Source: Candidatus Spongiisociaceae bacterium (GTDB lineage Bacteria; Actinomycetota; Acidimicrobiia; Spongiisociales; Spongiisociaceae). From it: a stretch of DNA of 64,000 bases. The notes beneath the pieces are model-generated. The model was not told the origin of the DNA and searched no databases. It saw only the letters and a list, made by a program, of their open reading frames with translations. Both the position numbers and the translations under genes were made by a program. Numbering within the stretch: position 1 is the stretch's first letter; the number at the start of each line of letters is the position of its first letter. The DNA lies in assembly GCA_965213975.1 (NCBI GenBank), contig OZ243930.1, forward strand, positions 756,321-820,320. The letters run 5' to 3'. This document shows, piece after piece, positions 1 through 64,000 of this stretch.

Positions 1-1084
1 CGGCCAGATTCTCGGCCATCGTCCGACCGGTCACCGTGAGACAATCCCCGTCCACCACGCCGTGGGCTAAGAGCATCCGCAGCACGGCCGGGGTCCCTCC
101 CACCTCGTGCAGGTCCTCCATCACGAAGCGGCCGGAAGGCTTCAAGTCCCCGATGTAGGGGATGCGGGCGCTGGTCCGTTGGAAGTCCTCGAGGTCCAGA
201 TCCACCTCGGCTGAATGGGCCATCGCTAGCAGGTGGAGCACCGCGTTGGTCGAACCGCCCAGCGCCATCGTTATCACCATGGCGTTCTCGAACGCTGTCC
301 GGGTCATGATGTCCCGAGGGCGGATGTCTTCCTCCATGAGACGACGGATGGCGTGACCCGCCTCTCGACACTCGGTCCTCTTGCGGGCGTCGGTAGCGGG
401 AGTAGACGAGCTGTAGGGGAGGCTCATGCCCATCGCCTCGATCGCCGTAGCCATGGTGTTAGCGGTGTACATTCCCCCGCATGCGCCCGCGCCAGGACAG
501 GCGTTACGGACCACATCGAGGCGGTCCTCCTCGCTGAGCCGCCCGGCGATGGTCTCCCCGTAGGACTGGAAGGCCGAAACGATATCGATGGGTTGTCCAG
601 CCCGGTTGCGGCCGGCGCGGATGGTCCCCCCGTAGATCATCAGAGCCGGGCGGTTCATCCGGGCCATGGCCATCACCGCGCCGGGCATGTTCTTGTCGCA
701 TCCCGGTATCGAGATGTTGGCGTCGTACCACTGGGCGCTCATGACCGTCTCGATGGAATCTGCAATAAGGTCGCGCGACTGGAGGGAGAACGACATTCCC
801 TCGGTTCCCATTGACATACCGTCGGAGACACCGATCGTGTTGAATCTCATCCCCACCAAGCCAGCGTCTATGACACCTTCTCGGACCTCGGCGGCGAGGT
901 CGTTCAGGTGCATGTTGCAGCTGTTCCCCTCGTACCACATAGAGGCGATCCCCACCTGTGCCTTCGACATGTCCTCCGCGTCGAGGCCCGCGGCGTAGAG
1001 CATCGCCTGCGAGCCTCCCTGGGCGCGCTCCTGAGTAATTCTTCTGCTGATGCGATTGATGACTGGTTCCATGGGCCGCATCAT
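1..1084 (-). CDS. ilvD: Dihydroxy-acid dehydratase, N-terminal part. The 3-prime end lies beyond the window start.
   Basis: Open on the minus strand from about 1084 to position 1 with no stop, so it is absent from the ORF track. The translation reads [34 protein letters not shown]...[17 protein letters not shown]...[15 protein letters not shown], typical of the IlvD/EDD family including the Cys cluster. Start is either ATG 1084 or ATG 1072. No clear RBS. Confidence 0.85.
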
Positions 1085-1202
1085 AGAAGGAGGAGTGGGT
1101 ACTGCCCCTGACGGTTAGCCTTGCCGCCATGTATCGACGACCCAACCTGGAGCGCTCGGCATCGACGAGAGGGCTTGGTAGACCGGTCTGGTTGAGACCC
1201 TG

Positions 1203-1991
1203 ATGCTGATCGTCAGCGACGTCCACGCCGCCTTCCCCGAGTTGCGCAAGGTTGCGGCATCAGGCGAACCGCTGCTGGTGCTCGGGGACCTCCTCAACTT
1301 CGTGGACTACCGGACCGGTGAAGGGATCGCCTCCAGCCTGTACGGGAAGGACCATGCCGACCGCTTCACTAGGAACCGTAAGGCGGGTAACTGGGCGGCC
1401 AACCGGCGGCTGTGGCGAGAGGCCAACCGGGGGAGAGAGGCGGAGATGGCCCGGTCGGTTGAGGCGGCGGTGCGCCACCAATACCGAATGGCGAGGGAGG
1501 CGATGGCTGGCGCTGAGGCCGTCTACCTAATCCCCGGCAACGTGGACTGGCCGCAGGAGATGGCCGAGGTGCTGGCCGACACTGTCGATCTCGTGGACGG
1601 CGAGGTGGTGGAGATCGAGGGCTACCGGGTGGGGTTTGCCGGGGGAGGCGTCCCGACCCCGGCTGCCGCTAGGGGAGAGATCACCCATCGGGCCATGGCC
1701 GAGAAGCTGGCCGGGCTTGGCCCGGTGGATATTCTCTGCACCCACGTGGCCCCCTCTGTGTCACCGCTGCACCGAGATGTGGTAACCGGACGGCCGGAGA
1801 GGTCCTCGTTGGCGGTGCTTGAGTTTCTCGAGACCAACCAACCCGACTACCACTACTTCGGGGATATCCACCAGCCTCAGGCCCAGGTATGGCGGGTGGG
1901 GAAGACGAAGTGTCGAAACGTGGGCTACTTCCGGGCCACCGCCCGGGCGGTCTACCACGCTCAATCATCACCTCCCCGGTGTAGAGCCTGA
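1203..1991 (+). CDS. Calcineurin-like metallophosphoesterase
   Basis: Motifs LIVSDVH, GNVDWP and GDIHQP. Its stop lies 2 nt before the helicase start, indicating an operon. A start further upstream is possible. Confidence 0.7.
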   Translation: MLIVSDVHAAFPELRKVAASGEPLLVLGDLLNFVDYRTGEGIASSLYGKDHADRFTRNRKAGNWAANRRLWREANRGREAEMARSVEAAVRHQYRMAREAMAGAEAVYLIPGNVDWPQEMAEVLADTVDLVDGEVVEIEGYRVGFAGGGVPTPAAARGEITHRAMAEKLAGLGPVDILCTHVAPSVSPLHRDVVTGRPERSSLAVLEFLETNQPDYHYFGDIHQPQAQVWRVGKTKCRNVGYFRATARAVYHAQSSPPRCRA

Positions 1992-1993
1992 GC

Positions 1994-4588
1994 ATGGCCT
2001 TCCCTGGACCTTCCCGGCTCGGCCGCGGTGCGGTCGTTAACCGGGGCGATGCTGACCCGCTCGGTGCCGAGGAACGGTTCTTGGTCGATGGTGATCTGCT
2101 CTCATCCGACACCCGTATGGCCGAGGTGGTGGACCGGATGCACCGCGCTTGGCAGGACCGTCGTCCGATGCTTGTCGAGTTGGATGTCGAACCCGACGAG
2201 CTTCGTCAGCCGACGGTGGAGGAGCGTCCCCTCTGGACGCTGGGTGCCGATTATTCCCTGTTGAGGGAACGGCTCCACTTTCTGACCTGGGCCAACAACT
2301 GGGACTGTCGGGACGGGACCCCCGTCTGGTGGTGGGGCACCAAGGCGACCGCTCTCGGGGCGGTTCCGGGGGGTGAGGCCGACATTGTCACGGCGAGCGG
2401 GGCCAGTCGATGGGTTGACGGCGGCCCTCGGGGTCTCTTGGATCAGGACGTCGTATCCGCCGAGTCGGTGGAAGCTGGCCCGCGACGCGCCTCCGGTCAC
2501 CAGGTATACGAGCCCGACCTACCCCTGGATCCGGCGCAGCGCGCCGCGATGGAGCACGCCGGTGGCCCGGCTCGGATCATCGCCACTGCTGGGTCGGGCA
2601 AGACCCGTACCCTCCTAGCTCGTATCCGCTACCTCGTGGACCAGGTGGGGGTAGAACCGAGATTGATCACCGCCGTGGCCTACAACCGCCGGGCCGCTGA
2701 CGAGATGAGAGAACGACTCGGTCGCGCGGACCTCCACATCCGCACCATTCATTCCCTTGGTTGGGCCATTATTCGCGAGGCCTTGGGCGACCCGATCCTC
2801 ATGGAGGAGCCGGACGTACGGCGGGAACTGGCCAGGCTGGTACCAACGAGGGGCACCCTGAACAAAGATTTGATTGGTTCCTTTATTGAGGGGTTGTCGG
2901 ACGCGCGACTCGCGCTGGCCGACCCCGATGAAGTGGGTGCCGAGAGGAGCGACCTGCTCGGGTTCTCCCAGGTATTCAGGCGTTACCGATATCGGGCGGC
3001 ACAACGTGACCTAGTTGACCACGACGAACAGGTCTACCGGGCTGCCGAGCTGCTGCTTGCCGATCCCGATCTCCGGGCTCGTTGGCAGGGCCGGTGCCGC
3101 CACCTCCTAGTAGACGAGTTCCAGGATCTCACCCCGGCGTATCTGTTATTACTGCGAATCCTGGCTTCCCCCCGGCTCAACGTCTTCGGGGTCGGCGACG
3201 ATGACCAGACCATCTACGGATACGCCGGGGCCGATCCGAAGTTTCTGGTGGACTTCGACGGGTTCTTCCCCGGCGCGGCCGACTACGCACTGGACACCAA
3301 CTACCGGTCACCGGCCCGGGTGGTACGAGCCGGTGGTCGCCTGGTGGGACACAACCGGGTGAGGGTGGCCAAGAACCTCACCCCCGCGCCCGGCGCGGTC
3401 GATACCCCGGCGGGGTTGAGGGTCCGCCAGCTGCCCGACGCGGAGATCACTAGCGAGACGGTACGACAAGTCCAGAGCTGGCTTGATGCGGGGGTAGCAC
3501 CTAAGGAGATAGCAGTGCTGGCGCGGGTCAACTCCACTCTGCTCCCGGTACTCGTCGGTCTGAGCCACGCCGGGATACCGGTTAGGTCTCGGCTGCATCC
3601 TGGGTTGATGGAGCGTTCGGTGATGCGATCGGCTTTAGCTTGGATTCGGATCGCTCTCGATCCCGTCAGCATGCGGCGATCGGATCTCCTCGAAGCAGTG
3701 CGGCGGCCGTCCCGTGGCCTGAATCAAGTCTCGAGACGCATCCTCGTCTCCCGTCGATACTCTTCCCCGCAGCTGACCAAGTTGGCGGACGGCCTTACTG
3801 AGCGGCAGGCGGAGGCATGGGTCGGTTGGCAGGGCGACTTGGCCGTGGCCGCCCGCCGGGCCGAGACCGGCCAGCCCGGACCGTTGTTGGATTGGATGAT
3901 CAACACCCTGGGCCTCAGCAGGTCCGCCCACCTGCTGGACCGTAACCGCAGCCGCGCGGGCAAACCCGCCCACCGGGACGATCTGGTAGCCCTTCGCCGG
4001 TCTGCATACCTGCTCCACCATCTGCCGACCTTCGAGCAGGAACTCAGAGCGACGATGTCAGCGGGCCGCGGCTCTGTAGGAGGAGTGAGCTTGGCCACCA
4101 TTCACCGGGTCAAGGGTGCCGAATGGGATCGGGTGATCGTCTTCGGGGCGGACCGTGGCTCTATGCCGCATGATCTGGCTACCGACCGCGAGGAGGAACG
4201 GCGAGTTATGTATGTGGCGCTCACCAGAGGGCGGCACCGAGTGACGGTTATGGCCGACGCGGATCGACCGTCACCGTTCCTCGTCGAGATGACAGAAGAT
4301 TCGCAACCTCCCCGACCCCCTGGCGACGCCGAACCCGAGCCTGAATCCCCCGGCTCTGGCGAGAGTGACGACGCGCTGTTTGGCGACCTCAAGGAGTGGC
4401 GTCTGAACCGCTCCAGGAAGCTCGAGTTGCCCGCGTTTATGCTCTTTTCGGACCGAACCCTGCGGGAGATCTCCACACACAAGCCGCGAACTAGCGACGA
4501 TCTGTTGGCAGTAAACGGAGTGGGTCCGGTTAAGTTGGAGCTTTACGGAGAGGAAGTGTTGGAGATCGTCCGTCGGGCCTGTCCCTAG
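1994..4588 (+). CDS. UvrD/Rep-family ATP-dependent DNA helicase with C-terminal HRDC domain (UvrD2-like), carrying a roughly 170-aa N-terminal extension
   Basis: Walker A ATAGSGKTRT, motif II LLVDEFQD, motif III GDDDQTIYGYAGA, motif VI VALTRGRHRV. C-terminal HRDC (LFGDLKEWRLNRSRKLELPAFMLFSDRTLREI...VNGVGPVKLELYGEEVLEIV). The N-terminal roughly 170 aa (WANNWDCRDGTPVWWWGTKA) lie before the canonical LDPAQRAAMEH start of UvrD domain 1A. Confidence 0.85.
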   Translation: MAFPGPSRLGRGAVVNRGDADPLGAEERFLVDGDLLSSDTRMAEVVDRMHRAWQDRRPMLVELDVEPDELRQPTVEERPLWTLGADYSLLRERLHFLTWANNWDCRDGTPVWWWGTKATALGAVPGGEADIVTASGASRWVDGGPRGLLDQDVVSAESVEAGPRRASGHQVYEPDLPLDPAQRAAMEHAGGPARIIATAGSGKTRTLLARIRYLVDQVGVEPRLITAVAYNRRAADEMRERLGRADLHIRTIHSLGWAIIREALGDPILMEEPDVRRELARLVPTRGTLNKDLIGSFIEGLSDARLALADPDEVGAERSDLLGFSQVFRRYRYRAAQRDLVDHDEQVYRAAELLLADPDLRARWQGRCRHLLVDEFQDLTPAYLLLLRILASPRLNVFGVGDDDQTIYGYAGADPKFLVDFDGFFPGAADYALDTNYRSPARVVRAGGRLVGHNRVRVAKNLTPAPGAVDTPAGLRVRQLPDAEITSETVRQVQSWLDAGVAPKEIAVLARVNSTLLPVLVGLSHAGIPVRSRLHPGLMERSVMRSALAWIRIALDPVSMRRSDLLEAVRRPSRGLNQVSRRILVSRRYSSPQLTKLADGLTERQAEAWVGWQGDLAVAARRAETGQPGPLLDWMINTLGLSRSAHLLDRNRSRAGKPAHRDDLVALRRSAYLLHHLPTFEQELRATMSAGRGSVGGVSLATIHRVKGAEWDRVIVFGADRGSMPHDLATDREEERRVMYVALTRGRHRVTVMADADRPSPFLVEMTEDSQPPRPPGDAEPEPESPGSGESDDALFGDLKEWRLNRSRKLELPAFMLFSDRTLREISTHKPRTSDDLLAVNGVGPVKLELYGEEVLEIVRRACP

Positions 4589-4668
4589 GAGGGGCACCAG
4601 TCGCGCCCTCGTCCGGTATAGGGTGGATCACGGATGGCCTTCCTGTAGAGGAGAGATTGAGGTAGAGG

Positions 4669-5103
4669 GTGTCTGAATCGGCATTGTCGGCAATCGAGAT
4701 ACTTGCTACTCCGCGCCGCTGCTTCGAGGTGGTGGCGGATGTGGACTCCTATCCCGAGTGGGCGAGTGGGGTGAGGACGGTGTCCGTGCACGGGAGGGAT
4801 GCGCACGGGAGACCGGAGCGGGTCACGCTGACGGTCGATGCCGTCATCCGGCAGGTGGAGGTGACGGTTCGTTATACCTATGATCCCCCGTACACCATTC
4901 GCTGGACGGGCGAGCCGGGACCCGACATCCTGGAGTTGGACGGTTCATACGAGTTCCGAGCTACGGAACAAGGCACCGAGGTGATCTACATGTTGCGGAT
5001 CTCGCCATCGTTTCAGGTCCCCGGATTCCTGCGCACCTCTGCTGAGAAGCAGCTCATCGGTACCGCGCTACGGGAGCTTCGTCACCGGGTTGAGAACCTC
5101 TAG
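4669..5103 (+). CDS. SRPBCC (polyketide cyclase/dehydrase-like, START fold) family protein
   Basis: 144 aa. GTG start preceded by GGAGAG...GAGG. Sequence pattern of the SRPBCC superfamily (YPEWASGV...). Confidence 0.55.
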   Translation: MSESALSAIEILATPRRCFEVVADVDSYPEWASGVRTVSVHGRDAHGRPERVTLTVDAVIRQVEVTVRYTYDPPYTIRWTGEPGPDILELDGSYEFRATEQGTEVIYMLRISPSFQVPGFLRTSAEKQLIGTALRELRHRVENL

Positions 5104-5140
5104 ATCCCAGCCCGGTGACAAAGGTGGTCTACCCGGCCGC

Positions 5141-5587
5141 CTAGGCAGATTCGATAGCGACAGTCTTGGGGAGCACCTCCGGCTGTTTCCCTACCGTGAC
5201 TTCCAGGATTCCATCCGACAGACGGGCGGACACCGAGTCCCGGTCTGCCGAGTCATCCAGGTTGATGGTCTTGGTGAACTCACCGTCCAGAATCTCCCGA
5301 TGGCGGAAGGTGCTTCCATCCGCCGGGGTGTAGGAGCGGGTGCCCTTCACCGTGAGAACCTTGTCTTCGATAGCGACCTCTAGGTCGGCTAGGGCGTAGC
5401 CCGGTACCGCCATCCGAACTGTGACATCAGCGGAGGACTCCACTACGTCGACGCTGGGTCCGGTCGCCGAGGCTGATACCCGAGACCGGTCTGCCGCCAG
5501 GTGGTCCCATCCGCGGGGAAACCCTCCGAGGAGGGCATCAATCTCGGGGGTGAGCTTGAAGGGTCGGGTTCTTACCAGATGCATCAT
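5141..5587 (-). CDS. Hsp20/alpha-crystallin small heat-shock protein
   Basis: Alpha-crystallin domain (VDVVESSADVTVRMAVPGYALADLEVAIEDKVLTVKGTR...GEFTKTINL). Start trimmed to ATGATG at 5587/5584, which has an AGGAAAGGG RBS. The track ORF extends to 5641. Confidence 0.85.
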   Translation of the reverse strand: MMHLVRTRPFKLTPEIDALLGGFPRGWDHLAADRSRVSASATGPSVDVVESSADVTVRMAVPGYALADLEVAIEDKVLTVKGTRSYTPADGSTFRHREILDGEFTKTINLDDSADRDSVSARLSDGILEVTVGKQPEVLPKTVAIESA

Positions 5588-5789
5588 TTTCCCTTTCCTA
5601 TGGAGGAGGCATTTGATGGTTGTCACTAAATCTAACCCCAATGCACTCAGATTTCTTCCCTACAATTCCTGACATTCATGGCTATTTGGGGATGAGGGGG
5701 GAGTCAGGGCGGGGTTCCGGCGGTTCCTCTCGTGTTTTTCTCTGGTTACGAGCAGAGCGGGGTTGACGAGTTCCCAACACAACTGGGGT

Positions 5790-5806
5790 CCCTACTGGCA
5801 ACTGGC
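5790..5806 (+). repeat. Copy of the conserved intergenic motif CCCTACTGGCAACTGGC, formed by two GGCAACT heptad units
   Basis: Lies 72 nt upstream of the ROK kinase start, in the region divergent from hsp20. Identical 17-mer to the copy at 16516-16532. Confidence 0.6.
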
Positions 5807-5878
5807 CAGCGATCCGGGTAGCGAGCGGAAGCCGTAAGCTAGGTACCCAGTTTCGTTGTCTAATGGAGCAGACGGTCG

Positions 5879-6820
5879 ATGAGCGTTCGGGATGGATTGA
5901 CCATAGGGGTGGATCTTGGGGGGACGAAGATGGCCCTGGCCCAAATCGATGGTCGGGGCAACATCCTCGAGCATGTCACCCTGCCGCGGCCGGCCACGGC
6001 CGCGGAGATGGAGACCCTGCCAGTTGAGGCGAGCCGGAAGCTCATCACCCCGGCGGTCAGGGCTATCGGCGTAGGGGTGGCCGGGCTGGTTGACACCGAT
6101 CGTGGCGTCCTCGTTTGGGGTCCCAACGTAGAAGGGCGCGAGGTCCGCTTCCGGGATATTTTCGAAGAGGAACTGCAGCTTCCGACGGTCGTTGATAACG
6201 ACACCAACGTGGCTGGCCTTGCCGAGGCCAGGGTCGGTGCCGCCCGCGGATATCGCCATGTCTGCATGATCACCTTGGGGACCGGGATCGGCGGGGCTTG
6301 GATCATTGACGGGCGTATCTATCGGGGGCGGGGATTCGCGGGTGAGGTGGGACACATGCCGGTTGATGTCGGCGGCCCTCGCTGCACTTGCGGACAACGC
6401 GGTTGTTGGGAGACGTTTGCCTCGGGGCGGCGGCTTGACCAGATGGCGCGCGACCTGGTGGCATCTCGACCAGGTGGGTTGGTGGCCAAGCTCGCCCGGG
6501 GTGAGTCACCCCGGGGGTGGCACCTCACTCGGGCCGCTACCGAAGGCGATCCTGACGCTCTCGAGAACCTTCAGGAAATGGCTTGGTGGCTGGGGGTGGG
6601 TATAGCTGGGTTGGTGGCGGTCCTCGATCCGGAGATTGTCGTGGTTGGCGGAGGCGTGTCCCATGTGGGTGATCTGTTTCTCGATGCAGCCGCACGGTCG
6701 TTCGGTGCGGCTCTGGAGGGTGCTGACCACCGGGACCCCACTCCCATAGTGTGTGCCGGACTTCAGGAGAACGCCGGAGTCATCGGTGCCGGGCTGGTAG
6801 CGAGGGAGCGACTTCGGTGA
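5879..6820 (+). CDS. ROK-family sugar kinase (glucokinase-like)
   Basis: N-terminal ATPase motif GVDLGGTKM. ROK zinc motif HMPVDVGGPRCTCGQRGCWE. Confidence 0.85.
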   Translation: MSVRDGLTIGVDLGGTKMALAQIDGRGNILEHVTLPRPATAAEMETLPVEASRKLITPAVRAIGVGVAGLVDTDRGVLVWGPNVEGREVRFRDIFEEELQLPTVVDNDTNVAGLAEARVGAARGYRHVCMITLGTGIGGAWIIDGRIYRGRGFAGEVGHMPVDVGGPRCTCGQRGCWETFASGRRLDQMARDLVASRPGGLVAKLARGESPRGWHLTRAATEGDPDALENLQEMAWWLGVGIAGLVAVLDPEIVVVGGGVSHVGDLFLDAAARSFGAALEGADHRDPTPIVCAGLQENAGVIGAGLVARERLR

Positions 6821-7230
6821 ACCACCAAGGCTGGCGACAGGTGCTTTCCGACGAGCGGTTCCGCCTCTTCCTGAGAGAGACAGCTCGGCTGGGTCCCAAT
6901 CTTGCCAAGTTGTTAGCCCGCCTGGCCACCGATCCAAGAGTCTCCTCGCGGGCCAAGTGGTTTGCGGCCGCGGCCGCGGCATACGTCGTGCTCCCCATCG
7001 ATCTGATACCCGACTTCGTCCCTTTAGTAGGCAAGGTAGATGATCTTCTGATAGTTTCGCTGGCGCTTCGCCATGTCATCGAGGAGGCGGGGATGTCGGC
7101 GGTTCTCGAGCACTGGGATGGTCCGGACCGGGTGATCATGGTCATCGCCGACGTGGTCACCGTGGTGTCGGACACCGTCCCTCGTCCCCTTCGCTTGTTG
7201 GTGGGTCGCTATCTGCGGGCCGCCAGCTGA
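6817..7230 (+). CDS. DUF1232 (YkvA-like) membrane protein
   Basis: GTG start overlaps the ROK stop (GTGA). Conserved YVVLPIDLIPDFVPLVGKVDDLLIV motif of DUF1232. Confidence 0.6.
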   Translation: MNHQGWRQVLSDERFRLFLRETARLGPNLAKLLARLATDPRVSSRAKWFAAAAAAYVVLPIDLIPDFVPLVGKVDDLLIVSLALRHVIEEAGMSAVLEHWDGPDRVIMVIADVVTVVSDTVPRPLRLLVGRYLRAAS

Positions 7231-7275
7231 TGCCGACTCTCGGGCCGTCATGTGGGTAAGGACCCGACTGTGGCG

Positions 7276-8205
7276 ATGAGATACGCAGTTCTATTCCCGG
7301 GCCAAGGAAGTCAGGCGGTGGGGATGGGCGCTGACGTCTTCGCCGCTCATCCCGAGCGGCTGGTGGACGTGGCGGACGGGGTTCTCGGTTGGTCCCTGAG
7401 CGATCTGTGCCGGAACGGGCCTATCGAGAAGCTGACCGCAACTCGCTACGCTCAGCCCGCCCTGTTCGCCGTGGCCTACGAGCTGTGGGCTGCGCTGAGG
7501 CACCGGGTCAAGACGCTTCCGGTGGCTGCGGCCGGACACTCGTTAGGCGAGTACACCGCGTTGGCCTCCGCCGGTGCCTTCACCTTCGAGGAAGGTCTTC
7601 GCCTAGTTGATCAGCGGGCGCAGGCCATGGCCGAAGCAGTTGAAAAGGCTGAATCCGGGATGGTGGCGGTCCTGGGTATCAAGGATCAGGCTGCCGAGCG
7701 GATCGCCGCCGATCGCCGGGCTGCTGGGGGTCGTCTTTGGGTGGCCAATCTCAACGCCCCCGGGCAGGTGGTGATGGCCGGGGCCGCCGAGGATGTTGAC
7801 TGGCTCTTGGCCAACGCCCGCACCCTGGGCCTCAGGCGTGCGGTGAGGCTCGAGGTGGCGGGAGCGTTTCACACCCCGATGATGGACTCGGCGCGGGTCC
7901 GTTTCGAGCCCGTACTGAGCCAGGTCGAGATGCGGGCAACTGCCTGGCCCGTCTGGGGAAACGTTACGGCGCGCCCGGTTGAGTCGGTCGACGTCCGCCG
8001 GGTGCTGTCACGCCAGATCACCGCACCGGTCAGGTTCGGGCCGACGCTGAGAGGGATGGCCGACGAAGGCATCAACTCTTTTGTCCATATCGGGCCCGGT
8101 GCGGTCACCGCCGGGTTGGCGAAGAGGGCGGCAAGGGGATGTGTGGTCTATGTGGTGTCCACGCTGGCAGAGGCGGAGACCGTCGCTGCCGCCATCAACG
8201 GTTAG
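7276..8205 (+). CDS. fabD: Malonyl-CoA:ACP transacylase
   Basis: LFPGQGSQ, active-site GHSLGEY, and AFHTPMM. The track ORF begins at 7252. Start is preferred at MRYAVLFPG. Confidence 0.9.
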   Translation: MRYAVLFPGQGSQAVGMGADVFAAHPERLVDVADGVLGWSLSDLCRNGPIEKLTATRYAQPALFAVAYELWAALRHRVKTLPVAAAGHSLGEYTALASAGAFTFEEGLRLVDQRAQAMAEAVEKAESGMVAVLGIKDQAAERIAADRRAAGGRLWVANLNAPGQVVMAGAAEDVDWLLANARTLGLRRAVRLEVAGAFHTPMMDSARVRFEPVLSQVEMRATAWPVWGNVTARPVESVDVRRVLSRQITAPVRFGPTLRGMADEGINSFVHIGPGAVTAGLAKRAARGCVVYVVSTLAEAETVAAAING

Positions 8206-8365
8206 CCCTTGTGTCTCCACCTGAGCGCAGGGGGATGCCCACATCAAGGGTGGCTAGAGTTGCCCCTGCGGGCCTCGGCAGGTCTCCTACCCGTATCGAG
8301 TTGACGAATCCCGCTCGGTGGTAGTTCAGCCACGGTTCGTAAGGAAACGGCGAGGAGAGCGGCGG

Positions 8366-9442
8366 ATGCGGTACGCGGAGATAACCGGCTGGGGTAAGGC
8401 CCTGCCGCCCACCGTCTTGTCCAACGCCGACTTGGAGAAGCTGGTGGACACCAGCGACGACTGGATAACTACCCGCAGCGGTATCAAGGAGCGTCGCATC
8501 TCCCACGTACCGGCCAGTGATCTGGCGGAACTCGCCGCCCGTCGCGCCGTAGCCGCGGCCGGGATCGGGATGGACGACATCGATCTGGTCATCAACGCAA
8601 CTTGTACGCCGGAGTCCATCATTCCCGCCTCCGCCTCCTACGTTCAGGCCAAGCTGGGGGCCAATCGGGCCGGAGCCATGGACTTGAACGCTAATTGTTC
8701 GGGCTTCGTGTACTCCTATGTCACCGCCGATGCCTTGGTCCGGGCCGGGGCGGCGGACACCGTGCTGCTCATCGGCGTGGAGAGGCTCAGCTGGGTTCTT
8801 GACTACACCGACCGGGTTACCTGTATTTTGTTCGGGGATGGGGCAGGTGCGGTGGTTATCCAACCCACTGAGGTACCGGCCGGGGTTCTGGCCTCGGAGT
8901 TAGGAGTTGACGGTAACCGGGCTGATCTCCTGCGGGTGATCGGTGATGGAACGGTGCAGCCGGGTTCCCTAGGTATCCCACCTCGCATCACCATGGAGGG
9001 TGCTGATGTCTTCCGTCTGGCGGTCACCGCCATGTCCGATGCGTCCGAGCGGGTCGTTCGCCAAGCCGGGTGGAAGCTAGATGACATTGACTTGTTAGTG
9101 CCACACCAGGCCAACGAGCGGATCATCGGCGCGACCGCCCGACGGCTCAAGCTTTCACCGGCGCAGGTCTTTCTCAACATTCATGCCTACGGCAACACCA
9201 GCGCGGCCACCATCCCCATCGCGCTCACCGAGGCTATCGAGGTAGGACGGGTTCCTCCCCGGGCGAATCTGGTATTCGCCGCCTTCGGGGGCGGTCTCAC
9301 CTGGGCCGCCGCCGCGGTCCGATTCGGCGAGAGGATAAACCCGGTGGGCGAGGTGGACGACGAGTTCGAGCCTCCCGACCAGTCGGTTTGGGATCTGTTG
9401 TCCGCCAACTTCGAATCGTTCGGCAGGAGCACGCCATCGTGA
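8366..9442 (+). CDS. fabH: 3-oxoacyl-ACP synthase III, with a roughly 35-aa acidic C-terminal tail
   Basis: MRYAEITGWGKALPPTVLSNADLEKLVDTSDDWITTRSGIKERR with active-site Cys (ANCSGF) and the AHQANERI and AYGNTSAA motifs. GGAGAG RBS before ATG 8366. C-terminal extension EVDDEFEPPDQSVWDLLSANFESFGRSTPS. Confidence 0.9.
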   Translation: MRYAEITGWGKALPPTVLSNADLEKLVDTSDDWITTRSGIKERRISHVPASDLAELAARRAVAAAGIGMDDIDLVINATCTPESIIPASASYVQAKLGANRAGAMDLNANCSGFVYSYVTADALVRAGAADTVLLIGVERLSWVLDYTDRVTCILFGDGAGAVVIQPTEVPAGVLASELGVDGNRADLLRVIGDGTVQPGSLGIPPRITMEGADVFRLAVTAMSDASERVVRQAGWKLDDIDLLVPHQANERIIGATARRLKLSPAQVFLNIHAYGNTSAATIPIALTEAIEVGRVPPRANLVFAAFGGGLTWAAAAVRFGERINPVGEVDDEFEPPDQSVWDLLSANFESFGRSTPS

Positions 9443-10173
9443 CCCGGGTGGCGGTGGTGACCGGTGGCTCCAGAGGGATAGGTCGGGCCATCTCCCTCGC
9501 GTTGGCAGAGCGAGGTTGTCAGGTGGTCGTCAACTATCGGTCCAGAACCGAGGAGGCCGACGAGACCGTGGAGATGATCAGGGAGTCCGGGGGGTTGGCC
9601 TTTCCTCTGGGGGCGGATGTGAGCCGCGCCGAGGAAGTTACCCGCTTGTTCTCTGAGGTTGAGGACCGGCTGGGAAGACCGACAGTGCTGGTCAACAACG
9701 CTGGCACCACCGATGACGCCTTGCTGGCTCGTATGGAGGAAGAAACCTGGGATCGCCTGATCCGTATCAACCTTAAGTCCGTGTACCTATGCAGCAAGGC
9801 GGCGCTGAGGGGGATGCTCAGAGCCCGCTGGGGACGGGTGGTCTCGATCGCTTCAGTGGCCGGTCTGGTAGGCAATGCCGGACAAACCAACTATGCCGCT
9901 TCCAAAGCTGGCGTAGTCGCCTTTAGTAAGTCTCTTTCAAGGGAGGTTGGATCCCGCGGGATCACCGTCAACGTGGTCGCTCCCGGCTTCGTCCTCACCG
10001 AGCTCACCTCCCATTTGCCGGAATCCGCCATCGAACGGGTACGCTCTACCACCAGCCTACGTCGACTCGGGAAGCCCGAGGAGATCGCCGCGGCGGTGGC
10101 CTTCTTGGCCTCGCGTGAAGCGTCATATGTAACCGGGCAGGTCTTGGTAGTCGACGGCGGACTTGCCCTCTGA
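9439..10173 (+). CDS. fabG: 3-oxoacyl-ACP reductase (SDR)
   Basis: GTG start overlaps the fabH stop (GTGA). VAVVTGGSRGIG Rossmann motif. Catalytic Y-x3-K (NYAASKAG). NNAG motif. Confidence 0.9.
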   Translation: MTRVAVVTGGSRGIGRAISLALAERGCQVVVNYRSRTEEADETVEMIRESGGLAFPLGADVSRAEEVTRLFSEVEDRLGRPTVLVNNAGTTDDALLARMEEETWDRLIRINLKSVYLCSKAALRGMLRARWGRVVSIASVAGLVGNAGQTNYAASKAGVVAFSKSLSREVGSRGITVNVVAPGFVLTELTSHLPESAIERVRSTTSLRRLGKPEEIAAAVAFLASREASYVTGQVLVVDGGLAL

Positions 10174-10214
10174 GGAAACCCCTCAGGATAAGAGTCACAT
10201 CAAGGAGAGGGAAT

Positions 10215-10457
10215 ATGGATCGGTCGCAGGTTCAGGCCAAGATGCGGGATCTGCTTGTCGACGAGCTTGGGCTCGACGCGGACAAGATCACCGATGAGGC
10301 CACATTCGAGGAAGATCTCGAAGTGGATTCGTTGGGAGTGGTGGAGCTGTTGATGGCTCTTGAAGATGAGTTCGGCGTGCGGATACCTGACGAGGAGGCC
10401 GAGGACATCACCTCGGTAGGTCAGGCGGTCGACATGGTCATTGCCAAGCTGTCGTAG
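10215..10457 (+). CDS. acpP: Acyl carrier protein
   Basis: 80 aa. Phosphopantetheine attachment motif LEVDSLGVVELLMALEDEFG. Confidence 0.92.
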   Translation: MDRSQVQAKMRDLLVDELGLDADKITDEATFEEDLEVDSLGVVELLMALEDEFGVRIPDEEAEDITSVGQAVDMVIAKLS

Positions 10458-10481
10458 CGAGACCGGCGATCAATCCCTGAC

Positions 10482-11738
10482 ATGTTCAGCGCATCTCGGC
10501 GGGTGGTGGTTACCGGAATGGGTGCCATCACCCCCATCGGTCACGCGGTTGAAGAGACCTGGCAAGCTGCTCTAGAGGGCCGGTCCGGTATCGGTCCCAT
10601 AACCCAGTTCGACTGTTCTGGTGTGCAGACCAAATTTGCCGGTGAGGTCAAGGGCTGGGATCCGGAGTCGGTCATCCCGCGGCGCGAGGCTCGACGCCTC
10701 GACCGCTCCGCTCAGATGTTTATTGCCTCGGCCCTTCAGGCTATGAACGAAGCCGGGCTGGACTTTGTGTCCGATGATGCAGACGCTGCCCGAGCTGGGG
10801 TGATTGTCGGGTCTGGGCTGGGGGGGATGTTGTCCTTCGACAACCACATTCGGGTGATGCTCGACCGGGGAGCATCTCGCATAAGCCCTCTGGCAGTGAC
10901 CATGATCATCCCCAACGAGGCCGCCGGGGTGGCTTCGATCCGCTTCAATATGCGGGGGCCGGTCACCTGCGTCGTTACTGCCTGCGCCGCTTCGGCCAAC
11001 GCGATCGGCGACGCTACCGAGATCATCCGTCGTGGTGCCGCGGACGTGATGCTGGCCGGGGGGGCCGAGTCCACCATCTGTGAGTTTGGCATTGGCTCGT
11101 TCAACAGCAGCAAGGCACTGAGCACCCGCAATGACGATCCGGCGGGGGCCTCACGCCCGTTCGATGCCGAACGTGACGGGTTCGTGATGTCAGAAGGCGG
11201 GGTGTGCCTGGTCCTTGAGGAGCGGGAGCGGGCTCTGGCGCGGGGGGCATCGATTCACGCCGAGGTGGTGGGCTACGGCATGACCTCAGACGCCCACCAT
11301 GTCACCCTACCCCAGCCCGGCGGAGACGGGGCGGCCCGAGCGATGACCGCGGCGCTTCAATCCGCGGGTCTGCGACCCGAACAATTGGGTTACATCAACG
11401 CCCATGGGACGTCCACTAGGGCGAACGACGCCACTGAGACGCAGGCAATAAAGCTGGCATTTGGGGAGCAGGTCGCCCGTTCGATCCCGATATCGTCAAC
11501 CAAGTCGATGACCGGCCACCTGATGGGCGGTGCCGGTGCAATCGAGTCGATGTTCTGTATTCAGGCGATCAACCATGGCGTTATCCCGCCCACGATCAAC
11601 TACGCCACGCCGGATCCCGCTTGTGACCTCGACTACGTGCCTAACGAGCCGAGATCGGCCGAGGTGCAATATGCCATGACCAACTCATTCGGCTTCGGCG
11701 GGCACAACGTGGCTCTCATATTTGGCCCGGGAACCTAG
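10482..11738 (+). CDS. fabF: 3-oxoacyl-ACP synthase II
   Basis: VVVTGMGAITPIGH N-terminus. Active-site Cys (VVTACAASANAIGD). His motifs (INAHGTSTRANDATE, MTGHLMGGAG). C-terminal FGFGGHN. Confidence 0.9.
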   Translation: MFSASRRVVVTGMGAITPIGHAVEETWQAALEGRSGIGPITQFDCSGVQTKFAGEVKGWDPESVIPRREARRLDRSAQMFIASALQAMNEAGLDFVSDDADAARAGVIVGSGLGGMLSFDNHIRVMLDRGASRISPLAVTMIIPNEAAGVASIRFNMRGPVTCVVTACAASANAIGDATEIIRRGAADVMLAGGAESTICEFGIGSFNSSKALSTRNDDPAGASRPFDAERDGFVMSEGGVCLVLEERERALARGASIHAEVVGYGMTSDAHHVTLPQPGGDGAARAMTAALQSAGLRPEQLGYINAHGTSTRANDATETQAIKLAFGEQVARSIPISSTKSMTGHLMGGAGAIESMFCIQAINHGVIPPTINYATPDPACDLDYVPNEPRSAEVQYAMTNSFGFGGHNVALIFGPGT

Positions 11739-11763
11739 GGCGAGATACACCCAGCCGGGCGGT

Positions 11764-11961
11764 CTACGAACGGCGTCCGGTCAGGAGAAGGATCAGACAG
11801 CCCGCGCTGACCGAGACCGCGGTACCCAGAAGCACCATCAGCAACGGCGGAACCCTCCCGAGCCATGCCCCCAACCCCAGCGTTACGAGGGCGAGCACGA
11901 AGCTGGTGGTACCACCGAAGACTAGCCCTACCAGGGCCGCGTCTTCGCGAAGCCAGCGCAT
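11764..11961 (-). CDS. Small two-helix membrane protein. Third reading frame of a coupled or frameshifted membrane-protein locus.
   Basis: MRWLREDAALVGLVFGGTTSFVLALVTLGLGAWLGRVPPLLMVLLGTAVSVSAGCLILLLTGRRS. High GC3. The ATG lies 1 nt after the TAG of the upstream frame (TAGAATG). Confidence 0.4.
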   Translation of the reverse strand: MRWLREDAALVGLVFGGTTSFVLALVTLGLGAWLGRVPPLLMVLLGTAVSVSAGCLILLLTGRRS

Positions 11962-11962
11962 T

Positions 11963-12238
11963 CTATCTCGGCGATCGGTCATCATCCTCCGGCGATGAGG
12001 CGATACCACCAGATTCCGCTCGCCACTCCCGCAGGGAAAGATCCACCAAGACCACCACGATGCCGACACCTATTGCCGCCACTAGGGAGGTGGCGAAGGT
12101 AACGGTTACCACGGTCGGATAACCGCAGGCACCGGCTTGGCAGGATACGCGCGCCACCGTCCAGCCGATAAACCCGCCTATCAGGGCGGCTAGACCCACT
12201 GGCAGGGCGAAGGTGAGGCGCAGACGGGCTGACTTCAA
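11963..12238 (-). CDS. Small two-helix membrane protein. Second reading frame of the same locus.
   Basis: The TTG start overlaps the TGA of the upstream ORF (TTGA) and is preceded by GGGAGAC. Hydrophobic segments LTFALPVGLAALIGGFIGW and TVVTVTFATSLVAAIGVGIVVVLV. The upstream 147 aa of the track ORF are low complexity and overlap frame A. Confidence 0.4.
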   Translation of the reverse strand: MKSARLRLTFALPVGLAALIGGFIGWTVARVSCQAGACGYPTVVTVTFATSLVAAIGVGIVVVLVDLSLREWRAESGGIASSPEDDDRSPR

Positions 12239-13002
12239 TCGGTCTCCCGAAGAGGACGCCCCGAACGGTCGTAGCCAGCACTTTCCATGACCCCTGGCGG
12301 GGCGAGCTCGGGGAGCACCGTAATGGGATCTACCCGCCGGGGCCCCGGCGGTTCGGTGGCGGTTCGTGCCTCGGCGGACCAGGCCAGGTAGGTCAGCCCC
12401 ACGATGAGAGCGAGGAGGGGAGGGACCGACCAGAGGTGGTGGAGACCGGTAACCGCGGCGAGGCCGAGCGCGGGGGTCCCCAGCCGCAAGATCCAGAGAA
12501 CGCCGGGAACGGTGCGGGCATAGGCCCATCCGCCCACCAGGCCGAATCCGGCTAGGGCCCAGCCCGTAGAGGCGATACCTGAGAAACTCGACATTCCTAC
12601 CACTGTCGGAGTCCAGAGCAGTCCGAGGGCTAGTGTCGTGGCCCGGACGGGCACGCGATCCGGCCTGATCTGGCGGAACCAATCATTCTGTCCGGGCATC
12701 CAGGCCAAGGCGATGCCAGCTATCCCGGCGAGGAACGCCACCGCCCAGAGCAGATCGATGGCGGCGAGCAGGGCGATTATCAGCCACTGGAAGGCTACGG
12801 CTACCAGATTGTTGCGCACCCACTTTCCCGGCGACAGAAGCAGCGCCACCACGGTGACGGCGAGCACCACGAACGATCCGAGCGCGACGAGAGCAGAGGC
12901 ATCGGGTTCCCAAGCGGGTGGTATGCCGAACAGGGTCTGGGCGGACCAGCCCAATCCGGCCAGGAGAATCAAACCACCGCACAGCATGATCTTGGCGGGC
13001 AT
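12235..13002 (-). CDS. Polytopic integral membrane protein (about 6 TM helices) of unknown family. First reading frame of the locus.
   Basis: MPAKIMLCGGLILLAGLGW...six or more hydrophobic helices. Divergent from the Nudix gene. Start trimmed from 13569 to ATG 13002 because the upstream 190 aa are low-complexity, Pro/Arg/Gly-rich sequence. Confidence 0.55.
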   Translation of the reverse strand: MPAKIMLCGGLILLAGLGWSAQTLFGIPPAWEPDASALVALGSFVVLAVTVVALLLSPGKWVRNNLVAVAFQWLIIALLAAIDLLWAVAFLAGIAGIALAWMPGQNDWFRQIRPDRVPVRATTLALGLLWTPTVVGMSSFSGIASTGWALAGFGLVGGWAYARTVPGVLWILRLGTPALGLAAVTGLHHLWSVPPLLALIVGLTYLAWSAEARTATEPPGPRRVDPITVLPELAPPGVMESAGYDRSGRPLRETD

Positions 13003-13050
13003 CCGCCTATTGTGGCGCGTAGCGCCCAGATATTGAAGCCGGAACCACCC

Positions 13051-13593
13051 ATGAACCTGATCGATCAACCCCAAAGAGAAGAATGGCCGGACGAAGCCGC
13101 CTATTGCCCGGCATGCGGAGGCGAGCTGGATCGTAAGATGCGTTATGGCCGGATGCGGGGAGTCTGCCCAGCGTGCGGTCGCGTCGAGTTTCGCGCTCCT
13201 CAGCTGGCCGCGGCCGTCGTCGTAACCGATCCCGTAGGCCGGATTCTGTTGGTTCGGCGTGGTCCCGGGTCTACCCAGGCGGGTCGGTGGTCCATCCCGG
13301 CCGGGTACGTCGACTATGGCGAGGAGGTGCGGGCCGCCGCTGCCCGGGAGCTCTTCGAGGAGACCGGTTTGGAAGCCGAGATAGGTCCCCCCGTGTTCGT
13401 GGCTACCAACTTCCACGATCCGGCGAAGGTAAGCGTGTGCATTTGGTTCGAGGGGCGGGTTACGGGAGGGGTTGCTAGCGCCGGGTCGGACGCTTCGGAC
13501 CTCGGCTGGTTCTTCCTGGAGGATCTGCCTTCTCTGGCGTTTGACACCGATCGGGAGTTGGTTGCTCAACTACGAGCCGAGGGCTGCCCGTAA
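13051..13593 (+). CDS. Nudix hydrolase with N-terminal zinc ribbon
   Basis: CPACGGELD...CPACGR zinc ribbon. Nudix box GYVDYGEEVRAAAARELFEETGL. Confidence 0.8.
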   Translation: MNLIDQPQREEWPDEAAYCPACGGELDRKMRYGRMRGVCPACGRVEFRAPQLAAAVVVTDPVGRILLVRRGPGSTQAGRWSIPAGYVDYGEEVRAAAARELFEETGLEAEIGPPVFVATNFHDPAKVSVCIWFEGRVTGGVASAGSDASDLGWFFLEDLPSLAFDTDRELVAQLRAEGCP

Positions 13594-14202
13594 GTCCGCC
13601 GGATCGGGCGGTGGCGCTGACCGACTGACGGTTAGCCCCTGACTAGACCGATGCAGGGTTATCAGCTCGCAATGTTGCGGCTTGCGGTGGTGGAGTCCGG
13701 CCAAGTCCTGTCCGGTCACGTAGAGCAAGGCGGCCTGGATGGGATCCTGATGGGATACCACCACGATCTCTTCGCCCGGATGGCGGTTACCAAGGCGGTT
13801 GATGGCACCGGTCATCCTCCGGGCCAGCTGTCCGAGAGATTCCGAGGAAAACGGCAAATTCTGCGGGTCGTCCAAGTATTGGTGTAACTCACCCGGGAAA
13901 CTCAGGTCGAGATCCTTCCAGGGTGTCCCGGCCCAGCGGCTCAGCAACGCCCACTCCGAGACCTCCGGCAGGACGGTGGGCTCCAGTCCGTGTGGTGCAG
14001 CAATGATCCGGCCGGTCTGTCGAGCACGTTCCAGGGGCGAGCTGTATACGGTCCGAATCGGGCTGCCAGCCAGTTGTCGTGCCGCCCAAGCGGCTTGATC
14101 GCGGCCGTGCCTGCTGAGGGAGAACCCGCCAAGGTCGGCGTAAACCAAGTCGTCGGGATTGTCGACCTCGCCGTGACGGACTAGACGGGTTACGGTTTCC
14201 AT
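13570..14202 (-). CDS. Histidine phosphatase (phosphoglycerate-mutase family) protein
   Basis: METVTRLVRHGEV...SRHG (RHG catalytic motif) and SPLERARQT. Start trimmed to ATG 14202, which has a GGGGGCAA RBS. Convergently overlaps the Nudix gene 3-prime end by 24 nt. Confidence 0.75.
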   Translation of the reverse strand: METVTRLVRHGEVDNPDDLVYADLGGFSLSRHGRDQAAWAARQLAGSPIRTVYSSPLERARQTGRIIAAPHGLEPTVLPEVSEWALLSRWAGTPWKDLDLSFPGELHQYLDDPQNLPFSSESLGQLARRMTGAINRLGNRHPGEEIVVVSHQDPIQAALLYVTGQDLAGLHHRKPQHCELITLHRSSQGLTVSRSAPPPDPADLRAALGS

Positions 14203-14373
14203 TTGCCCCCATGGTATAGGCACCCGTCGGAAATGAGAGCGGTGCAGCAAAATGGGAGGGGAGGGGGGCCATCCACACCTCCAAGACCTCCTAAGAGCTG
14301 GCGACGGCGACCCATGGCAAGGGCGACCGGTAACTGAACAGCGCGGGCATGGGGTCTCGAAGATGACCCATAC

Positions 14374-14401
14374 GGCAACTGGCAACTGGCAACTGGCAAC
14401 C
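14374..14401 (+). repeat. Tandem heptanucleotide array (GGCAACT)x3 plus GGCAACC
   Basis: ggcaactggcaactggcaactggcaacc, in the divergent region between the histidine-phosphatase gene and the DUF3040 gene. Confidence 0.7.
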
Positions 14402-14498
14402 GGCTCACTGAGATGCGATGCGCCGGTTTAGGCCAGCGTCCGATTTCCGGCGCGTATACTGACGACGAGTAGCGGACACTGATTCGGAGCACGATTCG

Positions 14499-14831
14499 AT
14501 GCCCCTGAACGAGCGTGAGCAGCAGATCCTTGATGAGATCGAGCGCCAGTTCGAAGCCGAAGACCCAGAGTTCACCAAACGAACGTCTTCGTTGAACCGC
14601 ATACCACAGTGGTATGTACGCGTAGCTGTCGTGGGAGTTGTCATCGGGGCGGTCATGCTCCTGGCAACCTTCTCGTTCAACACCGTGTTGGCAGTTTTGG
14701 GGTTTGTCGTCTTAGTGCTGTCCACCGCCACGCTGATACGGATTCTGCGGCTGACGACCAAGGTTCCCGGCCAGCCATTGCGAGATTTTCTGCCGAGCGG
14801 TCGAAGTAGTCAGTGGCCTTTCGGGCGCTGA
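14499..14831 (+). CDS. DUF3040 family membrane protein
   Basis: MPLNEREQQILDEIERQFEAEDPEF followed by two hydrophobic helices. This is the typical actinobacterial DUF3040 architecture. Confidence 0.7.
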   Translation: MPLNEREQQILDEIERQFEAEDPEFTKRTSSLNRIPQWYVRVAVVGVVIGAVMLLATFSFNTVLAVLGFVVLVLSTATLIRILRLTTKVPGQPLRDFLPSGRSSQWPFGR

Positions 14832-14982
14832 CGACCCATCCGCGGTTAGGCTCTACTCATCTCGTGGCGGAGGTGTCCACCTGAAGGCAGCTGGGGTCGC
14901 AGCGTGCCTATAGACGACGCGAACGACAAGATTCAGAAATCCGGCCGTCAAACAGACTTTCCGGGGATCTAGGGGAGAAAAA

Positions 14983-15465
14983 TTGCATAGCTTCAATTCT
15001 GCCGAGGCATCAAAACTGACCGGTGCTACCCAGTCGCAACTCAGGTATTGGGACAAGCAGCGACTTGTCCAGCCGTCAATCCAGAGCACAGGGGGTCGTC
15101 CCGGCAAGCAACGAAAATATGCATTTCGTGATCTAGTAATCCTCAGAGTAATCGTTACCCTCAAAGACAACGGCATGTCACTCCAGCGAATAGGTCGAGC
15201 CTGGAAATATCTGCGCCGAAAGGGGGTTGATCCGGTCGAAGTGCGGTTGGTTACCGACGGTGCCTCAATATACGCCGACGAGGACGGACAGCTGGCAGAC
15301 CTCTTGGCGGAAGGGCAGATGGCATTCTTCGCCGAACTGGGTAAGTTGACCCGGCGGGTCGAAGAGGACAAGAGTCTCTTCGAGTTGAACCGGGAGCAGT
15401 TCCTAGGCCACCTTGACAAGAGCCGAGAATCGGTTCGGCTCGAGAGGGAAGCGGTCGGCACCTGA
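14983..15465 (+). CDS. MerR-family transcriptional regulator (HspR-like N-terminal HTH)
   Basis: N-terminal HTH FNSAEASKLTGATQSQLRYWDKQRLVQP. An AT-rich stretch with the palindrome AATTGcatagcttCAATT lies immediately upstream. Confidence 0.65.
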   Translation: MHSFNSAEASKLTGATQSQLRYWDKQRLVQPSIQSTGGRPGKQRKYAFRDLVILRVIVTLKDNGMSLQRIGRAWKYLRRKGVDPVEVRLVTDGASIYADEDGQLADLLAEGQMAFFAELGKLTRRVEEDKSLFELNREQFLGHLDKSRESVRLEREAVGT

Positions 15466-15478
15466 CCTCGCCCGCTTG

Positions 15479-15718
15479 ATGGGTGGGGTTTTTCTTCGAG
15501 TGGTGGTTCGTCACCCTCGACTCGCGTTAGAGGCCGCTCGCCTGGTTGTCGCAGTCTCGCCTCCGGGTTGGTTTAGGAAGGCACCCTTCCTTCCCCGTCC
15601 GGACCCGGAGTATCGGCGATGGCGGGTCATGACCGCCTATGGCCAGACGGACGCCGCCATGTCGGTAGAAGAGGCCAAAGAGTTTCTTGAATGGCGGAGG
15701 AGTCTGCGGCGGCGGTAG
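15479..15718 (+). CDS. Hypothetical small protein
   Basis: In-frame ORF after the MerR-family gene. No recognisable domain. Could be spurious. Confidence 0.25.
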   Translation: MGGVFLRVVVRHPRLALEAARLVVAVSPPGWFRKAPFLPRPDPEYRRWRVMTAYGQTDAAMSVEEAKEFLEWRRSLRRR

Positions 15719-15759
15719 TGGGCCGGGATCGGCAGCCTGCCCGGTGGGGCCTGTCTAAC

Positions 15760-16332
15760 TCAGTCGGGTTCGTTGCCCGGTTTCCACTTGATCGAGCACC
15801 CGAGAGACGGTTGTTGGGGGTTGGCCACGGGTCGGTCGGCGAGGACCGAATCGAGAGCCGCTCGTAGGTCGTTTCCGGTGACTGGTGTCCCGGATCCGGG
15901 ACGTGATGAATCGAACTGGCCGCGATAGGCCAGGGTCCGATCCGGGCCGAACAAGAAGAAGTCCGGGGTGCAGGCGGCGGTGTAGCTCTTGGCTACATCT
16001 TGGCTCTCGTCGAATAGAACCGGGAACCGATAGCCCCGCTGACGGGCGATTTCGCCGAGACGATCCGGTGCATCATCTGGGTACGTTTCGGCATCGTTGG
16101 CGCTGATTCCCACTATTCCCACATCGGCATCCTGATAATCCTCCGAGAAGCGGGCCAGCCCCTCCTGGATATGCACGACATAAGGGCAGTGGTTGCAAAG
16201 GAAGATCACCACCAGCGCCTTGCGATCGGCGAAGCTGCCGAGGGTTACTTGATCGCCGCTCACCGTATCGACCAAATCAAAGTGGGGAGCAGTAGTCCCT
16301 AGCGGCAACATGGATGAGCTAGCGGCAGGCAT
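15760..16332 (-). CDS. Thioredoxin-fold (redoxin/AhpC-TSA-like) thiol-disulfide oxidoreductase
   Basis: CxxC-type motif FLCNHCPYV within a thioredoxin-like fold pattern. Alternative start at MLPLGTT (16311). Confidence 0.65.
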   Translation of the reverse strand: MPAASSSMLPLGTTAPHFDLVDTVSGDQVTLGSFADRKALVVIFLCNHCPYVVHIQEGLARFSEDYQDADVGIVGISANDAETYPDDAPDRLGEIARQRGYRFPVLFDESQDVAKSYTAACTPDFFLFGPDRTLAYRGQFDSSRPGSGTPVTGNDLRAALDSVLADRPVANPQQPSLGCSIKWKPGNEPD

Positions 16333-16515
16333 TGATCAACCTCTTGGTAGTGGACCCTAGGCAGGCTACCAGGCACCTAGGCATAACGGCCTAGATACAA
16401 CGGCATGGCCGCGCTGGACCCCGCTAGCGGAGGAAGGAGCCGAAGAACACCCCTTAGCTACCGCCCACCCAGCACTGAACAGGGCGGGCGGGGGATTTCC
16501 GGGTCGATCCGAGGC

Positions 16516-16532
16516 CCCTACTGGCAACTGGC
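16516..16532 (+). repeat. Second copy of CCCTACTGGCAACTGGC
   Basis: Immediately abuts the stop of the HNH gene (minus strand), about 185 nt upstream of the thioredoxin-like gene. Confidence 0.6.
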
Positions 16533-17072
16533 TCAGGCCGACTGGGCTACCAGATAGGGTGCCCAATGGGGTTCCCGAGTCTTGCTCAAAGCCGCGTACA
16601 GCCATCCCTGATAGCTCGGTGTGGTCGGGGTCCTGGTTAGTTTGAGTCCCGCCTGGTCGGGTAACCGGCTTCCCTTCCTCATGTTGCAGCGTCGGCAGCA
16701 GGCCACCACGTTCTCCCAGGTGTGTGGTCCGCCCTGGGCTCGGGGGACAACATGGTCAAGGCTCTCGGCTGGGCCACGACAGTATTGGCAATGGTGGTTG
16801 TCTCGGGCGAATACCGCGGCCCGGGTAAGGGGAACGCGACGGTGGTAGGGGACCTTGACGTAGTTGCGCAGTCGAACCACCGAGGGGACCACGAATTGGC
16901 TATCAGCGCTTCTCCACATGTTCTCGGCCGCGGCGATTGTGTCCGCTTTGGCGCGCAACACCAACACCATGGCGCGTCGTGCACTCACGATTGACAGTGG
17001 CTCGTAGGTTGCGTTGAGAACCAAGGCTCGTTCAGGCACCAATCCCTCTCCTGCCCCCGGTAACCCTACCAA
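16533..17072 (-). CDS. HNH endonuclease (actinobacterial conserved family)
   Basis: LVLNATYEPLSIVS N-terminus. HNH motif DHVVPRAQGGPHTWENVVACCRRCNMRKG. Cys pair CQYC. Confidence 0.8.
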   Translation of the reverse strand: MVGLPGAGEGLVPERALVLNATYEPLSIVSARRAMVLVLRAKADTIAAAENMWRSADSQFVVPSVVRLRNYVKVPYHRRVPLTRAAVFARDNHHCQYCRGPAESLDHVVPRAQGGPHTWENVVACCRRCNMRKGSRLPDQAGLKLTRTPTTPSYQGWLYAALSKTREPHWAPYLVAQSA

Positions 17073-17109
17073 GGAGGTGTCTGTAAGGAACCTCTTGCGC
17101 CAGTGCTCT

Positions 17110-17532
17110 CTAGCTCATTTGGCTGCGGCAGGAGGCACACCTACCCACGATCTCAAGAAAGTGGCTTTCTGGCAAGAACCCTTCCTCGGTGGTAGCCGCT
17201 GTCACCAGTGAATTGATGACTTCCTCGGTTTGTTCGGATAACTCGATATCGTCGACATTCCCGCACGCCTGGCAGACCAAGTGATGATGATGGCCCACGA
17301 GCCATTCAGCCAGCTCGTAACGGACATCTCCGCCGGTGCCATGGTGAGGGACTGCGATACCCAATCCGGTGAAGGTGGCCAGTGATCGGTAGACCGTCGA
17401 CTGCGGCACCTTTCCGTCCATGTCATCGCAGAGCTCCCGCGCCGAGCGGGGACCGTCCGCATTGTGGAGTGCCCGAACCAGGGCGCGCCGTGCCTTGGTG
17501 TAGTTGGCTTCGGACTCGCTGAGGCGCAGCAT
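17110..17532 (-). CDS. Fur-family metalloregulator (Zur/FurB-like)
   Basis: HHHHLVCQACG and the C-terminal CASC zinc site. Winged-helix region VYRSLATF. The track ORF extends to 17589. Start is uncertain. Confidence 0.8.
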   Translation of the reverse strand: MLRLSESEANYTKARRALVRALHNADGPRSARELCDDMDGKVPQSTVYRSLATFTGLGIAVPHHGTGGDVRYELAEWLVGHHHHLVCQACGNVDDIELSEQTEEVINSLVTAATTEEGFLPESHFLEIVGRCASCRSQMS

Positions 17533-17703
17533 CACCTGTTGCTCAATCTGAGAGACAGATGTAACGCTTCGTGAGATTGTACGGGGCACTGTCGGAGACC
17601 TTACGGGAGGGTGCCGGAGGTCGGTTAGAGGACCAATCGGCTCATAATCCTACCGTGTCCGGCGTATTCCGGGCTCATTCTCGACCCTGAAGCGAGGTCT
17701 TGG

Positions 17704-17749
17704 GTGTCATTTTGTGTAGACCATGTTATAGTCAGTGTCAGAAAGTGGT
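17704..17749 (+). promoter_or_regulatory. Putative MraZ operator. Five direct GTKKN repeats spaced at 10-11 bp in the AT-rich mraZ leader.
   Basis: gGTGTCattttGTGTAgaccatGTTATagtcaGTGTCagaaaGTGGTAgagt. A TAGAGT -10-like hexamer follows. Located 50-100 nt upstream of mraZ. Confidence 0.4.
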
Positions 17750-17800
17750 AGAGTTTCGTCTCTAAGCCGGGCAGCGACAAGGACCGCAGCGAGCATATCA

Positions 17801-18253
17801 ATGGCAGACCGGGTTCAGGAGTTTCTCGGCGAACTACCAAGGAAGGTAGATCGCAAGGGTCGGGTGGTGTTGCCTGCAGAGTACCGGGAGCAACTGGAAG
17901 GCGACTTCTATGTGACCCGGGGCCGGGACAGGTGCCTGTACGTGTTTCCGAGGGAAGAATGGAACAAGCGCAAAATAGCCTTGGGCGAGATAGACGAATC
18001 GAATCCAGCGGGGCGTGCGGTCGTGCGAACCTTCTTTTCCGGAGCCACCCGTCCGGAGTTGGATTCTGCCGGGCGCATCCCACTCTCGGCACCGTTGCGG
18101 GAGTACGCCCGCCTCAACGCGGACGTGGTGTTCGTCGGTGCCGGACAGTACGCCGAGATCTGGGCGGCGGAGGCTTGGGCTCAATACCAGCCTCGGGCCA
18201 TGGCCGCCTACTCAGGAATAGAGGAAGGGGAACAGAGTAAGCCGATCAATTGA
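17801..18253 (+). CDS. mraZ: Division/cell-wall cluster transcriptional regulator MraZ
   Basis: MADRVQEFLGELPRKVDRKGRVVLPAEYR...second DSAGRIPLSAPLREYA repeat (tandem MraZ/SpoVT-AbrB domains). First gene of the dcw cluster. The track ORF begins at 17735. Confidence 0.9.
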   Translation: MADRVQEFLGELPRKVDRKGRVVLPAEYREQLEGDFYVTRGRDRCLYVFPREEWNKRKIALGEIDESNPAGRAVVRTFFSGATRPELDSAGRIPLSAPLREYARLNADVVFVGAGQYAEIWAAEAWAQYQPRAMAAYSGIEEGEQSKPIN

Positions 18254-18304
18254 CGGCAATATTGCAGGCAGAAGCCTGCCCATTGCCAGCCCTCCGAACT
18301 CCCG

Positions 18305-19300
18305 ATGGATTGTCCCTACTCCGCCCGCAGTCTATTCGGCAGAGGAAGCATCGGAGGGCTGGCAATGGGTCAGGACGAGGAGATGAACCGCACCCATGCG
18401 GACGCATTTCACACGCCCGTGATGCTGGAGGAGGTCGTGGCCTTGTTCACCCCTATCAGCCATGGAGTAATCGTTGACACCACGTTCGGCGGCGGAGGCC
18501 ATACCGCGGCCCTCCTTGAGCATCTGGATTCGGACATAACCGTCCTCGGCATCGACCGTGACCCGCAGGCGATCCGGACCGAACGTCCCCATCCGCGCCT
18601 TCGCTTGATTAACCGCAACTATCAGGAGCTAGATCGGATCATGGCCCAAGAGGGGATAGAGGAGCTAGCCGGAGTCTTGTTCGATCTAGGCGTTTCCAGC
18701 CATCAGCTGGACGAGCGACAGCGGGGTTTTTCCTACCGCAACGACGGGCCACTCGATATGCGCATGGGGCCTGATGCCGACCAAACCGCCGACGATCTGG
18801 TGAACCGAACCACCCGTAAGGACCTGGCCAGAATTATCCGGGTCTTTGGCGAAGAGAGGTTTGCGGATCGCATCGCCCGAGCCATAGTCGAGAGCCGTCC
18901 TATTACTGGAACCTCACGGCTGGCAGACGTGGTGCGCGGTGCCATCCCGGCGGCTACTCGTCGGACCGGGCCCCATCCGGCTCGTCGGACCTTCCAGGCT
19001 CTCCGAATCGCGGTGAACGCTGAGTTGGAGGGATTGTCTCGAGGATTGAACCTCGGTCTTCAGGCACTAAGGCCGGGCGGTCGTTGCGTAACCATCGCTT
19101 ACCACTCTCTCGAGGATCGCATCATCAAGCGACGCATTCGGCGGGGCGAAGGGCGGCACCCGGGCCCGGTACTTCCCGTGCCTCCCACCGTCGATCTCAA
19201 GTCGTTGACCAGAAAACCGCTCCGTCCCACTCCCGAAGAGGTGAGCCGCAACCCCCGAGCCCGAAGCGCACGTCTCCGCGCGGTGGAGAAGCTCGCATGA
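18305..19300 (+). CDS. rsmH: 16S rRNA (cytosine1402-N4)-methyltransferase
   Basis: HTPVMLEEV, SAM-binding DTTFGGGGH, YHSLEDRIIK. Start could be the internal ATG 18365. Confidence 0.9.
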   Translation: MDCPYSARSLFGRGSIGGLAMGQDEEMNRTHADAFHTPVMLEEVVALFTPISHGVIVDTTFGGGGHTAALLEHLDSDITVLGIDRDPQAIRTERPHPRLRLINRNYQELDRIMAQEGIEELAGVLFDLGVSSHQLDERQRGFSYRNDGPLDMRMGPDADQTADDLVNRTTRKDLARIIRVFGEERFADRIARAIVESRPITGTSRLADVVRGAIPAATRRTGPHPARRTFQALRIAVNAELEGLSRGLNLGLQALRPGGRCVTIAYHSLEDRIIKRRIRRGEGRHPGPVLPVPPTVDLKSLTRKPLRPTPEEVSRNPRARSARLRAVEKLA

Positions 19301-19692
19301 GTGCTCGCCCCCAACCGATCACCGAGTCACCGGCGTCACTGCCAGCGCGGGCACCTTTGCGAGTGGTCAGGGGCCGCTCGGCTTGGTGGAGCCCACTGCC
19401 GCTGGTCCTCTATACGACCTTGGCGGTGGGGGCGTTTCTGGCCCTCATCTACTTGAGAACCGCGGTTGACGAGGTGGTCTACGACATAACCATCATCTCG
19501 AATCAGATCGATCAGGAACTCGAACGAAGGGAGCGTCTGGCGGACGAAGTCCGCGCCCTGCAGTCGCCTTGGAACGTCGTACCGGTCGCCGAGGAGATGC
19601 TAGGTATGGTGCTGCCCGCTGAGGTGACCCCGCTGCGGGCCTCACGTGTGGTATCGGATGACCCGCTCCAGTCGCCACGATCATCCGGTTGA
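19297..19692 (+). CDS. ftsL: Cell division protein FtsL (single-pass membrane, coiled coil)
   Basis: ATG overlaps the rsmH stop (ATGA). One TM helix LPLVLYTTLAVGAFLALIYL followed by a coiled-coil region. Position between rsmH and ftsI. Confidence 0.75.
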   Translation: MSARPQPITESPASLPARAPLRVVRGRSAWWSPLPLVLYTTLAVGAFLALIYLRTAVDEVVYDITIISNQIDQELERRERLADEVRALQSPWNVVPVAEEMLGMVLPAEVTPLRASRVVSDDPLQSPRSSG

Positions 19693-19701
19693 GCCAAACA
19701 G

Positions 19702-21453
19702 ATGGGTCCCTCTAGAGCGACGCGATCTAGGCGTCAACCCACCGACTTCCGCCTGCTTTCTATCGGGTTGATACTGGTAGCTTGTTGGGCGTTCGTTGCC
19801 TACCAGCTCTATCAGGTTCAGGTGGTCGACGCGGCTGTCTATCGTGAGGCGGCCGATCGTCAACTCTTCCAGGTTGAGGAAACCTCGGCGGTGCGCGGAA
19901 CTATCTATGACCGTCAGTATCGGGAACTGGCGATCACGTTGCCCTCTCGCAGCATCTACGCCGACCCCGGCCAGATCCAAGACAAGGCTGGCACGGCCCT
20001 AGTGCTGAGCGAGTTACTGGACCTTGACTTTGGGACTCTCCTCCGCAAGCTGGATTCTTCGACCCGGTTTGTTTTCATCGCTCGTCAGGTTGACGCCGAT
20101 GTCGTCACCGCGGTCGAAGCGCAGAACTTGCCAGGCATTCACTCACTCCGCGAGCCAAAACGCAAGTATCCCTATGGGCCGTTAGCTGCTCATGTGGTCG
20201 GCTTCGTGAACATTGACTCTGAGGGTATTGAAGGTATCGAAGCCGAGTATGACGACCTGCTTACCGGACTTCCCGGCCAGATCACGGCCGAGAGGGCCGC
20301 GATGGGCCAACTGATCCCTCAGGGACGCACCGAGATCGAACCGGCCGTGGCTGGCAGCGACATCGTGCTCTCGATCGATCGGGAAATCCAGTTCATGGCC
20401 TACCGCGAGTGCTCTGAGGCTCTGATCCTTTACGAGGCTCGGGCCTGCACGATGGTGGCCATGGATCCGAACACCTTCGAGGTCTTGGCGATGGTGTCGG
20501 CACCGGCATTCGATCCGTCCAATCGTACGGAGGAGGACATCAGGTCGGGGCGTCTGATCAACATCGCCACTAGGTCCGTTTACGAACCCGGTTCCACCCA
20601 GAAGGCGGTTACCATTGCCGCTGCTCTGGACTCTGGAACAGTCTCGTGGGATACCCAATACTTGGTCGAGGACCGGTACGAAGTTGTGGACGGTGCCTGT
20701 GACTCAGGCGGTGACCTCTTCGGCTGTTATCAGGACTTCAGTCCTCATGAGCCTATCGTCATGACCGTGAAGGATTGCATCCGAGTGTCGTCGAACGTCT
20801 GTGCCGTTAAGGTCGGAGAAGATCTGGGCCGAGGTCGGTTAAGCGACTACCTGGACGCCTTCGGCTACGGTCAGGTCACGGGCGTTGATTACCCCGGAGA
20901 GGCCAGCGGTTCAGTCAACCTGGCCAGGGGTTGCCCTACCTGTCCCGCCTCCGCGGCCATTGGCTACTCATTGTCGGTTTCCACGTTGCAGATGGCATCC
21001 GTGTACAGCACCATTGCCAACGGAGGGGTTCGTATGGAGCCCCGACTGCTCTTGGGTTGGGCCAGCGGTGAAGGCCTTCAGCGCGTCGAGCCCTCACCAG
21101 GGACGCAGATCATCTCCGAGGACACCGCCCGAACGGTTCGACTCATGTTGAAATCGGTGGTGGAGGACGGCACTGGTGCCAATGCCGCCGTGGCGGGCTA
21201 CAGCGTGGCCGGGAAGACCGGTACCGCTCGTCGCTTTGACCATAACCTAGGCGTCTACACCGATGACTATGTGGCCAGTTTCGCGGGTATGGCCCCCGCG
21301 GACGATCCTCGCTTAGTCATAGCGGTGGTGATCGACTCGCCCCGGGTGGGCTCGGTGGTCGCCCAGCGAACCGGCGGGGCAGTGGCTGCTCCGGTATTTG
21401 CGTCGGTGATGGAGGGTTCCCTGCACCAAATGGGTGTCAGCCCCGATGGCTGA
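19702..21453 (+). CDS. ftsI: Peptidoglycan D,D-transpeptidase FtsI (class B PBP)
   Basis: N-terminal TM anchor. Transpeptidase motifs STQK, SSN and KTGTA. Confidence 0.9.
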   Translation: MGPSRATRSRRQPTDFRLLSIGLILVACWAFVAYQLYQVQVVDAAVYREAADRQLFQVEETSAVRGTIYDRQYRELAITLPSRSIYADPGQIQDKAGTALVLSELLDLDFGTLLRKLDSSTRFVFIARQVDADVVTAVEAQNLPGIHSLREPKRKYPYGPLAAHVVGFVNIDSEGIEGIEAEYDDLLTGLPGQITAERAAMGQLIPQGRTEIEPAVAGSDIVLSIDREIQFMAYRECSEALILYEARACTMVAMDPNTFEVLAMVSAPAFDPSNRTEEDIRSGRLINIATRSVYEPGSTQKAVTIAAALDSGTVSWDTQYLVEDRYEVVDGACDSGGDLFGCYQDFSPHEPIVMTVKDCIRVSSNVCAVKVGEDLGRGRLSDYLDAFGYGQVTGVDYPGEASGSVNLARGCPTCPASAAIGYSLSVSTLQMASVYSTIANGGVRMEPRLLLGWASGEGLQRVEPSPGTQIISEDTARTVRLMLKSVVEDGTGANAAVAGYSVAGKTGTARRFDHNLGVYTDDYVASFAGMAPADDPRLVIAVVIDSPRVGSVVAQRTGGAVAAPVFASVMEGSLHQMGVSPDG

Positions 21454-22915
21454 GAATCGGGTCACCCTTGCCGAGGTGGCGGCACGGCTTGACGGCGGGC
21501 TTCGTGGAGACGGATCTCTACCGCTGAGAGACGTGACCCACGACAGCCGCCGCGCCGGAGAGGGGTTCCTGTTCGTAGCGATGCGGGGGCGCTTCCACGA
21601 CGGGCACCGGTATGTGAATGATGCGGCAAGCCAGGGCGCAGTGGCTGCGCTGGTGCAGGATTGGGTTCCTTCCGCTCCGATTCCGCAGATCCGGGTTCCC
21701 GACACTCGGCGGGTCATCGGACTGGCCGCCTCACTGGTGCATCACGCTCCTTCCCAACGCCTCAACATCATTGGGGTAACCGGGACCAACGGAAAGACAA
21801 CGGTCACCGCCATGCTGGAGGCGATTGCCGAAGCTGCGGGCCTTTCGTTTGCGAAGATAGGCACGCTAGGAACCACACTGTCGGAGAGCGGCGATGAAAG
21901 CATGGCGCTTACCCACACCACCCCGGAAGGAACCGACCTGCAGCGGGTGTTGCGACAGATGGTCGAGCGGAAGGTATCGATGGTGGCTATGGAGGTGTCC
22001 TCCCATGGGTTGGCTCTCCACCGAGTGGAGGGAACTGCCTTCTCAGTTGCCGCATTCACCAACTTGTCGCAGGATCATCTCGACTTTCACCGAACGATGG
22101 AGGAATACTTCGAAGCTAAGTCTCGCCTGTTTGACGGTAGGGCATCTACCCATGTCATCGACGTCACCGGCCGGTTCGGTCGTCGCTTGGCCGAGCGCCG
22201 GACGAGGCCAGTGGTGACGGTAGGTGTGGGTCCGGAACACGATGTATCGATCCTCGCTCCGCGGGCAAGCTTGTCCGAAGGTCGGTTCGGGTGTCGGATC
22301 GGTGCCGATAGCGCCGAGCTGCGGGTTCGGCCCGGGGGAACACACAACGTACACAACGCCGCCCTGGCCGCCGCCTCAGCCCACCACTTGGGGATCGGTC
22401 TGGAGACGATCCGGCGGGGCCTAAGTTCCCTTCGAGGGGTACGCGGACGGCTGGAACCAGTAGATGAGGGTCAACCCTTCCAGGTACTGATCGATTATGC
22501 CCATAGCCCGGAAGCAGTGGATTTTGTGGTTCGAGCCGCCCGGTCTCATAGCCGAGGCCGCGTCATCGCCGTCATCGGAGGTGCTGGAGATCGAGACCCG
22601 AGCAAGCGCCCGCTCCTCGGTGCTGCGGCCGCTCTCGCCGATGTCGTCGTCGTCACGTCGGACAATCCGCGGAGCGAGGACCCGGCCGCGCTGGTCGAGG
22701 AGGTAGCCGCCGGTGCCCAGGCTGGTGACGCTCGGGTGATCTGCGAGGTCGATAGGGAGACTGCTATTCACATCGCTTTGGACTATGGATCGGTGGGGGA
22801 TGTGGTTCTTATCCTCGGCAAAGGTCACGAGACCTATCAAGACTTCGGGGATCGGGTCATCGCCTTCGATGATCGGGAGGTGGCCTCGGCTTACCTGGCG
22901 GAGCGCTGGCGGTGA
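21434..22915 (+). CDS. murE: UDP-N-acetylmuramoyl-L-alanyl-D-glutamate--2,6-diaminopimelate ligase
   Basis: GVTGTNGKTTVT P-loop. MurE-type IDYAHSPEA. DAP-recognition DNPR motif (TSDNPRSED). Alternative ATG start at 21446. Confidence 0.9.
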   Translation: MSAPMAENRVTLAEVAARLDGGLRGDGSLPLRDVTHDSRRAGEGFLFVAMRGRFHDGHRYVNDAASQGAVAALVQDWVPSAPIPQIRVPDTRRVIGLAASLVHHAPSQRLNIIGVTGTNGKTTVTAMLEAIAEAAGLSFAKIGTLGTTLSESGDESMALTHTTPEGTDLQRVLRQMVERKVSMVAMEVSSHGLALHRVEGTAFSVAAFTNLSQDHLDFHRTMEEYFEAKSRLFDGRASTHVIDVTGRFGRRLAERRTRPVVTVGVGPEHDVSILAPRASLSEGRFGCRIGADSAELRVRPGGTHNVHNAALAAASAHHLGIGLETIRRGLSSLRGVRGRLEPVDEGQPFQVLIDYAHSPEAVDFVVRAARSHSRGRVIAVIGGAGDRDPSKRPLLGAAAALADVVVVTSDNPRSEDPAALVEEVAAGAQAGDARVICEVDRETAIHIALDYGSVGDVVLILGKGHETYQDFGDRVIAFDDREVASAYLAERWR

Positions 22916-22955
22916 CCGGCCTGGACAGTCTAGGAGAGACGGAGCCGGGTGACGT

Positions 22956-24008
22956 ATGATCGCCATGCTTACCGCCGCCACCGTTGCCTTCGCGGTCGCC
23001 CTGTTCGGTACCGCCTACGCCATTCGTCTGTTCCGGGCCTGGAACATCGGGCAGTTCATCCAGCAGGAACTCCAAGGACACATGCACAAGACCGGTACTC
23101 CCACGATGGGAGGGATCGTCATCATCGCCGCCATCCTGGCCGGTTACGGTGCTTCCCACTTCCGCTTCCATCTGACCGATCACGGAATTGCTATTGAGCG
23201 GACGGGTTACGATATGGCCGGTCTCCTCGCCATAGGCGCGATTGTGGGCATGGGCTTGGTGGGCTTTATCGATGACTACCAGTCGCTGTCCCGGTTCCGG
23301 AACAAGGGCCTCGGTATCTCGGCCAAGCTGGGGGGACAGCTGGCGGTGGCAGCCCTATTCACCTGGGGACTGGTCTCGCTGGGAGGCTCTACAGCCATAG
23401 CCTTTGCCCGGCCTACCTCTCTGGATCTTGGTGCCGGATTCTTCGCCGTGTGGGTGCTACTGATGATCACCGGCTTCGCCAACGCGGTGAACTTCACCGA
23501 CGGACTTGACGGTCTGGCCTCCGGATCGGTGGCCCAAGTCGCCGGTGCCTACATGCTCATCGCCTTCTGGATCTTCCGCTATCCGCATATCTACGAGGTT
23601 GAAGGGGGTTTGGGGGTGGCTTCGGTGGCAGCCGCCATCCTGGGAGCCTCGCTGGGATTCCTGTGGTGGAACGCCTGTCCGGCTCGCATCATCATGGGCG
23701 ATGTCGGATCGCAAGCCCTAGGAGGGGGCATAACGGCGTTGGCCCTGCTGACCAGTACCCACCTCCTGCTGTTGATCATCGGCGGGCTCTTTGTCCTCGA
23801 AGCGCTCTCGGTGGTGATCCAGGTGGTCGGGTTCCGCTGGTTCGGCGGAAGGCGGGTCTTCCGCATGGCACCCATTCATCACCACTTCGAGATGAAACAG
23901 TGGCCGGAGACCACCATCATCGTGCGCTTCTGGATTCTTGCCGCCATCGGGGTGGCGCTGGGTCTGGGGATCTTCTACGCCGACTTCCTGGCCTGGAGTG
24001 GCTCATGA
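22956..24008 (+). CDS. mraY: Phospho-N-acetylmuramoyl-pentapeptide transferase
   Basis: 10-TM protein with HKTGTPTMGG and VNFTDGLDGLA motifs. Confidence 0.92.
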   Translation: MIAMLTAATVAFAVALFGTAYAIRLFRAWNIGQFIQQELQGHMHKTGTPTMGGIVIIAAILAGYGASHFRFHLTDHGIAIERTGYDMAGLLAIGAIVGMGLVGFIDDYQSLSRFRNKGLGISAKLGGQLAVAALFTWGLVSLGGSTAIAFARPTSLDLGAGFFAVWVLLMITGFANAVNFTDGLDGLASGSVAQVAGAYMLIAFWIFRYPHIYEVEGGLGVASVAAAILGASLGFLWWNACPARIIMGDVGSQALGGGITALALLTSTHLLLLIIGGLFVLEALSVVIQVVGFRWFGGRRVFRMAPIHHHFEMKQWPETTIIVRFWILAAIGVALGLGIFYADFLAWSGS

Positions 24009-25327
24009 GCGTGCTCGTCCTGGGTGCGGGCATGTCAGGATCGGCGGCTTGTCGTCTGTTGGCCCATCACGGCGTCCCCCATGCGGTCTATGACCGGCGA
24101 GAGGATGCGGGGGAGACGTTGGGGGACCGATCGCCTCTCTTGAGCGGACGGTGGGATCCGCGCTACCTCGACGGGATTTCCTTGGTCGTAACTAGCCCCG
24201 GTTTCAAACCCCATCTGACCCCGCTGTCGGACGTTCGGCGAGCGGGTATTCCCATCTGGAGCGAGGTGGAACTGGGTGGGCGTTTCATGAGACGACCCAT
24301 GGTGGCCATAACCGGTACTAACGGGAAGTCCACGGTATGTAGACAAACCGCCGCCATGCTGAAGGCATCTGGAGTCGACGCCGTGGCGGCGGGCAACGTG
24401 GGGTTTCCGTTAAGCGATGTGGCTTTGGCCGACCACGCGGTGGTGGTCCTGGAGATTTCCAGCTTCCAGCTTCACTACACCTACACGCTGGCCCCTGAGG
24501 TATCCGTCTTTCTGAATCTGGCGGACGATCACCTCGATTGGCATCGATCCATGGCGGCCTACCGGTCGGACAAGGATCGGATCTCGCGCGGGCTCACCGA
24601 CGAACACCTCCTTGTGTTCGACTCAGATGACCGGGTGGCCACGGCTCATGCGGCACAATCGCCCGGCCAGGCGATCCCGGTCACCGGGGTGGCACCAATT
24701 CGAGACGGGTCCTTCGGCCTGACCTCTACCGGCTTGCTGCTTCCCTCCGGGTTCGTCCCCATGGACCAAGTCCCGGATCTTGATCCCTCGTTCCGGGTGA
24801 ACCTCACGGCGGCGGCGATCTCGTCGGTGGCGTTGGGTGGGGACCCAGAGGCATCAGCTGAGGTGGTAGCGCGGTTTCGGCACCACTTTCATCGCCGGAC
24901 GGTGGTAGGCGAGTCCGGAGGGGTGACCTGGGTTGATGACTCGAAGGCCACCAACCCGCATGCCGCGATGGCCGCGATTCGCTCCTATCGGTCCGTTGTG
25001 TTGATCGCCGGAGGGGTCAGGAAGGGCCTTGACATGACACCACTCCTGCGAGCACCGAACATTCGACACATGGTGGCGATGGGGGAGTGCGGTCCTGATC
25101 TGTTGGACAGGGCCGGCGGCCTTTCGGCTGATTATGCCGCCTCGATGGAGGAAGCGGTCCGCTTGGCCGGAACCCGCGCTCAGCCAGGCGATACGGTATT
25201 GTTATCACCTGGTACCACTGGATTTGATATGTTCACATGTTACGAGGATAGGGGCAACACCTTCATCCGGCATGTGGCGGAATACGTTGGCGAGGACGAA
25301 CGCGAGCTGGGAGGGCTGGCTCGGTGA
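24005..25327 (+). CDS. murD: UDP-N-acetylmuramoylalanine--D-glutamate ligase
   Basis: ATG overlaps the mraY stop (ATGA). ITGTNGKST P-loop. MurD-type DDSKATNPHAA. Confidence 0.9.
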   Translation: MSVLVLGAGMSGSAACRLLAHHGVPHAVYDRREDAGETLGDRSPLLSGRWDPRYLDGISLVVTSPGFKPHLTPLSDVRRAGIPIWSEVELGGRFMRRPMVAITGTNGKSTVCRQTAAMLKASGVDAVAAGNVGFPLSDVALADHAVVVLEISSFQLHYTYTLAPEVSVFLNLADDHLDWHRSMAAYRSDKDRISRGLTDEHLLVFDSDDRVATAHAAQSPGQAIPVTGVAPIRDGSFGLTSTGLLLPSGFVPMDQVPDLDPSFRVNLTAAAISSVALGGDPEASAEVVARFRHHFHRRTVVGESGGVTWVDDSKATNPHAAMAAIRSYRSVVLIAGGVRKGLDMTPLLRAPNIRHMVAMGECGPDLLDRAGGLSADYAASMEEAVRLAGTRAQPGDTVLLSPGTTGFDMFTCYEDRGNTFIRHVAEYVGEDERELGGLAR

Positions 25328-26502
25328 CCGACAAGTCGACCACCCGTCTGTCCACTTGGTCTCGGCAACGGGACGCGTTGGCGATGTCTCGATCTAGGTC
25401 GGTGGTCCTCCTTCTGGTCCTAGCTGGGGTTCTGGTTGTAATCGGGCTCGGTGCCACCCTGTCGGCTTCCTCTGCGTCCGGGATCATGCAAGAAGCAGAT
25501 CGTCTGGCGGTCTTCAAGAGGCAAATCCGTTGGGTGGTGGTTGGGATACTGCTGTTGGTGATCACGATTCGGGTTCCGTACGACAGATACCGAAGGGTCG
25601 CCCCCTACCTTCTGGCCGGTTCCTTCCTTGGGCTGTTGGCCACCCTCGTCTCGGGCGTCAGGGCGGGCGGGGCGACTAGGTGGCTGGAGTTGGGGGCGAT
25701 TACCGTACAGGTTTCAGAGTTCTCCAAGCTGGCGGTGATCCTGTATCTGGCGGCGGTACTGGCCCGGCGAGCCGATGTCCTCGGGCAACCGGCTCAATGG
25801 TTCGGACCGTTGCTCTTCTCGGTGGGCGGAACGTGCGCGTTGATCATCCTCCAGCCTGACCTGGGCACCACGATCATCGTCGCCGGGGTAGCGGGCACGA
25901 TGGTGATCGCATCCGGAATACCTCTCCGTTACATCGTCGGGCTGGGTGCAGGTGCCTTGGCTGCCGTCGCCTACGCCACTTTCTCATTGCAATACCGGCG
26001 CGAGCGGTTCATGTGTTTCCTGGATCCCTTGTCCGACCCTACTGATACCTGCTTTCAGGTGGTGCAGAGCCTCATTGCGCTGGGCAGCGGCCATTGGTTC
26101 GGGGTTGGCCTAGGTGCTTCGCGTTCGCGATGGGCTTACCTTCCCAACCCGCATACTGACTTCATCTTCACCATCGTGGGCGAGGAGACCGGCTTCTTGG
26201 GTGCTGCTGCCCTTCTCCTCACCTTGCTAGGTCTCGCCTTGGTGGGTATGTGGGTGGCCTACTGCACCACCGACCTGTATGCGCGGCTGGTGGCGGTGGG
26301 CATAACGGGCTGGCTCGGACTGCAGTCGTTGGTAAACGTCGGAGGGGCCGTAGGAGCAATCCCGATCACCGGCTTGGTGCTTCCGTTGGTGTCGGTTGGC
26401 GGAAGCGCCATGTTGTCCACCATGGTTGCGATTGGGGTGCTCATCAACATCGCTCGTAACGCTCCGAGAGAGGCCGTGGCGTTGGCCGGGACGGGTAGTT
26501 GA
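25324..26502 (+). CDS. ftsW: Peptidoglycan glycosyltransferase FtsW (SEDS family)
   Basis: SEDS polytopic membrane protein located within the dcw cluster. Confidence 0.88.
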   Translation: MTDKSTTRLSTWSRQRDALAMSRSRSVVLLLVLAGVLVVIGLGATLSASSASGIMQEADRLAVFKRQIRWVVVGILLLVITIRVPYDRYRRVAPYLLAGSFLGLLATLVSGVRAGGATRWLELGAITVQVSEFSKLAVILYLAAVLARRADVLGQPAQWFGPLLFSVGGTCALIILQPDLGTTIIVAGVAGTMVIASGIPLRYIVGLGAGALAAVAYATFSLQYRRERFMCFLDPLSDPTDTCFQVVQSLIALGSGHWFGVGLGASRSRWAYLPNPHTDFIFTIVGEETGFLGAAALLLTLLGLALVGMWVAYCTTDLYARLVAVGITGWLGLQSLVNVGGAVGAIPITGLVLPLVSVGGSAMLSTMVAIGVLINIARNAPREAVALAGTGS

Positions 26503-27587
26503 GCTTCGCCATCGCGGCCGCTGGCACCGGCGGGCATGTATTCCCTGGTCTGGCGGTGGCTGAGGCCCTAGTGCGGCGGGGCGTACCGCCGGAGCGGGTT
26601 CTCTTCGTCGGTGGTTACCGAATGGAATCCGATCTAGTGCCTGAGCAGGGCTTCCCGCTGCTGCAGGTAGAGCTGATGGGTCTATCACGTGGTCGGGCGG
26701 CGCTTCGGAACCTGCGGATCCCCGCCGTGGTGGGACGCGCCGCTAAGACGGTGGGTGAGGAGCTTTCTCGCCGGGGGGTGCGGAAGGTTCTCTGCATGGG
26801 AAGCTATGTAACCGTTCCGACGGCAATTGCCGCCCGCCGACTCGGGATACCCATCTATCTCCACGAGCAGAACGCCGAGGCCGGGCTAGCCAATCGGTTC
26901 ACTAACCGGTGGGCTGAACGTTGCTTTCTCACCTACCCGGCCACCGCCCGGATTGCGGGAGAAATCGTGGGCTATCCCCTCCGGGTAGCGCTGGCCTACC
27001 TTGACAAGGAGGTGGCCAGGGACGAGGCCTTGGCCAGGTACGGGCTGGTGGACGGCCCGGCCACGGTGGGGGTGATGGGCGGCAGCCTCGGATCACCCGC
27101 TATCAACGATGCCACCTCGGACTGGGCCTCGAGGTGGTCGGGACCGCCGCTGCAGATTGTTCACCTGGCGGGTGCCGACCGGGTAACGGGGGTCTCCATC
27201 GCTAGGGATGCCCCGGGCGTCACCCGACGGGTCCTGGGTTTCGAGCACCGGATGGATCTGTTCTACGCCATATCGGATCTCGTCGTGGCCCGATCGGGGG
27301 GAGGCCAGATGGAGGCCGCGGTCACGGGAACCCCCATCATCCTGGTCCCCGGCCGCTTTGCTGGAGGTCACCAGAGAGCCAATGCCGAGGCCATGGCCGA
27401 CGCCGGTGCCGCCATTCTGGTGGATGAGGCCCAGATTGACACCCTGGGCGAGGTATTGACCGGCCTGCTGGAGGATGAAGAGGGACGAGTCTCGCTCAGC
27501 CGGGCGGCCCGCCAGCTTGCTCACCCCAAGGCGGCCGACACCATTGCGGCCATGATGTTGGATGGTTCGGATGTCGCTACCGGTTGA
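26499..27587 (+). CDS. murG: UDP-GlcNAc:undecaprenyl-PP-MurNAc-pentapeptide GlcNAc transferase
   Basis: N-terminal AAGTGGHVFPGLAVAEAL and the C-terminal GT28 domain. Confidence 0.9.
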   Translation: MSFAIAAAGTGGHVFPGLAVAEALVRRGVPPERVLFVGGYRMESDLVPEQGFPLLQVELMGLSRGRAALRNLRIPAVVGRAAKTVGEELSRRGVRKVLCMGSYVTVPTAIAARRLGIPIYLHEQNAEAGLANRFTNRWAERCFLTYPATARIAGEIVGYPLRVALAYLDKEVARDEALARYGLVDGPATVGVMGGSLGSPAINDATSDWASRWSGPPLQIVHLAGADRVTGVSIARDAPGVTRRVLGFEHRMDLFYAISDLVVARSGGGQMEAAVTGTPIILVPGRFAGGHQRANAEAMADAGAAILVDEAQIDTLGEVLTGLLEDEEGRVSLSRAARQLAHPKAADTIAAMMLDGSDVATG

Positions 27588-28935
27588 TCCTGCTCGCGTG
27601 CATCTCGTGGGAGCGGGAGGGGCAGGGATGGGTCCGCTCGCCAAGCTGCTTGCTCGGATGGGTCATGTGGTTTCGGGATCCGACCTGGTAGCGAGCTCGA
27701 GCCTGGACAGCCTGGGCCGCGACAACGTGGAGACCTGGGTGGGGAGTCGACCATCCCGCATGGAGGAGTGTGCCCTAGTGGTTGCATCCGCCGCGGTACC
27801 TCGGTCCGATCCGGAGCTGGGCGCGGCCCGGTCGGCGGGCGTCGTTACCTGGGATCGTGCGCGGCTGTTGGGTGCCATCACGGCTGCTATCCCGACTCTT
27901 GGTTTTACGGGTACCCATGGTAAGACCACCTCTACCGCACTGGCCGTATCGGCGACCCACGGTCTCGGTCTCGACCCTTCCTATCTGGTCGGCGGTGACC
28001 TAGTCGGGCACGAGGACAATGCCCACCTTGGAACCGATGACTTGTTGCTTCTTGAAGCTGACGAGGCCTACGGCACGTTCGGCCATCTGGCCTTGGCTGG
28101 TCTGGTGGTCACGAACGTCGACATTGATCATCTCGACCATTATGGAACCCCCGAACGCCTCGAAGAGGCCTTCGTCCAGGTGGTGGAGCGGGTGGAGGGG
28201 CCGGTGGTGGTTGGCCTGGATGATCCCGGGGGGGCCAGGCTGGCCGCCCGTACCGGGAAACCCGGCTATGGCATCCATCCGGAAGCCGTTTGGCGGATAG
28301 AGGAGCTCACCCCGGCGGTTGATTTAGTGAGGTTCCGTCTGTCCGGACGTTTCGCTCCAGCCGAGGTGACGATCGGACGGCCCGGCTTACACAACGCACA
28401 GAATGCGACCGGTGTTCTTGCCCTACTGGCGGAAATGGGTCATGACATAGCCGGGGCCATTGACGCTCTCGCCCGTTTCAAGGGTGTACACCGCCGCTTA
28501 GAGCATCGATCAACCGTACGCGGGGTCGCCGTCATCGACAGCTATGCGCACCTCCCGGCGGAGATAGCGGCGGATATCGATGCTCTGAGACCGATGGATA
28601 GGAATAGGTTGTGGGTGGTGTTCCAGCCGCATCTGTACTCGAGAACGCTCGCCTTAGCCGGGGAGTTCGGTGCTGCTCTGGCCAAGGCGGACCGGGTGGT
28701 GGTTACCGACATCTACGGGGCACGCGAGTCGGCGATCGCGGGTGTCACCGGTCGCCTTGTAGCCGATGCCGTAGATGGCTCGGGGGTGGACAGCAGTTAT
28801 GTCCCCGGCCTTGACGAAGCTGAGCGCCTCGTCTCGTCTCAGGCGGAGGAGGGGGATGTGGTACTCATCCTGGGCGCGGGCGATATCTCCACGCTTCCCG
28901 GACGCCTGATCCGAAGCCTGTCAGCCCCACTATGA
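27562..28935 (+). CDS. murC: UDP-N-acetylmuramate--L-alanine ligase
   Basis: VHLVGAGGAGM Rossmann motif. GTHGKTTST P-loop. IDSYAHLP. Confidence 0.9.
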   Translation: MVRMSLPVDPARVHLVGAGGAGMGPLAKLLARMGHVVSGSDLVASSSLDSLGRDNVETWVGSRPSRMEECALVVASAAVPRSDPELGAARSAGVVTWDRARLLGAITAAIPTLGFTGTHGKTTSTALAVSATHGLGLDPSYLVGGDLVGHEDNAHLGTDDLLLLEADEAYGTFGHLALAGLVVTNVDIDHLDHYGTPERLEEAFVQVVERVEGPVVVGLDDPGGARLAARTGKPGYGIHPEAVWRIEELTPAVDLVRFRLSGRFAPAEVTIGRPGLHNAQNATGVLALLAEMGHDIAGAIDALARFKGVHRRLEHRSTVRGVAVIDSYAHLPAEIAADIDALRPMDRNRLWVVFQPHLYSRTLALAGEFGAALAKADRVVVTDIYGARESAIAGVTGRLVADAVDGSGVDSSYVPGLDEAERLVSSQAEEGDVVLILGAGDISTLPGRLIRSLSAPL

Positions 28936-29873
28936 CGACCTGGGCAGAACTCATGGCTGAGGGATCAGTACGCAGTCAGGTAAATCTGGCCCCGATGACC
29001 ACCTACAAGCTGGGCGGCGCGGCGCGATGGTTTCTTGAGGCAACCTCAACCGACACCCTCCGGACAGTGTCTCGGGCCGCCCTTGATCGTGGCCTGGAGA
29101 TCGCGGTGATCGGGCGCGGTAGCAACCTCCTGGTGGCTGATTCTGGCTTTCGGGGACTGGCCATCCGGCTAGGGGCCGCTTTCAAGGCCGTCGAGATCTG
29201 TTCTGCCGAAGGGACGGTGAGCGCGGGTGCGGCGGTAGGCCTCCCGGTACTGGCCCGCCGAGTGGCGGAAGGGGGTTGGTCGGGTCTGGAGTTCTACGTG
29301 GGAATACCAGGAACCGTCGGTGGAGCGGTTCGTATGAACGCCGGGTTCTACGGGGTGGAGACCGTCGACGTGATACGTTCAGCTTCGATCCTCGACCTCC
29401 GGTCGGGCCGTACCGACCATCGGCGGGTGGACCAACTGGGTCTTGCTTATCGTCGCAGCGGGCTGGGGCCTGACGACGTGGTGTTGGCAGCCGAGTTCGG
29501 TCTGAACAAGGGTGACCGGGACCGTATCCTTGCCCTAATGAGGGAGGCGATCCGTTGGCGGCGGGACTATCAGCCCGGCGGGACGCTCAATGCCGGGAGT
29601 GTGTTTCGTAATCCTCCCCAGGACAGCGCTGGTCGTATAATCGACTCGTTGGGCTTGAAGGGATTGCGGCGGGGAGGGGCACACATTTCTACCAAGCATG
29701 CCAACTTCTTCGTGGTTGACGCCGGTGCCACCGCCCAGGATGTACTTACTCTGGTAACCGATGTTCACAAGTTGGTGAAGCGTGCCACCGGGATCGTCCT
29801 GACTCCCGAGATGCGGTTCCTCGGATTTGACCCCGAGGAAGTGGCACCCCTTACCGGAGGCGAGAACTCTTGA
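28932..29873 (+). CDS. murB: UDP-N-acetylenolpyruvoylglucosamine reductase
   Basis: FAD-binding domain with GRGSNLLV. MurB C-terminal domain. Sits between murC and ftsQ. Confidence 0.88.
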   Translation: MTTWAELMAEGSVRSQVNLAPMTTYKLGGAARWFLEATSTDTLRTVSRAALDRGLEIAVIGRGSNLLVADSGFRGLAIRLGAAFKAVEICSAEGTVSAGAAVGLPVLARRVAEGGWSGLEFYVGIPGTVGGAVRMNAGFYGVETVDVIRSASILDLRSGRTDHRRVDQLGLAYRRSGLGPDDVVLAAEFGLNKGDRDRILALMREAIRWRRDYQPGGTLNAGSVFRNPPQDSAGRIIDSLGLKGLRRGGAHISTKHANFFVVDAGATAQDVLTLVTDVHKLVKRATGIVLTPEMRFLGFDPEEVAPLTGGENS

Positions 29874-30625
29874 CCGCCTCGACCTCTGATGAGCAACGCC
29901 GATCGGTCAGAGATAGAAGGGCGCGGAGGTCAGCACAGGTCGTGTTTGTGGCGTCCGTAGTGGGCGGACTGGTTTGGGTGGCTTCATTCTTCGGGGTAGA
30001 ACGGATCGACATAACCGGTGCCAGCCTGGTGCCGGTCGAGCAAATCGTCGCGGAGAGCGGTCTGGTTGTCGGGAGACCCCTCATCACCATCCGCCCCCCG
30101 GCCATAGAGGAAAAACTGACTGGACATCCACGGATCGCCGCCGCCTCGGTGAAGCTGGTCTTCCCCGATCGCGTAAAGGTGACCGTACGGGAGCGGGTCG
30201 ATGCCGCAGTCATTGAGCTTGCCGACAATTGGGCAGTGGTGGCCTACGACGCAGTGGTGGTCGATTACGCCGCCGCTCCTGACGACTCCCTTCCCCTAAT
30301 GAGGATTCCATTAGTGGACCCGGGCCTGGGACAGGCTATAGGTCAACCTGCCGTCTTAGGAGCGTTAGAGTTCTTGGCTGCGCTTCCTGAGGAATTCACC
30401 TTGGATGTGGTGATTTCAGAACGAGACCATCAGCTCTGGGCCTGGGTTGGGAACCGAGCGGCCAAGCTCGGGCCTCCGACGGACCTCGAAAGAAAGGCGC
30501 TGTCTCTGGTGGCGCTGCTCTCATCCAATACTGAGGATGGCCTGATTGACGTCACCGCACCGAACCGGCCCGCGATCAGGCCGTGGGTTACGACTGATCC
30601 AGACGTCGAAGACCTCAAACTATAA
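29870..30625 (+). CDS. ftsQ: Cell division protein FtsQ/DivIB (POTRA domain)
   Basis: N-terminal TM segment, POTRA-like VERIDITGASLVPVEQI, and position upstream of ftsZ. Confidence 0.8.
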   Translation: MTASTSDEQRRSVRDRRARRSAQVVFVASVVGGLVWVASFFGVERIDITGASLVPVEQIVAESGLVVGRPLITIRPPAIEEKLTGHPRIAAASVKLVFPDRVKVTVRERVDAAVIELADNWAVVAYDAVVVDYAAAPDDSLPLMRIPLVDPGLGQAIGQPAVLGALEFLAALPEEFTLDVVISERDHQLWAWVGNRAAKLGPPTDLERKALSLVALLSSNTEDGLIDVTAPNRPAIRPWVTTDPDVEDLKL

Positions 30626-30729
30626 CGTTGAGGATAAACGTGAAGTATAACTAGTAATTTAAGGTATGGGTTCAGGTAACCTATAGCGGTCAGGTTCGAG
30701 TCGGTCTCCGCGATTGGCAGAGTGGAAGG
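30626..30729 (+). promoter_or_regulatory. AT-rich ftsQ-ftsZ intergenic region, likely carrying ftsZ promoter(s)
   Basis: GC content drops sharply here (tataacgttgaggataaacgtgaagtataactagtaatttaaggtatg). TTGAGG, an 18-nt spacer, then TAGTAA resembles a sigma-70/SigA -35/-10 pair. Confidence 0.4.
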
Positions 30730-30741
30730 ATGATTGACCAT

Positions 30742-31809
30742 ATGACGATTTCCAACGAAACCAGTCTCCGCGGGTACGTCGCGGTTATCCGGGTGGTGGG
30801 AGTTGGCGGTGGCGGAATGAACGCCATCAACCGCATGATCCGCACCGGGATAGCCGGGGTGGATTTCATCGCCATCAATACCGATGCGCAGGCGCTCTTG
30901 ATGTCAGAGGCCGACGTCAAGTTGAATATCGGGGCCGAGATCACCAAGGGACTTGGTGCCGGTGCCGACCCGTCAGTAGGTAAAGCCGCCGCCGAGGACG
31001 ACCGCGACGATCTGGAAGACGTCCTGGCCGGATCAGATCTGGTGTTTGTGACCGCGGGGGAAGGTGGCGGCACTGGCACCGGAGCGGCACCGGTCGTGGC
31101 AGCATGTGCGCGCAAGCTGGGTGCCCTCACGGTAGGCGTGGTGACTCGCCCGTTCGGATTCGAGGGGCATCGGAGATCCAAGGTGGCCGAAGAGGGCATA
31201 GCCGATCTGAGGGAACAGGTTGATGCCATGATCGTCATCCCGAACGACAACCTCTTGGCAGAAGCCGATCGTTCGACCACGATGGGCGAGGCGTTCGCCA
31301 TGGCAGATCAGGTATTGACCGACGGAGTAAACGGTATTACCCAGATCATCACTAATCCGGGATTGATCAACGTCGACTTCGCCGATGTAAAAGCGATTCT
31401 CTCCGATTCCGGGACGGCAGTCATGGGCGTCGGCCAGGCTTCCGGCGAGAGCCGGGCCCTGCAGGCGGCTCAGCAGGCGATGGCTAGCCCGCTACTGGAG
31501 ACCTCCATGGAAGGGGCGAGAGGAGTACTGCTCTCGATCACCGGCCCTCCGGATATGACGTTGACGGAGGTAAGCGAGGCCGCCGCCGCGGTTCAGGAAG
31601 GGGCCGACTCAGATGCACAGATCATCTTTGGTGCCTCCCAGGACGACGCGATGGGACAAGAGTTCCGGCTCACCATCATCGCCGCCGGGGTCAGATCACG
31701 TCAATCCGGAGCGGGGGCACGGAATACCGCCAGCCGAGCCGGTGCCTCAGGTAGGGCTCAGCAGGCCTACGACGATCCGTTAGAGATTCCAGACTGGCTG
31801 CAGGAGTAG
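30742..31809 (+). CDS. ftsZ: Cell division GTPase FtsZ
   Basis: Tubulin signature GGGTGTG. Near-identical block structure to actinobacterial FtsZ (IRVVGVGGGGMNAINRM, NTDAQAL, VTRPFGFEG). Alternative start at 30730. Confidence 0.95.
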   Translation: MTISNETSLRGYVAVIRVVGVGGGGMNAINRMIRTGIAGVDFIAINTDAQALLMSEADVKLNIGAEITKGLGAGADPSVGKAAAEDDRDDLEDVLAGSDLVFVTAGEGGGTGTGAAPVVAACARKLGALTVGVVTRPFGFEGHRRSKVAEEGIADLREQVDAMIVIPNDNLLAEADRSTTMGEAFAMADQVLTDGVNGITQIITNPGLINVDFADVKAILSDSGTAVMGVGQASGESRALQAAQQAMASPLLETSMEGARGVLLSITGPPDMTLTEVSEAAAAVQEGADSDAQIIFGASQDDAMGQEFRLTIIAAGVRSRQSGAGARNTASRAGASGRAQQAYDDPLEIPDWLQE

Positions 31810-31821
31810 CTGAACGACCTA

Positions 31822-32463
31822 ATGCTGGACATGCTTTTGCTGCCGCCGGGGTTTCGTGGCGCGGCCTTTACAACTGCCGCAGCCGGTGATGTCCGCTCAG
31901 GAAATCGGGGAGAGGTCGCAGACTTGCTGGGTATCACCGAGGCGTGGTCCATGCCATCCCGCCAGGTTCATGGATCGACGGTGATAGCCGTTAGCTCGGC
32001 CGGTCCGGCCGGAGAGGGTGACGCGTTGGCCACGGAGACCACCGGGTTGCCTATAGCCGTCACGACCGCCGACTGCGCGAGCGTGGTGCTGGAGACCGAC
32101 GCCGCGGTGGCGGTTGCGCATGCCGGATGGAGGGGTGTGGTAGCGGGGGTGGTGAGGGCCGCGGCTCGGGCCGTGGAGAGCCTCGGATCGTCACCCGGAC
32201 CGGTACGGCGCGCGGCCAGCGGTCCGTCCATAGGCCCTTGTTGCTTCGAGGTAGGTGCCGACGTGGCCGCATTATTCAACCACCGCCATGTCAAGTCCAT
32301 CGGCGGTAGGACCACGGTAGATCTGTCGGGTGCCGTCAGGGATCAAGTGCCGGATGCCGAGTGGTGGTCGGCACCTGTTTGCACCCGATGCGACGAGGGG
32401 TATTTCTCGTTCCGCGCCAACCGGACCACGGCTCGCATGGCCGCCATCGGATGGCTTCCGTGA
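31822..32463 (+). CDS. pgeF: YfiH/PgeF family (DUF152) laccase-domain protein
   Basis: LLPPGFRGAAFTT N-terminus. His/Cys metal motifs (VAHAGWRG, GPCCFEVG). Conserved position after ftsZ. Confidence 0.75.
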   Translation: MLDMLLLPPGFRGAAFTTAAAGDVRSGNRGEVADLLGITEAWSMPSRQVHGSTVIAVSSAGPAGEGDALATETTGLPIAVTTADCASVVLETDAAVAVAHAGWRGVVAGVVRAAARAVESLGSSPGPVRRAASGPSIGPCCFEVGADVAALFNHRHVKSIGGRTTVDLSGAVRDQVPDAEWWSAPVCTRCDEGYFSFRANRTTARMAAIGWLP

Positions 32464-33125
32464 CCGTTGCCGACCGTCTCAGGATGGTGACGGAGCGGGT
32501 ACGGGATGCAGCCCGTCGCTCGGGTAGGGACCCGGCGTTGATCAAAGTCGTCGCCATCGGGAAGGGACAACCTGCCGCCGCGATCGAAGAGGCGCTTGAG
32601 TGCGGACATCGTGTCTTCGGGGAGAACCGGGCCCAGGAACTCGTTACCAAGGTCGACCTCCTCCCCGCCGACGTGGAGTGGCACTTCGTCGGAGCGCTCC
32701 AGACCAACAAGGCCCGGTTGGTGCGTCCCCGGGTCTCTCTTCTTCATTCCATGGACCGAGACCGCCTGGCCAGGGTATGGCGGAAGGGGTTGCGGGCGGG
32801 ACCTTCGACCCTGATGCAGGTCAACATCGGGCGAGAGCCTCAGAAGTCCGGAGTCTCTCCTGAACTCGTGCTGGATACCTTTGAGCGGTGGGAAGCAGAT
32901 GGACTCTCCCTCGCCGGGTTGATGGCGATACCTCCCCAGGGTTCCGTACCGGAGGATTCTCGGCCCTTCTTTGCGCGAATGCGGAAGCTGAGGGATGAGA
33001 TCTCTGCCCGAGTAGGGCGTCCTTTGGCGCTTAGTATGGGCATGACGGACGATTTTGAGGTTGCTGTCGAGGAAGGATCAACGATCGTGCGAGTCGGACG
33101 GGCTATCTTTGGCCCAAGGAACTGA
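32451..33125 (+). CDS. YggS/YlmE family pyridoxal-phosphate homeostasis protein
   Basis: Overlaps the pgeF 3-prime end. FGENRAQEL and HFVGALQTNKAR motifs of the alanine-racemase-like PLP barrel. Confidence 0.85.
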   Translation: MASVTVADRLRMVTERVRDAARRSGRDPALIKVVAIGKGQPAAAIEEALECGHRVFGENRAQELVTKVDLLPADVEWHFVGALQTNKARLVRPRVSLLHSMDRDRLARVWRKGLRAGPSTLMQVNIGREPQKSGVSPELVLDTFERWEADGLSLAGLMAIPPQGSVPEDSRPFFARMRKLRDEISARVGRPLALSMGMTDDFEVAVEEGSTIVRVGRAIFGPRN

Positions 33126-33132
33126 TACGGAA

Positions 33133-33681
33133 ATGAGCACCATGAACAGAATTCTCACCTGGATGGGTCTCGTGGACGAGGGCGAGCCTGATCGGGAAAT
33201 GGGCTACGGCACCGGCACGCCGGATCGCAGGCCGTCACCGCGAGGGAATTTCCAGATTGTGGATGACCAGGTTGCGGTACAGGAGGGTAGAAACCCGAGG
33301 GTGGCTGAACCGGTCCCGCCCTACGTTCGACCAGCGGTAGTGCCGGTGAGCGGGGACTCCGGGGTGATACTCCGCCGCCAGGATCAGACCATCCAGCCAG
33401 CCGGTTACACCGAGATTCTGGAAGCGCGGACCTTCGACGATGTTCGCCGGGTGGCGGATACCCTCAGAGAGCAGGTCCCGGTGGTGGTGGTTCTCAAGAA
33501 CCTTGACCCGCCTGGCGTTCGGCGCTTGGTGGACTTTCTGTGCGGTCTGGTCTACGCGGTGGATGGAACTCTCCAGAAGTCGGCGGCGGGTGTGCTGCTG
33601 GTTCGACCGTCCGGGGTCTCGGTAGCACGCCAGGAGTTGCGCCGACTGGCCTCGCTCGGACTGTACGACTTCGACGCCTGA
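33133..33681 (+). CDS. sepF: Cell division protein SepF
   Basis: C-terminal DUF552 core (VVVVLKNLDPPGVRRLVDFLCGLVYAVDGTLQKSAAGVLLV). Conserved position after yggS. Confidence 0.85.
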   Translation: MSTMNRILTWMGLVDEGEPDREMGYGTGTPDRRPSPRGNFQIVDDQVAVQEGRNPRVAEPVPPYVRPAVVPVSGDSGVILRRQDQTIQPAGYTEILEARTFDDVRRVADTLREQVPVVVVLKNLDPPGVRRLVDFLCGLVYAVDGTLQKSAAGVLLVRPSGVSVARQELRRLASLGLYDFDA

Positions 33682-33688
33682 GCCTACG

Positions 33689-33943
33689 TTGGTTCGACTC
33701 GTATGCAATCTGGCCCAGCTATACATGGTGGCTGTTATAGCCCGGTCCATCCTCAGTTGGTTGGAGGTGCCGGGTGAGCATCCGGTGGGCCGTGCGGTGG
33801 CGTCGCTGTCGAGGATCGTGGACCCGCCCCTTCGCCCACTGCGCAAGAGATTACCGCCTATCCCTATCGGCGGGGTGAGCCTTGATCTCTCGCCGATTGT
33901 CATGGTTGCGGCGATCGTGATCGTTACCGGGTTTATCTGCTAG
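33689..33943 (+). CDS. YggT/YlmG family membrane protein
   Basis: 84 aa, two TM helices. Position between sepF and divIVA. Confidence 0.75.
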   Translation: MVRLVCNLAQLYMVAVIARSILSWLEVPGEHPVGRAVASLSRIVDPPLRPLRKRLPPIPIGGVSLDLSPIVMVAAIVIVTGFIC

Positions 33944-34327
33944 GTGGTGCAGGTGCGGGTGACGGCGGATGAGGTTCGGGAGATCAAGTTCTCGGTGGCC
34001 CTGCGCGGCTACGCGCCTGACGAAGTGGATAGCTTCCTTGACGTGGTAGTCGACACCCTTTCCGAGTACGAGGCTTACCGAAGCAGGTCCCGGAAGAGGC
34101 TCGGCGAGTTGGAGTCGACCATCAACCGGATCGTGACCGGGCAATCGGCCGACGATCGCGGCGACGCCGACGAGACAGTGGTGGGCGTTCGCAGCATGGT
34201 TGAGGAAGCCGCGCGAGTGTCGGAGCAGATGGTCGAGCAGGCGCTTGAAGTGGGGGAGCACCTCCTCGAAGAACTCCGGAAGCTGCTAGCTGAGGCCGAC
34301 AAACCTGGTCAGATGCCCCGAGATTGA
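33944..34327 (+). CDS. DivIVA-domain protein (short, 127 aa)
   Basis: N-terminal DivIVA motif TADEVREIKFSVALRGYAPDEVDSFLD followed by a coiled coil. Much shorter than Wag31-type DivIVA. Confidence 0.75.
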   Translation: MVQVRVTADEVREIKFSVALRGYAPDEVDSFLDVVVDTLSEYEAYRSRSRKRLGELESTINRIVTGQSADDRGDADETVVGVRSMVEEAARVSEQMVEQALEVGEHLLEELRKLLAEADKPGQMPRD

Positions 34328-34376
34328 CCCAAGGTCTTGGTGGCCGGGCAACTGGTTGCTTAAGCCACTGGCCCAG

Positions 34377-36200
34377 CTACTCGCCGTCCTTGGCTTTACC
34401 GAGGGCTCGACGGGCTTGATCATCCCTCCAAGAATGAGGTGCCGGAGGGAGCACGAATCCTTCTTCACCGTTGAGGAGGAGGAGCAGGTCGGCGGTGTGT
34501 TCAGCTCCGGCGGCATTAGGTTGAACCCAATACCCGTCCGGATCCTGGTGAACCAGGAATGCCTGCTCTGACTCGGCCTCAAAACGGTCCTTGTCGATGA
34601 ACAGGCGGGGTTTGATCACGGCGGGATCCCCGACCTCAGGGCAGAACACCATGCAGTTGCCACACTCGTTACACAGCTCGGTGAGGACCAGATATTGCTG
34701 AAGGCCGGTAGCGTCGAGTTCATCGGGGGTGGGTATACGGAAGAAGGCGTCGTTGGGGCATACCGTCACGCAGAAGTTGCAGGCAACACATCCCCACATC
34801 TTCAGCTCGTTATCGACCGACCGGGGCAGTTTGGAATTGCCTGCCAAGGTGTATTTTCGGTTGGTGAGAGGATTGTGGAGGGTGGCAACATAGGCGGCCA
34901 CCGGCCCTACTCCGCCAGCCAGTCCCGCTTTGTGGTCTTGCCACCCCGCCAGGGATACCGACCCGGCCTGCTTCATGGCATTCCAGAGTCCCTTGACCAT
35001 CGGAGCAAGGCGGCCGTAACCGCCGGGCTTGAGAAGATCCGAGCAGATGGTGATCGGGGCGAGCCCGAGCGCGGCCGCCTCCGGCAGGTTCTCCTTGGTT
35101 ATCCCCGCTGAGAAGGAAACCTGTACCGGACCGTCCTGCCCCCCGACTCTCAGCATGCCGGGTAAGGCATCGTGCAGCTCCCCGAGCAGGGTGGTGGATA
35201 CCACATGCAGCGGCGGCCCCGACAGGTACATGGTTTCGTCTGGCATGAAACCCTTGGTGTTCTCCACGACCAGGGTGTTGGTCAGCTTGATACCGAATCG
35301 CCGGCCGTGCTCGACGGCGAACCGGTTCAGCTCACCGATCAGGTCCAGCGCTCTCGGAAACTGCAGGTCGTTGTCGAAGTCCTCCCGGCGTAGCACCGTT
35401 TGCCGATAACCGAGGGTGTCGCCAACGATCTGTCCCACCCGCTCAAACCCCAGCAGGGTGGGGTTTAGCTTCACGATCACATCCAATCCGTGTCGGGTGA
35501 TGAGATGCTTGGTGATCGCTTCGATCTCGTCCGGGGGGCACCCGTGAAAGGTCGAGAGGGTTACGGTGTCGGCGATCCGGGTGGGGAAGTCCATGTCCTG
35601 GAAGGGTTCGAAGCCGCCTACGATCTGGGGTCGGAGCCGTTCTATCTCGTCGCTCGCGTCCATCATCGAGTCGATGAACCAAGCTACCTGGTCTGTGGAG
35701 ATCCCGGCTAGGTCGTAGCCAACCGATAGGTCGAAAATGTATGGCCCGGTGTCCTCACCCAGGTGCGGAGTCACCTCATCCCACCGCCGCAACATCTCAA
35801 CGATCATCGACGCCTTTACGTACTCCTCAAGGGATTGAGGGATCTTTAGTTCCTGGCTCCATTCGATGTTGTACCCGATGGTCTCCATGTCGATGCAGGG
35901 CCGGTTTATCTCCAGTTCATCGAGCACCTGGACCGTCTTGAGCTCGATCAGGCGAGACCCGGCCAGCCAGGACAGCACGATGTTCTGGGCCATCTGGCTG
36001 TGCGGGCCGGCGGCGGGGCCCACCGGAGTGGCGGCTCGCCGCCCTAGGAAGTCGATGGAAATGTCGGGTCCCTTGGAGATGTTGAGAAAGCGGGCCGTCG
36101 GCAGGTCGAAGATTCGGTTCCTTGTGGTCCACTCGTGCTCAATACGCGCCAGCAGATCGGCCAGCCCGAATGGGGTAAGCGGTACGTGGTCGCCGTTCAC
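34377..36200 (-). CDS. DHOD/DPD-like TIM-barrel oxidoreductase with two C-terminal 4Fe-4S ferredoxin motifs (PreA/YgfK-like)
   Basis: DHOD-family signatures GRRAATPVGPAAGP and ELKTV...EINRP...GYN. C-terminal CVACNFCVTVCP and CNECGNCMVFCP. Start trimmed to GTG 36200, which has an AAAGGAAA RBS, lying just after the SsnA-like stop. The track ORF runs to 36413. Confidence 0.65.
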   Translation of the reverse strand: MNGDHVPLTPFGLADLLARIEHEWTTRNRIFDLPTARFLNISKGPDISIDFLGRRAATPVGPAAGPHSQMAQNIVLSWLAGSRLIELKTVQVLDELEINRPCIDMETIGYNIEWSQELKIPQSLEEYVKASMIVEMLRRWDEVTPHLGEDTGPYIFDLSVGYDLAGISTDQVAWFIDSMMDASDEIERLRPQIVGGFEPFQDMDFPTRIADTVTLSTFHGCPPDEIEAITKHLITRHGLDVIVKLNPTLLGFERVGQIVGDTLGYRQTVLRREDFDNDLQFPRALDLIGELNRFAVEHGRRFGIKLTNTLVVENTKGFMPDETMYLSGPPLHVVSTTLLGELHDALPGMLRVGGQDGPVQVSFSAGITKENLPEAAALGLAPITICSDLLKPGGYGRLAPMVKGLWNAMKQAGSVSLAGWQDHKAGLAGGVGPVAAYVATLHNPLTNRKYTLAGNSKLPRSVDNELKMWGCVACNFCVTVCPNDAFFRIPTPDELDATGLQQYLVLTELCNECGNCMVFCPEVGDPAVIKPRLFIDKDRFEAESEQAFLVHQDPDGYWVQPNAAGAEHTADLLLLLNGEEGFVLPPAPHSWRDDQARRALGKAKDGE

Positions 36201-36243
36201 CGGTTTCCTTTCGACTCGGGCCAGATGGGTGGCGGGTTTGGTT

Positions 36244-37308
36244 TCATAGCCGGGCGTGCAGTCGGGCGGCCTGTTCCCTTGCCTTCGCCCGGATCTCGTT
36301 CGGATCCACCCTGGTTGGTTGACCGTTCTCGAAGACGGTTTCGCCGCCCACGTCAATGCGGAGCGGTCGGACCCCCGGAGTAAACGCCAGGTGCCATGGA
36401 TCCATCGGTTCATAGCTCCAGATGACTCGGTCTTCTCGGCACTCGGGCATGAGATCCCAGCCGTTCTCCAGCCAGGACCAGACGGTATCGGGGCCAGCGG
36501 TGATGTCGACCGACCGGTGGAGGGCGTACGCCAGGCGAAAGGTCTCGATCATGTTGGCACCGATACCGTCGGTGCCCAACACCACGGGGTTGTCGAAACG
36601 AGCCGGGTTGGCGTAGCCCACCGAGTTATTCAGGTTCGAGTGGGGTTGGTGCAGGACGGTACCGCGAAGCCCATGGTGGTCGGGCAGGTAGACGCAGTGG
36701 GCTAGGAGCCAGGCATCCGACGTCAACCCGGCCAGCTTGGTTTGGCAGTCTTTGTCCTCGGGCCCCTCGGCGACATGGACATGGACACCTACGTCAAGGT
36801 CCTCCGCCAGGCTGGCGGCTTCTTCCAGCGTGGATCGCTCACAGGTGAAGGCGGCGTGGATGCCCACCATGCCCTTTCCCCCTTCGCTGAGGAAGCGGCG
36901 ATTCTCCTCGAGCCCGCGTCTGGCCCCGTCAATACCGTGGCGGTCGGTGATTCCGTAGCTGGGGCGAACCCGAACTCCCACCGCCTGGCAGGCTTCCCGG
37001 ATTAAGGAGAGGGACCCCTCGATCGCGTTCGGGGACTCATGGTGGTCGACTATCCCGGTAGTACCCGACTCGAGCGCCTCCAACGCCCCCAGCATCGCCG
37101 ACCAACGGATCATTTCGGCGTCTAGAGCCAGGTCGAGACGCCACCAGATTTGTTCGAGTATCCCCAGAAAGCTGGTCGGCGTCCGCGGCGGGGCGGGCAT
37201 ACCGCGCGCCAGGGTCGAGTAGAGATGGTGGTGGCCGCACACCATCCCGGGGGTGGAGTTCATGCTTCGGGCCGGTGATGGACCGTCATGGGAAGATGGT
37301 TGCGCCAC
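36244..37308 (-). CDS. SsnA-like amidohydrolase (chlorohydrolase/aminohydrolase family), N-terminally short
   Basis: Long collinear similarity to E. coli SsnA: PGMVCGHHHLYSTLARGM...IWWRLDLALD...GTTGIVDHHESP. The GTG start overlaps the xdhD-like 3-prime end by 49 nt. Only about 20 aa precede the HxH motif, versus about 57 aa in SsnA. Confidence 0.75.
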   Translation of the reverse strand: MAQPSSHDGPSPARSMNSTPGMVCGHHHLYSTLARGMPAPPRTPTSFLGILEQIWWRLDLALDAEMIRWSAMLGALEALESGTTGIVDHHESPNAIEGSLSLIREACQAVGVRVRPSYGITDRHGIDGARRGLEENRRFLSEGGKGMVGIHAAFTCERSTLEEAASLAEDLDVGVHVHVAEGPEDKDCQTKLAGLTSDAWLLAHCVYLPDHHGLRGTVLHQPHSNLNNSVGYANPARFDNPVVLGTDGIGANMIETFRLAYALHRSVDITAGPDTVWSWLENGWDLMPECREDRVIWSYEPMDPWHLAFTPGVRPLRIDVGGETVFENGQPTRVDPNEIRAKAREQAARLHARL

Positions 37309-39842
37309 TCCCCGTCGAGGTCATGCATGGCGGCAGCCACTGCTCCGGCGGTGGGAACCAAGCCGATCTCACCGACGCCCTTGATGCCGTACGGTGCCAA
37401 GGGCTGGGGGACCTCGACGAGGATCACCTCTATCTTGGGCATGTCCTTGGGCCGGATTATGCCAAGACTACGGAGGGTCATGTTGGTCGGCCTACCTTCA
37501 TGGTCGGCGGGGAACTCCTCGGTGAGTGCGTAGCCCAGACCCATGTGGACCGATCCCTCGATCTGGCCTTCGCACAGGTTCGGGTTGATGGCCCGCCCGA
37601 CATCGTGGGCTGCCACCACCTCCTCGATTTGGCCGGAGGCACGATCGATGATCACTAGCTGAGCGGCGTAGCCGAACGCCGAGTGGATTACCGGGTTATC
37701 TAGGCCTTCGCTAAGAGAGTTGGTCCAGTCGACCCGATACTCACCGTAGTAGTCGACCTCGGGAAGGCGACCACCCGCATCCGCAGCTTGACAAGCCGAT
37801 TTCACCGCTCCCGCCCCCATGAGGGTGCCCCGAGATCCGGTGGTTTGTCCGGCACCGAGTTCCCGGCTGGTGTCGACTACGACCCTTATCTTGGCGGGGT
37901 CGATGCCCAGTTCTTCGGCGGCGACCTGCTGGGCGACGGTGTGGATTCCCTGGCCCATCTCGGTCCAGCAGTGCCGTACCTCCACTGTTCCGTCCCTCCC
38001 GAACCGGACCACCGCACCGGCGATCTCTTTGAACCCGTTGCCGAGCCCGCTGTTCTTCAGGCCCAGCCCGACGCCTACCGCCTTGCCGGCGGCACGAGCG
38101 GCGTCGTAGTGGGGCTTGACCGCCTCCAGCGCCTGGAGTGCCCCCCGGCATCCATCATCCATAATCTGGCCTGGCCCCCACACCACGCCGGGTTCCACCA
38201 CGTTGCGGCGTCGCATTTCCCATCCGGATATCCCCACCGCATGGGCTAGGCGATCAAGTACCCCTTCCATTGCGAATTGAGCCTGGTTGGCCCCGAATCC
38301 GCGGAAGGCACCGCATACCGGGTTGTTGGTGCGGGCCGCCACGGCCTCGACGTCGATATTGGGAACGACGTAGGGACCGGACGCGTGGCCAGCAGCCCGT
38401 TCCAGCACCTTCATTCCCACCGAGGCGTAGGGGCCAGAGTCGCCCAGCATGCGTGCCTTGAGGGCGGTCAGCTTGCCGTTGTTGTCGCAGCCAGCCCAAA
38501 GGTCGATCCGGATCGGGTGACGTTTGGCGTGGATGCGCAGCGACTCCTCCCTGGAAAGGGTGCACTTCACAGGGCGGCCGAGGAGATGGGCTGCCAGCGC
38601 GGTTTGGGCCTGGTTGGCCATGTCCTCCTTGCCCCCGAAGGCCCCTCCGTTGGAAACCAGCTCCACGGTGATAAGAGAGGGGTCGAGGTCAAGGACCGCC
38701 GCCATCTGGTCACGGTCATCCCAAACACCTTGGCCCCCCGAATAGACCATCAACCGACCGTTCCCGGCGGGAACTGCCAACGTGGATTCCGGTTCCAGGA
38801 AGGCATGTTCGACGCGCTGGGTCACGAATCGCTCATGTACCTGGTGAGCAGATGTTTGATAGGCCGACTCGAAGTCGCCGCGGGCGTACTCCGACGTGGA
38901 GAGGATGTTGCCGCTCAACCCCCACACGGCATCATCTTCTGCCGCGACCGCCTCGGCCGGATCGGTAAAGGGGGTTAGGACGACGTATTCCACATCGATG
39001 GCCTCAGCTGCGGCCCGAGCCGTCATTCGATCCTCGGCCACCACCATGGCCAAGACATCGCCGTAGTAGGAGGTACGTCCACCCTCGGGGATGAACACGG
39101 GCCAATCCTTGTGGATGAGGCCCACCCGCAGGCTGCCGGGGACGTCGGACGCAGTGAGCACCGCTGACACGCCCGGCATGGAAAGGGCCCGGTCGGTGTC
39201 GATGCGGATGATGTCGGCTCGAGCATGGTCGGTCAGTCGCAAAGCTCCGTGGAGCATGCCCGCAATACGGATGTCATCCACATAGTTGCGGTCGCCGAGC
39301 GCCAAGTCGGTGCTCTCATACTTGATGCCGGACTTGCCGACTCCCGAAGCCTGCTCGAGGAGCGGGGTTTCTCCTTTGGCCAGGACGTCGATGGCGTCGA
39401 AGATCTTGGTGTATCCGGTGCACCGGCAGAGGTGAGCTCCTAGCCGACCGGCCGTTACCTTGCGGGTGAGGCCAGACCCCTTCTGATCGATCAGCGCCTT
39501 GGCCCTAACCAGGATCCCGGGGGTGCAGAACCCGCACTGGAGCGCTCCGGTAGCGGCGAACGCGGAGGCGAGCCGGTTTCGTTCCCCCGGCTCGAAACCC
39601 TCGAGGGTCACTACCTCCTTGCCGCGCACCTTCTCAAGGGCAAGGACGCAAGCCACGAAGGCCCGACCGTTGACTAGGACTGTGCAACAGCCACACTGTC
39701 CGGAAGGAGAGCAACCGTCCTTTACCGAGGTGATATCGAGTTCTTCTCGAAGGGCGGCGAGCAGGTGAGGGTGATCGGCGCTCACGGCTACGGGCTCACC
39801 GTTGAGGGTGAACCCGACGGTGCGCTCTGCTAGCAGGGTCAT
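37260..39842 (-). CDS. Molybdopterin-dependent hydroxylase with fused N-terminal 2Fe-2S domains (XdhD/aldehyde-oxidase-like). No FAD domain.
   Basis: N-terminal plant-type and second 2Fe-2S motifs (CSPSGQCGCCTV...QCGFCTPG...CRCTGY). Large MoCo-binding aldehyde oxidase/xanthine dehydrogenase a/b-hammerhead and MPT domains. Confidence 0.85.
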   Translation of the reverse strand: MTLLAERTVGFTLNGEPVAVSADHPHLLAALREELDITSVKDGCSPSGQCGCCTVLVNGRAFVACVLALEKVRGKEVVTLEGFEPGERNRLASAFAATGALQCGFCTPGILVRAKALIDQKGSGLTRKVTAGRLGAHLCRCTGYTKIFDAIDVLAKGETPLLEQASGVGKSGIKYESTDLALGDRNYVDDIRIAGMLHGALRLTDHARADIIRIDTDRALSMPGVSAVLTASDVPGSLRVGLIHKDWPVFIPEGGRTSYYGDVLAMVVAEDRMTARAAAEAIDVEYVVLTPFTDPAEAVAAEDDAVWGLSGNILSTSEYARGDFESAYQTSAHQVHERFVTQRVEHAFLEPESTLAVPAGNGRLMVYSGGQGVWDDRDQMAAVLDLDPSLITVELVSNGGAFGGKEDMANQAQTALAAHLLGRPVKCTLSREESLRIHAKRHPIRIDLWAGCDNNGKLTALKARMLGDSGPYASVGMKVLERAAGHASGPYVVPNIDVEAVAARTNNPVCGAFRGFGANQAQFAMEGVLDRLAHAVGISGWEMRRRNVVEPGVVWGPGQIMDDGCRGALQALEAVKPHYDAARAAGKAVGVGLGLKNSGLGNGFKEIAGAVVRFGRDGTVEVRHCWTEMGQGIHTVAQQVAAEELGIDPAKIRVVVDTSRELGAGQTTGSRGTLMGAGAVKSACQAADAGGRLPEVDYYGEYRVDWTNSLSEGLDNPVIHSAFGYAAQLVIIDRASGQIEEVVAAHDVGRAINPNLCEGQIEGSVHMGLGYALTEEFPADHEGRPTNMTLRSLGIIRPKDMPKIEVILVEVPQPLAPYGIKGVGEIGLVPTAGAVAAAMHDLDGEWRNHLPMTVHHRPEA

Positions 39843-39879
39843 GAGCAGATGTCCTCCCCGCCGGACTAGCCGGCCTTTT

Positions 39880-39935
39880 CCACCAAATTTTACATTTTGT
39901 CAAATCCTAGCAAGTGTGTCCGGCTCGTAGGAGCT
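39880..39935. promoter_or_regulatory. AT-rich divergent control region between the xdhD-like operon and the MTH1187-family gene
   Basis: ccaccaaattttacattttgtcaaatcctagcaag. On the minus strand this reads TTGCTA, 15 nt, TAAAAT (a -35/-10-like pair) and also contains TTGACA. Confidence 0.35.
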
Positions 39936-40016
39936 TGCTCGGCGGCAGTTACGGTGCTGCTCCGCCTCGTATTCGCATCCCTCTAGTCTGGTTGGCCGCG
40001 GAGAAGGCGGAGGTCG

Positions 40017-40247
40017 GTGCGAGCCAACGTAGATTTCACAGTCGAACCATTTGCCGAGGGTAAGCCGGGTCCTCATGTTCAGGCGGCCATTAGGGCACTG
40101 GCTGTCTTGGACCCCGATGTCGGACCTTTCGGCACCACCGTGGAGGGAGACCTTGACGAGACCATGCAGGTCGTCCGGGACGGTGTGGCGGCGGCGGTGT
40201 CGGCGGGTGCCACCCGCGTAGTGGTGAGCATCACGGTCACGCCGTGA
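40017..40247 (+). CDS. MTH1187/YkoF-family (DUF77, thiamine-binding-like) protein, C-terminally short
   Basis: VDFTVEPFAEG...PFGTTVEGDLDETMQVVRDGVAAAVSAGATRVVVSITV matches the MTH1187 family pattern. 76 aa, versus about 100 aa typical for the family. Confidence 0.55.
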   Translation: MRANVDFTVEPFAEGKPGPHVQAAIRALAVLDPDVGPFGTTVEGDLDETMQVVRDGVAAAVSAGATRVVVSITVTP

Positions 40248-40612
40248 GTGCCGAGCATCCGTTGCTGGAGGCGGTGCGGCCCCTAGTAGCGGCGGTTGGA
40301 GCCGAGATCATCGAGCCGGGCGGGGCCGACGATGGCTGTGTTCCGCTGGAATGGGAAGGCCGTGTCGTCGGGGCGGTTCGGCTTCACACCCTTCACGATG
40401 CGTTGGATCACCTAGTGGGGACGGTCGAGGCTGAGCTCGGTGGAAAGTTGGCCGATCTGGGACGAGTACAAAAGCAGGTGGCGGTGCGCTTGCTGGACGA
40501 ACGGGGTGCCTTTCGGCTGCGCAAGTCCATCAATGAGGTCGCTGATCTAATGGGGGTAAGCCGCATCACCATCTACAACTATCTGAACACCATCAGGGAC
40601 GCACAGGCCTGA
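40244..40612 (+). CDS. Small regulatory protein with C-terminal Fis-type HTH
   Basis: Overlaps the previous stop by 4 nt. C-terminal KSINEVADLMGVSRITIYNYLNTI resembles HTH_8 (Fis/NtrC-type). Confidence 0.5.
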   Translation: MSAEHPLLEAVRPLVAAVGAEIIEPGGADDGCVPLEWEGRVVGAVRLHTLHDALDHLVGTVEAELGGKLADLGRVQKQVAVRLLDERGAFRLRKSINEVADLMGVSRITIYNYLNTIRDAQA

Positions 40613-40935
40613 TGACCCCCCGCATCCTCTCCGCCCTCGTGTCGCTGGGCATGGCGCTGGCGGTGCTCTCGTGTGGGGGATCCGATTTACCCGAAGACGC
40701 CACCGGCGAGGAGGTATACGTGCGGATGTGCGCCCGCTGCCACGGTGCCGACCTATCCGGCGGTGCCGGTGTGGCGCTGGCAGGTGAAGGGGCCGAGTCG
40801 GCCGATAAGCCGGAGACATACCTGGTGCAGTCGATCACCTACGGGATCGGGAGGATGCCGTCCTTTCGCGGCACTCTCACCGATGAACAGATCTCGAGGG
40901 TGACACGCTACATAATGGAACAACAGGGTCGCTGA
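40612..40935 (+). CDS. Class I c-type cytochrome lipoprotein
   Basis: The ATG shares one nucleotide with the preceding TGA. Signal peptide with lipobox LAVLSC. Haem-binding CARCH. Distal Met in GRMPSF. Confidence 0.7.
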   Translation: MTPRILSALVSLGMALAVLSCGGSDLPEDATGEEVYVRMCARCHGADLSGGAGVALAGEGAESADKPETYLVQSITYGIGRMPSFRGTLTDEQISRVTRYIMEQQGR

Positions 40936-40950
40936 GTGGCGAAGTGGCGT

Positions 40951-42990
40951 TCACTGCCCAATCGGTCGGATAGCCGCTACCGCATCCGGGTTCTCCAGAC
41001 TGGTTAGATCACCCGCTTCTTCGCCGAGAGCCCGGGCTCGAACCACCCGCCGCATTATCTTCGCCGAACGGGTGCGAGGGAGATCGGTGACCAACTCAAC
41101 GACCGCAGGCCGGAACGCCTTGCCCAGATGGTCCATGATCGAGGCAGCAATCTCGGCGACGATATCGCCCTGGCGTCGTGGTTCGGCGGTCGGCACCGCA
41201 AAGACCGCGATCGACTCCCCCTTCATCGGATCCGGTATGCCGATGGCGGCGGCCATTACTACGTCGGGGTGAGCTACCACCGCTGATTCGATCTCCGCGG
41301 GACCGATCCGCTTACCGGCCACGTTCAGTGTGTCATCGGAGCGTCCGTGAAGGTACCAGAAGCCATCCTCGTCAACAGAAGCCCAGTCGCCATGGACCCA
41401 GATGTCAGGCCAACGGTTCCAGTAAGTGGCAAGGTAGCGATCATCGTCGCCCCAGAACCCGCGGGTGATACCGGGCCACGGCTTGGTACATACCAACTCG
41501 CCCACCTCGCCTCGGATGGGCAAACCATCCCCTCCGTAGACATCTATCGCCATTCCCAGGGCCGGTCCTCCCAAGGAAGTAGGTTTGATGCCTTGGAGCA
41601 TGTTGACCGACAGCAGGCAGGCACCGATCTCGGTCCCGCCGGAGATATTGATGATTGGGATGCGCTCTGCCCCCACATCCCGGAAGAGCCACCACCAAGG
41701 GTCGGGATTCCAAGGCTCCCCGGTTGAGCCGATCGCCCGCAGCCGCGAGAGGTCGGCGGTGCGGGCCGGTGCCGAACCGTGGGCCTGAAGGGCACGAATA
41801 AGGGTGGGGGAGATGCCCAGCACGGTGATCCCGAGGGATTCCACCAGCTGCCAAGTCCTACCCGGTGTCGGATAGTTGGGTACCCCGTCGAAGCATCCGA
41901 TAGAAGCTCCGTTCCCCAGCCCGGCTACCACCATCCATGGGCCCATGATCCAGCCCATGTCCGTCATCCACATCACCCGATCCTCCGGTCTGATCTCGAA
42001 GGAGAACGCCCCTTCGGTGACCAGCTTCACGGCGAGACCCCCGTGGACGTGGACTACTCCCTTGGGCTTCCCGGTTGTGCCGGAGGTGTAGGCGAGGAGC
42101 ACCGGATCCTCGCTCTCGGTCGGGATCGCGGGCTGGCGAGGGGCGGCCTCCAGAGCTTCGTCCCAGAACCGGTCTCGTTCGTCGTTCCAGGGAAGGTCCG
42201 TCGGCAGGTCTGTCCTGCCGAGGTTGGTGACTACCAGCGTCGTCGGGCTGAGTTGGGCCATCGTGAGGGCCCGATCGGCGGTCTCCTTCATGGCGACGGT
42301 CTTGCCTCGGCGGTGATAACCGTCTGCGGTCACCATCACTGCCGGTCGACAGGCATCCAAGCGGGAGGCCACCGCCTCGGCACCGAAGCCGGAGAAGATC
42401 GGTACGTAGATCGCCCCGATCCGGGCCGCCGCCAGCATGGCCACCACGGCGTCGGCGGTCATAGGCAGGTAGACGGCCACCGTGTCTCCCTTCGATGCCC
42501 CGGCCGCACGTAGCGCTCCGGCGGCTCGTTCCACTCGCTCCAGGAGTTCGCCGTAGCTGAGGCGATGTTGGGTGCCCTCTTCGTTCTCTGCCACCAACGC
42601 GGTCCGGTCGGGTTCCGTCGCCGCCCAGCGATCCACGCATACCTCGGATAGGTTGATGCGTCCCCCGCTAAACCACTCCGGGTGCTGCATTCCTTTTCTG
42701 GTATCCAGGATCGTCCGATACGGTTCGTAAAATGGGATACCCAGGTAGCTGACCGCGGCGGCCCAGAACCACTCAAGGTCATCGATAGAGCGGCGAACCA
42801 GATCCGCATAGGATCCGATTGAGTGTTGCCGCATGAACTCCAGGGTGCGGGACCGGGCTAATTCCTCCGGGGAGGCCGTCCACACGATGCCTTGGCTGGT
42901 CAACTGCGCTCTCCGTCCGCCATGGGTACTGTCCGGGTAGCTTATTGACAAATGCCCAATGTTGCGGAGCTTCTCGCTGGTAGCCTTCAC
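40951..42990 (-). CDS. Acetoacetyl-CoA synthetase-like acyl-CoA ligase (AMP-forming)
   Basis: AMP-binding YTSGTTGKPKG. AacS/ACS-like N-terminus (EFMRQH...YADLVRRSIDDLEWFW). C-terminal lysine motif SAKIMRR. The true start is probably downstream of 42990. Confidence 0.8.
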   Translation of the reverse strand: MKATSEKLRNIGHLSISYPDSTHGGRRAQLTSQGIVWTASPEELARSRTLEFMRQHSIGSYADLVRRSIDDLEWFWAAAVSYLGIPFYEPYRTILDTRKGMQHPEWFSGGRINLSEVCVDRWAATEPDRTALVAENEEGTQHRLSYGELLERVERAAGALRAAGASKGDTVAVYLPMTADAVVAMLAAARIGAIYVPIFSGFGAEAVASRLDACRPAVMVTADGYHRRGKTVAMKETADRALTMAQLSPTTLVVTNLGRTDLPTDLPWNDERDRFWDEALEAAPRQPAIPTESEDPVLLAYTSGTTGKPKGVVHVHGGLAVKLVTEGAFSFEIRPEDRVMWMTDMGWIMGPWMVVAGLGNGASIGCFDGVPNYPTPGRTWQLVESLGITVLGISPTLIRALQAHGSAPARTADLSRLRAIGSTGEPWNPDPWWWLFRDVGAERIPIINISGGTEIGACLLSVNMLQGIKPTSLGGPALGMAIDVYGGDGLPIRGEVGELVCTKPWPGITRGFWGDDDRYLATYWNRWPDIWVHGDWASVDEDGFWYLHGRSDDTLNVAGKRIGPAEIESAVVAHPDVVMAAAIGIPDPMKGESIAVFAVPTAEPRRQGDIVAEIAASIMDHLGKAFRPAVVELVTDLPRTRSAKIMRRVVRARALGEEAGDLTSLENPDAVAAIRPIGQ

Positions 42991-42992
42991 CC

Positions 42993-44129
42993 ATGAACGA
43001 TGAACGCATGAGCGAACCGCAGAAGGCCCACCCGCCGACTTGGGTGCCCCGCCTCATCCTTATGGTTGCGGCGGGATTCCTGGCCACTTACCTGGTGTTT
43101 TGGTCGGTTATCCAACTCAGAAGCTTCCTGACGTTGCTGCTTCTGGCCTTGTTCGCCTACTTCGCCTTAGAGCCTGCCGTGGCCTTCCTCGCCAAGCGAG
43201 GGGTCAGGCGAGGCCTCGCCACCGGTCTCGTCTTTCTGGCAGCTCTCCTAGCGGTAGTCCTGTTTGTCGGGGTAACTTTGCCTCCGTTGGTCAGCGAGGT
43301 GGCGGCATTGATGGCCGCTCTTCCCGACTGGCTGGAAAACCTCACCGTTACTCTGCAAGACAGCTTCGGCGTCGATCTCAACCTGTCCAACCTTTCCGAG
43401 GGCGCCATAGACATCGAGGACGCCCTCGAGACCTACGCCGACTCCCTGGCCAGCGGACTCTTGGGGGTGGTGGGAGTGGGAGCACGCGTCGTCGGGGTGG
43501 TGCTACAGAGCTTCACCCTCGCCATGTTTACCTTCTACCTCTTGGCGGACGGCCCCCGATTCCGTCGGCTGGTTCTCTCGGTAGTGAAGCCGGAGAGGCA
43601 GGCCGAGGTGCAGCGAGGTTGGGAGATTGCCATCGCCAAGACCGGCGGCTATGTGTACTCCCGCGGGCTTCTTGCTCTGGTCTCGGCGGTGGCCACCTTT
43701 GTGTTTCTTGAGCTGATCGGCATTCCCTACTCGCTGGCGTTGGCGGTATGGGTAGGGGTGGTTTCCCAGTTCGTGCCCACTGTGGGTACCTACCTGGCCG
43801 GAGTGGTCCCGATCCTGGTGGGGTTGACGATAAGCCCCCTAACCGCGTTAGTCGTGCTGGCAGGCATCCTGGTCTACCAGCAGTTCGAGAATGTGGTGTT
43901 GTCTCCGCGGATTACCGCCCGCACGATGAGTCTCCATCCCGCGGTGGCGTTCGGTTCAGTGATCGTCGGAGGCACACTCTTGGGCCCGGTAGGGGCGTTG
44001 GTAGCCCTCCCCGCGGCGGCCATAATCCAAGCGTTGCTGAGCGTATATGTACCTCGATACGAGGTGGAGGAGCCTCACTCCGAGACAGCCGACGAGGCCG
44101 ATCATGAGGACGACCCGTCGCCCTCATGA
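42993..44129 (+). CDS. AI-2E family transporter (UPF0118/PerM-like)
   Basis: 8-TM architecture and sequence pattern of the AI-2E family. Acidic C-terminal tail. Confidence 0.75.
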   Translation: MNDERMSEPQKAHPPTWVPRLILMVAAGFLATYLVFWSVIQLRSFLTLLLLALFAYFALEPAVAFLAKRGVRRGLATGLVFLAALLAVVLFVGVTLPPLVSEVAALMAALPDWLENLTVTLQDSFGVDLNLSNLSEGAIDIEDALETYADSLASGLLGVVGVGARVVGVVLQSFTLAMFTFYLLADGPRFRRLVLSVVKPERQAEVQRGWEIAIAKTGGYVYSRGLLALVSAVATFVFLELIGIPYSLALAVWVGVVSQFVPTVGTYLAGVVPILVGLTISPLTALVVLAGILVYQQFENVVLSPRITARTMSLHPAVAFGSVIVGGTLLGPVGALVALPAAAIIQALLSVYVPRYEVEEPHSETADEADHEDDPSPS

Positions 44130-44228
44130 CGCTTGGTAGTATCGTTTCCTGAGGGCCGGGAGACTTGGCCCACACCACAACTCTGACCCTGGGCGGTTCT
44201 ATGTCGAAACTCACATCCTGCTGAAGTT

Positions 44229-46262
44229 ATGGTACGGGTAGCCGTCGATATTGGGGGAACCTTCACGGACGCGGTGCTCATCGACGACAACGGCACCACC
44301 CGGACCGCCAAGGCCCTGACCACTCCCTCCCGCCTGCATGAGGGGGTCTTGGCCGCGATCGATCGACTGGGTGTCGACTGGAGGCGATTGGACTCCATAA
44401 CCAACGGGACCACGGCGGGCTTGAATGCGTTTCTGGAACGGCGGGGTGCCGAGGTGGCCTTGGTCACAACCCGAGGCTTCCGCGATGTGTACGAGTTGGG
44501 TCGTGCCAACCGGCCGGACATGTACAACGTGCGCTACCGGCCGCCCACCCCCCTCATCCCGCGACGTTCTATCTTTGAGGTGGACGAGCGAATGGCACCC
44601 GACGGTTCGGTGGTCCGACCGGTTCCGGGCACCTCGGTTCGAGAGCTGGCCCTACGACTGGCTGGTGATTTTCGGGCGGTGGCTATCTGCCTGCTCCACT
44701 CCTACGCCAACCCCACCCATGAGCAGGAAATCGCCGACGTAATCCGCTCCATCGACCCGACGATCTCGATCGTCTGCTCATCCGACATCGCGCCGGAATG
44801 GCGGGAGTATGAGAGAACTAGCACCACGGCCATCGCCGCCTACGTGGCCCCAATCGTTGAGGGTTACCTGAGCGAGATCGAACAAAGAACGGAGGAACGG
44901 GGGATGCGGGGTGCCTTTCGGGTCATGCAGTCCAACGGGGGAGTGATGTCCGCCGCCTCAGCCCGCCGCAAGCCCATCCAAACCCTCTTCTCAGGTCCAG
45001 TCGGCGGCACGATGGCCTGCCTGTCTCTCTCCGCGGACCTAGCCGAGGAGATCTCGGCCGACCGGCTTATCTGTGTGGATATGGGGGGCACGTCGTTCGA
45101 TATGAGCCTGGTAGTGGACGGCCGAGCCGACGTTGAGCTGGAGTCGGAACTTCAGCGCCATCCCGTCCTAGCCCCCTCGGTCGCCATTCACACCATCGGG
45201 GCCGGTGGCGGCAGCGTCGGCCATCTCGCGGGCGGCGGGTTGAGAGTCGGCCCACGATCGGCCGGGGCCTCGCCTGGACCTGCCTGCTATGGAGCGGGTG
45301 GGACCGAGCCGACGATTACCGATGCCAATCTCTTCCTGGGAAGGCTGCCCAGCACTACCCGCCTCGCCGGTGGAATGACCATTGACCGTGCTGCTGCGGA
45401 GGGCGCCCTTCTCTCGGTGGCTGAGCGGGTGGGTCTTGACGTAGGCGAGCTGGCGAGCGGGATGATCGCGGTGGCCGACTCGACCATGGCCAACGCCATA
45501 CGAGAGATTACGGTCATGCGAGGAATCGATCCGCGGGACTTCGTCCTGGTGGCGTTCGGTGGTGCCGGGCCGCTCCACGCTGTCTCGTTGGCAGAGGAGT
45601 TGGACTTGGGTGCCGTTGTGGTTCCGGTGAATCCCGGTGTCCTCTCCGCCTACGGCATGCTTTCGACGGATACCCGCCATGACGCCGTCCAGAGTTTCTA
45701 CGTGCGCGTGTCGGATCTGACCGAGGAAGCACTTGAAGCGGCCCTCGCCGAGCTTGAGGAGCGGGCGCGGCTCATGGTGAAGGAAGACGGGTTCGACGAC
45801 CAGGCAATATCGCTGGAGCCCTCCGCCGATCTCCGCTACTCGGGGCAGGAATACACGGTAACCCTTCCTCTCGATACCACCCGGGGCTTGGCGAGCCTCA
45901 TAGCCCAGGTTTCCGATCAGTTCGCTGAGGCCCACGAAGTCCGCTACGGGCACAGCAATCCCGGCGAGGCAGTTGAGTTCGTCAACCTCCGCATGGCAGC
46001 CTTCGGGGCGATGACCAAACCCCGGCCCGCGCCGCTGCCCACCGGAGCAATGCCGAAGTTCGTGGACCAAGAACGCACGATGTTCACTAATGGATGGCGG
46101 GACACCCCGGTCTACCATCGTTCTACGCTTCCCCCCGGTGGCGAGTTGGCCGGACCGTCAATCGTCTTGGAGGATGCATGTACGACCCTGATCCCACCCG
46201 GTTGGTCGGCGACAGTATCCCGCCACGGGCATCTCCTGATCACCCGGCGTGATCAGATATGA
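44229..46262 (+). CDS. hyuA: Hydantoinase A / N-methylhydantoinase A / 5-oxoprolinase subunit (HyuA family)
   Basis: N-terminal VAVDIGGTFTDAVLIDD actin-like ATPase motif. Full-length Hydantoinase_A architecture of 677 aa. Confidence 0.85.
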   Translation: MVRVAVDIGGTFTDAVLIDDNGTTRTAKALTTPSRLHEGVLAAIDRLGVDWRRLDSITNGTTAGLNAFLERRGAEVALVTTRGFRDVYELGRANRPDMYNVRYRPPTPLIPRRSIFEVDERMAPDGSVVRPVPGTSVRELALRLAGDFRAVAICLLHSYANPTHEQEIADVIRSIDPTISIVCSSDIAPEWREYERTSTTAIAAYVAPIVEGYLSEIEQRTEERGMRGAFRVMQSNGGVMSAASARRKPIQTLFSGPVGGTMACLSLSADLAEEISADRLICVDMGGTSFDMSLVVDGRADVELESELQRHPVLAPSVAIHTIGAGGGSVGHLAGGGLRVGPRSAGASPGPACYGAGGTEPTITDANLFLGRLPSTTRLAGGMTIDRAAAEGALLSVAERVGLDVGELASGMIAVADSTMANAIREITVMRGIDPRDFVLVAFGGAGPLHAVSLAEELDLGAVVVPVNPGVLSAYGMLSTDTRHDAVQSFYVRVSDLTEEALEAALAELEERARLMVKEDGFDDQAISLEPSADLRYSGQEYTVTLPLDTTRGLASLIAQVSDQFAEAHEVRYGHSNPGEAVEFVNLRMAAFGAMTKPRPAPLPTGAMPKFVDQERTMFTNGWRDTPVYHRSTLPPGGELAGPSIVLEDACTTLIPPGWSATVSRHGHLLITRRDQI

Positions 46263-46353
46263 GCAATGGCTCTCCGTCCGAGGGTGGTGTTATAGGTTTC
46301 TCTCTCGTGGCGGGTAGGTGCCAGCCCCGAGGCGAGCAATAAAGCGAGGTGCA

Positions 46354-47094
46354 ATGAGGATTCAAGTCATCAATCCCATGGGAGTGGATGTATACAACCC
46401 GATGGTGGAGGAAGCCATCGCTGGCGCGGTGGCCCCGGACACCAAGGTTGAAGTCAGGTCGCTAGTCGGAACTGGCGTACCCGCCACCGCCTTCCTGCCT
46501 GCTCATTCTCTGTTCATGAACCAGCTGCTGACCCAAGTGGAGACGGCCGAGCGTGACGGCTTTGATGCGGTGGTCATCGCTTGTGCGGCCGACCCGGGCG
46601 TCGAGGATGCCAAGGATCTGGTCAGTATCCCGGTGACCGGACCCATGGAGGCGGCCGTGGCGGCTGGCCGAGCCTTCGGGCGAATGGCGGTGGTCTGTCC
46701 GAGGATCGAGAGCGGGGAGGGCGAGAACCTGCCCCAAAATGCCAACTGGGTGCGCCGCTTGGTTCACCGTTACGGCGGTGCCTCCATGTTCGCCGGTGTC
46801 ATTGCTGCGCCCAGCGGACACCCTCCCGCCGACGAGGTGGCCAGATTGCTCGATGAGGATCCGGCCGGGTTGCGGGCGGCGGTTCGGGCCGAGATGGCCG
46901 AATCGGCGCGCACTACCGCTATGGAAGCCGCCCAGCGCGCCTTCGACGAGCTCGATGCCGAAGCGATCTTCTTCTCCTGCACTCTCTGGTCCGGGCTGCT
47001 GGGACCCATCGGCGAACGCGTGCCAGCCCGCGTACTTGACCCGATGATCACCCCGATTCTCTATGCAGAGTTTCTGGCTCGGGCCACCGGATGA
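46354..47094 (+). CDS. Asp/Glu/hydantoin racemase family protein
   Basis: MRIQVINPMG...DAVVIACAADPGV and SCT thiol motifs of the Asp/Glu/hydantoin racemase family. AAAGCGAGG RBS. Confidence 0.7.
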   Translation: MRIQVINPMGVDVYNPMVEEAIAGAVAPDTKVEVRSLVGTGVPATAFLPAHSLFMNQLLTQVETAERDGFDAVVIACAADPGVEDAKDLVSIPVTGPMEAAVAAGRAFGRMAVVCPRIESGEGENLPQNANWVRRLVHRYGGASMFAGVIAAPSGHPPADEVARLLDEDPAGLRAAVRAEMAESARTTAMEAAQRAFDELDAEAIFFSCTLWSGLLGPIGERVPARVLDPMITPILYAEFLARATG

Positions 47095-47169
47095 CGGTTC
47101 CTTCATTGCCGGTCTGGTTGTACACCGGGCCGGTCTCTGCACAATAAATCCTGACGAAAAGGAGCGAAA

Positions 47170-48852
47170 ATGATCAAATACAGAATGGCCACCTGGCTGC
47201 GGCTCATCGCAGTGTTGGCCGTTGCCGCCCTTGTGGTTACCGCATGTGGCTCAGACGATGATGCGGAGAGCCCTACGACAACTGCGGCCGAACAGCAGAC
47301 CACCACCACGGCGGCGATGGAGGTTGAAGAACCTCCCGCCGAAGAGCCCATGGAGCCCACGGTTCTCACCATCGGCGTGCCGGGAGATATCGAGACCCTC
47401 GATCCGTGCTGCGCAAACTTCATTCGCAGTCATGAGGCACTACTCATGGTGTACGACGTTCCGGTTATCCATCCCATCGTCGAGCAAAACGGTGCCTTGG
47501 TGGGTGATGCCGACAACCTGAGCCCTCGCTACTTCGAGTCATGGGAAGCGCATGACGACGGCCTTACCTACACCATCAAGGTTCGGGAGGGAATGACCTT
47601 CGATGACGGAACCCCGATCAACGCCGAGACTGTGCGTTTCATGATCGATCGTAACCTCAACACGCCTGGGGGCGGGGCCTGGCTCCTCACCAACATCGCC
47701 TTTGTCACCAAGCCGCCGACCGTGATCGACGAGTACACCCTGGAGCTGGTATCGGATCAGCCCAGCCCGATGGTCATGCAATCGTTCTACATGTCGAGTT
47801 CGGCGGCGGTTGATCCCCAGGTGGTGGAAGCTAATGCCACCGAGGATGATCCGTGGGCGACCGAGTACATGTCTCGCAACGCCGACAACCCCAGTGGCCC
47901 GTACCGTCTGTTGAGCCGGACTCCGGACCAAGAAGTGGTGTTTGAGGCACGCGATAACTACTGGGGCGGCAAGCCAGCATACGATCGGATCGTGTGGAAG
48001 GTGATCCCCTCACCGGCCGAGCGGGTACAGCTACTCCAGACCGGCGACATTGATCTGGCGGTGGGTCTCGGCACGGAAGAATTCAACGCGCTGGACGGCT
48101 CCGCCGGGGTCAAGGTAGTGAGGGCACCCTCCAAGAACATGGCCTACGTGGGGATGAACAACAGCATCGCGCCCTTCGATGACGTCACGGTTCGTCAGGC
48201 GGTCTCCTACGGCATCGACTACGACGACATTCTCGAGAACGTCTACAAGGGAGATGCGCGTCGCCTCTACGGAGCTATCCCCAACGGTTCCGCCGTCTCC
48301 TTGGGTGATCAGGTCGGCTACACCCGTGACCTTGCCACAGCAGAGGAGATGCTGGATTCGAGCGGTTACGACGGAAGTTCGGTGACCCTGACCATCGATG
48401 CGGCCCGGGCCGAGCATCAGCTGATCGCGGTTCGCGTCCAAGCTGCCCTGCGAGAGATCGGCATGGCGGTCGAAATCGAATCCCTCCCGTCGGCAGTATT
48501 CGCCGAGCGGAAGGTGGCTAAAGAGCTACAGATGTTCGTCGATGAGCTGTTGGCTTGGATCGACGACCCCAACTACCAGCTTTCGCTGACCTTAGAGTCC
48601 GGTGTCTTCGGCAACTACGCGGACTACTCGAATGCCCGAGTTGACGAGATCATTCGGGATGGCTGGGCCGAACAGGACGCTGATGCCCGCCGCGCCATCT
48701 TCGAAGAGGCCCAGAGGCTGATTTCCGAGGATGCGCCGTGGGTGTTCCTCGCTCAGCCGGACTTCAAGTTTGCCATGCGCGAGGATGTCGAGGGGTTCGT
48801 GCTCTATCCCAACGCCATCCCTCGCTTCGCCGACCTCTCGCCGGCGAGCTGA
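47170..48852 (+). CDS. ABC transporter substrate-binding lipoprotein, family 5 (Dpp/Opp/Nik-like)
   Basis: Lipoprotein signal with VVTACGSDDD. 560-aa SBP located upstream of the DppBCDF-like genes. AAAAGGAG RBS. Confidence 0.8.
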   Translation: MIKYRMATWLRLIAVLAVAALVVTACGSDDDAESPTTTAAEQQTTTTAAMEVEEPPAEEPMEPTVLTIGVPGDIETLDPCCANFIRSHEALLMVYDVPVIHPIVEQNGALVGDADNLSPRYFESWEAHDDGLTYTIKVREGMTFDDGTPINAETVRFMIDRNLNTPGGGAWLLTNIAFVTKPPTVIDEYTLELVSDQPSPMVMQSFYMSSSAAVDPQVVEANATEDDPWATEYMSRNADNPSGPYRLLSRTPDQEVVFEARDNYWGGKPAYDRIVWKVIPSPAERVQLLQTGDIDLAVGLGTEEFNALDGSAGVKVVRAPSKNMAYVGMNNSIAPFDDVTVRQAVSYGIDYDDILENVYKGDARRLYGAIPNGSAVSLGDQVGYTRDLATAEEMLDSSGYDGSSVTLTIDAARAEHQLIAVRVQAALREIGMAVEIESLPSAVFAERKVAKELQMFVDELLAWIDDPNYQLSLTLESGVFGNYADYSNARVDEIIRDGWAEQDADARRAIFEEAQRLISEDAPWVFLAQPDFKFAMREDVEGFVLYPNAIPRFADLSPAS

Positions 48853-48901
48853 TCTGGAGAGGAGCAAGACCAGGTTGTAAAGGAACCGACGAGGGAAGGA
48901 C

Positions 48902-49909
48902 ATGCACCTAGCCGCCTACGTGCTTCGCCGGATGGCCTACATGCTGGTGGCGCTATTCGGTGTGTCGCTGGTCGCCTTCGTCGTTACCAGGGTGTTGCCC
49001 GGCAACCCCGCGTACATGATCGTGGGGGTCCAGGCCGACGAGTCCACCGTTGCCGCGGTGATCGAACGACTCGGCCTGGATCTCCCGATTCACGAACAGT
49101 ACGTCAGCTACCTCCGCCAACTCCTGTCGGGGGATCTAGGAGATAGCTGGCGTACCAGAAACCCGGTGCTCACCGATCTGGGTGCCCGTTGGCCAGCCAC
49201 CATAGAGTTGGGGAGTGTCGCTTTGGTGCTGGCGTTGGCTTGGTCGATACCCTTTGGGATAATCTCCGCCCTGCGCCGCAAATCCTTCTCGGATAGGGCC
49301 GCCAACGTGGTCTCCGGCCTCGGCGTTTCCATACCGGAGTTTTGGCTGGGTCTGCTCTTGTTGTTGGTGTTCTTCGCCACCCTTGAATGGGCACCGGCAC
49401 CCATCGGTCGCACTCTGGGAGATGTACCCACCCACACCACCGGGATATACACGCTCGACGCCATCCTCGCCCGCGAATGGGGTGCACTGCGTTCCGCGGC
49501 GGCGCAGCTTATCCTCCCCGCGGCGACGCTTGCCTTGGTAGTCGGGGCCCCTCTGCTCCGGGTCACTAGGGGCTTCATGCGTGAGACGATGGAATCGGCT
49601 CATATACGCTCTGCCCGGGCTCTGGGGGTTCCGGAGCGGAGAGTGGTGCTGCGCCACGCGCTACCCAACGTGCTCCTTCCCGTATCCACGATGGTGGCCA
49701 TCATGTATGGCTACCTGCTCGGCGGGACCGTGTTGGTGGAGGTGGTGTTCGCCTGGCCTGGCATCGGTAAGTATGCGATCGACTCAATCAACGCCTCCGA
49801 CTTCGCTCCGGTCCTAGCCGCAGTGCTCCTCAGCGCCTTGTCCTACCTGGTTGTCTACCTGGTGATGGATCTCCTCCATTTCGTGATCGACCCGAGGACT
49901 AGGACATGA
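48902..49909 (+). CDS. ABC transporter permease (DppB/OppB-like)
   Basis: YVLRRMAYMLVALFGVSLVAFVVTRVLPGNP N-terminus typical of DppB. Confidence 0.85.
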   Translation: MHLAAYVLRRMAYMLVALFGVSLVAFVVTRVLPGNPAYMIVGVQADESTVAAVIERLGLDLPIHEQYVSYLRQLLSGDLGDSWRTRNPVLTDLGARWPATIELGSVALVLALAWSIPFGIISALRRKSFSDRAANVVSGLGVSIPEFWLGLLLLLVFFATLEWAPAPIGRTLGDVPTHTTGIYTLDAILAREWGALRSAAAQLILPAATLALVVGAPLLRVTRGFMRETMESAHIRSARALGVPERRVVLRHALPNVLLPVSTMVAIMYGYLLGGTVLVEVVFAWPGIGKYAIDSINASDFAPVLAAVLLSALSYLVVYLVMDLLHFVIDPRTRT

Positions 49910-50751
49910 CGACGACTCAGCGCGAGGGAAGGCCGGGCCGTCGGTTGAGGACGTCCGCCTCGTTCCGAGCAGCTATCACGAGCCCGGCGGTGATAGTGCT
50001 TGGCTTCATCGCGCTGGCTTCGATCTTCGGTCCGTTCTTGATTCGGGATCCCTTGGAAATAGGGGTGGGGGACACCCTTGCTGCACCCACGGGTGAGTTC
50101 TGGTTCGGGACGGATCAGTTCGGAAGAGATATCTTTGCCCGAGTTGTGCACGCGGTGCGACTCGACTTGGTGGTCGGCTTGGTAGCCGCGGCCCTAGCCG
50201 TGGTGGTAGGAATGCCGCTGGGTGCCCTCGGCGCATACCGGGGAGGCGTCTTCGACGCCTTGCTTCTCCGGATATCCGAGTCCTTCCAAGCCTTCCCCAC
50301 CCTATTGTTGGCCCTCGGGATCGTGGCGGCGGTGGGTCGCAGCATCCCGATCCTGGTAATGGTCATAGGGATTGTCAACATCCCCGTCTACCTTCGACTC
50401 ACCAGGAGCGCCGTCAAGCCGCTGGTCGAGTCGGACTTCGTGCTGGCAGCCCGGTGCGCAGGTAAGAGCCAGGCCTCAATTCTCCGCCGTCACATAATTC
50501 CCAACGTGGCTGAGGTGGTCTTCGCCCAGTTCTCTGTGAACGTGGCATGGGCCATCCAAATCCTGGCTGCCTTGAGTTTCGTCGGCTTGGGCGTCCAGTT
50601 GCCCACGCCGGAGTTGGGGGCAATGGTGCGCGACGGGGCCGATTACACCGTCTACGGTCAGTGGTGGGTCTCGCTGTTCCCTGGGTTGGTAATACTGGGT
50701 ATCGTCCTTACCCTCAACCAGATCTCCGATCAGATCAGGCACCTTCGATGA
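49906..50751 (+). CDS. ABC transporter permease (DppC/OppC-like)
   Basis: Overlaps the upstream gene by 4 nt. BPD-transporter permease with six TM helices. Confidence 0.85.
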   Translation: MTTTQREGRPGRRLRTSASFRAAITSPAVIVLGFIALASIFGPFLIRDPLEIGVGDTLAAPTGEFWFGTDQFGRDIFARVVHAVRLDLVVGLVAAALAVVVGMPLGALGAYRGGVFDALLLRISESFQAFPTLLLALGIVAAVGRSIPILVMVIGIVNIPVYLRLTRSAVKPLVESDFVLAARCAGKSQASILRRHIIPNVAEVVFAQFSVNVAWAIQILAALSFVGLGVQLPTPELGAMVRDGADYTVYGQWWVSLFPGLVILGIVLTLNQISDQIRHLR

Positions 50752-51737
50752 CGGATGCCCCCGACTCCGCGGGTCAGTATTCCCCACCTGATCTCGTCGA
50801 TATCAAGAACCTTGTCGTCGGGTTCCGTCTGGATGCAAAGCGGAGAACGCTGCCGCTTCAGGGCGTTAACCTCACGATCCCCCAGAACAGCCGAATGGCC
50901 TTGGTAGGGGAGTCGGGATCGGGCAAGAGCCTCACCGCGGCGGCCATGATCGGGATGTTGCCCGCCGCGGCCGAGGTCATCGACGGCGAGATTCGCTTCC
51001 GGGGAGAGAACCTCATCGGGGCCTCCCCAAAGAGGCTTCGTGACCTGCGCGGGCGGCAGATCGCCATCATGTTCCAGAACCCCAGGGCGTCGCTCAACCC
51101 GGTTCTCACCGTCGGGGGACAGATCGCCGAGCTGATCAGGACCCATTCGGGGATCGGGCGGAGAGAAAGCCGAGAACGAGCCATCGACCTCCTAGACCAG
51201 ATGGGGGTACCCGACGCCCGTCGCCGGGCCAGCGACTACGTGCATCAGTACTCGGGTGGGATGGCCCAGCGGGCCGCCCTGGCGATGGCGCTCTCCTGCC
51301 GCCCGGATCTACTCATCGCCGACGAACCTACCACTGGGCTTGATGCCACCCTGCAGCAACAAGTGCTCGAGTTGGTGGTGGAGCAGGTGGGTAATCGGGG
51401 GGCCTCCCTTTTGCTCATAACCCACGACATCGCCGTCGCCCGTCACACCTGCGAGCGAGTGGCCGTGTTATACGCCGGTCGGGTGATGGAAAGCGGACCC
51501 ACCGCCCAGGTGGCGCGGTCGCCAGCCAACCCGTACACCAGAGCCCTGCTCAGGGCCTTTTCCACCGTTGACGAAGGCCGGATGTACGCCATACCGGGCA
51601 CGGTTCCCACGCTCTCCGAGATGCTCGATGAATGTCCGTTCGTCGGCCGTTGCGAAGATGCCATCGATGAATGCCGATCGGCGCTACCCGAGCTGAAACC
51701 GATGGAGGAGCGGGAGGTGGCGTGCATCAGAGCGTGA
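50748..51737 (+). CDS. ABC transporter ATP-binding protein (DppD-like)
   Basis: ATG overlaps the permease stop. Walker A GESGSGKS. Signature YSGGMAQR. Walker B LLIADEPTT. The track ORF begins at 50547. Confidence 0.85.
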   Translation: MTDAPDSAGQYSPPDLVDIKNLVVGFRLDAKRRTLPLQGVNLTIPQNSRMALVGESGSGKSLTAAAMIGMLPAAAEVIDGEIRFRGENLIGASPKRLRDLRGRQIAIMFQNPRASLNPVLTVGGQIAELIRTHSGIGRRESRERAIDLLDQMGVPDARRRASDYVHQYSGGMAQRAALAMALSCRPDLLIADEPTTGLDATLQQQVLELVVEQVGNRGASLLLITHDIAVARHTCERVAVLYAGRVMESGPTAQVARSPANPYTRALLRAFSTVDEGRMYAIPGTVPTLSEMLDECPFVGRCEDAIDECRSALPELKPMEEREVACIRA

Positions 51738-52762
51738 CCGGCACCACTCTCCTGGAAGTTGACGGCCTGGTAAAGGACTACGTCACCCGGGACGCCAAGC
51801 TCCGCAGGCGGATCGTCAGGGCGGTAGACGGGGTCAGCTTCGAGGTCAGGGCTGGCGAGACCTTCGCCATCGTGGGGGAGTCGGGTTCGGGTAAGTCCAC
51901 CGTTGGTCGGGTGGTCCTCAAGCTGACCCCCGCCACCGAGGGGAAGGTACGGCTCCTCGGGGAAGACATCCTTGGCCTCGGTGAGAGGCAGTTCCGGCCG
52001 ATGCGAGGGCACATTCAGATGGTCTTTCAGGACCCTCTGGCGGCCTTCGACCCCAGGTCCACCATCCGCTCCAGCCTGCGCGAGTTCGCCGAGTTTGACA
52101 GCAGCCGGACCCGCCCGCGGATCAACGAGGATATTGACGAAGCGATAAGCAGCGTCGGTCTACCGGCCGATATCGCCGATCGGCGGCCCGCCGAGGTCAG
52201 CGGAGGGCAACTACAACGCCTGAGCGTGGCCCGGTCGCTGCTGGTCTCGCCCCGATTGTTGTTCCTCGATGAACCCACTTCCTCGTTAGATGTATCCATC
52301 CGGGGCCAGATTGTCAACCTGTTGACCTCACTCCAGAAGACCGAGGGCCTCTCCTATCTGCTGGTCGCCCATGACCTGCGGGTGGTTTACGCCATGGCTC
52401 ATCGGGTGGCGGTCATGTACTTGGGCGAGTTTGTGGAAGTGGGAAGTAGACGCCGGATCTTCACCCGGCCCGCCCACCCGTACACTCGAGGGCTCCTCGA
52501 AGCAGCCCAACTTGAGGCACCCCGTCGTACCGGAAGTCCCGTTAGGTTGACGGGAGAGATCTCCGCCGACCACGGATCCTCATCCAAATGTCGCCTCATG
52601 CCGAGATGTCCATTCGCCGAGGCGAGATGTGGTGAGCCGCAGCCTCTGCGGGAAACTGCCAGAGGTCATATGGTGAGGTGCTGGAAGGCAATCGAAGACC
52701 CGTTGAGCATAGGACTACCCGCGCCGACCCACAGGAACAGGAGCGAAGAAGATGACAGTTGA
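51722..52762 (+). CDS. ABC transporter ATP-binding protein (DppF/OppF-like)
   Basis: The GTG overlaps the upstream gene, preceded by a GGGAGGTGG RBS. Walker A GESGSGKS. Signature VSGGQLQR. C-terminal oligopeptide-type extension. Confidence 0.85.
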   Translation: MHQSVTGTTLLEVDGLVKDYVTRDAKLRRRIVRAVDGVSFEVRAGETFAIVGESGSGKSTVGRVVLKLTPATEGKVRLLGEDILGLGERQFRPMRGHIQMVFQDPLAAFDPRSTIRSSLREFAEFDSSRTRPRINEDIDEAISSVGLPADIADRRPAEVSGGQLQRLSVARSLLVSPRLLFLDEPTSSLDVSIRGQIVNLLTSLQKTEGLSYLLVAHDLRVVYAMAHRVAVMYLGEFVEVGSRRRIFTRPAHPYTRGLLEAAQLEAPRRTGSPVRLTGEISADHGSSSKCRLMPRCPFAEARCGEPQPLRETARGHMVRCWKAIEDPLSIGLPAPTHRNRSEEDDS

Positions 52763-54383
52763 TCCGGTTACCACTGAGGTTATTCGCAATGCGTTTATCT
52801 CGATAGCGTCACAGATGAACAACAATCTGGCCCGCTCCGCCTACACCCCCATCATCTACGAAATGAAGGACTGCTCGGTGGGGTTGTTCGACGCTCAAGG
52901 GAACCTCTTGGGTCAGGCACCTGGGCTGCCCATCTTTCTGGGGAGCTTGGAAGCTGCCATCGACGCCACCCTCGAACATCTCGGCGGGCCGGAGACCTGT
53001 CGACCCGGTGACGTTTACGCCGTCAACGACAGCTACATGGTGGGCAGTCACCTCAACGATGTCAACGTGATATCGCCCATCTTTCACGAGGGAAGATTGG
53101 TCGGGTTCGGTGCTACCAAGGCACATTGGTTGGACATCGGTGCCAAGGATCCGGGACAGGCCATGGACTCCACCAGCATCTACCAGGAGGGGTATCGGAT
53201 TGCTCCCGTCCACCTGTACCGGGAAGGAAAACCGGAGACGGGGATGCTCGACTTCCTGACCAGGAACAGCCGGTTGCCCCGTTCGGTATGGGGCGACATG
53301 CATGCCCAGATCGCCGCCTGCCGAACCGGCGAGAAGGGTCTGAGCGAGTTGATCGATCGCTTCGGGCTGGAGACCGTCAACGCCGCCGCGGAAGTCATCT
53401 TCGACCAGTGCGAACGCCTTGATCGCGAGGCCGTGGCTGAGATCCCTGACGGTCGCTACGAGACGGACGGAGAGATGGACAGCTGGGGTCCCGGGGGCGA
53501 CCCGGTGTACGTGAGGGTGGTGGTAACGGTGGACGGCGAGGAGATCAGGGTGGACCTGAGCGGCTCGGCACCGATGACGCCGGGTTGCATGAACTGCGGC
53601 TTCGCCCAGACGGCGGCAGCTGCCAACCTTGCCTTCAAGATGCTGGTCAACTCCGACGTGCCGGTCACCGCGGGAACCTTCCGCAACCTCACGGTTACCG
53701 CGCCGGAAGCCTCCGTCTTCGATGCCCGCGAACCGGCCGCTTGCCAGTACTACTACCCGCACCTCGGGATGATGATCGATCTCTTCATCCGGGCTCTGGC
53801 CCCGGCCGTTCCCGACCGCGTCGTAGCTGGCCAAGCCGCTGATCCGATGAACGTACTCTTCAGCGGCCCCAACCCTCGGACCGGCCAGGACTTTGTGGTA
53901 GGTGAGGCAACCGCGGTCGGTTGGGGGGCTTATCAGGGCGGAGACGGTACCAATGGTCTCATCAACTACGGCGGCGGCGACCTGAAGAACATCCCGATCG
54001 AGGTGTTGGAATCCCGCTACCCGATTCGGGTACACAAGTACGGGGTATGGCCCGACTCGGGAGGTAAGGGTCGCTGGCGAGGGGGTCTGGGCGTGTTGAG
54101 GGAATACGAGGTGTTGGCCGACAACATAACCGTATCCACCTGGTTCGAACGCACCCGAACCCCGGCGTGGGGCTTGTTCGGGGGTGAGGACGGGGCGGCC
54201 ACGGATGTGTCCTTGACCGTGGACGGGCAAAACTTCCCCCTCCTCAAGGCCAACCAGCGTCCCGCGCCCAAGGGGGCCCGCCTCCATGTCGCCACCGGTG
54301 GAGGTGGTGGCTTCGGTAACCCTGACGATCGGGACATGGAAGACATCCGCCAGGATTTGGCCGAGGGATACACCACCAAGTGA
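52752..54383 (+). CDS. hyuB: Hydantoinase B / N-methylhydantoinase B / 5-oxoprolinase subunit (HyuB family)
   Basis: MTVDPVTTEVIRNAFISIASQMNNNLARSAYTPIIYEMKDCSVGLFD is the canonical HyuB N-terminus. Confidence 0.85.
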   Translation: MTVDPVTTEVIRNAFISIASQMNNNLARSAYTPIIYEMKDCSVGLFDAQGNLLGQAPGLPIFLGSLEAAIDATLEHLGGPETCRPGDVYAVNDSYMVGSHLNDVNVISPIFHEGRLVGFGATKAHWLDIGAKDPGQAMDSTSIYQEGYRIAPVHLYREGKPETGMLDFLTRNSRLPRSVWGDMHAQIAACRTGEKGLSELIDRFGLETVNAAAEVIFDQCERLDREAVAEIPDGRYETDGEMDSWGPGGDPVYVRVVVTVDGEEIRVDLSGSAPMTPGCMNCGFAQTAAAANLAFKMLVNSDVPVTAGTFRNLTVTAPEASVFDAREPAACQYYYPHLGMMIDLFIRALAPAVPDRVVAGQAADPMNVLFSGPNPRTGQDFVVGEATAVGWGAYQGGDGTNGLINYGGGDLKNIPIEVLESRYPIRVHKYGVWPDSGGKGRWRGGLGVLREYEVLADNITVSTWFERTRTPAWGLFGGEDGAATDVSLTVDGQNFPLLKANQRPAPKGARLHVATGGGGGFGNPDDRDMEDIRQDLAEGYTTK

Positions 54384-55588
54384 GGTATGCCCGACCCTGG
54401 CGCAGCCCGGCCTTGCGGGTTCGCGGTGCTTCGTGGTTCGACACCGCCACCGGCGACTCCCGGGTGGGGGATCTCTTGGTGGAGGACGGAGTAATCCAGG
54501 AGGACGATCGGCGGGCCGCCACTGACCTTGACGGGCAGGGACTGCATGCCATGTTCGGCCTGTGGGACTGTCACGCCCATGCGGGTGGGCTCATGTACGA
54601 CCTGGATGCTTCCGGGTACTTCGAGGCAGCACCAGATCGCACCATCCGAGCGGGTGAAAACTTTCGTCAAGCAGTAGAGATGGGGGTGACGGGGGTCAGG
54701 TGCGTCGACGAGGCCGACGACCTCGACCTGGCGTGGGCCAGAGCCTACGCCGCCGGGAGTTCCCTCGGGCCGCGAGTGATGGGTGCCGGAAGAGGCATCA
54801 GAACAACAGCCGGGCACGGCACGGCCTTCCCGCGGGTCTATACCCAGCTGGGGGCCGAGTTGGTGGCGGACGGTCCGGACGAGATGGCCCGGGCCGTGCG
54901 GAGGCAGGTGGAGCGCGGTGCCCACTGGATCAAGATCATGCTCACCGGTGGGTTGTACAGCCCTCACGAAGCCGCAGATGAGGGCCAGTTCACCGATACC
55001 GAGCTAGCCACCCTGATGGAGGTGGCCGCCGGGCGCAACATACCCGTGGCCGCTCATTGTGGAGGTTCGGAACCAGCGGTTCGGTTTGCGGAGTTGGGGG
55101 GACGGTCTATCGAACACGGCTATATGCTCGACGAACGAGCCGCGGCAGCGATGGCTCGAAACGGCACCTGGCTGGTGCCCACGGTCGGTGTCACCCACGA
55201 TCAGGAGTTCATCGCGGCCGAAGGTTGGCCGAGCCACGCCGCCGACCGATCCCGCAGCCTCATGCCCCTCCACGCCGAAGCGCTGCACGCCTGTCTTGAT
55301 GCCGGGGTCCGGGTGGCAGTCGGTGCCGACCTCAACCCGATCGGCCCTCGCCTGCATCGTGAGCTGACAATGCTGGAACGGGCCGGGATGGACCGGCAAT
55401 CGGTCCTCCACGCCGCCTCGGTGGGCGGGCGGCACCTCAACGGTCTGGGCGGGTCCTCATCCCCCGATCCCGGAGCCGCGGCCGATCTGATTCTTCTGGA
55501 GGATCACCCAATGCGCAGGCCCGAGACGATGCAGAAGCCGGTCTTGGTGATCACCCATGGTCGAGTTGTCTACTCCCGCCTCTCGTAA
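54380..55588 (+). CDS. Amidohydrolase-superfamily metal-dependent hydrolase
   Basis: HxH motif GLWDCHAHAG plus downstream His/Asp metal ligands of the Amidohydro_1 TIM barrel. Confidence 0.75.
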   Translation: MRYARPWRSPALRVRGASWFDTATGDSRVGDLLVEDGVIQEDDRRAATDLDGQGLHAMFGLWDCHAHAGGLMYDLDASGYFEAAPDRTIRAGENFRQAVEMGVTGVRCVDEADDLDLAWARAYAAGSSLGPRVMGAGRGIRTTAGHGTAFPRVYTQLGAELVADGPDEMARAVRRQVERGAHWIKIMLTGGLYSPHEAADEGQFTDTELATLMEVAAGRNIPVAAHCGGSEPAVRFAELGGRSIEHGYMLDERAAAAMARNGTWLVPTVGVTHDQEFIAAEGWPSHAADRSRSLMPLHAEALHACLDAGVRVAVGADLNPIGPRLHRELTMLERAGMDRQSVLHAASVGGRHLNGLGGSSSPDPGAAADLILLEDHPMRRPETMQKPVLVITHGRVVYSRLS

Positions 55589-55633
55589 CGGGTCCCTCGG
55601 CCGAAACCAGTCGGTAACTACACTGTCCGCTCT

Positions 55634-56782
55634 ATGAGCACCAACATCCAACTCGATCACCAAGCCCGCCGTCGGGCCCTCGAAGCTGTCCTTCACGAGG
55701 AGGGGGTTGACCTGGTCTGGCTCCCGATCGGTGCCGATCTCGAATACCTGACCGGCATCCAGCGTCGGGTTCCGACCTTCGGGGATGTCAACTACGCGCA
55801 CGGATGGGTGGCGGGATGCTTTATCGCTCCCGGGCGCGACCCGGTGTTCATACTCCCGCGCAATTACGTGGAGTTTGACCTGCCAGAAGGGGTACCTGGG
55901 GAGGTAGTAAGCGTCAACGAGACCGACGACGGGAAGGCGATGTTCTCCCGGGTGGCCCGTTCCTTCGCCCGCCCCGAGACCTTGGCGGTGGGTGCCCGAA
56001 CCTGGGCCACTACCACGATAAACCTCCTGGAGGATCTGGCCAGCCCCCGGTTGGTGAACGGCGGCCAGCTTGTCAATCGCCTGCGGAGAATCAAGAGCCC
56101 CGAAGAGCTAGAACTGTTGCGGCAGGCTTGCCGGGTGGCTGATCAGGCCATGGAGGAGACCACCGCCCGGATTACGGTGGGCGTGAGCGAGTTGGATTTG
56201 GCCGAAGAGGTCAACTACCACCTTCTGCGGCTGGGCTCTCGCACCTGGTCGTTCGACACTGCGGTCTGGTCGATGGGTCCCGGCGACGACCGGGATGCCA
56301 ACGTCCGGCTCTCTCGGGCGGAAGTACGGGCGGGTATGGGTTTGTCCTTCGACTTTGGTGCCGTAGTACAGGGCTATTGCTCCGATTTCGGGAGGACTAT
56401 CCGGATCGGGGCACCGGACGCGGATTACCGCCGGGTGTACGAAGTGGTGATGGCGGCCCAGGCGGCGGGGATGCGGGTGGCCAAGCCCGGTGTGCTCGCC
56501 TCAGAGGTCCATAGGGTTACCCGTTCGGTGATAGTGGAAGCTGGTTTTGGCGACTGGTTCCGGCATCGCACCGGCCATTGCATCGGTCTGGACGTCCATG
56601 AGGAGCCCTTCATCTCCCCGGAGGATCACACCCCGCTGGAAGCAGGCATGACCTTCACCATCGAACCATCGGTATTCTGGCCGGGCCGGGTGGGGGTAAG
56701 GGTTGAGGACATAATCCTGTGTACCGAGGAGGGTGGGGTCAAGTTGAACGAGCATCCCACCACCCTCACCATCCGCGAGTAG
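55634..56782 (+). CDS. M24-family metallopeptidase (creatinase/Xaa-Pro peptidase-like)
   Basis: Creatinase-type N-terminal domain plus the M24 pita-bread motif HRTGHCIGLDVHEEP. Confidence 0.85.
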   Translation: MSTNIQLDHQARRRALEAVLHEEGVDLVWLPIGADLEYLTGIQRRVPTFGDVNYAHGWVAGCFIAPGRDPVFILPRNYVEFDLPEGVPGEVVSVNETDDGKAMFSRVARSFARPETLAVGARTWATTTINLLEDLASPRLVNGGQLVNRLRRIKSPEELELLRQACRVADQAMEETTARITVGVSELDLAEEVNYHLLRLGSRTWSFDTAVWSMGPGDDRDANVRLSRAEVRAGMGLSFDFGAVVQGYCSDFGRTIRIGAPDADYRRVYEVVMAAQAAGMRVAKPGVLASEVHRVTRSVIVEAGFGDWFRHRTGHCIGLDVHEEPFISPEDHTPLEAGMTFTIEPSVFWPGRVGVRVEDIILCTEEGGVKLNEHPTTLTIRE

Positions 56783-56866
56783 CGACGACGAACTTCCGTG
56801 TGGGGAGGGCTGATCTACCGTTGCCCGTGAGACGAATCAGCGACAGGCCGGACGAGAGGAGAGATG

Positions 56867-57087
56867 TGGCACAGTTCGACATCGATGCCATGCTGGAGCG
56901 ATTCAGAGACCGTGCCAAGGCAGTCCGCCGACGCCCGATTCCTCCGGTCGCCGGTGAGGGCAGGAAAGCCTTCCTGGAGGCAGCCGAGATGGACTTCACC
57001 GACTACGCCCTCATCGGAGCGGCGTCTTGGTCGTTGGAGGACGGTGAGTTGATCTTGAGGATTCCGGTGAGTGGGTCGGGTTCATGA
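56867..57087 (+). CDS. Hypothetical small protein translationally coupled to the downstream DinB_2 gene
   Basis: GTG preceded by GAGAGGAGAGAT. Its stop overlaps the next ATG (ATGA). No known domain. The track ORF extends to 56719. Confidence 0.3.
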
Positions 57088-57821
57088 CCCTCCAGAGGTG
57101 GATCAGATGGTTGCGGAGCGACGGTACCGGCATGGCGGACGCCGCGGCCGGTCTCGATCTCGACGAGAGGGTCCCGACCTGTCCCGAATGGGATGTCCGC
57201 CAACTCCTGCGGCACACGGGATGGGTTCATCGTTGGGCGAGGAAGATAGTGGGGGAGGCGTTGTCGTCTCCGCCGGATAGGGCGGCGGTGGTTCCCGGGG
57301 GCTGGCCGCCTGATGATGAGCTGCTGGGCTGGTTTGGCGAGGGCCATCACCTCCTAGTGTCGGCATTGGAGGAGGCCTCGGACGATCTGGATTGTTGGAC
57401 GATGATGGAGATACCAGAGGCGCGCTCCTTTTGGGCGCGTCGCCAAGCGCACGAGACCGCCATCCACCGGGCGGACGCCGAATCGGTGGCTGGTGCTATT
57501 ACCCCATTCTCGGCGGATCAGGCCGTCGACGGAATCGATGAGCTGTTGGTCTTCTTCATCACCCGGCCTGGCATAGGACCTCGATCCGCCCGAACCCGCC
57601 ACCTCAGGGTGGTGGCAACCGACACGGAGGACCGATGGACGGTCAGATTCGGGCCGGACAGCTCCTGGGGTAGCGTCGGCGATAACGGAAGGGCGGATTG
57701 CACGGTTTCCGGAACATCTTCGGACCTCTACCCGTACCTTTGGCATCGAGCCCAGCCCCCGGACATCGAGATCAGCGGGGATCGCGAAGTGATGCGATTC
57801 TGGGCGGATGCGTCCTTCTGA
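57084..57821 (+). CDS. DinB_2 / mycothiol-dependent maleylpyruvate-isomerase-like N-terminal domain protein
   Basis: Overall sequence pattern of the TIGR03083/MDMPI_N family (WDVRQLLRHTGW...HETAIHRADAE). The His ligands typical of the family are present. Confidence 0.5.
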   Translation: MTLQRWIRWLRSDGTGMADAAAGLDLDERVPTCPEWDVRQLLRHTGWVHRWARKIVGEALSSPPDRAAVVPGGWPPDDELLGWFGEGHHLLVSALEEASDDLDCWTMMEIPEARSFWARRQAHETAIHRADAESVAGAITPFSADQAVDGIDELLVFFITRPGIGPRSARTRHLRVVATDTEDRWTVRFGPDSSWGSVGDNGRADCTVSGTSSDLYPYLWHRAQPPDIEISGDREVMRFWADASF

Positions 57822-57948
57822 CCAGCCAGATCAGGGCCGGGGTACCCAACCTATCCCCATCGCCTTCGGTGTCCTGCCCGACCATTACCGGATCGAGGGT
57901 GATCCGGAGGGTAGGTTTGCGGTGCGAGCACCATAGCCGGGGAGGAAA

Positions 57949-58743
57949 GTGCAGCAGTATCTGAGTCTTCTGGAGGAGGTCCGGCAAACCGGTACGGTCA
58001 AGGAAGACCGTACCGGTGTCGGTACCTACAGTCTGTTCGGCAGGCAGTTACGTTTCGCCTTGGAGGACGGATTTCCTTTGGTTACTACCAAGAAGATCCA
58101 CCTGCCCTCGGTGATCCATGAGCTGCTTTGGTTCTTACGCGGGGATTCCAACATCGACTACCTCAGATCGCACGGTGTATCGATTTGGGATGAGTGGGCC
58201 CACCCGGATACCGGTGATCTGGGACCGATCTACGGGGTTCAGTGGCGGAGTTGGACCGGCGCGGACGGGCAGACCGTCGATCAGTTGGCCGACGTCGTAG
58301 GGCAAATCCGCAGCAACCCTGACTCCCGTCGCCTAGTCGTATCAGCCTGGAACGTGACCGACCTCCCCGCGATGGCCCTACCGCCATGCCATGTGCTGTT
58401 TCAGTTCTATGTCAGCGGTGGCCGGCTCAGCCTTCAGCTCTACCAGCGAAGCGCGGACATCTTCTTGGGTGTTCCCTTCAACATCGCCTCCTATGCGCTG
58501 CTGGCGTTCATGGTGGCGCAGGTGACCGGTCTTCGTCCCGGAGATTTCATCCACACCTTCGGGGATGTGCATCTATATCGGAACCATGTCAACCAAGCCG
58601 ACCGGCAGCTACAACGGACTCCTCGGCCTTTGCCGCGGCTGCGGCTAGCGCGGCACCGAGACCTGTTCTCGTATCGGTATGAGGACATAGCGGTTGTTGG
58701 GTATGACCCTCATCCTCCGATCAAGGCACCGGTGGCGGTGTGA
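57949..58743 (+). CDS. thyA: Thymidylate synthase
   Basis: Active-site PCH ([13 protein letters not shown]). Motifs RTGVGT, WNV and [19 protein letters not shown] start with a GGGGAGGAAA RBS. Confidence 0.95.
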
Positions 58744-58801
58744 CTCGAGACTACGGCAAGCTCCGCGCGTGCCCGCCTGTCATCTGCAGGGACCCCGGTC
58801 G

Positions 58802-59119
58802 GTGATCGGGTTTCTCAAGGCACTCCGGGGTCTCCTGATCTTGTTGGCCTTGCTGCTAGCGGTTGTCCCTATGGCGATGCTGATCAGCCTGCTGACCGGC
58901 GGCTCCGGGTACGGCCTTTGCCCTTACGGGGTGAGCGACTGCGAATCCACTTTTCTCACCGGACCCACCGTCGCCGCTCGGATCTTCGCGGGCCTGGTGA
59001 TCTTGGCGGCGGGTATCAGGGTCGCGTCGCGTACGATCGACCGGATCGAGCGGCGTCGGCGGAGGTCGGAGTCCTCGACTAGGGACCGGCTGGTCGGCTG
59101 GACTGAGAGACTCCGGTAA
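58802..59119 (+). CDS. Hypothetical small membrane protein
   Basis: Two predicted TM helices (LLILLALLLAVVPMAMLISLL, IFAGLVILAAGI). GTG start. No homology recognised. Confidence 0.3.
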   Translation: MIGFLKALRGLLILLALLLAVVPMAMLISLLTGGSGYGLCPYGVSDCESTFLTGPTVAARIFAGLVILAAGIRVASRTIDRIERRRRRSESSTRDRLVGWTERLR

Positions 59120-59143
59120 GGAGGCCGGTGCCGTCCGGTTGCT

Positions 59144-59629
59144 CTACTGATCCTCGGGGTTCCCGAGATCCTCCATGATCTGGTCGATGGTGTGGCTGAT
59201 CACGTACAGCCCGCGGGCGGTAACCGATACCCCCGACCCTTCCGCGTTCAATGACCCGCTGATCAGCAACCTACGGCCCCGGCGCTCCTCCACGCGACCT
59301 CGCAGGCCCAATCGATCTTCGGTCGACACCGGTTGTTTGTAGCGAAGCTCCAACCGCGCCGTCACGGACAGCACCTGATGGGTGATGATGCCTGCCCACA
59401 CCAGGATCTCGTCAAGCGCGGTGGCGGCAATTCCTCCGTGCAGGTTTCCTACCGTGCCCGCCAGGTCCGAGCGTCCCACGAAATCGGCCAACACCTCGTC
59501 GCCGTCCATCCTGAAGTTGTCGATCTGTAACCCAATAGGATTGGCTCGCCCGCACGCAAAGCAATGGTCTCCAGTGTGTTGCCGCAGAGCGTCGATGATC
59601 GGTGAGATCGACTCGACCGGTTCAACCAA
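59144..59629 (-). CDS. PaaI/4HBT-family hot-dog thioesterase
   Basis: HGG motif (VGNLHGGIAATALDE) of PaaI-type thioesterases. Confidence 0.75.
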   Translation of the reverse strand: MVEPVESISPIIDALRQHTGDHCFACGRANPIGLQIDNFRMDGDEVLADFVGRSDLAGTVGNLHGGIAATALDEILVWAGIITHQVLSVTARLELRYKQPVSTEDRLGLRGRVEERRGRRLLISGSLNAEGSGVSVTARGLYVISHTIDQIMEDLGNPEDQ

Positions 59630-60188
59630 AGCGGATCACGCCGCCTTCGACCGATTTCACGTTCACCACCGACCAAACCGGCCAACCCCGTTCCTCGATT
59701 CGGCGGCGCGCGCCCACCCACGCCTTCTCTATGGCGAAGATGGTCCCCAGCATCTCGCATCCGAGTTCTTCTACGATTTCTCCCAGCGCCAGGGCCGTTC
59801 TGCCCCTCGCCAAGAAGTCGTCAACCACGATCACCCGGGTTCGGGGCTCCAGAACCCGACGGCGGATCTCAATGGTGTACTCGAATCCCTTGGTTGCCGA
59901 GTTCACTTCCCGGCTGACAGCTTCTCGGTCACCGGGGAGTACGTATTTCTTGGCGTAGACCATCGGCACGCTCAGAACGGTGGCGGTGGCGAGGGCGGGG
60001 GCGATCCCCCCGGCTTCGGCGGTCACGATCACCTCGGGCTCCAGCGGAGCGGCGATGGTGGCTATGCGACGGCCGAACTCCTGCATGATTCGGGTGTCGA
60101 TGCGGTGGTTGAGGAAGGTATCGACACCTATGATTTCGCCGTTGACCCTTGATTGCTGCTCAACGTGGCGAACAAGATCCATTGGCAT
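59622..60188 (-). CDS. xpt: Xanthine phosphoribosyltransferase
   Basis: MDLVRHVEQQ...GVDTFLNHRID N-terminus. PRPP-binding VIVVDDFLARGRTA. Confidence 0.85.
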   Translation of the reverse strand: MPMDLVRHVEQQSRVNGEIIGVDTFLNHRIDTRIMQEFGRRIATIAAPLEPEVIVTAEAGGIAPALATATVLSVPMVYAKKYVLPGDREAVSREVNSATKGFEYTIEIRRRVLEPRTRVIVVDDFLARGRTALALGEIVEELGCEMLGTIFAIEKAWVGARRRIEERGWPVWSVVNVKSVEGGVIRFG

Positions 60189-60197
60189 ATCAGTCTA

Positions 60198-60211
60198 GTT
60201 GCCAGTTGGGA
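60198..60211 (-). repeat. Reverse-orientation copy of the motif (CCCAACTGGCAACT on the minus strand)
   Basis: Lies 10-25 nt upstream of the xpt start. A further half-site, TGGCAACT, sits on the minus strand at 60289-60296. Confidence 0.5.
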
Positions 60212-60324
60212 CTGGGGCTGTTGCGAAGTTCATGAGCCCCCTCTACTCGTGGATTCCTGGCGAGGTCGGTGGTCAGTGGACGGCAGCTAGTTGCCAAAGC
60301 AGCCCTGACCACCCGGAGTGCCAC

Positions 60325-61014
60325 TCAATCTGGGTTGGGCGTCTTCGGAAGGTAGGGACACATGTCGGCCAGGTCGCATTCCCAACACCGGGGGTGTCGG
60401 GCATTGCAGACATCTCTTCCGAACTGGATAATCCTCATCGACAGCTGACGCCATTCGTGTTTTGGAACCAGCGCCTTGAGATCCTGTTCAATGCGGGTCG
60501 GGTCCTTCTCTCTGGTGAGGCCGAGCCGGTTGGTGATCCGCCGGACATGGGTGTCCACAGCGATTGCTGGTTGTCCGAAGGCCTCAGCGAGGACCACCGA
60601 TGCCGTCTTTCTTCCCACCCCCTTCAATGTGACCAGCTCGTCGATGTTGGTGGGGACTTCTCCGGCGTAGCGCTCCACGAGGTCCTGGGAGAGGGCAATC
60701 ACCGAGCGGGTCTTCTGCCGGTAGAAGCCGGTAGAGAACAGGACCTCTTCTACCTCTTCAGGATGAGCGACGGCAAGATCGGCCGCGGTCGGCCACCGAT
60801 TGAACAGCTTTGGAGTAACCCGGTTCACGTTGGCGTCGGTGGTCTGGGCCGAAATGACGGTGGAAACCAGCAACTCGAACGGGTCCCTATAGCTAAGGGC
60901 GGTCCTTATAGTCGGGTAACGATTGGCGAGGCGGTTGACTACCCGGCGAGCGAGTCCACGCTCAGCAGGCGCAGGAATAGATCCGTCTGCCCGCTTCTCT
61001 CCTCTGGCCATGGC
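60325..61014 (-). CDS. nth: Endonuclease III (DNA glycosylase/AP lyase)
   Basis: HhH-GPD motif LVTLKGVGRKTASVVL. 4Fe-4S cluster loop CNARHPRCWECDLADMC. Start trimmed to ATG 61014. The track ORF extends to 61173. Confidence 0.88.
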   Translation of the reverse strand, partial: AMARGEKRADGSIPAPAERGLARRVVNRLANRYPTIRTALSYRDPFELLVSTVISAQTTDANVNRVTPKLFNRWPTAADLAVAHPEEVEEVLFSTGFYRQKTRSVIALSQDLVERYAGEVPTNIDELVTLKGVGRKTASVVLAEAFGQPAIAVDTHVRRITNRLGLTREKDPTRIEQDLKALVPKHEWRQLSMRIIQFGRDVCNARHPRCWECDLADMCPYLPKTPNPD

Positions 61015-61108
61015 GTGAGGATAGGCGATGGGGCTGGTTCGGTGGCATCGGCACGACAGCCGCGAGGTCCCGGGCCCAGCGGAAGCAAGTCTTCGCTCCT
61101 GCGTGCGG

Positions 61109-62365
61109 TTATCTAGATGTTCGCCTCGAACGGTTTTCTTTGCGAGGGTTCGTAGGGTGCGACATCCCCACACCGAGGGTCTCGGGGATCAGGAACTGAA
61201 GCGCCATTGCTATGACCACGCCGATTCCCAACAATGACACCGTAACTGAGAGGCCCAGTTCATCGACTAGCCGTCCGGCGAGCGCTAGTCCGGCGATGGC
61301 ACCTAGGACAGAGGTGGCGTGGAGCCATTGGGTGGCGGTGGCCCTGGTTCCGGTGGGGAATAGTTCGGTCCGTTGGGCGGAGGTAACTGACAGAGCCGCC
61401 GAGCTCCCGAAGGCCGAGACAGCCGCGGCCGCCGCCAACCACTCCGGGCTGGTTAACCAGTAGAACCCCAGCCCCCCGGCCAATCCGATTAGCAGGGAGA
61501 GCCAAATGGTGATCCTTCGACCGACAGTGTCCCCTAACCGACCCCCGAGGAAGAACCCGGTACCGCCGATAGTCCCACCAATCAGCATCAATCGCACCGC
61601 CTCGGATGATGTCATGCCCAGACCATGCACCAGACGGTCAAGCGAGAACGTAACCGCTACTGCGGAGAAGGCGGCGAGGAAGATGCTGTAGGAGGCTGCT
61701 GGCCAGAAGTAGCGCGCCTCCGGACCGAATAGCGGATCAAGGATCCCACCCTCGGCACCGTGCCGAAAGATCTGACTTTCCTCAACCTTAACCCTCAACC
61801 ATAGATATAAACCGAGTCCCGGGGCGGCGGCGGCGAACAGCAGTCTCCATCCCTCGTCCATTGCCTGTGCCACAGGCAAGGCAAGCAACGCGGCCCCAGC
61901 ACCTATCGCGACGGCGCTTGAGTAGAGGCTGAGTGCCCAGGCCCGACCGGACCAACGAACCTGTTCTGCCACCAGAACGGCGGAGAGCATGGCTAGGGCA
62001 GCACCGCCCATACGGGCGAGGACCTGGAGGGCGGTATACGCGGTCGGAGAAAACGCCAACGACGTGACGGCGGTGGCCCCCATCAGCAACAGGTATGCGG
62101 TCAGGAACGGCCCTCGTCTGCCCCAGCGGTCCGCAAACACGCCGTAGATCACTGCGACTAGTGATCCGATTCGGGCGATGGCAAACAGGTAGCTCGCCTC
62201 CGACTGTGAGAGCTCGAATGCGGACCTCACAAACGGCAGGGTATTGGTCGCCTGCGTCTGGGCGTACCCCTGAAATAGGCCGACCAGATACATCAGACGG
62301 AGCAGCCGCCAATCTTCCGTTCGGTAACCGGCGGCCGGCCCGAACATGCGGATGAATGCTTTCAA
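61109..62365 (-). CDS. MFS transporter
   Basis: 12-TM pattern. MFS motif GVFADRWGRRGP between TM2 and TM3. Confidence 0.8.
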   Translation of the reverse strand: MKAFIRMFGPAAGYRTEDWRLLRLMYLVGLFQGYAQTQATNTLPFVRSAFELSQSEASYLFAIARIGSLVAVIYGVFADRWGRRGPFLTAYLLLMGATAVTSLAFSPTAYTALQVLARMGGAALAMLSAVLVAEQVRWSGRAWALSLYSSAVAIGAGAALLALPVAQAMDEGWRLLFAAAAPGLGLYLWLRVKVEESQIFRHGAEGGILDPLFGPEARYFWPAASYSIFLAAFSAVAVTFSLDRLVHGLGMTSSEAVRLMLIGGTIGGTGFFLGGRLGDTVGRRITIWLSLLIGLAGGLGFYWLTSPEWLAAAAAVSAFGSSAALSVTSAQRTELFPTGTRATATQWLHATSVLGAIAGLALAGRLVDELGLSVTVSLLGIGVVIAMALQFLIPETLGVGMSHPTNPRKENRSRRTSR

Positions 62366-62898
62366 CGGAGTGACTTCAGATACGCCACCGACGCAACCAG
62401 GCGATGCTCGGGAATCGTGTAGTACTTGCGCAGGGTGGCGTCGGAGTCCGCTGCCAGGCGGTACCCGTGTTTTTCCAGAAAGCGCCGGGCCTTGTAGTTG
62501 GCCGCATAGGTGCCGACCACCATCGTTGAGACGGAGACGGCGGATGCCAAGCCAGCCTCTATGTGTCCCATGATGGTGCCGGCCACACCGGTACGCTGAC
62601 GGTCAGGCAGAACGTAGCCATGTCGGATCAACACCGTGTCGCCGACCTGCTCGCTACCGGCCACCCCCACTAGGGCCGAATCGATGAAGCCTCCCCACCA
62701 GGTCATGCGGCTCGCTTCCCGATCCCAGGCCGCTTCGTCCATCTCCGGGCTCTCCATGGTCTCGGGGCCCAGAAACTCGGCATACCACAACGCAGAAGTG
62801 TTGATTACCTCAAGGGCGGCGGCGCGATCCGAGGGGCGTAGCCGTCGTACCTCTAGGTCGGTGAACCGAGATCTTGAGATGGGGGACGTATTCACCAA
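62362..62898 (-). CDS. GNAT family N-acetyltransferase
   Basis: GNAT motif A-like region (HGYVLPDRQRTGVAGTIM). Overlaps the MFS gene by 4 nt. Confidence 0.7.
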   Translation of the reverse strand: MVNTSPISRSRFTDLEVRRLRPSDRAAALEVINTSALWYAEFLGPETMESPEMDEAAWDREASRMTWWGGFIDSALVGVAGSEQVGDTVLIRHGYVLPDRQRTGVAGTIMGHIEAGLASAVSVSTMVVGTYAANYKARRFLEKHGYRLAADSDATLRKYYTIPEHRLVASVAYLKSLR

Positions 62899-63042
62899 CC
62901 TCTATCCTCTCTTGTCCGCATAGCGGATGGCATCGTGTTTGGGGCGGAGGCTAGCCGTGGCTCTTCGAAATCCGTTCTCCGGCCACCTACTATCGTGATC
63001 GACTAATCCAGAACCGATCCGCAATCCTTCGGAGGGTCCCCA

Positions 63043-64000
63043 ATGACCAAGATTGTCCACATTGTGGGCACCGGCACAATAGGTGAACCACTGATAGGTC
63101 TGATTGCCGACCATCAAGAAGCCTTCGGTATTGACGAGGTGACCTTCCATAAGCGGACGCCCCTCCTGCGTGAGCGGGGCAAGGTCAATGACCTGGTCAG
63201 GCGGGGTGCTCGCCTCACGGTCGACGACGAGCGCCGGGCGGGCTTTGAGGAGCTGGGCCATTCACCGAGACTCGAGACTAGAGAGGCGATTGAGCGGGCG
63301 ACCGTGGTAGTGGATTGCACCCCGGCGGGCAACGAGAACAAAGACAAGTTCTATCGCCATGCGTCCGATGTGAGCGGGTTTCTCGCCCAAGGGTCCGAGT
63401 TTGGGTTCGGAAAGATGTACGCCCGTGGCATAAACGACGAGGCTTTGGACCGTGATGAGGATCGGTTCTTGCACATTGTGTCATGCAACACCCACAACAT
63501 CGCGGTCCTCCTCAAGACGATCGGCTTTGACCAAGACGGGACCAACCACATAACCGAAGGGACCTTCCTGTGCATTCGTCGCGCTAACGACATCAGTCAA
63601 GCGGGTGGGTTCATACCTTCTCCTCAGGTCGGGACTCACTCGAAGGGCCGGTTCGGAACCCATCATGCTCGCGATGCCCATCATCTCTTCCAGACCATCG
63701 GGGAGAATATGAACCTATTTTCTTCCGCGATAAAAGTGAACAGCCAGTATATGCATGCACTTCACTTTGAGATTGTCCTTGATCAGGAGATAACCGTTGA
63801 CGAGGTGGTACAAAAGCTGGCAGATAATCCAAGAGTCGCCATCACCTACAAGAGGTCGGCCGGTGAGATCTTCTCCTTCGGCCGCGATCATGGCTACTAC
63901 GGTCGAATATTGAGCCAAACGGTCGTCCCCATCGAAACCCTGGCGCGGCGCGGGTCGAATCGCCTGGTCGGGTTCTGCTTCACCCCCCAAGACGGGAATC
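63043..64000 (+). CDS. Type II (archaeal-type) glyceraldehyde-3-phosphate dehydrogenase, 5-prime part. Continues past the window end.
   Basis: Open frame from ATG 63043 to the window end, preceded by a GGAGGG RBS. It is not in the ORF track because there is no stop in the window. Motifs IVGTGTIGEP (Rossmann), VVDCTPAG and active-site VSCNTHN are collinear with archaeal GAPDH (VIDCTPEG, VSCNTTG). Confidence 0.7.
   Translation, partial: MTKIVHIVGTGTIGEPLIGLIADHQEAFGIDEVTFHKRTPLLRERGKVNDLVRRGARLTVDDERRAGFEELGHSPRLETREAIERATVVVDCTPAGNENKDKFYRHASDVSGFLAQGSEFGFGKMYARGINDEALDRDEDRFLHIVSCNTHNIAVLLKTIGFDQDGTNHITEGTFLCIRRANDISQAGGFIPSPQVGTHSKGRFGTHHARDAHHLFQTIGENMNLFSSAIKVNSQYMHALHFEIVLDQEITVDEVVQKLADNPRVAITYKRSAGEIFSFGRDHGYYGRILSQTVVPIETLARRGSNRLVGFCFTPQDGN

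Follow-up and report, generated by a model that had tools for sequence, protein, structure and literature searches.

Two adjacent genes in a window of 64,000 nucleotides from Candidatus Spongiisociaceae bacterium, one encoding a metallophosphoesterase (MPE) and the other a UvrD2-like helicase with a Trp-rich N-terminal extension, raise the question whether they form a dedicated repair or defense unit, as suggested by the original prediction, or whether an ordinary helicase carries an additional domain and merely lies next to the MPE gene. The window contains the following features:

2-1114, minus strand: 5' part of an ilvD-like dihydroxy-acid dehydratase gene, divergent and exiting at the window start (371-aa open frame, coding GC3 0.80)
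1203-1991, plus strand: MPE gene (262 aa; open reading frame confirmed)
1994-4588, plus strand: UvrD2-like SF1A helicase gene (864 aa plus stop; open reading frame confirmed)
1994-2488, plus strand: orphan N-terminal alpha/beta domain (N-domain), acidic and Trp-rich, helicase residues 1-165 (conservation, structure model)
2288-2347, plus strand: Trp-rich core motif WANNWDCRDGTPVWWWGTKA, residues 99-118 (conservation)
2489-2524, plus strand: short, variable linker between N-domain and domain 1A, residues 166-177 (pLDDT below 50 for residues 162-172; variable columns)
2525-4252, plus strand: SF1 motor core with domains 1A, 1B, 2A and 2B, residues 178-753 (Pfam, PDB matches, motifs Q to VI)
4253-4369, plus strand: acidic, Pro-rich and Cys-free linker, residues 754-792 (sequence)
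4370-4570, plus strand: C-terminal HRDC domain, residues 793-859 (PF00570, E 6e-19; RecQ C-terminal match)
4669-5103, plus strand: SRPBCC (polyketide cyclase/dehydrase-like) gene (Pfam)

The stop codon of the MPE gene (TGA, 1989-1991) and the start codon of the helicase gene (ATG, 1994) are separated by 2 nt, exactly as had been described. The GC content around the helicase gene is uniform and its neighbors are housekeeping genes. Apart from the findings on the helicase N-domain, the locus is ordinary housekeeping DNA.

A UvrD-type motor with a C-terminal HRDC domain

All SF1 motifs were located in the expected order, namely Q (LDPAQ178), I (GSGKT200, Walker A), Ia (VAYN228), II (DEFQD374, DExx), III (GDDDQTIY401), IV (YRS437), V (TIHRVKGAEW702) and VI (VALTRG741), and Pfam assigned UvrD-helicase to residues 178-425 (3e-44), UvrD_C to residues 697-753 (2e-21) and HRDC to residues 793-859 (6e-19), which bears out the motor and HRDC assignment made from the sequence. 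The best solved relatives were DNA helicase II/UvrD chains, e.g. 4c2u (3e-55, residues 177-760). By homology, the protein presumably acts as an ATP-driven 3'-to-5' DNA translocase or helicase.

[quoted passage not shown] In mycobacteria, the tetracysteine (Cys4) module is located between the ATPase and HRDC domains and couples ATP hydrolysis to unwinding, and UvrD2 is essential there, for which its motor function is needed without unwinding in a manner that is still not understood (PMC3378886). The helicase in the window has the SF1 ATPase domain, preceded by the 177-aa extension, and the HRDC domain, and lacks the tetracysteine module: it contains only three cysteines (residues 105, 368 and 863), and CxxC occurs in none of the 120 listed homologues, in agreement with the original prediction that the mycobacterial module is missing. 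Kinship to mycobacterial UvrD2 is thus suggested by shared architecture and by database naming, the NCBI name for the homologues being 'ATP-dependent DNA helicase UvrD2'. We found no literature on UvrD2 in Acidimicrobiia.

A conserved N-terminal domain of the helicase

The Trp-rich extension of about 177 aa ahead of domain 1A is coding, because the codon-position GC pattern matches the helicase frame from about position 2080 on. An N-terminus of the form MxFPGPxxLGRGxVV is kept in 88 of the 120 listed homologues, and since it lies upstream of the internal Met at 2117, the helicase starts at 1994 and position 2117 was ruled out as the true start. Rather than starting internally without the extension, a case for which the original prediction had allowed, the orthologues conserve both the extension and its start. 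Trp accounts for 4.5% of residues 1-177 versus 1.3% of the remainder, and the core motif has the consensus W[AR]N[NT][WY]DxRxGxP[VI]WWWxxKA. Invariant residues of the N-domain are R56, R93, L94, L97, W99, N101, D104, P110, W112, A118, D130, G136, W140, D142, G144 and P145, and its pI is about 5 in most members. With 51-57% identity to the query versus 53% for the motor core, the N-domain is as constrained as the motor.

The structure model of the N-domain reached a pLDDT of 83 and a pTM of 0.78. Pfam returned nothing for helicase residues 1-177, family and PDB sequence searches with the N-domain gave no match, and neither Pfam nor NCBIfam has an entry for it. The best hit of the N-domain profile among PDB sequences had an E-value of 0.016 across 37 residues of an uncharacterized protein, and Foldseek comparison of the model against the PDB yielded nothing at E <= 0.001, with a TIR match at a TM score of 0.28. 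A phmmer match to the SH3 domain of PRMT2 (E 0.037) was not significant, and the model shows helices in the respective region, so that we rejected an SH3-like assignment. We likewise rejected a degenerate copy of the helicase's own RecA-like domain, for which hhalign gave a probability of 0.2%. The novel N-terminal module that had been postulated is hence real and conserved, and it matched no described family in Pfam, among PDB sequences or by Foldseek. With about 500 cluster representatives and no solved relative, this undescribed domain could reasonably be proposed as a new domain family.

A site for ligand binding or catalysis would likewise be consistent with the invariant polar residues R56, R93, N101, D104, D130 and D142, some of which lie at the C-terminal end of a predicted strand. 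The N-domain could in that case be an enzyme or a small-ligand sensor of degenerate P-loop-like or Rossmann-like type, in which a metal or nucleotide site is built from the invariant Asp, Asn and Arg residues and adds a second activity to the helicase, such as a nuclease or a nucleotide-dependent switch. A search of the N-domain for Walker A (GxxxxGK[ST]) and Walker B motifs found neither, no nuclease or DNA-binding signature was recognizable in it, and we consider such an activity rather improbable.

An exhaustive search of 1.84 billion representatives with the N-domain profile retrieved 508 cluster representatives, in essentially all of which the domain is located at the N-terminus of the helicase. 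All ten listed matches that were scanned with Pfam, picked mainly for internal placement of the domain, were UvrD2-like helicases or fragments of them. Helicases with the N-domain were present in the genomes of 486 species, chiefly Acidimicrobiia, besides a few Nitriliruptorales and 'Actinomycetes'. The N-domain thus occurs only in the UvrD2-like helicase family described here.

Among the proteins with an internally placed N-domain and a few other hits analyzed with Pfam, gene-calling errors or frameshifts seem to account for P0157 and P0206. The Mrr_N fusion (P0170, P0269) is the sole case of internal placement among those scanned that looks real.

The metallophosphoesterase and its position next to the helicase gene

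Pfam detected Metallophos in the MPE (E 1.2e-6, above cut-off), and both the calcineurin-like fold and the metal-ligand motifs of this superfamily (DxH, GD, GNxD, H and GxxH) are present, the latter as SDVH (D6, H8), LGDLxN (D29), GNVDWP (N113, D115), CTH (H181) and GDIHQP (D221, H223). The family, with a typical length of 252 aa, is further characterized by an invariant DYRTG motif of its own. Since the MPE profile had no significant match among PDB sequences, the protein was classified by its structure model, according to which it is a small stand-alone Icc/MPPED2/TT1561-like phosphodiesterase.

The original prediction had considered the MPE a possible Mre11/SbcD-like nuclease that forms a dedicated repair unit with the helicase. 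Mre11/SbcD phosphoesterases have GNH[DE] (GNHD) as motif III and GHxH as motif V. The MPE family instead has the invariant columns GNVD (N113, V114, D115) and GDxH (G220, D221, H223; GDIH in the window), and the 262-aa protein forms a single domain in the model and lacks a capping domain. The structural score of Mre11/SbcD to the MPE was lower than that of the Icc-like group, which contains the nearest folds. The genes inside about 5 kb of the MPE gene are ilvD, the helicase gene, SRPBCC, HSP20, ROK, DUF1232, FabD and FabH, and no Rad50/SbcC-like ATPase gene is present within this distance. These observations argue against a nuclease of the Mre11/SbcD type.

The pairing of the two genes did not hold up as a conserved feature either. 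About 17 of the 80 helicase loci have the MPE gene next to the helicase gene, and all of these belong to the clade that shares SRPBCC/HSP20/ROK, whereas the other 63 helicase loci have no MPE gene within 6 kb. Even where both genes occur, the arrangement is disrupted in four loci, by a 1.5-kb methyltransferase insert between MPE and helicase (L005, L017) or by truncation of the MPE, of which residues 1-127 alone are kept (L030, L046). Six more distant MPE loci were examined and none has a helicase gene next to the MPE; in five of them SRPBCC directly follows the MPE, and at L083, the sixth, a protein of 208 aa with no Pfam match takes this place. ILVD_EDD genes adjoin the MPE in relatives. In other clades the helicase loci have unrelated neighbors, such as topoisomerase subunits or a GMC oxidoreductase with PLP enzymes, and a search across the 80 loci for an operon partner conserved with the helicase found none, the neighbors varying by clade. 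The MPE is thus probably a chance neighbor without functional linkage to the helicase, and the reading as a helicase-nuclease repair unit is largely refuted and in our view very improbable. For the clade of the window, the junction of 2 nt points to co-transcription of the two genes and probably to translational coupling, so that a locally acquired functional link between helicase and MPE may exist there.

Absence of defense signatures

A function of the pair, or of the helicase alone, as an anti-phage defense module, for example a Gabija-like system with the helicase as GajB or another UvrD-based system, was also considered. The PADLOC profiles for GajB match the motor core at 7e-56 and the MPE weakly matches the PADLOC candidate PDC-S10 (2e-6). 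However, the GajB score of 188 bits corresponds to the generic SF1 similarity that is also seen with Rep, PcrA and UvrD (190-210 bits), and neither a GajA-like gene nor another partner lies next to it. The N-domain was missing from PADLOC, PHROGs, viral contigs, phages and plasmids, and no sign of mobility was detected. The occurrence in 486 species, the housekeeping neighbors, the uniform GC content and a vertical, near-universal distribution in the class speak further against a defense system, which we regard as extremely improbable.

Proposed origin and function

We consider it probable that the gene at 1994-4588 encodes a UvrD2-type housekeeping helicase of the Acidimicrobiia lineage, which carries an orphan accessory N-domain and has the MPE as an unlinked neighbor. 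The helicase would be a vertically inherited SF1A motor in which the CxxC-(14)-CxxC module was either lost or never present. The compact alpha/beta N-domain of about 165 aa, fused directly ahead of motor domain 1A, may be a non-catalytic accessory module, which might either dock on the motor and regulate ATP hydrolysis or couple it to unwinding, comparable to the job of the mycobacterial Cys4 module, or bind a partner protein by which the helicase is targeted. The MPE gene would originate from another conserved block (ilvD ... MPE-SRPBCC-ArsA-like/HSP20-ROK-DUF1232), and the 2-nt junction would have formed when the helicase gene came between MPE and SRPBCC in a single clade of family rank (Spongiisociaceae and relatives, including the window).

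A more far-reaching possibility, which we advance only tentatively, is that the N-domain is a new accessory fold which takes over the function of the tetracysteine module, either by coupling ATP hydrolysis to strand separation or by tethering the motor to a specific partner, for example the replisome, RNA polymerase or an end-binding protein. If so, the family would represent a second, deep-branching architectural class of UvrD2 and offer a handle on its essential function. Irrespective of such a replacement, the tempting interpretation of the locus as an operon of a helicase and an Mre11-like nuclease is corrected by our analysis.

Comparison with known systems

The MPE shares only 14-18% identity with aq_1956, TT1561 and MPPED2 (PDB 2yvt, 1uf3 and 3rl3), from which its family differs by the DYRTG motif and by about 60 aa of additional helical sequence inserted between motifs II and III. 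In contrast to Gabija (GajA/GajB), the helicase has no adjacent GajA-type ATPase-nuclease and does not show an island-like, patchy distribution. With UvrD, PcrA and Rep (PDB 4c2u, 2is1, 1pjr, 1uaa and 9dci), the helicase has all SF1 motifs in common and residues 177-760 can be aligned (E 1e-39 to 3e-55), but it scores only about 190-210 bits with the equivalog profiles for Rep, PcrA and UvrD, which have cut-offs of 911-1144, and additionally contains the N-terminal orphan domain and a C-terminal HRDC domain. The position occupied by HRDC is taken by a Tudor-like C-terminal domain in UvrD and PcrA.

Mycobacterial UvrD2 (Rv3198c/MSMEG_1952 type) is likewise from the phylum Actinomycetota and shares the UvrD-like SF1 core and the C-terminal HRDC domain. 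Unlike the mycobacterial enzyme, the helicase described here has the Cys-free acidic, Pro-rich linker at the position of the CxxC-(14)-CxxC module, a conserved N-domain of about 165 aa precedes its ATPase domain, and many members of its family carry two or three tandem HRDC domains. The lineages differ as well, with mycobacterial UvrD2 belonging to Actinomycetales and the family described here to Acidimicrobiia or Nitriliruptoria. A Cys4 module swapped for a different, equally conserved domain across a sister class would indicate that these parts are exchangeable, and the variant with the N-domain may provide a comparative route to the partner or regulatory mechanism of UvrD2.

Helicase architecture and its N-terminal extension

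The metallophosphoesterase (MPE) gene and the helicase gene are co-directional, and Pfam and motif searches divide the helicase as follows.

1203–1991, plus strand: MPE gene, 262 aa
1994–4588, plus strand: helicase gene, 864 aa
Helicase residues 99–118: Trp-rich string WANNWDCRDGTPVWWWGTKA
Helicase residues 178–425: UvrD-helicase (Pfam, 3e-44)
Helicase residues 697–753: UvrD_C (Pfam)
Helicase residues 793–859: HRDC (Pfam, 6e-19)
SF1 motifs, complete set, by helicase residue: Q 178, Walker A 200, Ia 228, DEFQD 374, III 401, IV 437, V 702, VI 741

Both ORFs were found as originally predicted, 2 nt apart (TGA at 1989–1991, GC, ATG at 1994), and the motif list and Pfam agree with the predicted full set of SF1 motifs and C-terminal HRDC domain. 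The tetracysteine (Cys4) module, which had been described as not evident, is genuinely missing and not just overlooked, since the whole helicase contains three cysteines and CxxC occurs in none of the 120 listed homologues. Residues 1–177 gave no Pfam match down to E ≤ 10, and their Trp content is 4.5% vs 1.3% in the remainder of the protein.

This extension is genuine, and it is a domain. The closest 120 homologues (830–1160 aa, 47–62% identity, query coverage mostly 95–100%) include 88 with the N-terminus M-x-F-P-G-P-x-x-L-G-R-G-x-V-V, which settles the start codon by homology and speaks against orthologues that start at an internal Met and lack the extension. Shorter homologues represent short contigs or frameshifts, as in P0103, where the WVDGGPR region is out of frame. 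Codon-position GC favours the helicase frame from approximately nt 2080 onward, the initial 90 nt being ambiguous. In an alignment of 28 sequences, 16 positions of the N-domain were invariant and 19 almost invariant, with RLHRAW, ERLHFLVWANNWDxRxGxPVWWWxxKA and WVDGGPR in the consensus. Identity to the query was 51% over the whole extension, 57% over residues 45–160 and 53% over motor plus HRDC, which places extension and motor under equal constraint. The AlphaFold2 model built from this alignment shows one alpha/beta domain, predicted with confidence (mean pLDDT 83, pTM 0.78), with residues 162–172 as low-confidence linker to domain 1A.

The N-domain does not closely resemble anything. No match was obtained in Pfam, NCBIfam, PHROGs or PADLOC, or by Foldseek at E ≤ 0.001; phmmer and profile hmmsearch against all PDB sequences returned only short, non-significant matches, and hhalign detected no relationship to the motor core of the same protein. 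The predicted novel module thus holds, being conserved, confidently modelled and without family match, and it deserves a domain-family entry.

Distribution of the N-domain

With each GTDB species represented by one genome, a scan found relatives of the N-domain encoded in 486 genomes. The best 80 of these were nearly all Acidimicrobiia, joined by a small number of Nitriliruptorales and unclassified Actinomycetota, and included the nearest relatives (about 60% identity), which are sponge-associated Candidatus Spongiisociaceae. Exhaustive searching of 1.84 billion cluster representatives with an HMMER profile retrieved 508 proteins (389 at E ≤ 1e-10), and among the 150 listed the domain was N-terminal in proteins of 800–1250 aa or in fragments. 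Ten listed matches, picked chiefly for internal placement of the domain, were scanned with Pfam, and all ten were UvrD-type helicases with the N-domain or fragments thereof. NCBI names members "ATP-dependent DNA helicase UvrD2".

The only credible alternative architecture among the scanned matches is an HRDC-less form, seen in two independent cluster representatives (P0170, L087:395–3130, and P0269), in which an Mrr_N winged helix and a Pro/Ala-rich linker precede the N-domain and SF1 core. Two further apparent fusions (P0157, P0206) are likely gene-calling or frameshift artefacts.

The phosphoesterase

The MPE is a calcineurin-like phosphoesterase (PF00149, 1.2e-6, exceeding the family cut-off) from a large family with 1508 matches at E ≤ 1e-5, a typical length of 252 aa and the names "metallophosphoesterase" and "Icc-related predicted phosphoesterase". 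Its invariant motifs are SDVH, LGDLxNxxDYRTG, GNVDWP, CTH and GDxHQP. Mre11 and SbcD carry GNHD and GHxH, in place of which the MPE has GNVD and GDIH. The model (pLDDT 92) consists of one domain, carries a helical insert (residues 42–101) and has no capping domain.

Structural comparison scores of the MPE model
aq_1956: 18.9
TT1561: 18.6
MPPED2: 18.5
PptH: 14.9
GpdQ: 14.4
Mre11: 14.0, 13.3
Rv0805: 12.9
SbcD: 12.0, 11.1

With aq_1956, TT1561 and MPPED2 scoring highest, the modelled MPE groups with small Icc-like phosphodiesterases. An Mre11/SbcD-like identity is disfavoured by these scores, by the motifs and by the missing capping domain; no Rad50/SbcC gene was found nearby. As no PDB sequence relative was detectable even by profile, the MPE represents an uncharacterised subfamily of the Icc-like enzymes. 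In residues 35–101 (window 1203–1991), the invariant DYRTG directly follows motif II and the helical insert of about 60 residues precedes motif III.

Pairing of the two genes

The window has the following context genes.

2–1114, minus strand: ilvD
From 4669: SRPBCC, then HSP20, ROK and DUF1232

An MPE homologue lies directly upstream of the helicase in approximately 13 of 80 helicase loci, from different species. Nine of these have SRPBCC, HSP20 and ROK all within the retrieved flank, so the pairing mostly reflects whole-neighbourhood synteny of close relatives. No MPE was present within 6 kb of the helicase in 63 of the 80 loci, where neighbours vary by clade (type II topoisomerase subunits; GMC oxidoreductase plus PLP enzyme), and the helicase was absent from all six examined loci with more distantly related MPE homologues. 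Together these findings argue against the proposed helicase-nuclease pair. Five of these six read ilvD ... MPE, SRPBCC, ArsA-like ATPase, sometimes HSP20, then ROK and DUF1232; the sixth (L083) has MPE, a 208-aa protein without Pfam match and the ArsA-like ATPase, with HSP20 and ROK beyond. The window keeps the ilvD-MPE-SRPBCC-HSP20-ROK-DUF1232 frame with the helicase between MPE and SRPBCC; most simply, the helicase gene relocated into this block in one lineage. The short 2-nt gap implies that MPE and helicase are co-transcribed in the window, but not that they form a conserved functional unit.

The block around MPE is conserved between L081, L082, L084, L085, L086 and window 2–7230, where the ArsA-like gene is missing and the helicase is inserted behind MPE. 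In the relatives, Fer4/HEAT and Zn-ribbon proteins sometimes lie between ilvD and MPE, the ArsA-like ATPase bears an HSP20-like tail, and a luciferase-like oxidoreductase follows DUF1232. In two helicase loci (L005:4443–6001 and L017:4532–6001), a 1.5-kb insert separates MPE from helicase, disrupting the 2-nt coupling found in the window. It encodes a DNA-methyltransferase-like ORF (261–287 aa, motifs DPWYNKG and DPMCGSGTT), in L005 also a 218-aa ORF, and may be a small restriction-modification cassette. In two others (L030:5535–5912 and L046:5535–5912), only MPE residues 1–127 remain upstream of an intact helicase, and this gene looks truncated or decayed.

Genomic background

A defence-related role, as originally suggested, finds no backing in the surroundings of the gene. 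GC is even over 1–64000 (0.59–0.66), housekeeping genes, among them ilvD, fabD and fabH, make up the neighbourhood, and the N-domain was not found in IMG/VR viral contigs or in the phage and plasmid collections. The helicase scored 188 bits against GajB (PADLOC) vs 190–210 bits against Rep, PcrA and UvrD; because this equals generic similarity and no partner gene is present, the match is not specific and a Gabija-like reading is very unlikely. The fabD/fabH/fabF-like genes lie around 7–12 kb, gene content resembling a core chromosome; neither tRNA genes nor Rfam families at gathering threshold were detected in the 64-kb window. Long minus-strand ORFs overlapping true genes (504–1226, 1681–2112, 2102–2500, 3301–4101 and similar), like those in other frames, were dismissed as shadow ORFs of high-GC DNA, their codon-position GC being non-coding.

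Possible function and relation to UvrD2

The helicase is most likely a 3'-5' SF1A DNA translocase/helicase, in which HRDC would help DNA or partner recognition by analogy with UvrD2 and RecQ. The N-domain, which a linker of about 12 residues joins to the start of domain 1A, might touch the motor or 2B domain and gate unwinding, or else bind a protein partner. We rate such a non-catalytic accessory role the most likely, at slightly less than an even chance, because the domain is associated exclusively with the UvrD2-like motor, shares the motor's constraint, is acidic in most members (pI ~5), lacks catalytic or NTP-binding signatures, and is mutually exclusive with Cys4, the unwinding-coupling element in mycobacteria. 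Its acidity also argues against non-specific DNA binding. The main rival, a catalytic or ligand-binding domain, would account for the invariant polar residues R56, R93, N101, D104, D130 and D142, some of which come after predicted strands; the alignment contains no Walker A-type glycine-rich loop, and we regard this minority possibility as unlikely.

Mycobacterial UvrD2 is described as essential, and its Cys4 module as needed for unwinding and dispensable for ATPase activity and viability (PMC3378886). The family studied here likewise combines ATPase and HRDC and belongs to the same phylum, and by these features the helicase probably works like UvrD2 as a candidate counterpart in Acidimicrobiia. 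Several longer homologues (P0020, P0045, P0078, P0082, P0036; 960–1090 aa) have two or three tandem C-terminal HRDC domains instead of one, corresponding to window 4370–4570. Of the original interpretation, the novel N-terminal module and the missing Cys4 are real, and the helicase-nuclease and defence readings lack support. Unlike UvrD2, the family lacks the defining Cys4, with an acidic, Pro-rich and Cys-free linker at residues 754–792, and has the N-domain added. The helicase is therefore of a known kind, UvrD2-like, but has a new architecture that includes an orphan domain and places it outside the Cys4-defined clade.

Follow-up and report, generated by a model that had tools for sequence, protein, structure and literature searches.

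A dispersed intergenic repeat with a GGCAACT heptad tail in a sponge-associated Acidimicrobiia bacterium

RESULTS

Heptad-bearing features of the window

We analysed a window of 64 kb (the whole stretch of DNA, 64,000 nt) from a sponge-associated Acidimicrobiia bacterium whose relatives are Spongiisociaceae. The window contains four full elements that end in GGCAACT heptads, a half-site in a hairpin behind nth and one isolated match:

Element A, 5748..5806, plus strand: 5' block ACGAGCAGAGCGGGG at 5748-5762, a variable middle, leader and heptads GGTCCCTACTGGCAACTGGC at 5787-5806.
Element B, 14333..14408, plus strand: 5' block ACTGAACAGCGCGGGC at 14333-14348, a small hairpin GGGGTC..GACCC, (GGCAACT)4.4 at 14374-14404, ending in GGCTCA.
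Element C, 16474..16535, plus strand: 5' block ACTGAACAGGGCGGGC at 16474-16489, a G5..C4 hairpin, CCCTACTGGCAACTGGC at 16516-16532.
Element D, 60189..60250, minus strand: 5' block ACGAGTAGAGGGGGC at 60250-60236, a hairpin GGGGGCT..AGCCCC, CCCAACTGGCAACT at 60210-60197, then AGACTGAT.
Half-site E, 60289..60296, minus strand: TGGCAACT(AG), in the loop of a 9-bp hairpin just past the nth stop.
nth hairpin, 60262..60313, minus strand: just past the nth stop codon (60325-60327), arms GGTGGTCAG / CTGACCACC at plus-strand 60268-60276 and 60305-60313.
Isolated TGGCAACT, 34655-34662, minus strand: within a 679-aa coding ORF (34377-36413), without a flanking element.

Elements A and B lie in divergent spacers, 73-90 nt from start codons. 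Element A separates hsp20 from a ROK kinase gene and is 73 nt upstream of the ROK start (5879), while Element B is found between a histidine phosphatase gene (start ~14203) and DUF3040 (start 14499), upstream of a conserved DUF3040 -10 box, GCGTATACTG (~14453-14462). The promoter-proximal placement proposed in a sequence-only reading of this DNA holds only loosely. Element C abuts the minus-strand HNH gene at its stop codon (TCA, 16533-16535), and on the HNH sense strand GCCAGTTGCCAGTAGGG follows directly 3' of that codon; relative to the AhpC/TSA gene the same element is antisense, 142 nt upstream of the start (16332). Element D adjoins the xpt start codon (ATG at 60188), with its site 2-9 nt ahead and no Shine-Dalgarno-like sequence between the element and the ATG. 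Three of the four elements (A, B and D) face the downstream gene. The arms of the nth hairpin are of the CAGTGGT/CCACTGA heptad type, also present as arrays in the relatives L001 and L002, and the 3' arm runs on as a two-unit array, TCCACTGACCACCGACC.

One core recurs at four loci

The sequence-only reading had put the chance expectation at roughly one TGGCAACT per 64 kb and counted at least six copies. The computed expectation for the window is 1.03, and we found seven matches, a number reached in 0 of 100 shuffles. The core ACTGGCAACT has five matches across four loci against 0.05 expected in the window. GC content, given earlier as 68%, measures 62.6%. Intergenic DNA makes up 11% of the window and holds five of the six independent TGGCAACT loci (p = 9e-5, window only), in agreement with the intergenic enrichment that had been suggested. 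Not all copies are intergenic as had been claimed, since one of the seven (34655-34662) lies within an ORF; this copy probably arose by chance.

The 17-mer CCCTACTGGCAACTGGC is exact at both 5790-5806 and 16516-16532, as reported. By rough estimate rather than computation, ~0.2-0.7 identical 17-mer pairs are expected in 64 kb, and the pair alone is not rare. The significance of the motif comes instead from the recurrence of one core at four loci. The reverse copy near xpt is present as CCCAACTGGCAACT, although at 60197-60210 and not at 60198-60211, one position away, and the half-site at 60289-60296 is indeed TGGCAACT on the minus strand. The GTCCC flank described as common to the copies is confined to sites A and D; site C has GCCCC.

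The tandem array that had been described as four units at 14374-14401 is a period-7 array, but it extends to 14404 and comprises 4.4 copies (TRF), with three perfect units followed by GGCAACC. Heptad number is one at E, two at A, C and D (one exact plus one degenerate) and 4.4 at B. This is the only real tandem array in the 64-kb window, and the term SSR therefore fits the family better than it fits the window copies. The class to which the array at 14374 belongs would suit the slipped-strand variable locus that had been suggested. The array might be read as a contingency locus, in which gain or loss of 7-bp units at 14374 switches the divergent histidine phosphatase and DUF3040 promoters by phase variation; in favour, it is a true tandem array of 4.4 copies, separates divergent genes and lies ~50-80 nt upstream of the -10 box that is conserved at DUF3040. 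We nevertheless consider phase variation very improbable: the array is upstream of the -35 region and outside the promoter spacer, its neighbours are housekeeping-like genes, and the other four sites are too short for efficient slipping.

The motif is the 3' end of a longer element

At the four main sites the motif forms the 3' end of an element of ~60-75 nt, in which a 5' block (GARCAGnGCGGG) is followed by a short variable G4/C4 hairpin, a CCCWAC leader and 1 to 4.4 GGCAACT heptads. The second conserved block, which is 44-46 nt upstream of the heptads at 4/4 main sites, was overlooked in the sequence-only reading. Two subfamilies can be distinguished, A with D and B with C: A and D align across ~56 nt, and the upstream blocks of B and C match at 15/16 positions with equal spacing. 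A profile search of the window returned exactly four full-length copies. The element is a small non-coding dispersed repeat between genes, present in four copies of two subtypes. A search of the whole window against Rfam gave no match at gathering thresholds, and nothing credible at E <= 1 around the sites.

Four ~60 nt copies at unlinked sites, in two subfamilies and with identity beyond the short motif, are what would be expected of a REP/REPIN- or MITE-like mobile element that is moved in trans by a transposase (e.g. a RAYT or IS630-like enzyme) and carries the heptads in its end. Further support could be drawn from the central GC hairpin, from GTAG-like tetranucleotides on the reverse strand, from the CAGT...ACTG end polarity of paired arrays and from the presence of copies where the spacers of relatives are compact. 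However, no terminal inverted repeat or target-site duplication is visible at the window elements, and no transposase was found among the 20 of ~65 window ORFs scanned against Pfam. None of the hairpins is significant, and folding of the window elements yields neither a significant nor a common structure (z -1.5 to +0.9); the consensus structure of the element reaches -4 kcal/mol with 10 pairs. In other genomes, paired arrays enclose spacers that are unrelated to one another in sequence, and a mobile element is here judged from four copies only. On balance we find such an element improbable.

The sites are missing from orthologous spacers of relatives

We compared the window with eight same-family loci (L001-L004 and L203-L206), the nearest relatives having 77-78% AhpC protein identity. 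Conservation of the sites in related genomes was not borne out, as none of the orthologous spacers at the eight loci, which represent sites A, B and C, has GGCAACT. Those spacers do conserve the DUF3040 -10 box and, at hsp20, an inverted repeat that resembles an operator. The HNH-AhpC spacer is 28 nt in L203 and L206 versus 200 nt here, and for this reason element C resembles an insertion.

These comparisons bear on the proposal of iterated sites for a direct-repeat-recognising regulator, that is, operators of one transcription factor co-regulating the ROK kinase, DUF3040, AhpC/HNH and xpt. An identical 10-14-mer in four spacers beside gene starts, with three of the four copies facing the downstream gene, would suit such operators, but the sites are missing from orthologous spacers in which real control sequences are conserved. 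In addition, the 7-bp period places successive units on different helix faces, these being direct repeats rather than sites at ~10-11 bp spacing or with dyad symmetry; site C is flush with a stop codon; the flanking genes have no common functional theme, as had been remarked before; and GGCAACT arrays of 10-30 copies occur after stop codons in unrelated taxa, including metagenomes, with one even within a coding region. The GGCAACT motif does not resemble a site that one common regulator would bind, and we give a common operator very little credence.

Many period-7 arrays with related units are present in L001-L003, L203 and L204, in other spacers, and a (TCACCAT)12.4 array lies within the orthologous AhpC-HNH spacer of L003. 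The leader and heptads of the element align to L001/L002 arrays at other loci (GGGGTC-CCTACTGGCAACTGGC versus GGGGTCACCCACTGGCCACTGGC) and are homologous to (GGCCACT)n arrays, with the same leader, in related Spongiisociaceae genomes. The earlier suggestion of a small dispersed repeat family is thus upheld, the copies being ~60-75 nt elements homologous to heptad arrays of relatives. Such arrays turn over fast in position, unit and length between genomes. Among periods not divisible by 3, that of 7 dominates across 80 diverse genomic loci.

GGCAACT arrays in metagenomes mostly lie flush with stop and start codons

More than 60 metagenome samples contained exact (GGCAACT)3, on over 120 contigs that range from 33 to 72% GC and include one of Bacteroidia. 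The arrays have 3 to ~33 copies and mostly form inverted pairs, (CAGTTGC)n...(GCAACTG)n, flush with stop and start codons; among adjacent arrays, inverted pairs outnumber direct pairs 62 to 2. Stop codons are followed by (AGTTGCC)n in 28 cases versus 2 for the opposite orientation, and (GGCAACT)n precedes start codons in 20 versus 8. Spacers with arrays are flanked by co-directional genes in 41 cases, convergent genes in 24 and divergent genes in 6, and array polarity is symmetric about the spacer, independent of gene orientation. Inverted pairs have predicted folding energies of -46 to -133 kcal/mol and solo arrays are nearly unstructured. We detected no copy-number change among three near-identical Bacteroidia strains. 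In hutI of a Bacteroidia contig, the gene caller had translated the array as spurious protein sequence.

This orientation bias on the stop and start sides, together with the excess of strongly folding inverted pairs, would suit a cis-acting RNA element in untranslated regions. In the forward direction, (GGCAACU)n would be an unstructured C/A-rich leader and would substitute for a Shine-Dalgarno sequence by recruiting ribosomes or an S1, Csp or CsrA-like RNA-binding protein, and in the reverse direction, post-stop arrays or reverse/forward pairs would be hairpins that stabilise, terminate or process mRNA. Element D, 2-9 nt ahead of an xpt ATG that lacks an SD-like sequence, and Element C at the HNH stop fit these two roles, and the same placement and idea have been put forward for TAACTGA repeats (PMC4679880). 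In contrast, the window elements have no significant or common fold and Elements A and B are well removed from start codons. Mismatches between the arms of paired arrays are frequently not G-U compatible, and the spacer-symmetric polarity means that a rule of RNA sense is not required. We therefore view a cis-acting RNA function as possible but unlikely to be the primary explanation.

DISCUSSION

The explanation that we favour, and regard as probable, is a lineage-specific ~60-75 nt dispersed repeat whose heptad tail belongs to the bacterial intergenic heptanucleotide class (STRR, long SSR or TAACTGA type). Several traits of that class are found here: head-to-tail 7-nt units, a non-coding location, several related arrays (the four ACTGGCAACT loci and the CCACTGA-type pair after nth) and turnover among relatives. 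Slippage cannot account for the common 5' block, and a copying mechanism must therefore be assumed. The element may have been copied into new intergenic sites by a duplicative process, either transposition-like movement or recombination or template switching, after which slipped-strand mispairing would have altered the heptad number to that now seen at each site. Copies would be retained where they do little harm, in untranslated DNA beside genes, and effects on expression, if any, would be a local cis-acting by-product: at xpt an unstructured C/A-rich leader that stands in for a Shine-Dalgarno sequence, and in the 3' UTRs of HNH and nth a hairpin or tail.

One practical consequence is the removal of a tempting false lead. 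There is no hidden regulon joining hsp20/ROK, DUF3040, AhpC and xpt, and GGCAACT is therefore unsuitable for regulon inference. Gene callers translate such arrays into spurious N-terminal extensions or insertions, and the arrays are likely hotspots of assembly and indel errors.

The most interesting lead is the strict polarity of the arrays and their placement at gene boundaries across lineages, which suggests selection or a dedicated mechanism over neutral junk in those lineages. Heptanucleotide repeats have been known in bacteria since 1990, and as the commonest class of long SSR since 2007, and we know of no agreed function or origin for them. The question becomes more testable with an exact unit common to organisms of 33-72% GC, a strict orientation rule and arrays flush at stop and start codons. 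It is conceivable, if speculative, that CAGT/ACTG-type heptad arrays (GGCAACT, GGCCACT, CCACTGA and probably TAACTGA and the STRRs) are one cross-phylum system rather than independent products of slippage. They have a fixed polarity, (CAGTnnn)n ... (nnnACTG)n, bracketing whole intergenic spacers for any gene orientation; they begin only a few bases from stop and start codons; and their hosts include Acidimicrobiia, Bacteroidia and many unidentified soil and sediment bacteria. Such a system would imply a dedicated mechanism. Arrays might be inserted or extended at gene boundaries by an enzyme or mobile element, or else they might serve a conserved function at the RNA level, zipping a gene's stop codon to the start of the gene that follows. 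On this view the window's 60-nt element (CAG-block ... ACTGG heptads) would be a decayed example.

How does the dispersed repeat relate to known systems? The STRR heptanucleotides of Calothrix and Nostoc are CCCCAGT, TTGGTCA and CAACAGT. REP/REPIN elements (PMC3116915) are, like the present copies and other small dispersed repeats, short multi-copy extragenic elements with a hairpin, and like the metagenome arrays (41 + 24 versus 6 divergent) they are found chiefly between co-directional or convergent genes. Unlike REPs, GGCAACT stems consist of tandem heptads and not of a fixed palindrome, no significant hairpin is found in the window copies, and no RAYT partner is known for the element (20 window ORFs scanned against Pfam). 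The G-rich GGGAATC / GGGGAYT heptamer repeats of Xanthomonas and Nostoc (Rehm et al. 2015, PMC4692102) form ~180 intergenic arrays per genome, typically of ~4 units each, with some inverted pairs between convergent genes and with lengths that differ at the same spacers in sister species. These are likenesses, but the consensus differs and those units can form G-quadruplexes, which GGCAACT cannot.

As far as the summaries in PMC4679880 and PMC4692102 go, heptanucleotide repeats are the top long-SSR class in many prokaryotes, are intergenic and vary between close species, long SSRs with 7-nt units being those of Mrazek et al. 2007. The present family resembles these repeats and the STRR heptanucleotides in its period of 7, its position between genes, the many arrays of related units in one genome, CAGT/ACTG within the units, rapid turnover and a sporadic phylogenetic distribution that includes Actinobacteria. 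The window differs in having one real array, the other copies being 1- to 2-unit tails of a longer element.

TAACTGA heptamer direct repeats occur in marine Beggiatoaceae, Cyanobacteria and Bacteroidetes (MacGregor 2015, PMC4679880), as intergenic arrays of 2 to 43 copies just upstream of start codons. Both sets are intergenic tandem heptamers with a common AACTG core (CAACTGG versus TAACTGA). Forward orientation a few nt ahead of start codons, over the position of the ribosome-binding site, is seen at site D and preferred among the metagenome arrays (20 versus 8), with A and B 73-90 nt upstream and C at a stop codon. In both sets, solo arrays are unstructured, occurrence is scattered across phyla and downstream genes have no common function. 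The GGCAACT unit is nonetheless not a TAACTGA unit, with 5/7 positions identical and 2/7 different in the CAACTGG register, and its host here is a high-GC Acidimicrobiia bacterium. Abutment on a start codon is seen at 1/5 window sites (D, xpt), and the GGCAACT set is mostly inverted pairs (62 versus 2) whereas one indirect repeat was reported for the Beggiatoaceae genome. The window copies also have the additional conserved 5' block and leader. The ~60-75 nt element is a new member of an already known class, that of heptanucleotide simple-sequence and small dispersed repeats.

A composite intergenic element recurs at four sites

The GGCAACT motif had been put forward, in a sequence-only reading, as recurring more often than chance allows, and the counts bear this out. 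In the window we found seven matches to TGGCAACT against 1.03 expected (at least seven in 0 of 100 shuffles), 16 to GGCAACT against 5.9, and four separate loci with the 10-mer ACTGGCAACT against 0.05. The exact 17-mer pair is present at 5790-5806 and 16516-16532, as are the half-site at 60289-60296 and a period-7 array, which spans 14374-14404 with 4.4 copies. The reverse copy near xpt is real and lies at 60197-60210, one base away from its first placement, while the GC content of the window is 62.6% rather than the 68% originally given. All copies had been described as intergenic; this is true of five of the six independent motif loci (p = 9e-5, intergenic DNA being 11% of the window) but not of the seventh TGGCAACT match, inside a coding ORF at 34655. 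The sites are as follows.

Element A: 5748..5806, plus strand; spacer between hsp20 (minus) and ROK kinase (plus); 5' block ACGAGCAGAGCGGGG
Element B: 14333..14408, plus strand; spacer between histidine phosphatase (minus) and DUF3040 (plus); 5' block ACTGAACAGCGCGGGC
Element C: 16474..16535, plus strand; spacer between AhpC/TSA (minus) and HNH protein (minus), touching the HNH stop codon; 5' block ACTGAACAGGGCGGGC
Element D: 60189..60250, minus strand; spacer between nth (minus) and xpt (minus), ending 2-9 nt ahead of the xpt ATG; 5' block ACGAGTAGAGGGGGC
Half-site E: 60289..60296, minus strand; same spacer as D

Genes in the window were called from codon-position GC and then checked against Pfam, and alignment to relatives puts the true start of the histidine phosphatase at ~14203. 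A longest-ORF map is misleading at nth, where a 305-aa plus-strand ORF (60199-61116) with no Pfam match overlies the real minus-strand endonuclease III gene (60325-61173). A canonical intrinsic terminator (15464-15490, plus strand; 11-bp stem and T-run) lies 3' of a MerR-family gene, and the 102-aa ORF that overlaps it (15413-15718) is probably spurious.

Alignment of the flanks, a check proposed along with the original observation, revealed that at each of the four main sites a second conserved block precedes the heptads by 44-46 nt on the same strand. It is separated from them by a short G-run/C-run hairpin, variable in sequence, and then a CCCWAC leader; the GTCCC thought to precede the core throughout is found at A and D but not at the other sites. 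Since 5' block, hairpin and leader are shared by four sites, what is repeated is a unit of 60-75 nt that comes in two subtypes, A~D and B~C, and heptad slippage alone cannot yield it. B and C have the ending GGCTCA in common, and their 5' blocks are the sole exact matches to their pattern within the window. A profile of these copies recovered exactly A, B, C and D as full-length copies in the window; outside it, regex and nhmmer searches of the other fetched loci, both relatives and metagenomes, found nothing convincing for the composite element, only the heptad part.

Mobilisation by a transposase is possible, though we consider it improbable. The four copies lack terminal inverted repeats and target-site duplications, and no partner gene was identified among the 20 of about 65 window ORFs scanned against Pfam; there is no MITE signature, and similarity among the copies ends at ~60 nt. 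Presumed likenesses to integron attC core sites, Chi-like CTGGTGG and the CAGT ends of IS630/Tc1 were dropped as unsupported.

A cis-acting role in untranslated regions, for example as a leader for xpt translation or as a hairpin 3' of nth and HNH, is plausible and somewhat likelier than transposition, albeit still a minority reading, and neither structure nor conservation in the window supports it. No significant or common RNA fold was found among the four elements (weak consensus at -4 kcal/mol, little covariation), no Rfam family matched at gathering thresholds or in E-value mode, and no tRNA gene was found in the window. Consensus scans detected no sigma-70-like promoter or intrinsic terminator at the sites. 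At xpt, neither -10/-35 boxes nor a leaderless layout fitted the sequence when it was read by hand, and these candidates were rejected.

The element is absent from orthologous spacers in relatives that keep likely control sequences

FabF relatives place the source bacterium among sponge-associated Acidimicrobiia. Its closest species-level relatives are Candidatus Spongiisocius and Spongiisociaceae MAGs, with FabF identity of only 78-85%; at their loci synteny is kept and DNA identity is ~66-77%. Conservation of the sites in related genomes, also proposed for checking, was not observed: in all relatives compared, the spacers orthologous to those of A, B and C are without a GGCAACT element. The HNH-AhpC spacer is 28 nt long in two of them (L203 and L206) versus 200 nt in the window.

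Two other sequences served as a measure of conservation. An inverted repeat upstream of hsp20 (window 5622-5660, minus strand; sense strand GAAATCTSAG-N(about 11)-TTAGATT) is kept in the three syntenic 21-kb regions (L001 ~5155-5200, L002 ~5160-5212, L003 ~1925-1968). It may act on the heat-shock gene as an operator or as an RNA element, and it is not known to match CIRCE or HAIR. Our positive control was GCGTATACTG, at 14453-14462, some 35-45 nt ahead of the DUF3040 start codon, which is invariant in L001-L004, L203, L204 and L206 (L001 ~14070, L002 ~14213, L003 ~15375, L004 ~15083) and is a likely -10 region of DUF3040. Both are kept, and thus real control sequences are detectable at such divergence; judged by this comparison, the GGCAACT motif, unlike these two, is not among them. 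It is therefore very unlikely that the sites are operators for a shared transcription factor.

What the syntenic regions of L001-L003 do contain is many period-7 arrays of other units. L002 has (GGCCAGT)5 and (CCACTGA)5 on either side of the spacer after fabF, and (GTGGTCA)3.4 with (CCACTGG)4.7; L003 has (GTGGTGA)8 with (CACCACT)3. In both, the fabF stop is directly followed by inverted heptad arrays (L003 11236-11322, L002 11249-11395), a pair that folds into one long hairpin where convergent genes meet (-46 kcal/mol for L003), versus a 25-nt spacer without an array in the window. The AhpC-HNH spacer of L003, orthologous to site C, is filled by (TCACCAT)12.4 (17360-17447), and in a separate genus the same spacer has therefore gained an array of another heptad, which suggests either hotspot spacers or evolution of the unit in place. 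Of the closer relatives, L203 carries (GGTAGTT)5/(AACTACG)2.4 3' of the AhpC stop and L204 (AGTGGCC)4/(CACTGGC)2.7 between two stop codons. In the window, a short hairpin 3' of the nth stop is made of the L001/L002 heptad unit, and leader plus heptads can be aligned to relatives' arrays, as in GGGGTC-CCTACTGGCAACTGGC of A and GGGGTCACCCACTGGCCACTGGC of L002.

Heptad arrays beyond the lineage are paired and oriented

Exact (GGCAACT)3 occurs in at least 120 metagenome contigs of 33-72% GC, from more than 60 samples among the matches listed. One 36%-GC contig belongs to the Bacteroidia, its FtcD being 86% identical to that of Panacibacter MAGs. Most such contigs among the matches listed carry several period-7 arrays of related units by TRF, e.g. 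AACTGAC, AAACTGG and AACTGAG. Neighbouring arrays on the contigs listed form 62 inverted pairs versus 2 direct pairs, with CAGT in the first arm of 41 pairs and ACTG in that of 3 (p = 2e-9). Because metagenome gene calls are heuristic, counts at stops and starts on these contigs are approximate: within 15 nt 3' of a stop there are 28 (AGTTGCC)n versus 2 (GGCAACT)n (p = 9e-7), and ahead of a start codon 20 (GGCAACT)n versus 8 in the opposite orientation (p = 0.04). ORF criteria were identical for both orientations, and the asymmetry is unaffected by the heuristic calls. The usual layout is stop-(CAGTTGC)n-spacer-(GCAACTG)n-CTT-ATG, without a Shine-Dalgarno sequence; by context, crude counts on the contigs listed give 41 co-directional spacers, 24 convergent and 6 divergent.

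Within the window this polarity holds for C, whose array is at a stop, and for D, whose array comes ahead of a start; A and B are oriented as expected yet not flush with genes, and E is an exception. Paired arrays of the metagenome set fold at -46 to -133 kcal/mol, a solo (GGCAACU)4 at -3.9. G-U wobble asymmetry between paired arms, sought as a sign of RNA-level selection, had too few informative pairs to go on, and several mismatches were wobble-incompatible.

On one soil contig (L116, 1885-7923), seven consecutive intergenic spacers each have an inverted heptad pair at their two ends; units vary by spacer (CAGTTCC, CAGCTTC three times, CAGTTTC twice, GGCTTAG), and the arms that match are those facing each other over a spacer rather than over a gene. 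Arrays are identical among three near-identical, Panacibacter-like Bacteroidia contigs (L133, L201, L202; three strains only). In these, three successive arrays (TCCGAAA, CAGAACT and CTGGCAA types; L133 8900-9050, L201/L202 ~2700-2830) lie inside a called imidazolonepropionase (hutI) ORF as an in-frame insertion of ~40 aa ahead of the metal-binding HTH motif region, identical in the three strains; either the coding sequence tolerates the insertion or the start was called wrongly.

Interpretation and comparison with known heptanucleotide repeats

From the 64 kb window of the source genome, the sites are best read as copies of a small, non-coding, dispersed repeat that ends in a heptanucleotide SSR. 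The element would have been copied to new intergenic sites, its heptad tail then resized by slippage, and copies tolerated at gene boundaries.

Heptanucleotide repeats are an already described class. In many prokaryotes, Actinobacteria among them, they outnumber every other kind of long SSR, and polymerase slippage has been proposed to produce them (Mrazek 2007, summarised in PMC4679880). Of other described members, Calothrix has three tandem heptanucleotides, Xanthomonas GGGAATC and Nostoc GGGGAYT; the last two are intergenic, at times in inverted pairs, and different in length between sister species (PMC4692102). Our literature search found no GGCAACT dimer strings in a bacterial context and nothing relevant on repeats in sponge Acidimicrobiia. 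The nearest described case is TAACTGA of Beggiatoaceae, Cyanobacteria and Bacteroidetes, whose repeats point forward and sit just ahead of start codons, at the place of the RBS, where a translational regulator has been proposed to bind them (PMC4679880). Two positions separate CAACTGG from TAACTGA, and the polarity of the two relative to start codons is alike.

Follow-up and report, generated by a model that had tools for sequence, protein, structure and literature searches.

Organisation of a dcw cluster without murF

The dcw cluster described here passes directly from murE to mraY, which raises the question whether murF has been lost from this genome or lies at another locus. MurE makes the UDP-MurNAc-tripeptide, and MurF adds D-Ala-D-Ala to it. 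Within the window, by which we mean the whole analysed stretch of 64,000 nt, the cluster comprises 18 genes, all on the plus strand, at positions 17801-34327. Gene identities were assigned by NCBIfam and Pfam scans, with scores read against the curated cut-off of each model.

17704..17732, plus strand: candidate sigma-70-like promoter upstream of mraZ, GTGTCA-17-TATAGT; GTGT/GTGG repeats flank the match
17801..18253, plus strand: mraZ; TIGR00242 102.7 bits, cut-off 98; ATG at 17801
18305..19300, plus strand: rsmH (mraW); TIGR00006 295 bits, cut-off 154
19297..19692, plus strand: probable ftsL; NF053549 FtsL_Actino 30 bits, below the cut-off of 55; supported by position and a 4-nt overlap with rsmH
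19702..21453, plus strand: ftsI (class B PBP, D,D-transpeptidase); SpoVD/FtsI/PBP2 models, E 1e-116 to 1e-86, all under their own cut-offs
21434..22915, plus strand: murE (meso-DAP-adding type); TIGR01085 456 bits and NF001126 452 bits, both above cut-off; DNPR, IDYAHSP
22916..22955, no strand: murE-mraY spacer, 40 nt; neither murF nor a murF remnant inside
22956..24008, plus strand: mraY; TIGR00445 251 bits, cut-off 192
24005..25327, plus strand: murD; TIGR01087 339 bits, cut-off 212
25324..26502, plus strand: ftsW; TIGR02614 330 bits, slightly under the cut-off of 337.5
26499..27587, plus strand: murG; TIGR01133 202 bits, E 1e-59, below the cut-off of 250
27562..28935, plus strand: murC; TIGR01082 355 bits, cut-off 335
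28932..29873, plus strand: murB; NF010480 289.5 bits, cut-off 259
29870..30625, plus strand: ftsQ; NF004039 E 4e-15, below cut-off; position fits
30730..31809, plus strand: ftsZ; TIGR00065 398 bits, cut-off 295
31822..32463, plus strand: pgeF (yfiH family); TIGR00726 97 bits, E 1e-27, below the cut-off of 141
32460..33125, plus strand: yggS (PLP-binding protein); TIGR00044 168 bits, cut-off 106
33133..33681, plus strand: sepF; Pfam PF04472 64 bits; start uncertain, ORF opens at 33055
33689..33943, plus strand: yggT; Pfam PF02325 61 bits
33944..34327, plus strand: gene for a DivIVA-domain protein of 127 aa; TIGR03544 45 bits, cut-off 22

The order originally predicted, mraZ-rsmH-ftsL-ftsI-murE-mraY-murD-ftsW-murG-murC-murB-ftsQ-ftsZ-pgeF-yggS-sepF-yggT-divIVA, was borne out exactly by these scans, ftsL being a weak match at the expected position, and the 127 aa given for the terminal DivIVA homologue were confirmed. 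The genes form a co-directional run from mraZ-rsmH to ftsZ whose conserved relative order, the defining feature of a dcw cluster, is that of the reference clusters. Overlaps of 4 nt at seven junctions (rsmH/ftsL, mraY/murD, murD/ftsW, ftsW/murG, murC/murB, murB/ftsQ and pgeF/yggS) suggest translational coupling. The murE start is ambiguous between GTG 21434 and ATG 21446, and the murC start is ambiguous too. Since sigma-70-like matches were no more numerous across the region than in shuffles, the promoter upstream of mraZ is listed as a candidate only.

Profile scans, inspection of the junctions and a search of the 64 kb all agreed with the earlier statement that murF, ddl and ftsA are missing from the cluster. 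The gap between ftsQ and ftsZ is only 104 nt and therefore leaves no room for ftsA. As previously noted, 40 nt separate murE (stop at 22915) from mraY (ATG at 22956). Six-frame phmmer searches of the 64 kb detected neither a fourth Mur ligase, using MurC, MurD and MurE of the window and a bona fide MurF as queries, nor ddl, using an Acidimicrobiia Ddl. Nothing specific favours the idea that the assembly dropped murF or that this strain lost it by a recent deletion, and several observations oppose it: the 40-nt spacer holds no murF remnant, the genes on either side are full length without internal stops, and the distance from the murE stop to the mraY stop (about 1.1 kb) is the same in the independent assemblies of loci L001 and L002. 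In the other six Acidimicrobiia metagenome-assembled genomes (MAGs) this distance is about 1.0-1.1 kb. We assign such an artefact a negligible probability.

The ligase gene upstream of mraY encodes MurE

The original prediction assigned 21434-22915 to MurE rather than MurF, and the profile scans uphold this. The product scored 456 bits on TIGR01085 (cut-off 257) and 452 bits on NF001126 (cut-off 373), fell narrowly under the cut-off of NF001124 (472.5 against 476 bits), and reached 127.5 bits on the murF model TIGR01143, far from its cut-off of 288.6. The motifs cited in support, DNPR and IDYAHSP, were found in the translation as TSDNPRSEDP and LIDYAHSPE; DNPR in the C-terminal domain of MurE is a DAP-specificity determinant. 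The MurF motif, named beforehand as the observation that would speak against MurE, is missing: the translation contains no YNANP.

That the gene is nevertheless mis-assigned, encoding MurF or a bifunctional MurE/MurF, could draw only on matches of paralogue level, namely the 127 bits of this MurE on MurF models and its 80 bits against a real MurF. Against it stand the 456 bits on the MurE model versus 127 on the MurF model (cut-off 289), the presence of DNPR without YNANP, and a length of 493 aa, which is that of a single ligase, whereas the fusion model spans 965 positions and was matched over its first half only. We regard mis-assignment as exceedingly improbable.

murE abuts mraY in all Acidimicrobiia loci compared

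By MurE, the nearest relatives of the window are Ca. Spongiisocius variivorans (70% identity) and Acidimicrobiia bacterium p16x65bins.30 (69%), the next matches reaching at most 46%; the taxon labels of compared loci and proteins are NCBI MAG names. Both relatives keep the order murE-mraY-murD-ftsW-murG-murC-murB-ftsQ-ftsZ-pgeF-yggS, and their loci (L001, L002) are gene-for-gene collinear with the window. Judged from this one marker and from synteny, the window belongs to Acidimicrobiia. Its MurE shows 41-46% identity to those of other Acidimicrobiia, a level no higher than with the rest of Actinomycetota, and its lineage is deep-branching within the class. Our literature search returned no mention of Spongiisocius.

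A place for murF between murE and mraY had been called universal. This is contradicted by the 68 informative dcw loci: murF lies between the two genes in 47, and murE directly abuts mraY in the other 21. The comparison of dcw synteny across Acidimicrobiia that the original prediction had proposed yielded the same adjacency in 8/8 fetched loci (L001, L002, L007, L061, L062, L074, L075 and L079), and searching all eight with a MurF query revealed no MurF at distances of up to about 10 kb from murE. The remaining 13 adjacent loci belong to Bacillota, Bacteroidota and one Solirubrobacteraceae MAG, with examples in a Bacillaceae genome (L018), several Clostridia, Prevotella and Chryseobacterium. 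The other Acidimicrobiia loci share murE-mraY with the window and, where the locus extends far enough, murC-murB-ftsQ-ftsZ-pgeF-yggS. Four of the eight (L007, L061, L074 and L079) also have no murD between mraY and ftsW, whereas the window retains it.

The position of murB within the cluster, described as a Bacillus-like feature, is not specific to Bacillus. A murB after murC is widespread; it was found in Acidimicrobiia, other Actinomycetota, Thermoleophilia, Nitrospirota and one deltaproteobacterial MAG.

murF genes of Acidimicrobiia MAGs lie outside the dcw cluster

Four MurFs of Acidimicrobiia/Acidimicrobiales MAGs carry that name at NCBI (P0248, P0300, P0311 and P0392). All except P0300 were scanned with TIGR01143, together with the relative P0301, and scored 366-379 bits (cut-off 288.6); the motif NDAYNANP is kept in an alignment of Acidimicrobiia and related MurFs. 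Neither murE nor mraY was found at these Acidimicrobiia murF loci. In GCA_036558145.1 and GCA_029858855.1 ddl and murF form a divergent pair, while in GCA_020850945.1, GCA_019695375.1 and two other lineages murF is followed by a purM-like AIRS gene, this pair lying downstream of ftsE-ftsX-smpB and in some cases a few kb from murI.

Among arbitrary metagenomic murF loci, about 12/80 adjoin ddl and lie outside dcw. A scan with the Acidimicrobiia MurF alignment gave metagenomic MurFs of at most 46% identity among the matches listed. When the MurF of L003, which is not from Acidimicrobiia, served as protein query, the best 120 matches all came from its own lineage and included no Acidimicrobiia MurF. 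A missing precomputed PF01225 match was considered as a marker of Acidimicrobiia-type MurF and rejected: P0394 (L172), a relative of these MurFs without a taxon label, has no PF01225 match although it belongs to a canonical cluster of the order murE-murF-mraY. No literature on murF in Acidimicrobiia was found.

Because the murF genes of Acidimicrobiia MAGs lie outside dcw, relocation rather than loss is the supported reading; within the class, the MAGs that showed murF-less clusters are not those that showed out-of-cluster murF genes. Relocation is the very outcome that the original prediction had set against its own. The window contains a standard, intact, single-strand Acidimicrobiia dcw cluster, and the murF of this genome, as we infer by indirect extrapolation from other orders of the class, very probably lies elsewhere. 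The murF-less murE-mraY junction is most likely a class-level gene-order trait of Acidimicrobiia. As murF sits elsewhere in Acidimicrobiia, and likewise in Bacillus and several other groups, its absence from the cluster is ordinary; the arrangement is already known, and the claim that it is unusual is without support.

Genuine loss of MurF, with peptidoglycan made through a non-orthologous enzyme or from tripeptide-only precursors, would fit the lack of both MurF and Ddl in the 64 kb and the fact that no murF was obtained for L001 and L002, the loci of the nearest relatives. However, the 64 kb cover about 2% of a genome of typical size (3 Mb), and the junction lacks murF in 8/8 Acidimicrobiia loci although normal MurF genes occur at other loci in the class. 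Moreover, the other parts of the pathway are intact, among them MraY and a D,D-transpeptidase of FtsI type, and enzymes of these two kinds use pentapeptide precursors ending in D-Ala-D-Ala. We consider loss highly unlikely. There is a similarly slim chance that this deep-branching Spongiisociales-like lineage, with sponge-associated relatives, has dispensed with both MurF and Ddl; if true, its wall would be built from precursors without MurF-added D-Ala-D-Ala or with the help of a non-homologous ligase.

The cluster encodes the enzymes that make peptidoglycan precursors in the cytoplasm and at the membrane (MurB, MurC, MurD, MurE, MraY and MurG), together with FtsW and FtsI as the pair of septal synthases. 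Its products for the divisome and for polar growth are FtsL, FtsQ, FtsZ, SepF and DivIVA. Under relocation, MurF is predicted to be supplied in trans from another locus. In some Acidimicrobiia that locus is the divergent pair with ddl, whose product makes the MurF substrate, and in others the pair with the purM-like gene.

The importance of the finding is small: the dcw cluster is a textbook one, and its lack of murF follows a lineage-typical order that also occurs in several other phyla. As a synteny marker of Acidimicrobiia, the combination of murE-mraY adjacency with murC-murB looks consistent. The neighbourhoods of murF, of which the class has at least two (ddl and the purM-like gene), might be of use as a phylogenetic character of minor weight or for a small case study of how dcw clusters erode.

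Comparison with known dcw clusters

The dcw cluster of the Mycobacterium and Streptomyces type has the order mraZ-rsmH-ftsL-ftsI-murE-murF-mraY-murD-ftsW-murG-murC-ftsQ-ftsZ-yfiH-ylmE-sepF-ylmG-divIVA. Actinobacterial clusters resemble the window in overall order, strand and the absence of ftsA and ddl, and orders of this type were seen in several Actinomycetota metagenomic loci (L099, L107, L150 and L154). The window differs in having no murF between murE and mraY and in carrying murB between murC and ftsQ. Its division module is of actinobacterial type, with ftsQ-ftsZ lacking ftsA and, as in the actinobacterial clusters, ftsZ followed by pgeF (yfiH)-yggS (ylmE)-sepF-yggT (ylmG)-divIVA; the earlier description as actinobacterial-like, with the tail sepF-yggT-divIVA and no ftsA, thus stands.

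Bacillus subtilis combines murE-mraY adjacency and murB in the cluster with a separate ddl-murF operon, and the Bacillaceae locus L018 likewise has both the adjacency and murB. The window shares these two traits with the Bacillus-type cluster, murF lying elsewhere in Bacillus and, probably, here. Unlike the window, the Bacillus cluster has two PBP genes (pbpB, spoVD) and ftsA and is not known to include murC. Furthermore, ddl and murF are divergent in the Acidimicrobiia examples and in tandem in Bacillus, and Acidimicrobiia have the second context of murF with a purM-like gene.

The supplement of a published study of dcw clusters has no Acidimicrobiia rows (PMC8871954). According to that work many lineages characteristically lack particular dcw genes, and compared with its longest form, 17 genes including murB and murC, the window is without murA, murF, ddl and ftsA.

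Gene content of the dcw cluster and its flanks

The division and cell wall (dcw) cluster consists of 18 co-directional genes (window 17801-34327), for which NCBIfam and Pfam scans gave the order mraZ, rsmH, ftsL, ftsI, murE, mraY, murD, ftsW, murG, murC, murB, ftsQ, ftsZ, pgeF, yggS, sepF, yggT, divIVA. The ftsL gene, a weak model match, was assigned by position, and the DivIVA-domain gene encodes 127 aa. Seven junctions are 4-nt overlaps, a 40-nt spacer separates murE (stop at 22915) from mraY (start at 22956), and the ftsQ-ftsZ gap of 104 nt leaves no space for ftsA. Searched in six frames, the full 64 kb yielded neither a fourth Mur ligase, with the window MurC, MurD and MurE and a genuine MurF as queries, nor ddl, with an Acidimicrobiia Ddl as query. 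Model scans, junctions and these searches agree with the original prediction on gene order, murE identity and the absence of murF, ddl and ftsA.

The product of 21434-22915 scored 456 bits against TIGR01085 (cut-off 257) and 452 bits against NF001126 (cut-off 373), compared to only 127 bits against the MurF model TIGR01143 (cut-off 289). TSDNPRSEDP and LIDYAHSPE occur in the translated sequence, whereas the YNANP motif does not. Model scores, protein length and motifs all contradict a mis-assignment and uphold the predicted identity as MurE rather than MurF; judged by sequence, this product is MurE.

As longest ORFs, ftsI and murE overlap by 20 nt (21434-21453) and murG and murC by 26 nt (27562-27587). 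Alternative starts at ATG 21446 (murE) and at ATG 27571 or GTG 27598 (murC) give shorter overlaps, and the true starts are uncertain. A candidate promoter-like match, GTGTCA-17-TATAGT, from a promoter count not above chance, lies 5' of mraZ (window 17700-17760), ringed by GTGT/GTGG repeats at ~10-11-bp spacing (GTGTCA, GTGTAG, GTGTCA, GTGGTA) that resemble MraZ-box direct repeats.

Beyond the cluster, the window carries fatty-acid synthesis genes, a Fur/HNH/peroxiredoxin group immediately 5' of mraZ and, downstream, genes of catabolism and transport. No gene in this remainder of the window is related to the cell wall.

12235-13569 (-), ORF without Pfam match, 444 aa
14853-15461 (-), ORF without Pfam match, 202 aa
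16533-17072 (-), small HNH endonuclease gene closely 5' of mraZ, adjoining Fur-family and peroxiredoxin genes
44229-55588 (+), long co-directional catabolic cluster: hydantoinase A, Asp/Glu/hydantoin racemase, hydantoinase B, amidohydrolase, and a peptide-type ABC transporter (SBP_bac_5, two permeases, two ATPases)
60199-61116 (+), ORF without Pfam match, 305 aa

An HNH gene (1244-1753, +) also lies 5' of mraZ in the unrelated-looking murF-bearing locus L172. The three Pfam-less ORFs could be either genuine genes specific to the lineage or shadow ORFs due to the high GC content. The racemase (46318-47094) is part of the catabolic cluster and probably not the cell-wall MurI.

The murE-mraY junction in relatives and other bacteria

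In a one-genome-per-species scan, the window MurE shared 70% identity with that of Candidatus Spongiisocius variivorans and 69% with that of an Acidimicrobiia MAG (metagenome-assembled genome), all remaining matches reaching 46% at most. NCBI places Spongiisocius in the Acidimicrobiia, order Ca. Spongiisociales. Gene order from murE to yggS is the same in both relatives as in the window, and the identical murE-mraY junction in independent assemblies contradicts an assembly artefact as the source of the murF absence. Identity to MurE of other Acidimicrobiia is only 41-46%, no higher than to that of other Actinomycetota, so that other orders of the class allow only an indirect inference; by these protein comparisons the lineage is deep-branching.

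All 80 loci of the scan were annotated, and 68 were informative in that they contained both murE and a downstream mraY. In 47 of these murF lies between the two genes and in 21 it does not, which shows that the claim of a universal murE-murF-mraY order was wrong and lends no support to reading the murF-less cluster as unusual. The murF-less junction occurs in all eight Acidimicrobiia loci (L001, L002, L007, L061, L062, L074, L075, L079), in a Bacillaceae genome (L018) with murB also in the cluster, in several Clostridia, in Prevotella, in two Chryseobacterium and in one Solirubrobacteraceae MAG. As a dcw cluster, that of the window is ordinary and typical of its lineage, and public genomes already contain others of this type.

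The murD gene, kept in the window, L001, L002, L062 and L075, is also absent in L007, L061, L074 and L079, where mraY is directly followed by ftsW; some members of the class thus have a cluster from which a second Mur ligase gene has gone. The Solirubrobacteraceae MAG (L032) shows murE-mraY-murD-ftsW without the upstream mraZ-ftsI genes. Solitary murE-like genes without dcw neighbours (L039, L050, L057, L071, L076, L077; Paenibacillus, Virgibacillus and Pyrinomonadaceae among them) are presumably paralogues.

MurF genes outside the cluster

With P0001, the MurF of the neighbouring Actinomycetota lineage L003, as query, no MurF was found within ~10 kb of murE in the eight Acidimicrobiia loci. 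The L003 MurF was also searched against a 50%-identity representative library, with clusters then matched to names (taxon labels are NCBI MAG names). This library contained P0248, the NCBI-annotated MurF of an Acidimicrobiia MAG, and a search seeded with it returned three further NCBI-named Acidimicrobiia/Acidimicrobiales MurFs (P0300, P0311, P0392) and close relatives. P0248, P0311, P0392 and the relative P0301, the four covered by the TIGR01143 scan, scored 366-379 bits (cut-off 288.6), and NDAYNANP is invariant in the alignment of Acidimicrobiia and related MurFs.

Neither murE nor mraY occurs in the contexts of the Acidimicrobiia-named MurFs. In GCA_020850945.1, GCA_019695375.1 and two further lineages, the gene after murF is purM-like with an AIRS domain and frequently overlaps it by 4 nt. 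This pair lies downstream of ftsE-ftsX-smpB, except in GCA_020850945.1 (L081), where these three genes were not detected upstream. The L081-L083 pairs are located 4-5 kb upstream of murI-rph-rdgB, with a JAB/ThiS/CysM-like group a few kb downstream of murF preceding these genes. The AIRS protein scored 231.8 bits against TIGR00878 (purM), slightly below the cut-off of 236. In GCA_036558145.1 and GCA_029858855.1 ddl and murF form a divergent pair, the Ddl of the latter lineage scoring 426 bits against NF002528 (cut-off 262).

murF/purM-like pair: L081 10001-12411; L082 and L083 10001-12703; L168-L171 10001-12400; L173 4489-6661
divergent ddl/murF pair: L084 1976-4467; L085 8786-11359; also L112, L119, L126, L127, L162

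The divergent pairs, in Acidimicrobiia MAGs and metagenomic contigs, have a short common intergenic region, which may serve to regulate transcription in both directions. Among 80 arbitrary metagenomic murF loci, about a dozen have a ddl-adjacent murF outside dcw, five of them being divergent in the same way and encoding a Ddl of Acidimicrobiia-like type. P0394 (L172), a relative of the Acidimicrobiia MurFs, is encoded in a canonical murE-murF-mraY cluster, indicating that related lineages keep the ancestral layout.

Proposed function and comparison with known clusters

Judged by its gene content, the window cluster is predicted to encode the full pathway minus the D-Ala-D-Ala branch. MurB, MurC, MurD and MurE would yield UDP-MurNAc-tripeptide, MraY and MurG would form lipid I and lipid II, and FtsW and FtsI would carry out polymerisation and cross-linking at a septum that FtsZ, SepF, FtsQ and FtsL, with DivIVA, organise. 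The substrates of MraY and of the D,D-transpeptidase FtsI are pentapeptide precursors ending in D-Ala-D-Ala, and MurF activity is therefore required. Together with the out-of-cluster murF genes of Acidimicrobiia MAGs, this makes a real loss of MurF improbable. The best-supported reading is that murF and ddl of this genome are encoded at other loci and would act in trans, the murF-less dcw and the out-of-cluster murF having been observed in different MAGs and no murF lying within the 64 kb of this genome or within ~10 kb of murE in its two close relatives. A murF beside ddl would couple the maker of D-Ala-D-Ala to its consumer.

The placement of murB after murC, taken in the original prediction for a Bacillus-like feature, is widespread, occurring in Acidimicrobiia loci, other Actinomycetota (L003), Thermoleophilia (L012, L060), Nitrospirota (L028, L040, L067) and a deltaproteobacterial MAG (L069), and is better read as a common and probably old arrangement. 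In Bacillus subtilis, murE and mraY are adjacent, murB lies in the cluster and ddl-murF forms a separate operon; the window shares with it the murE-mraY adjacency and the murB within the cluster.
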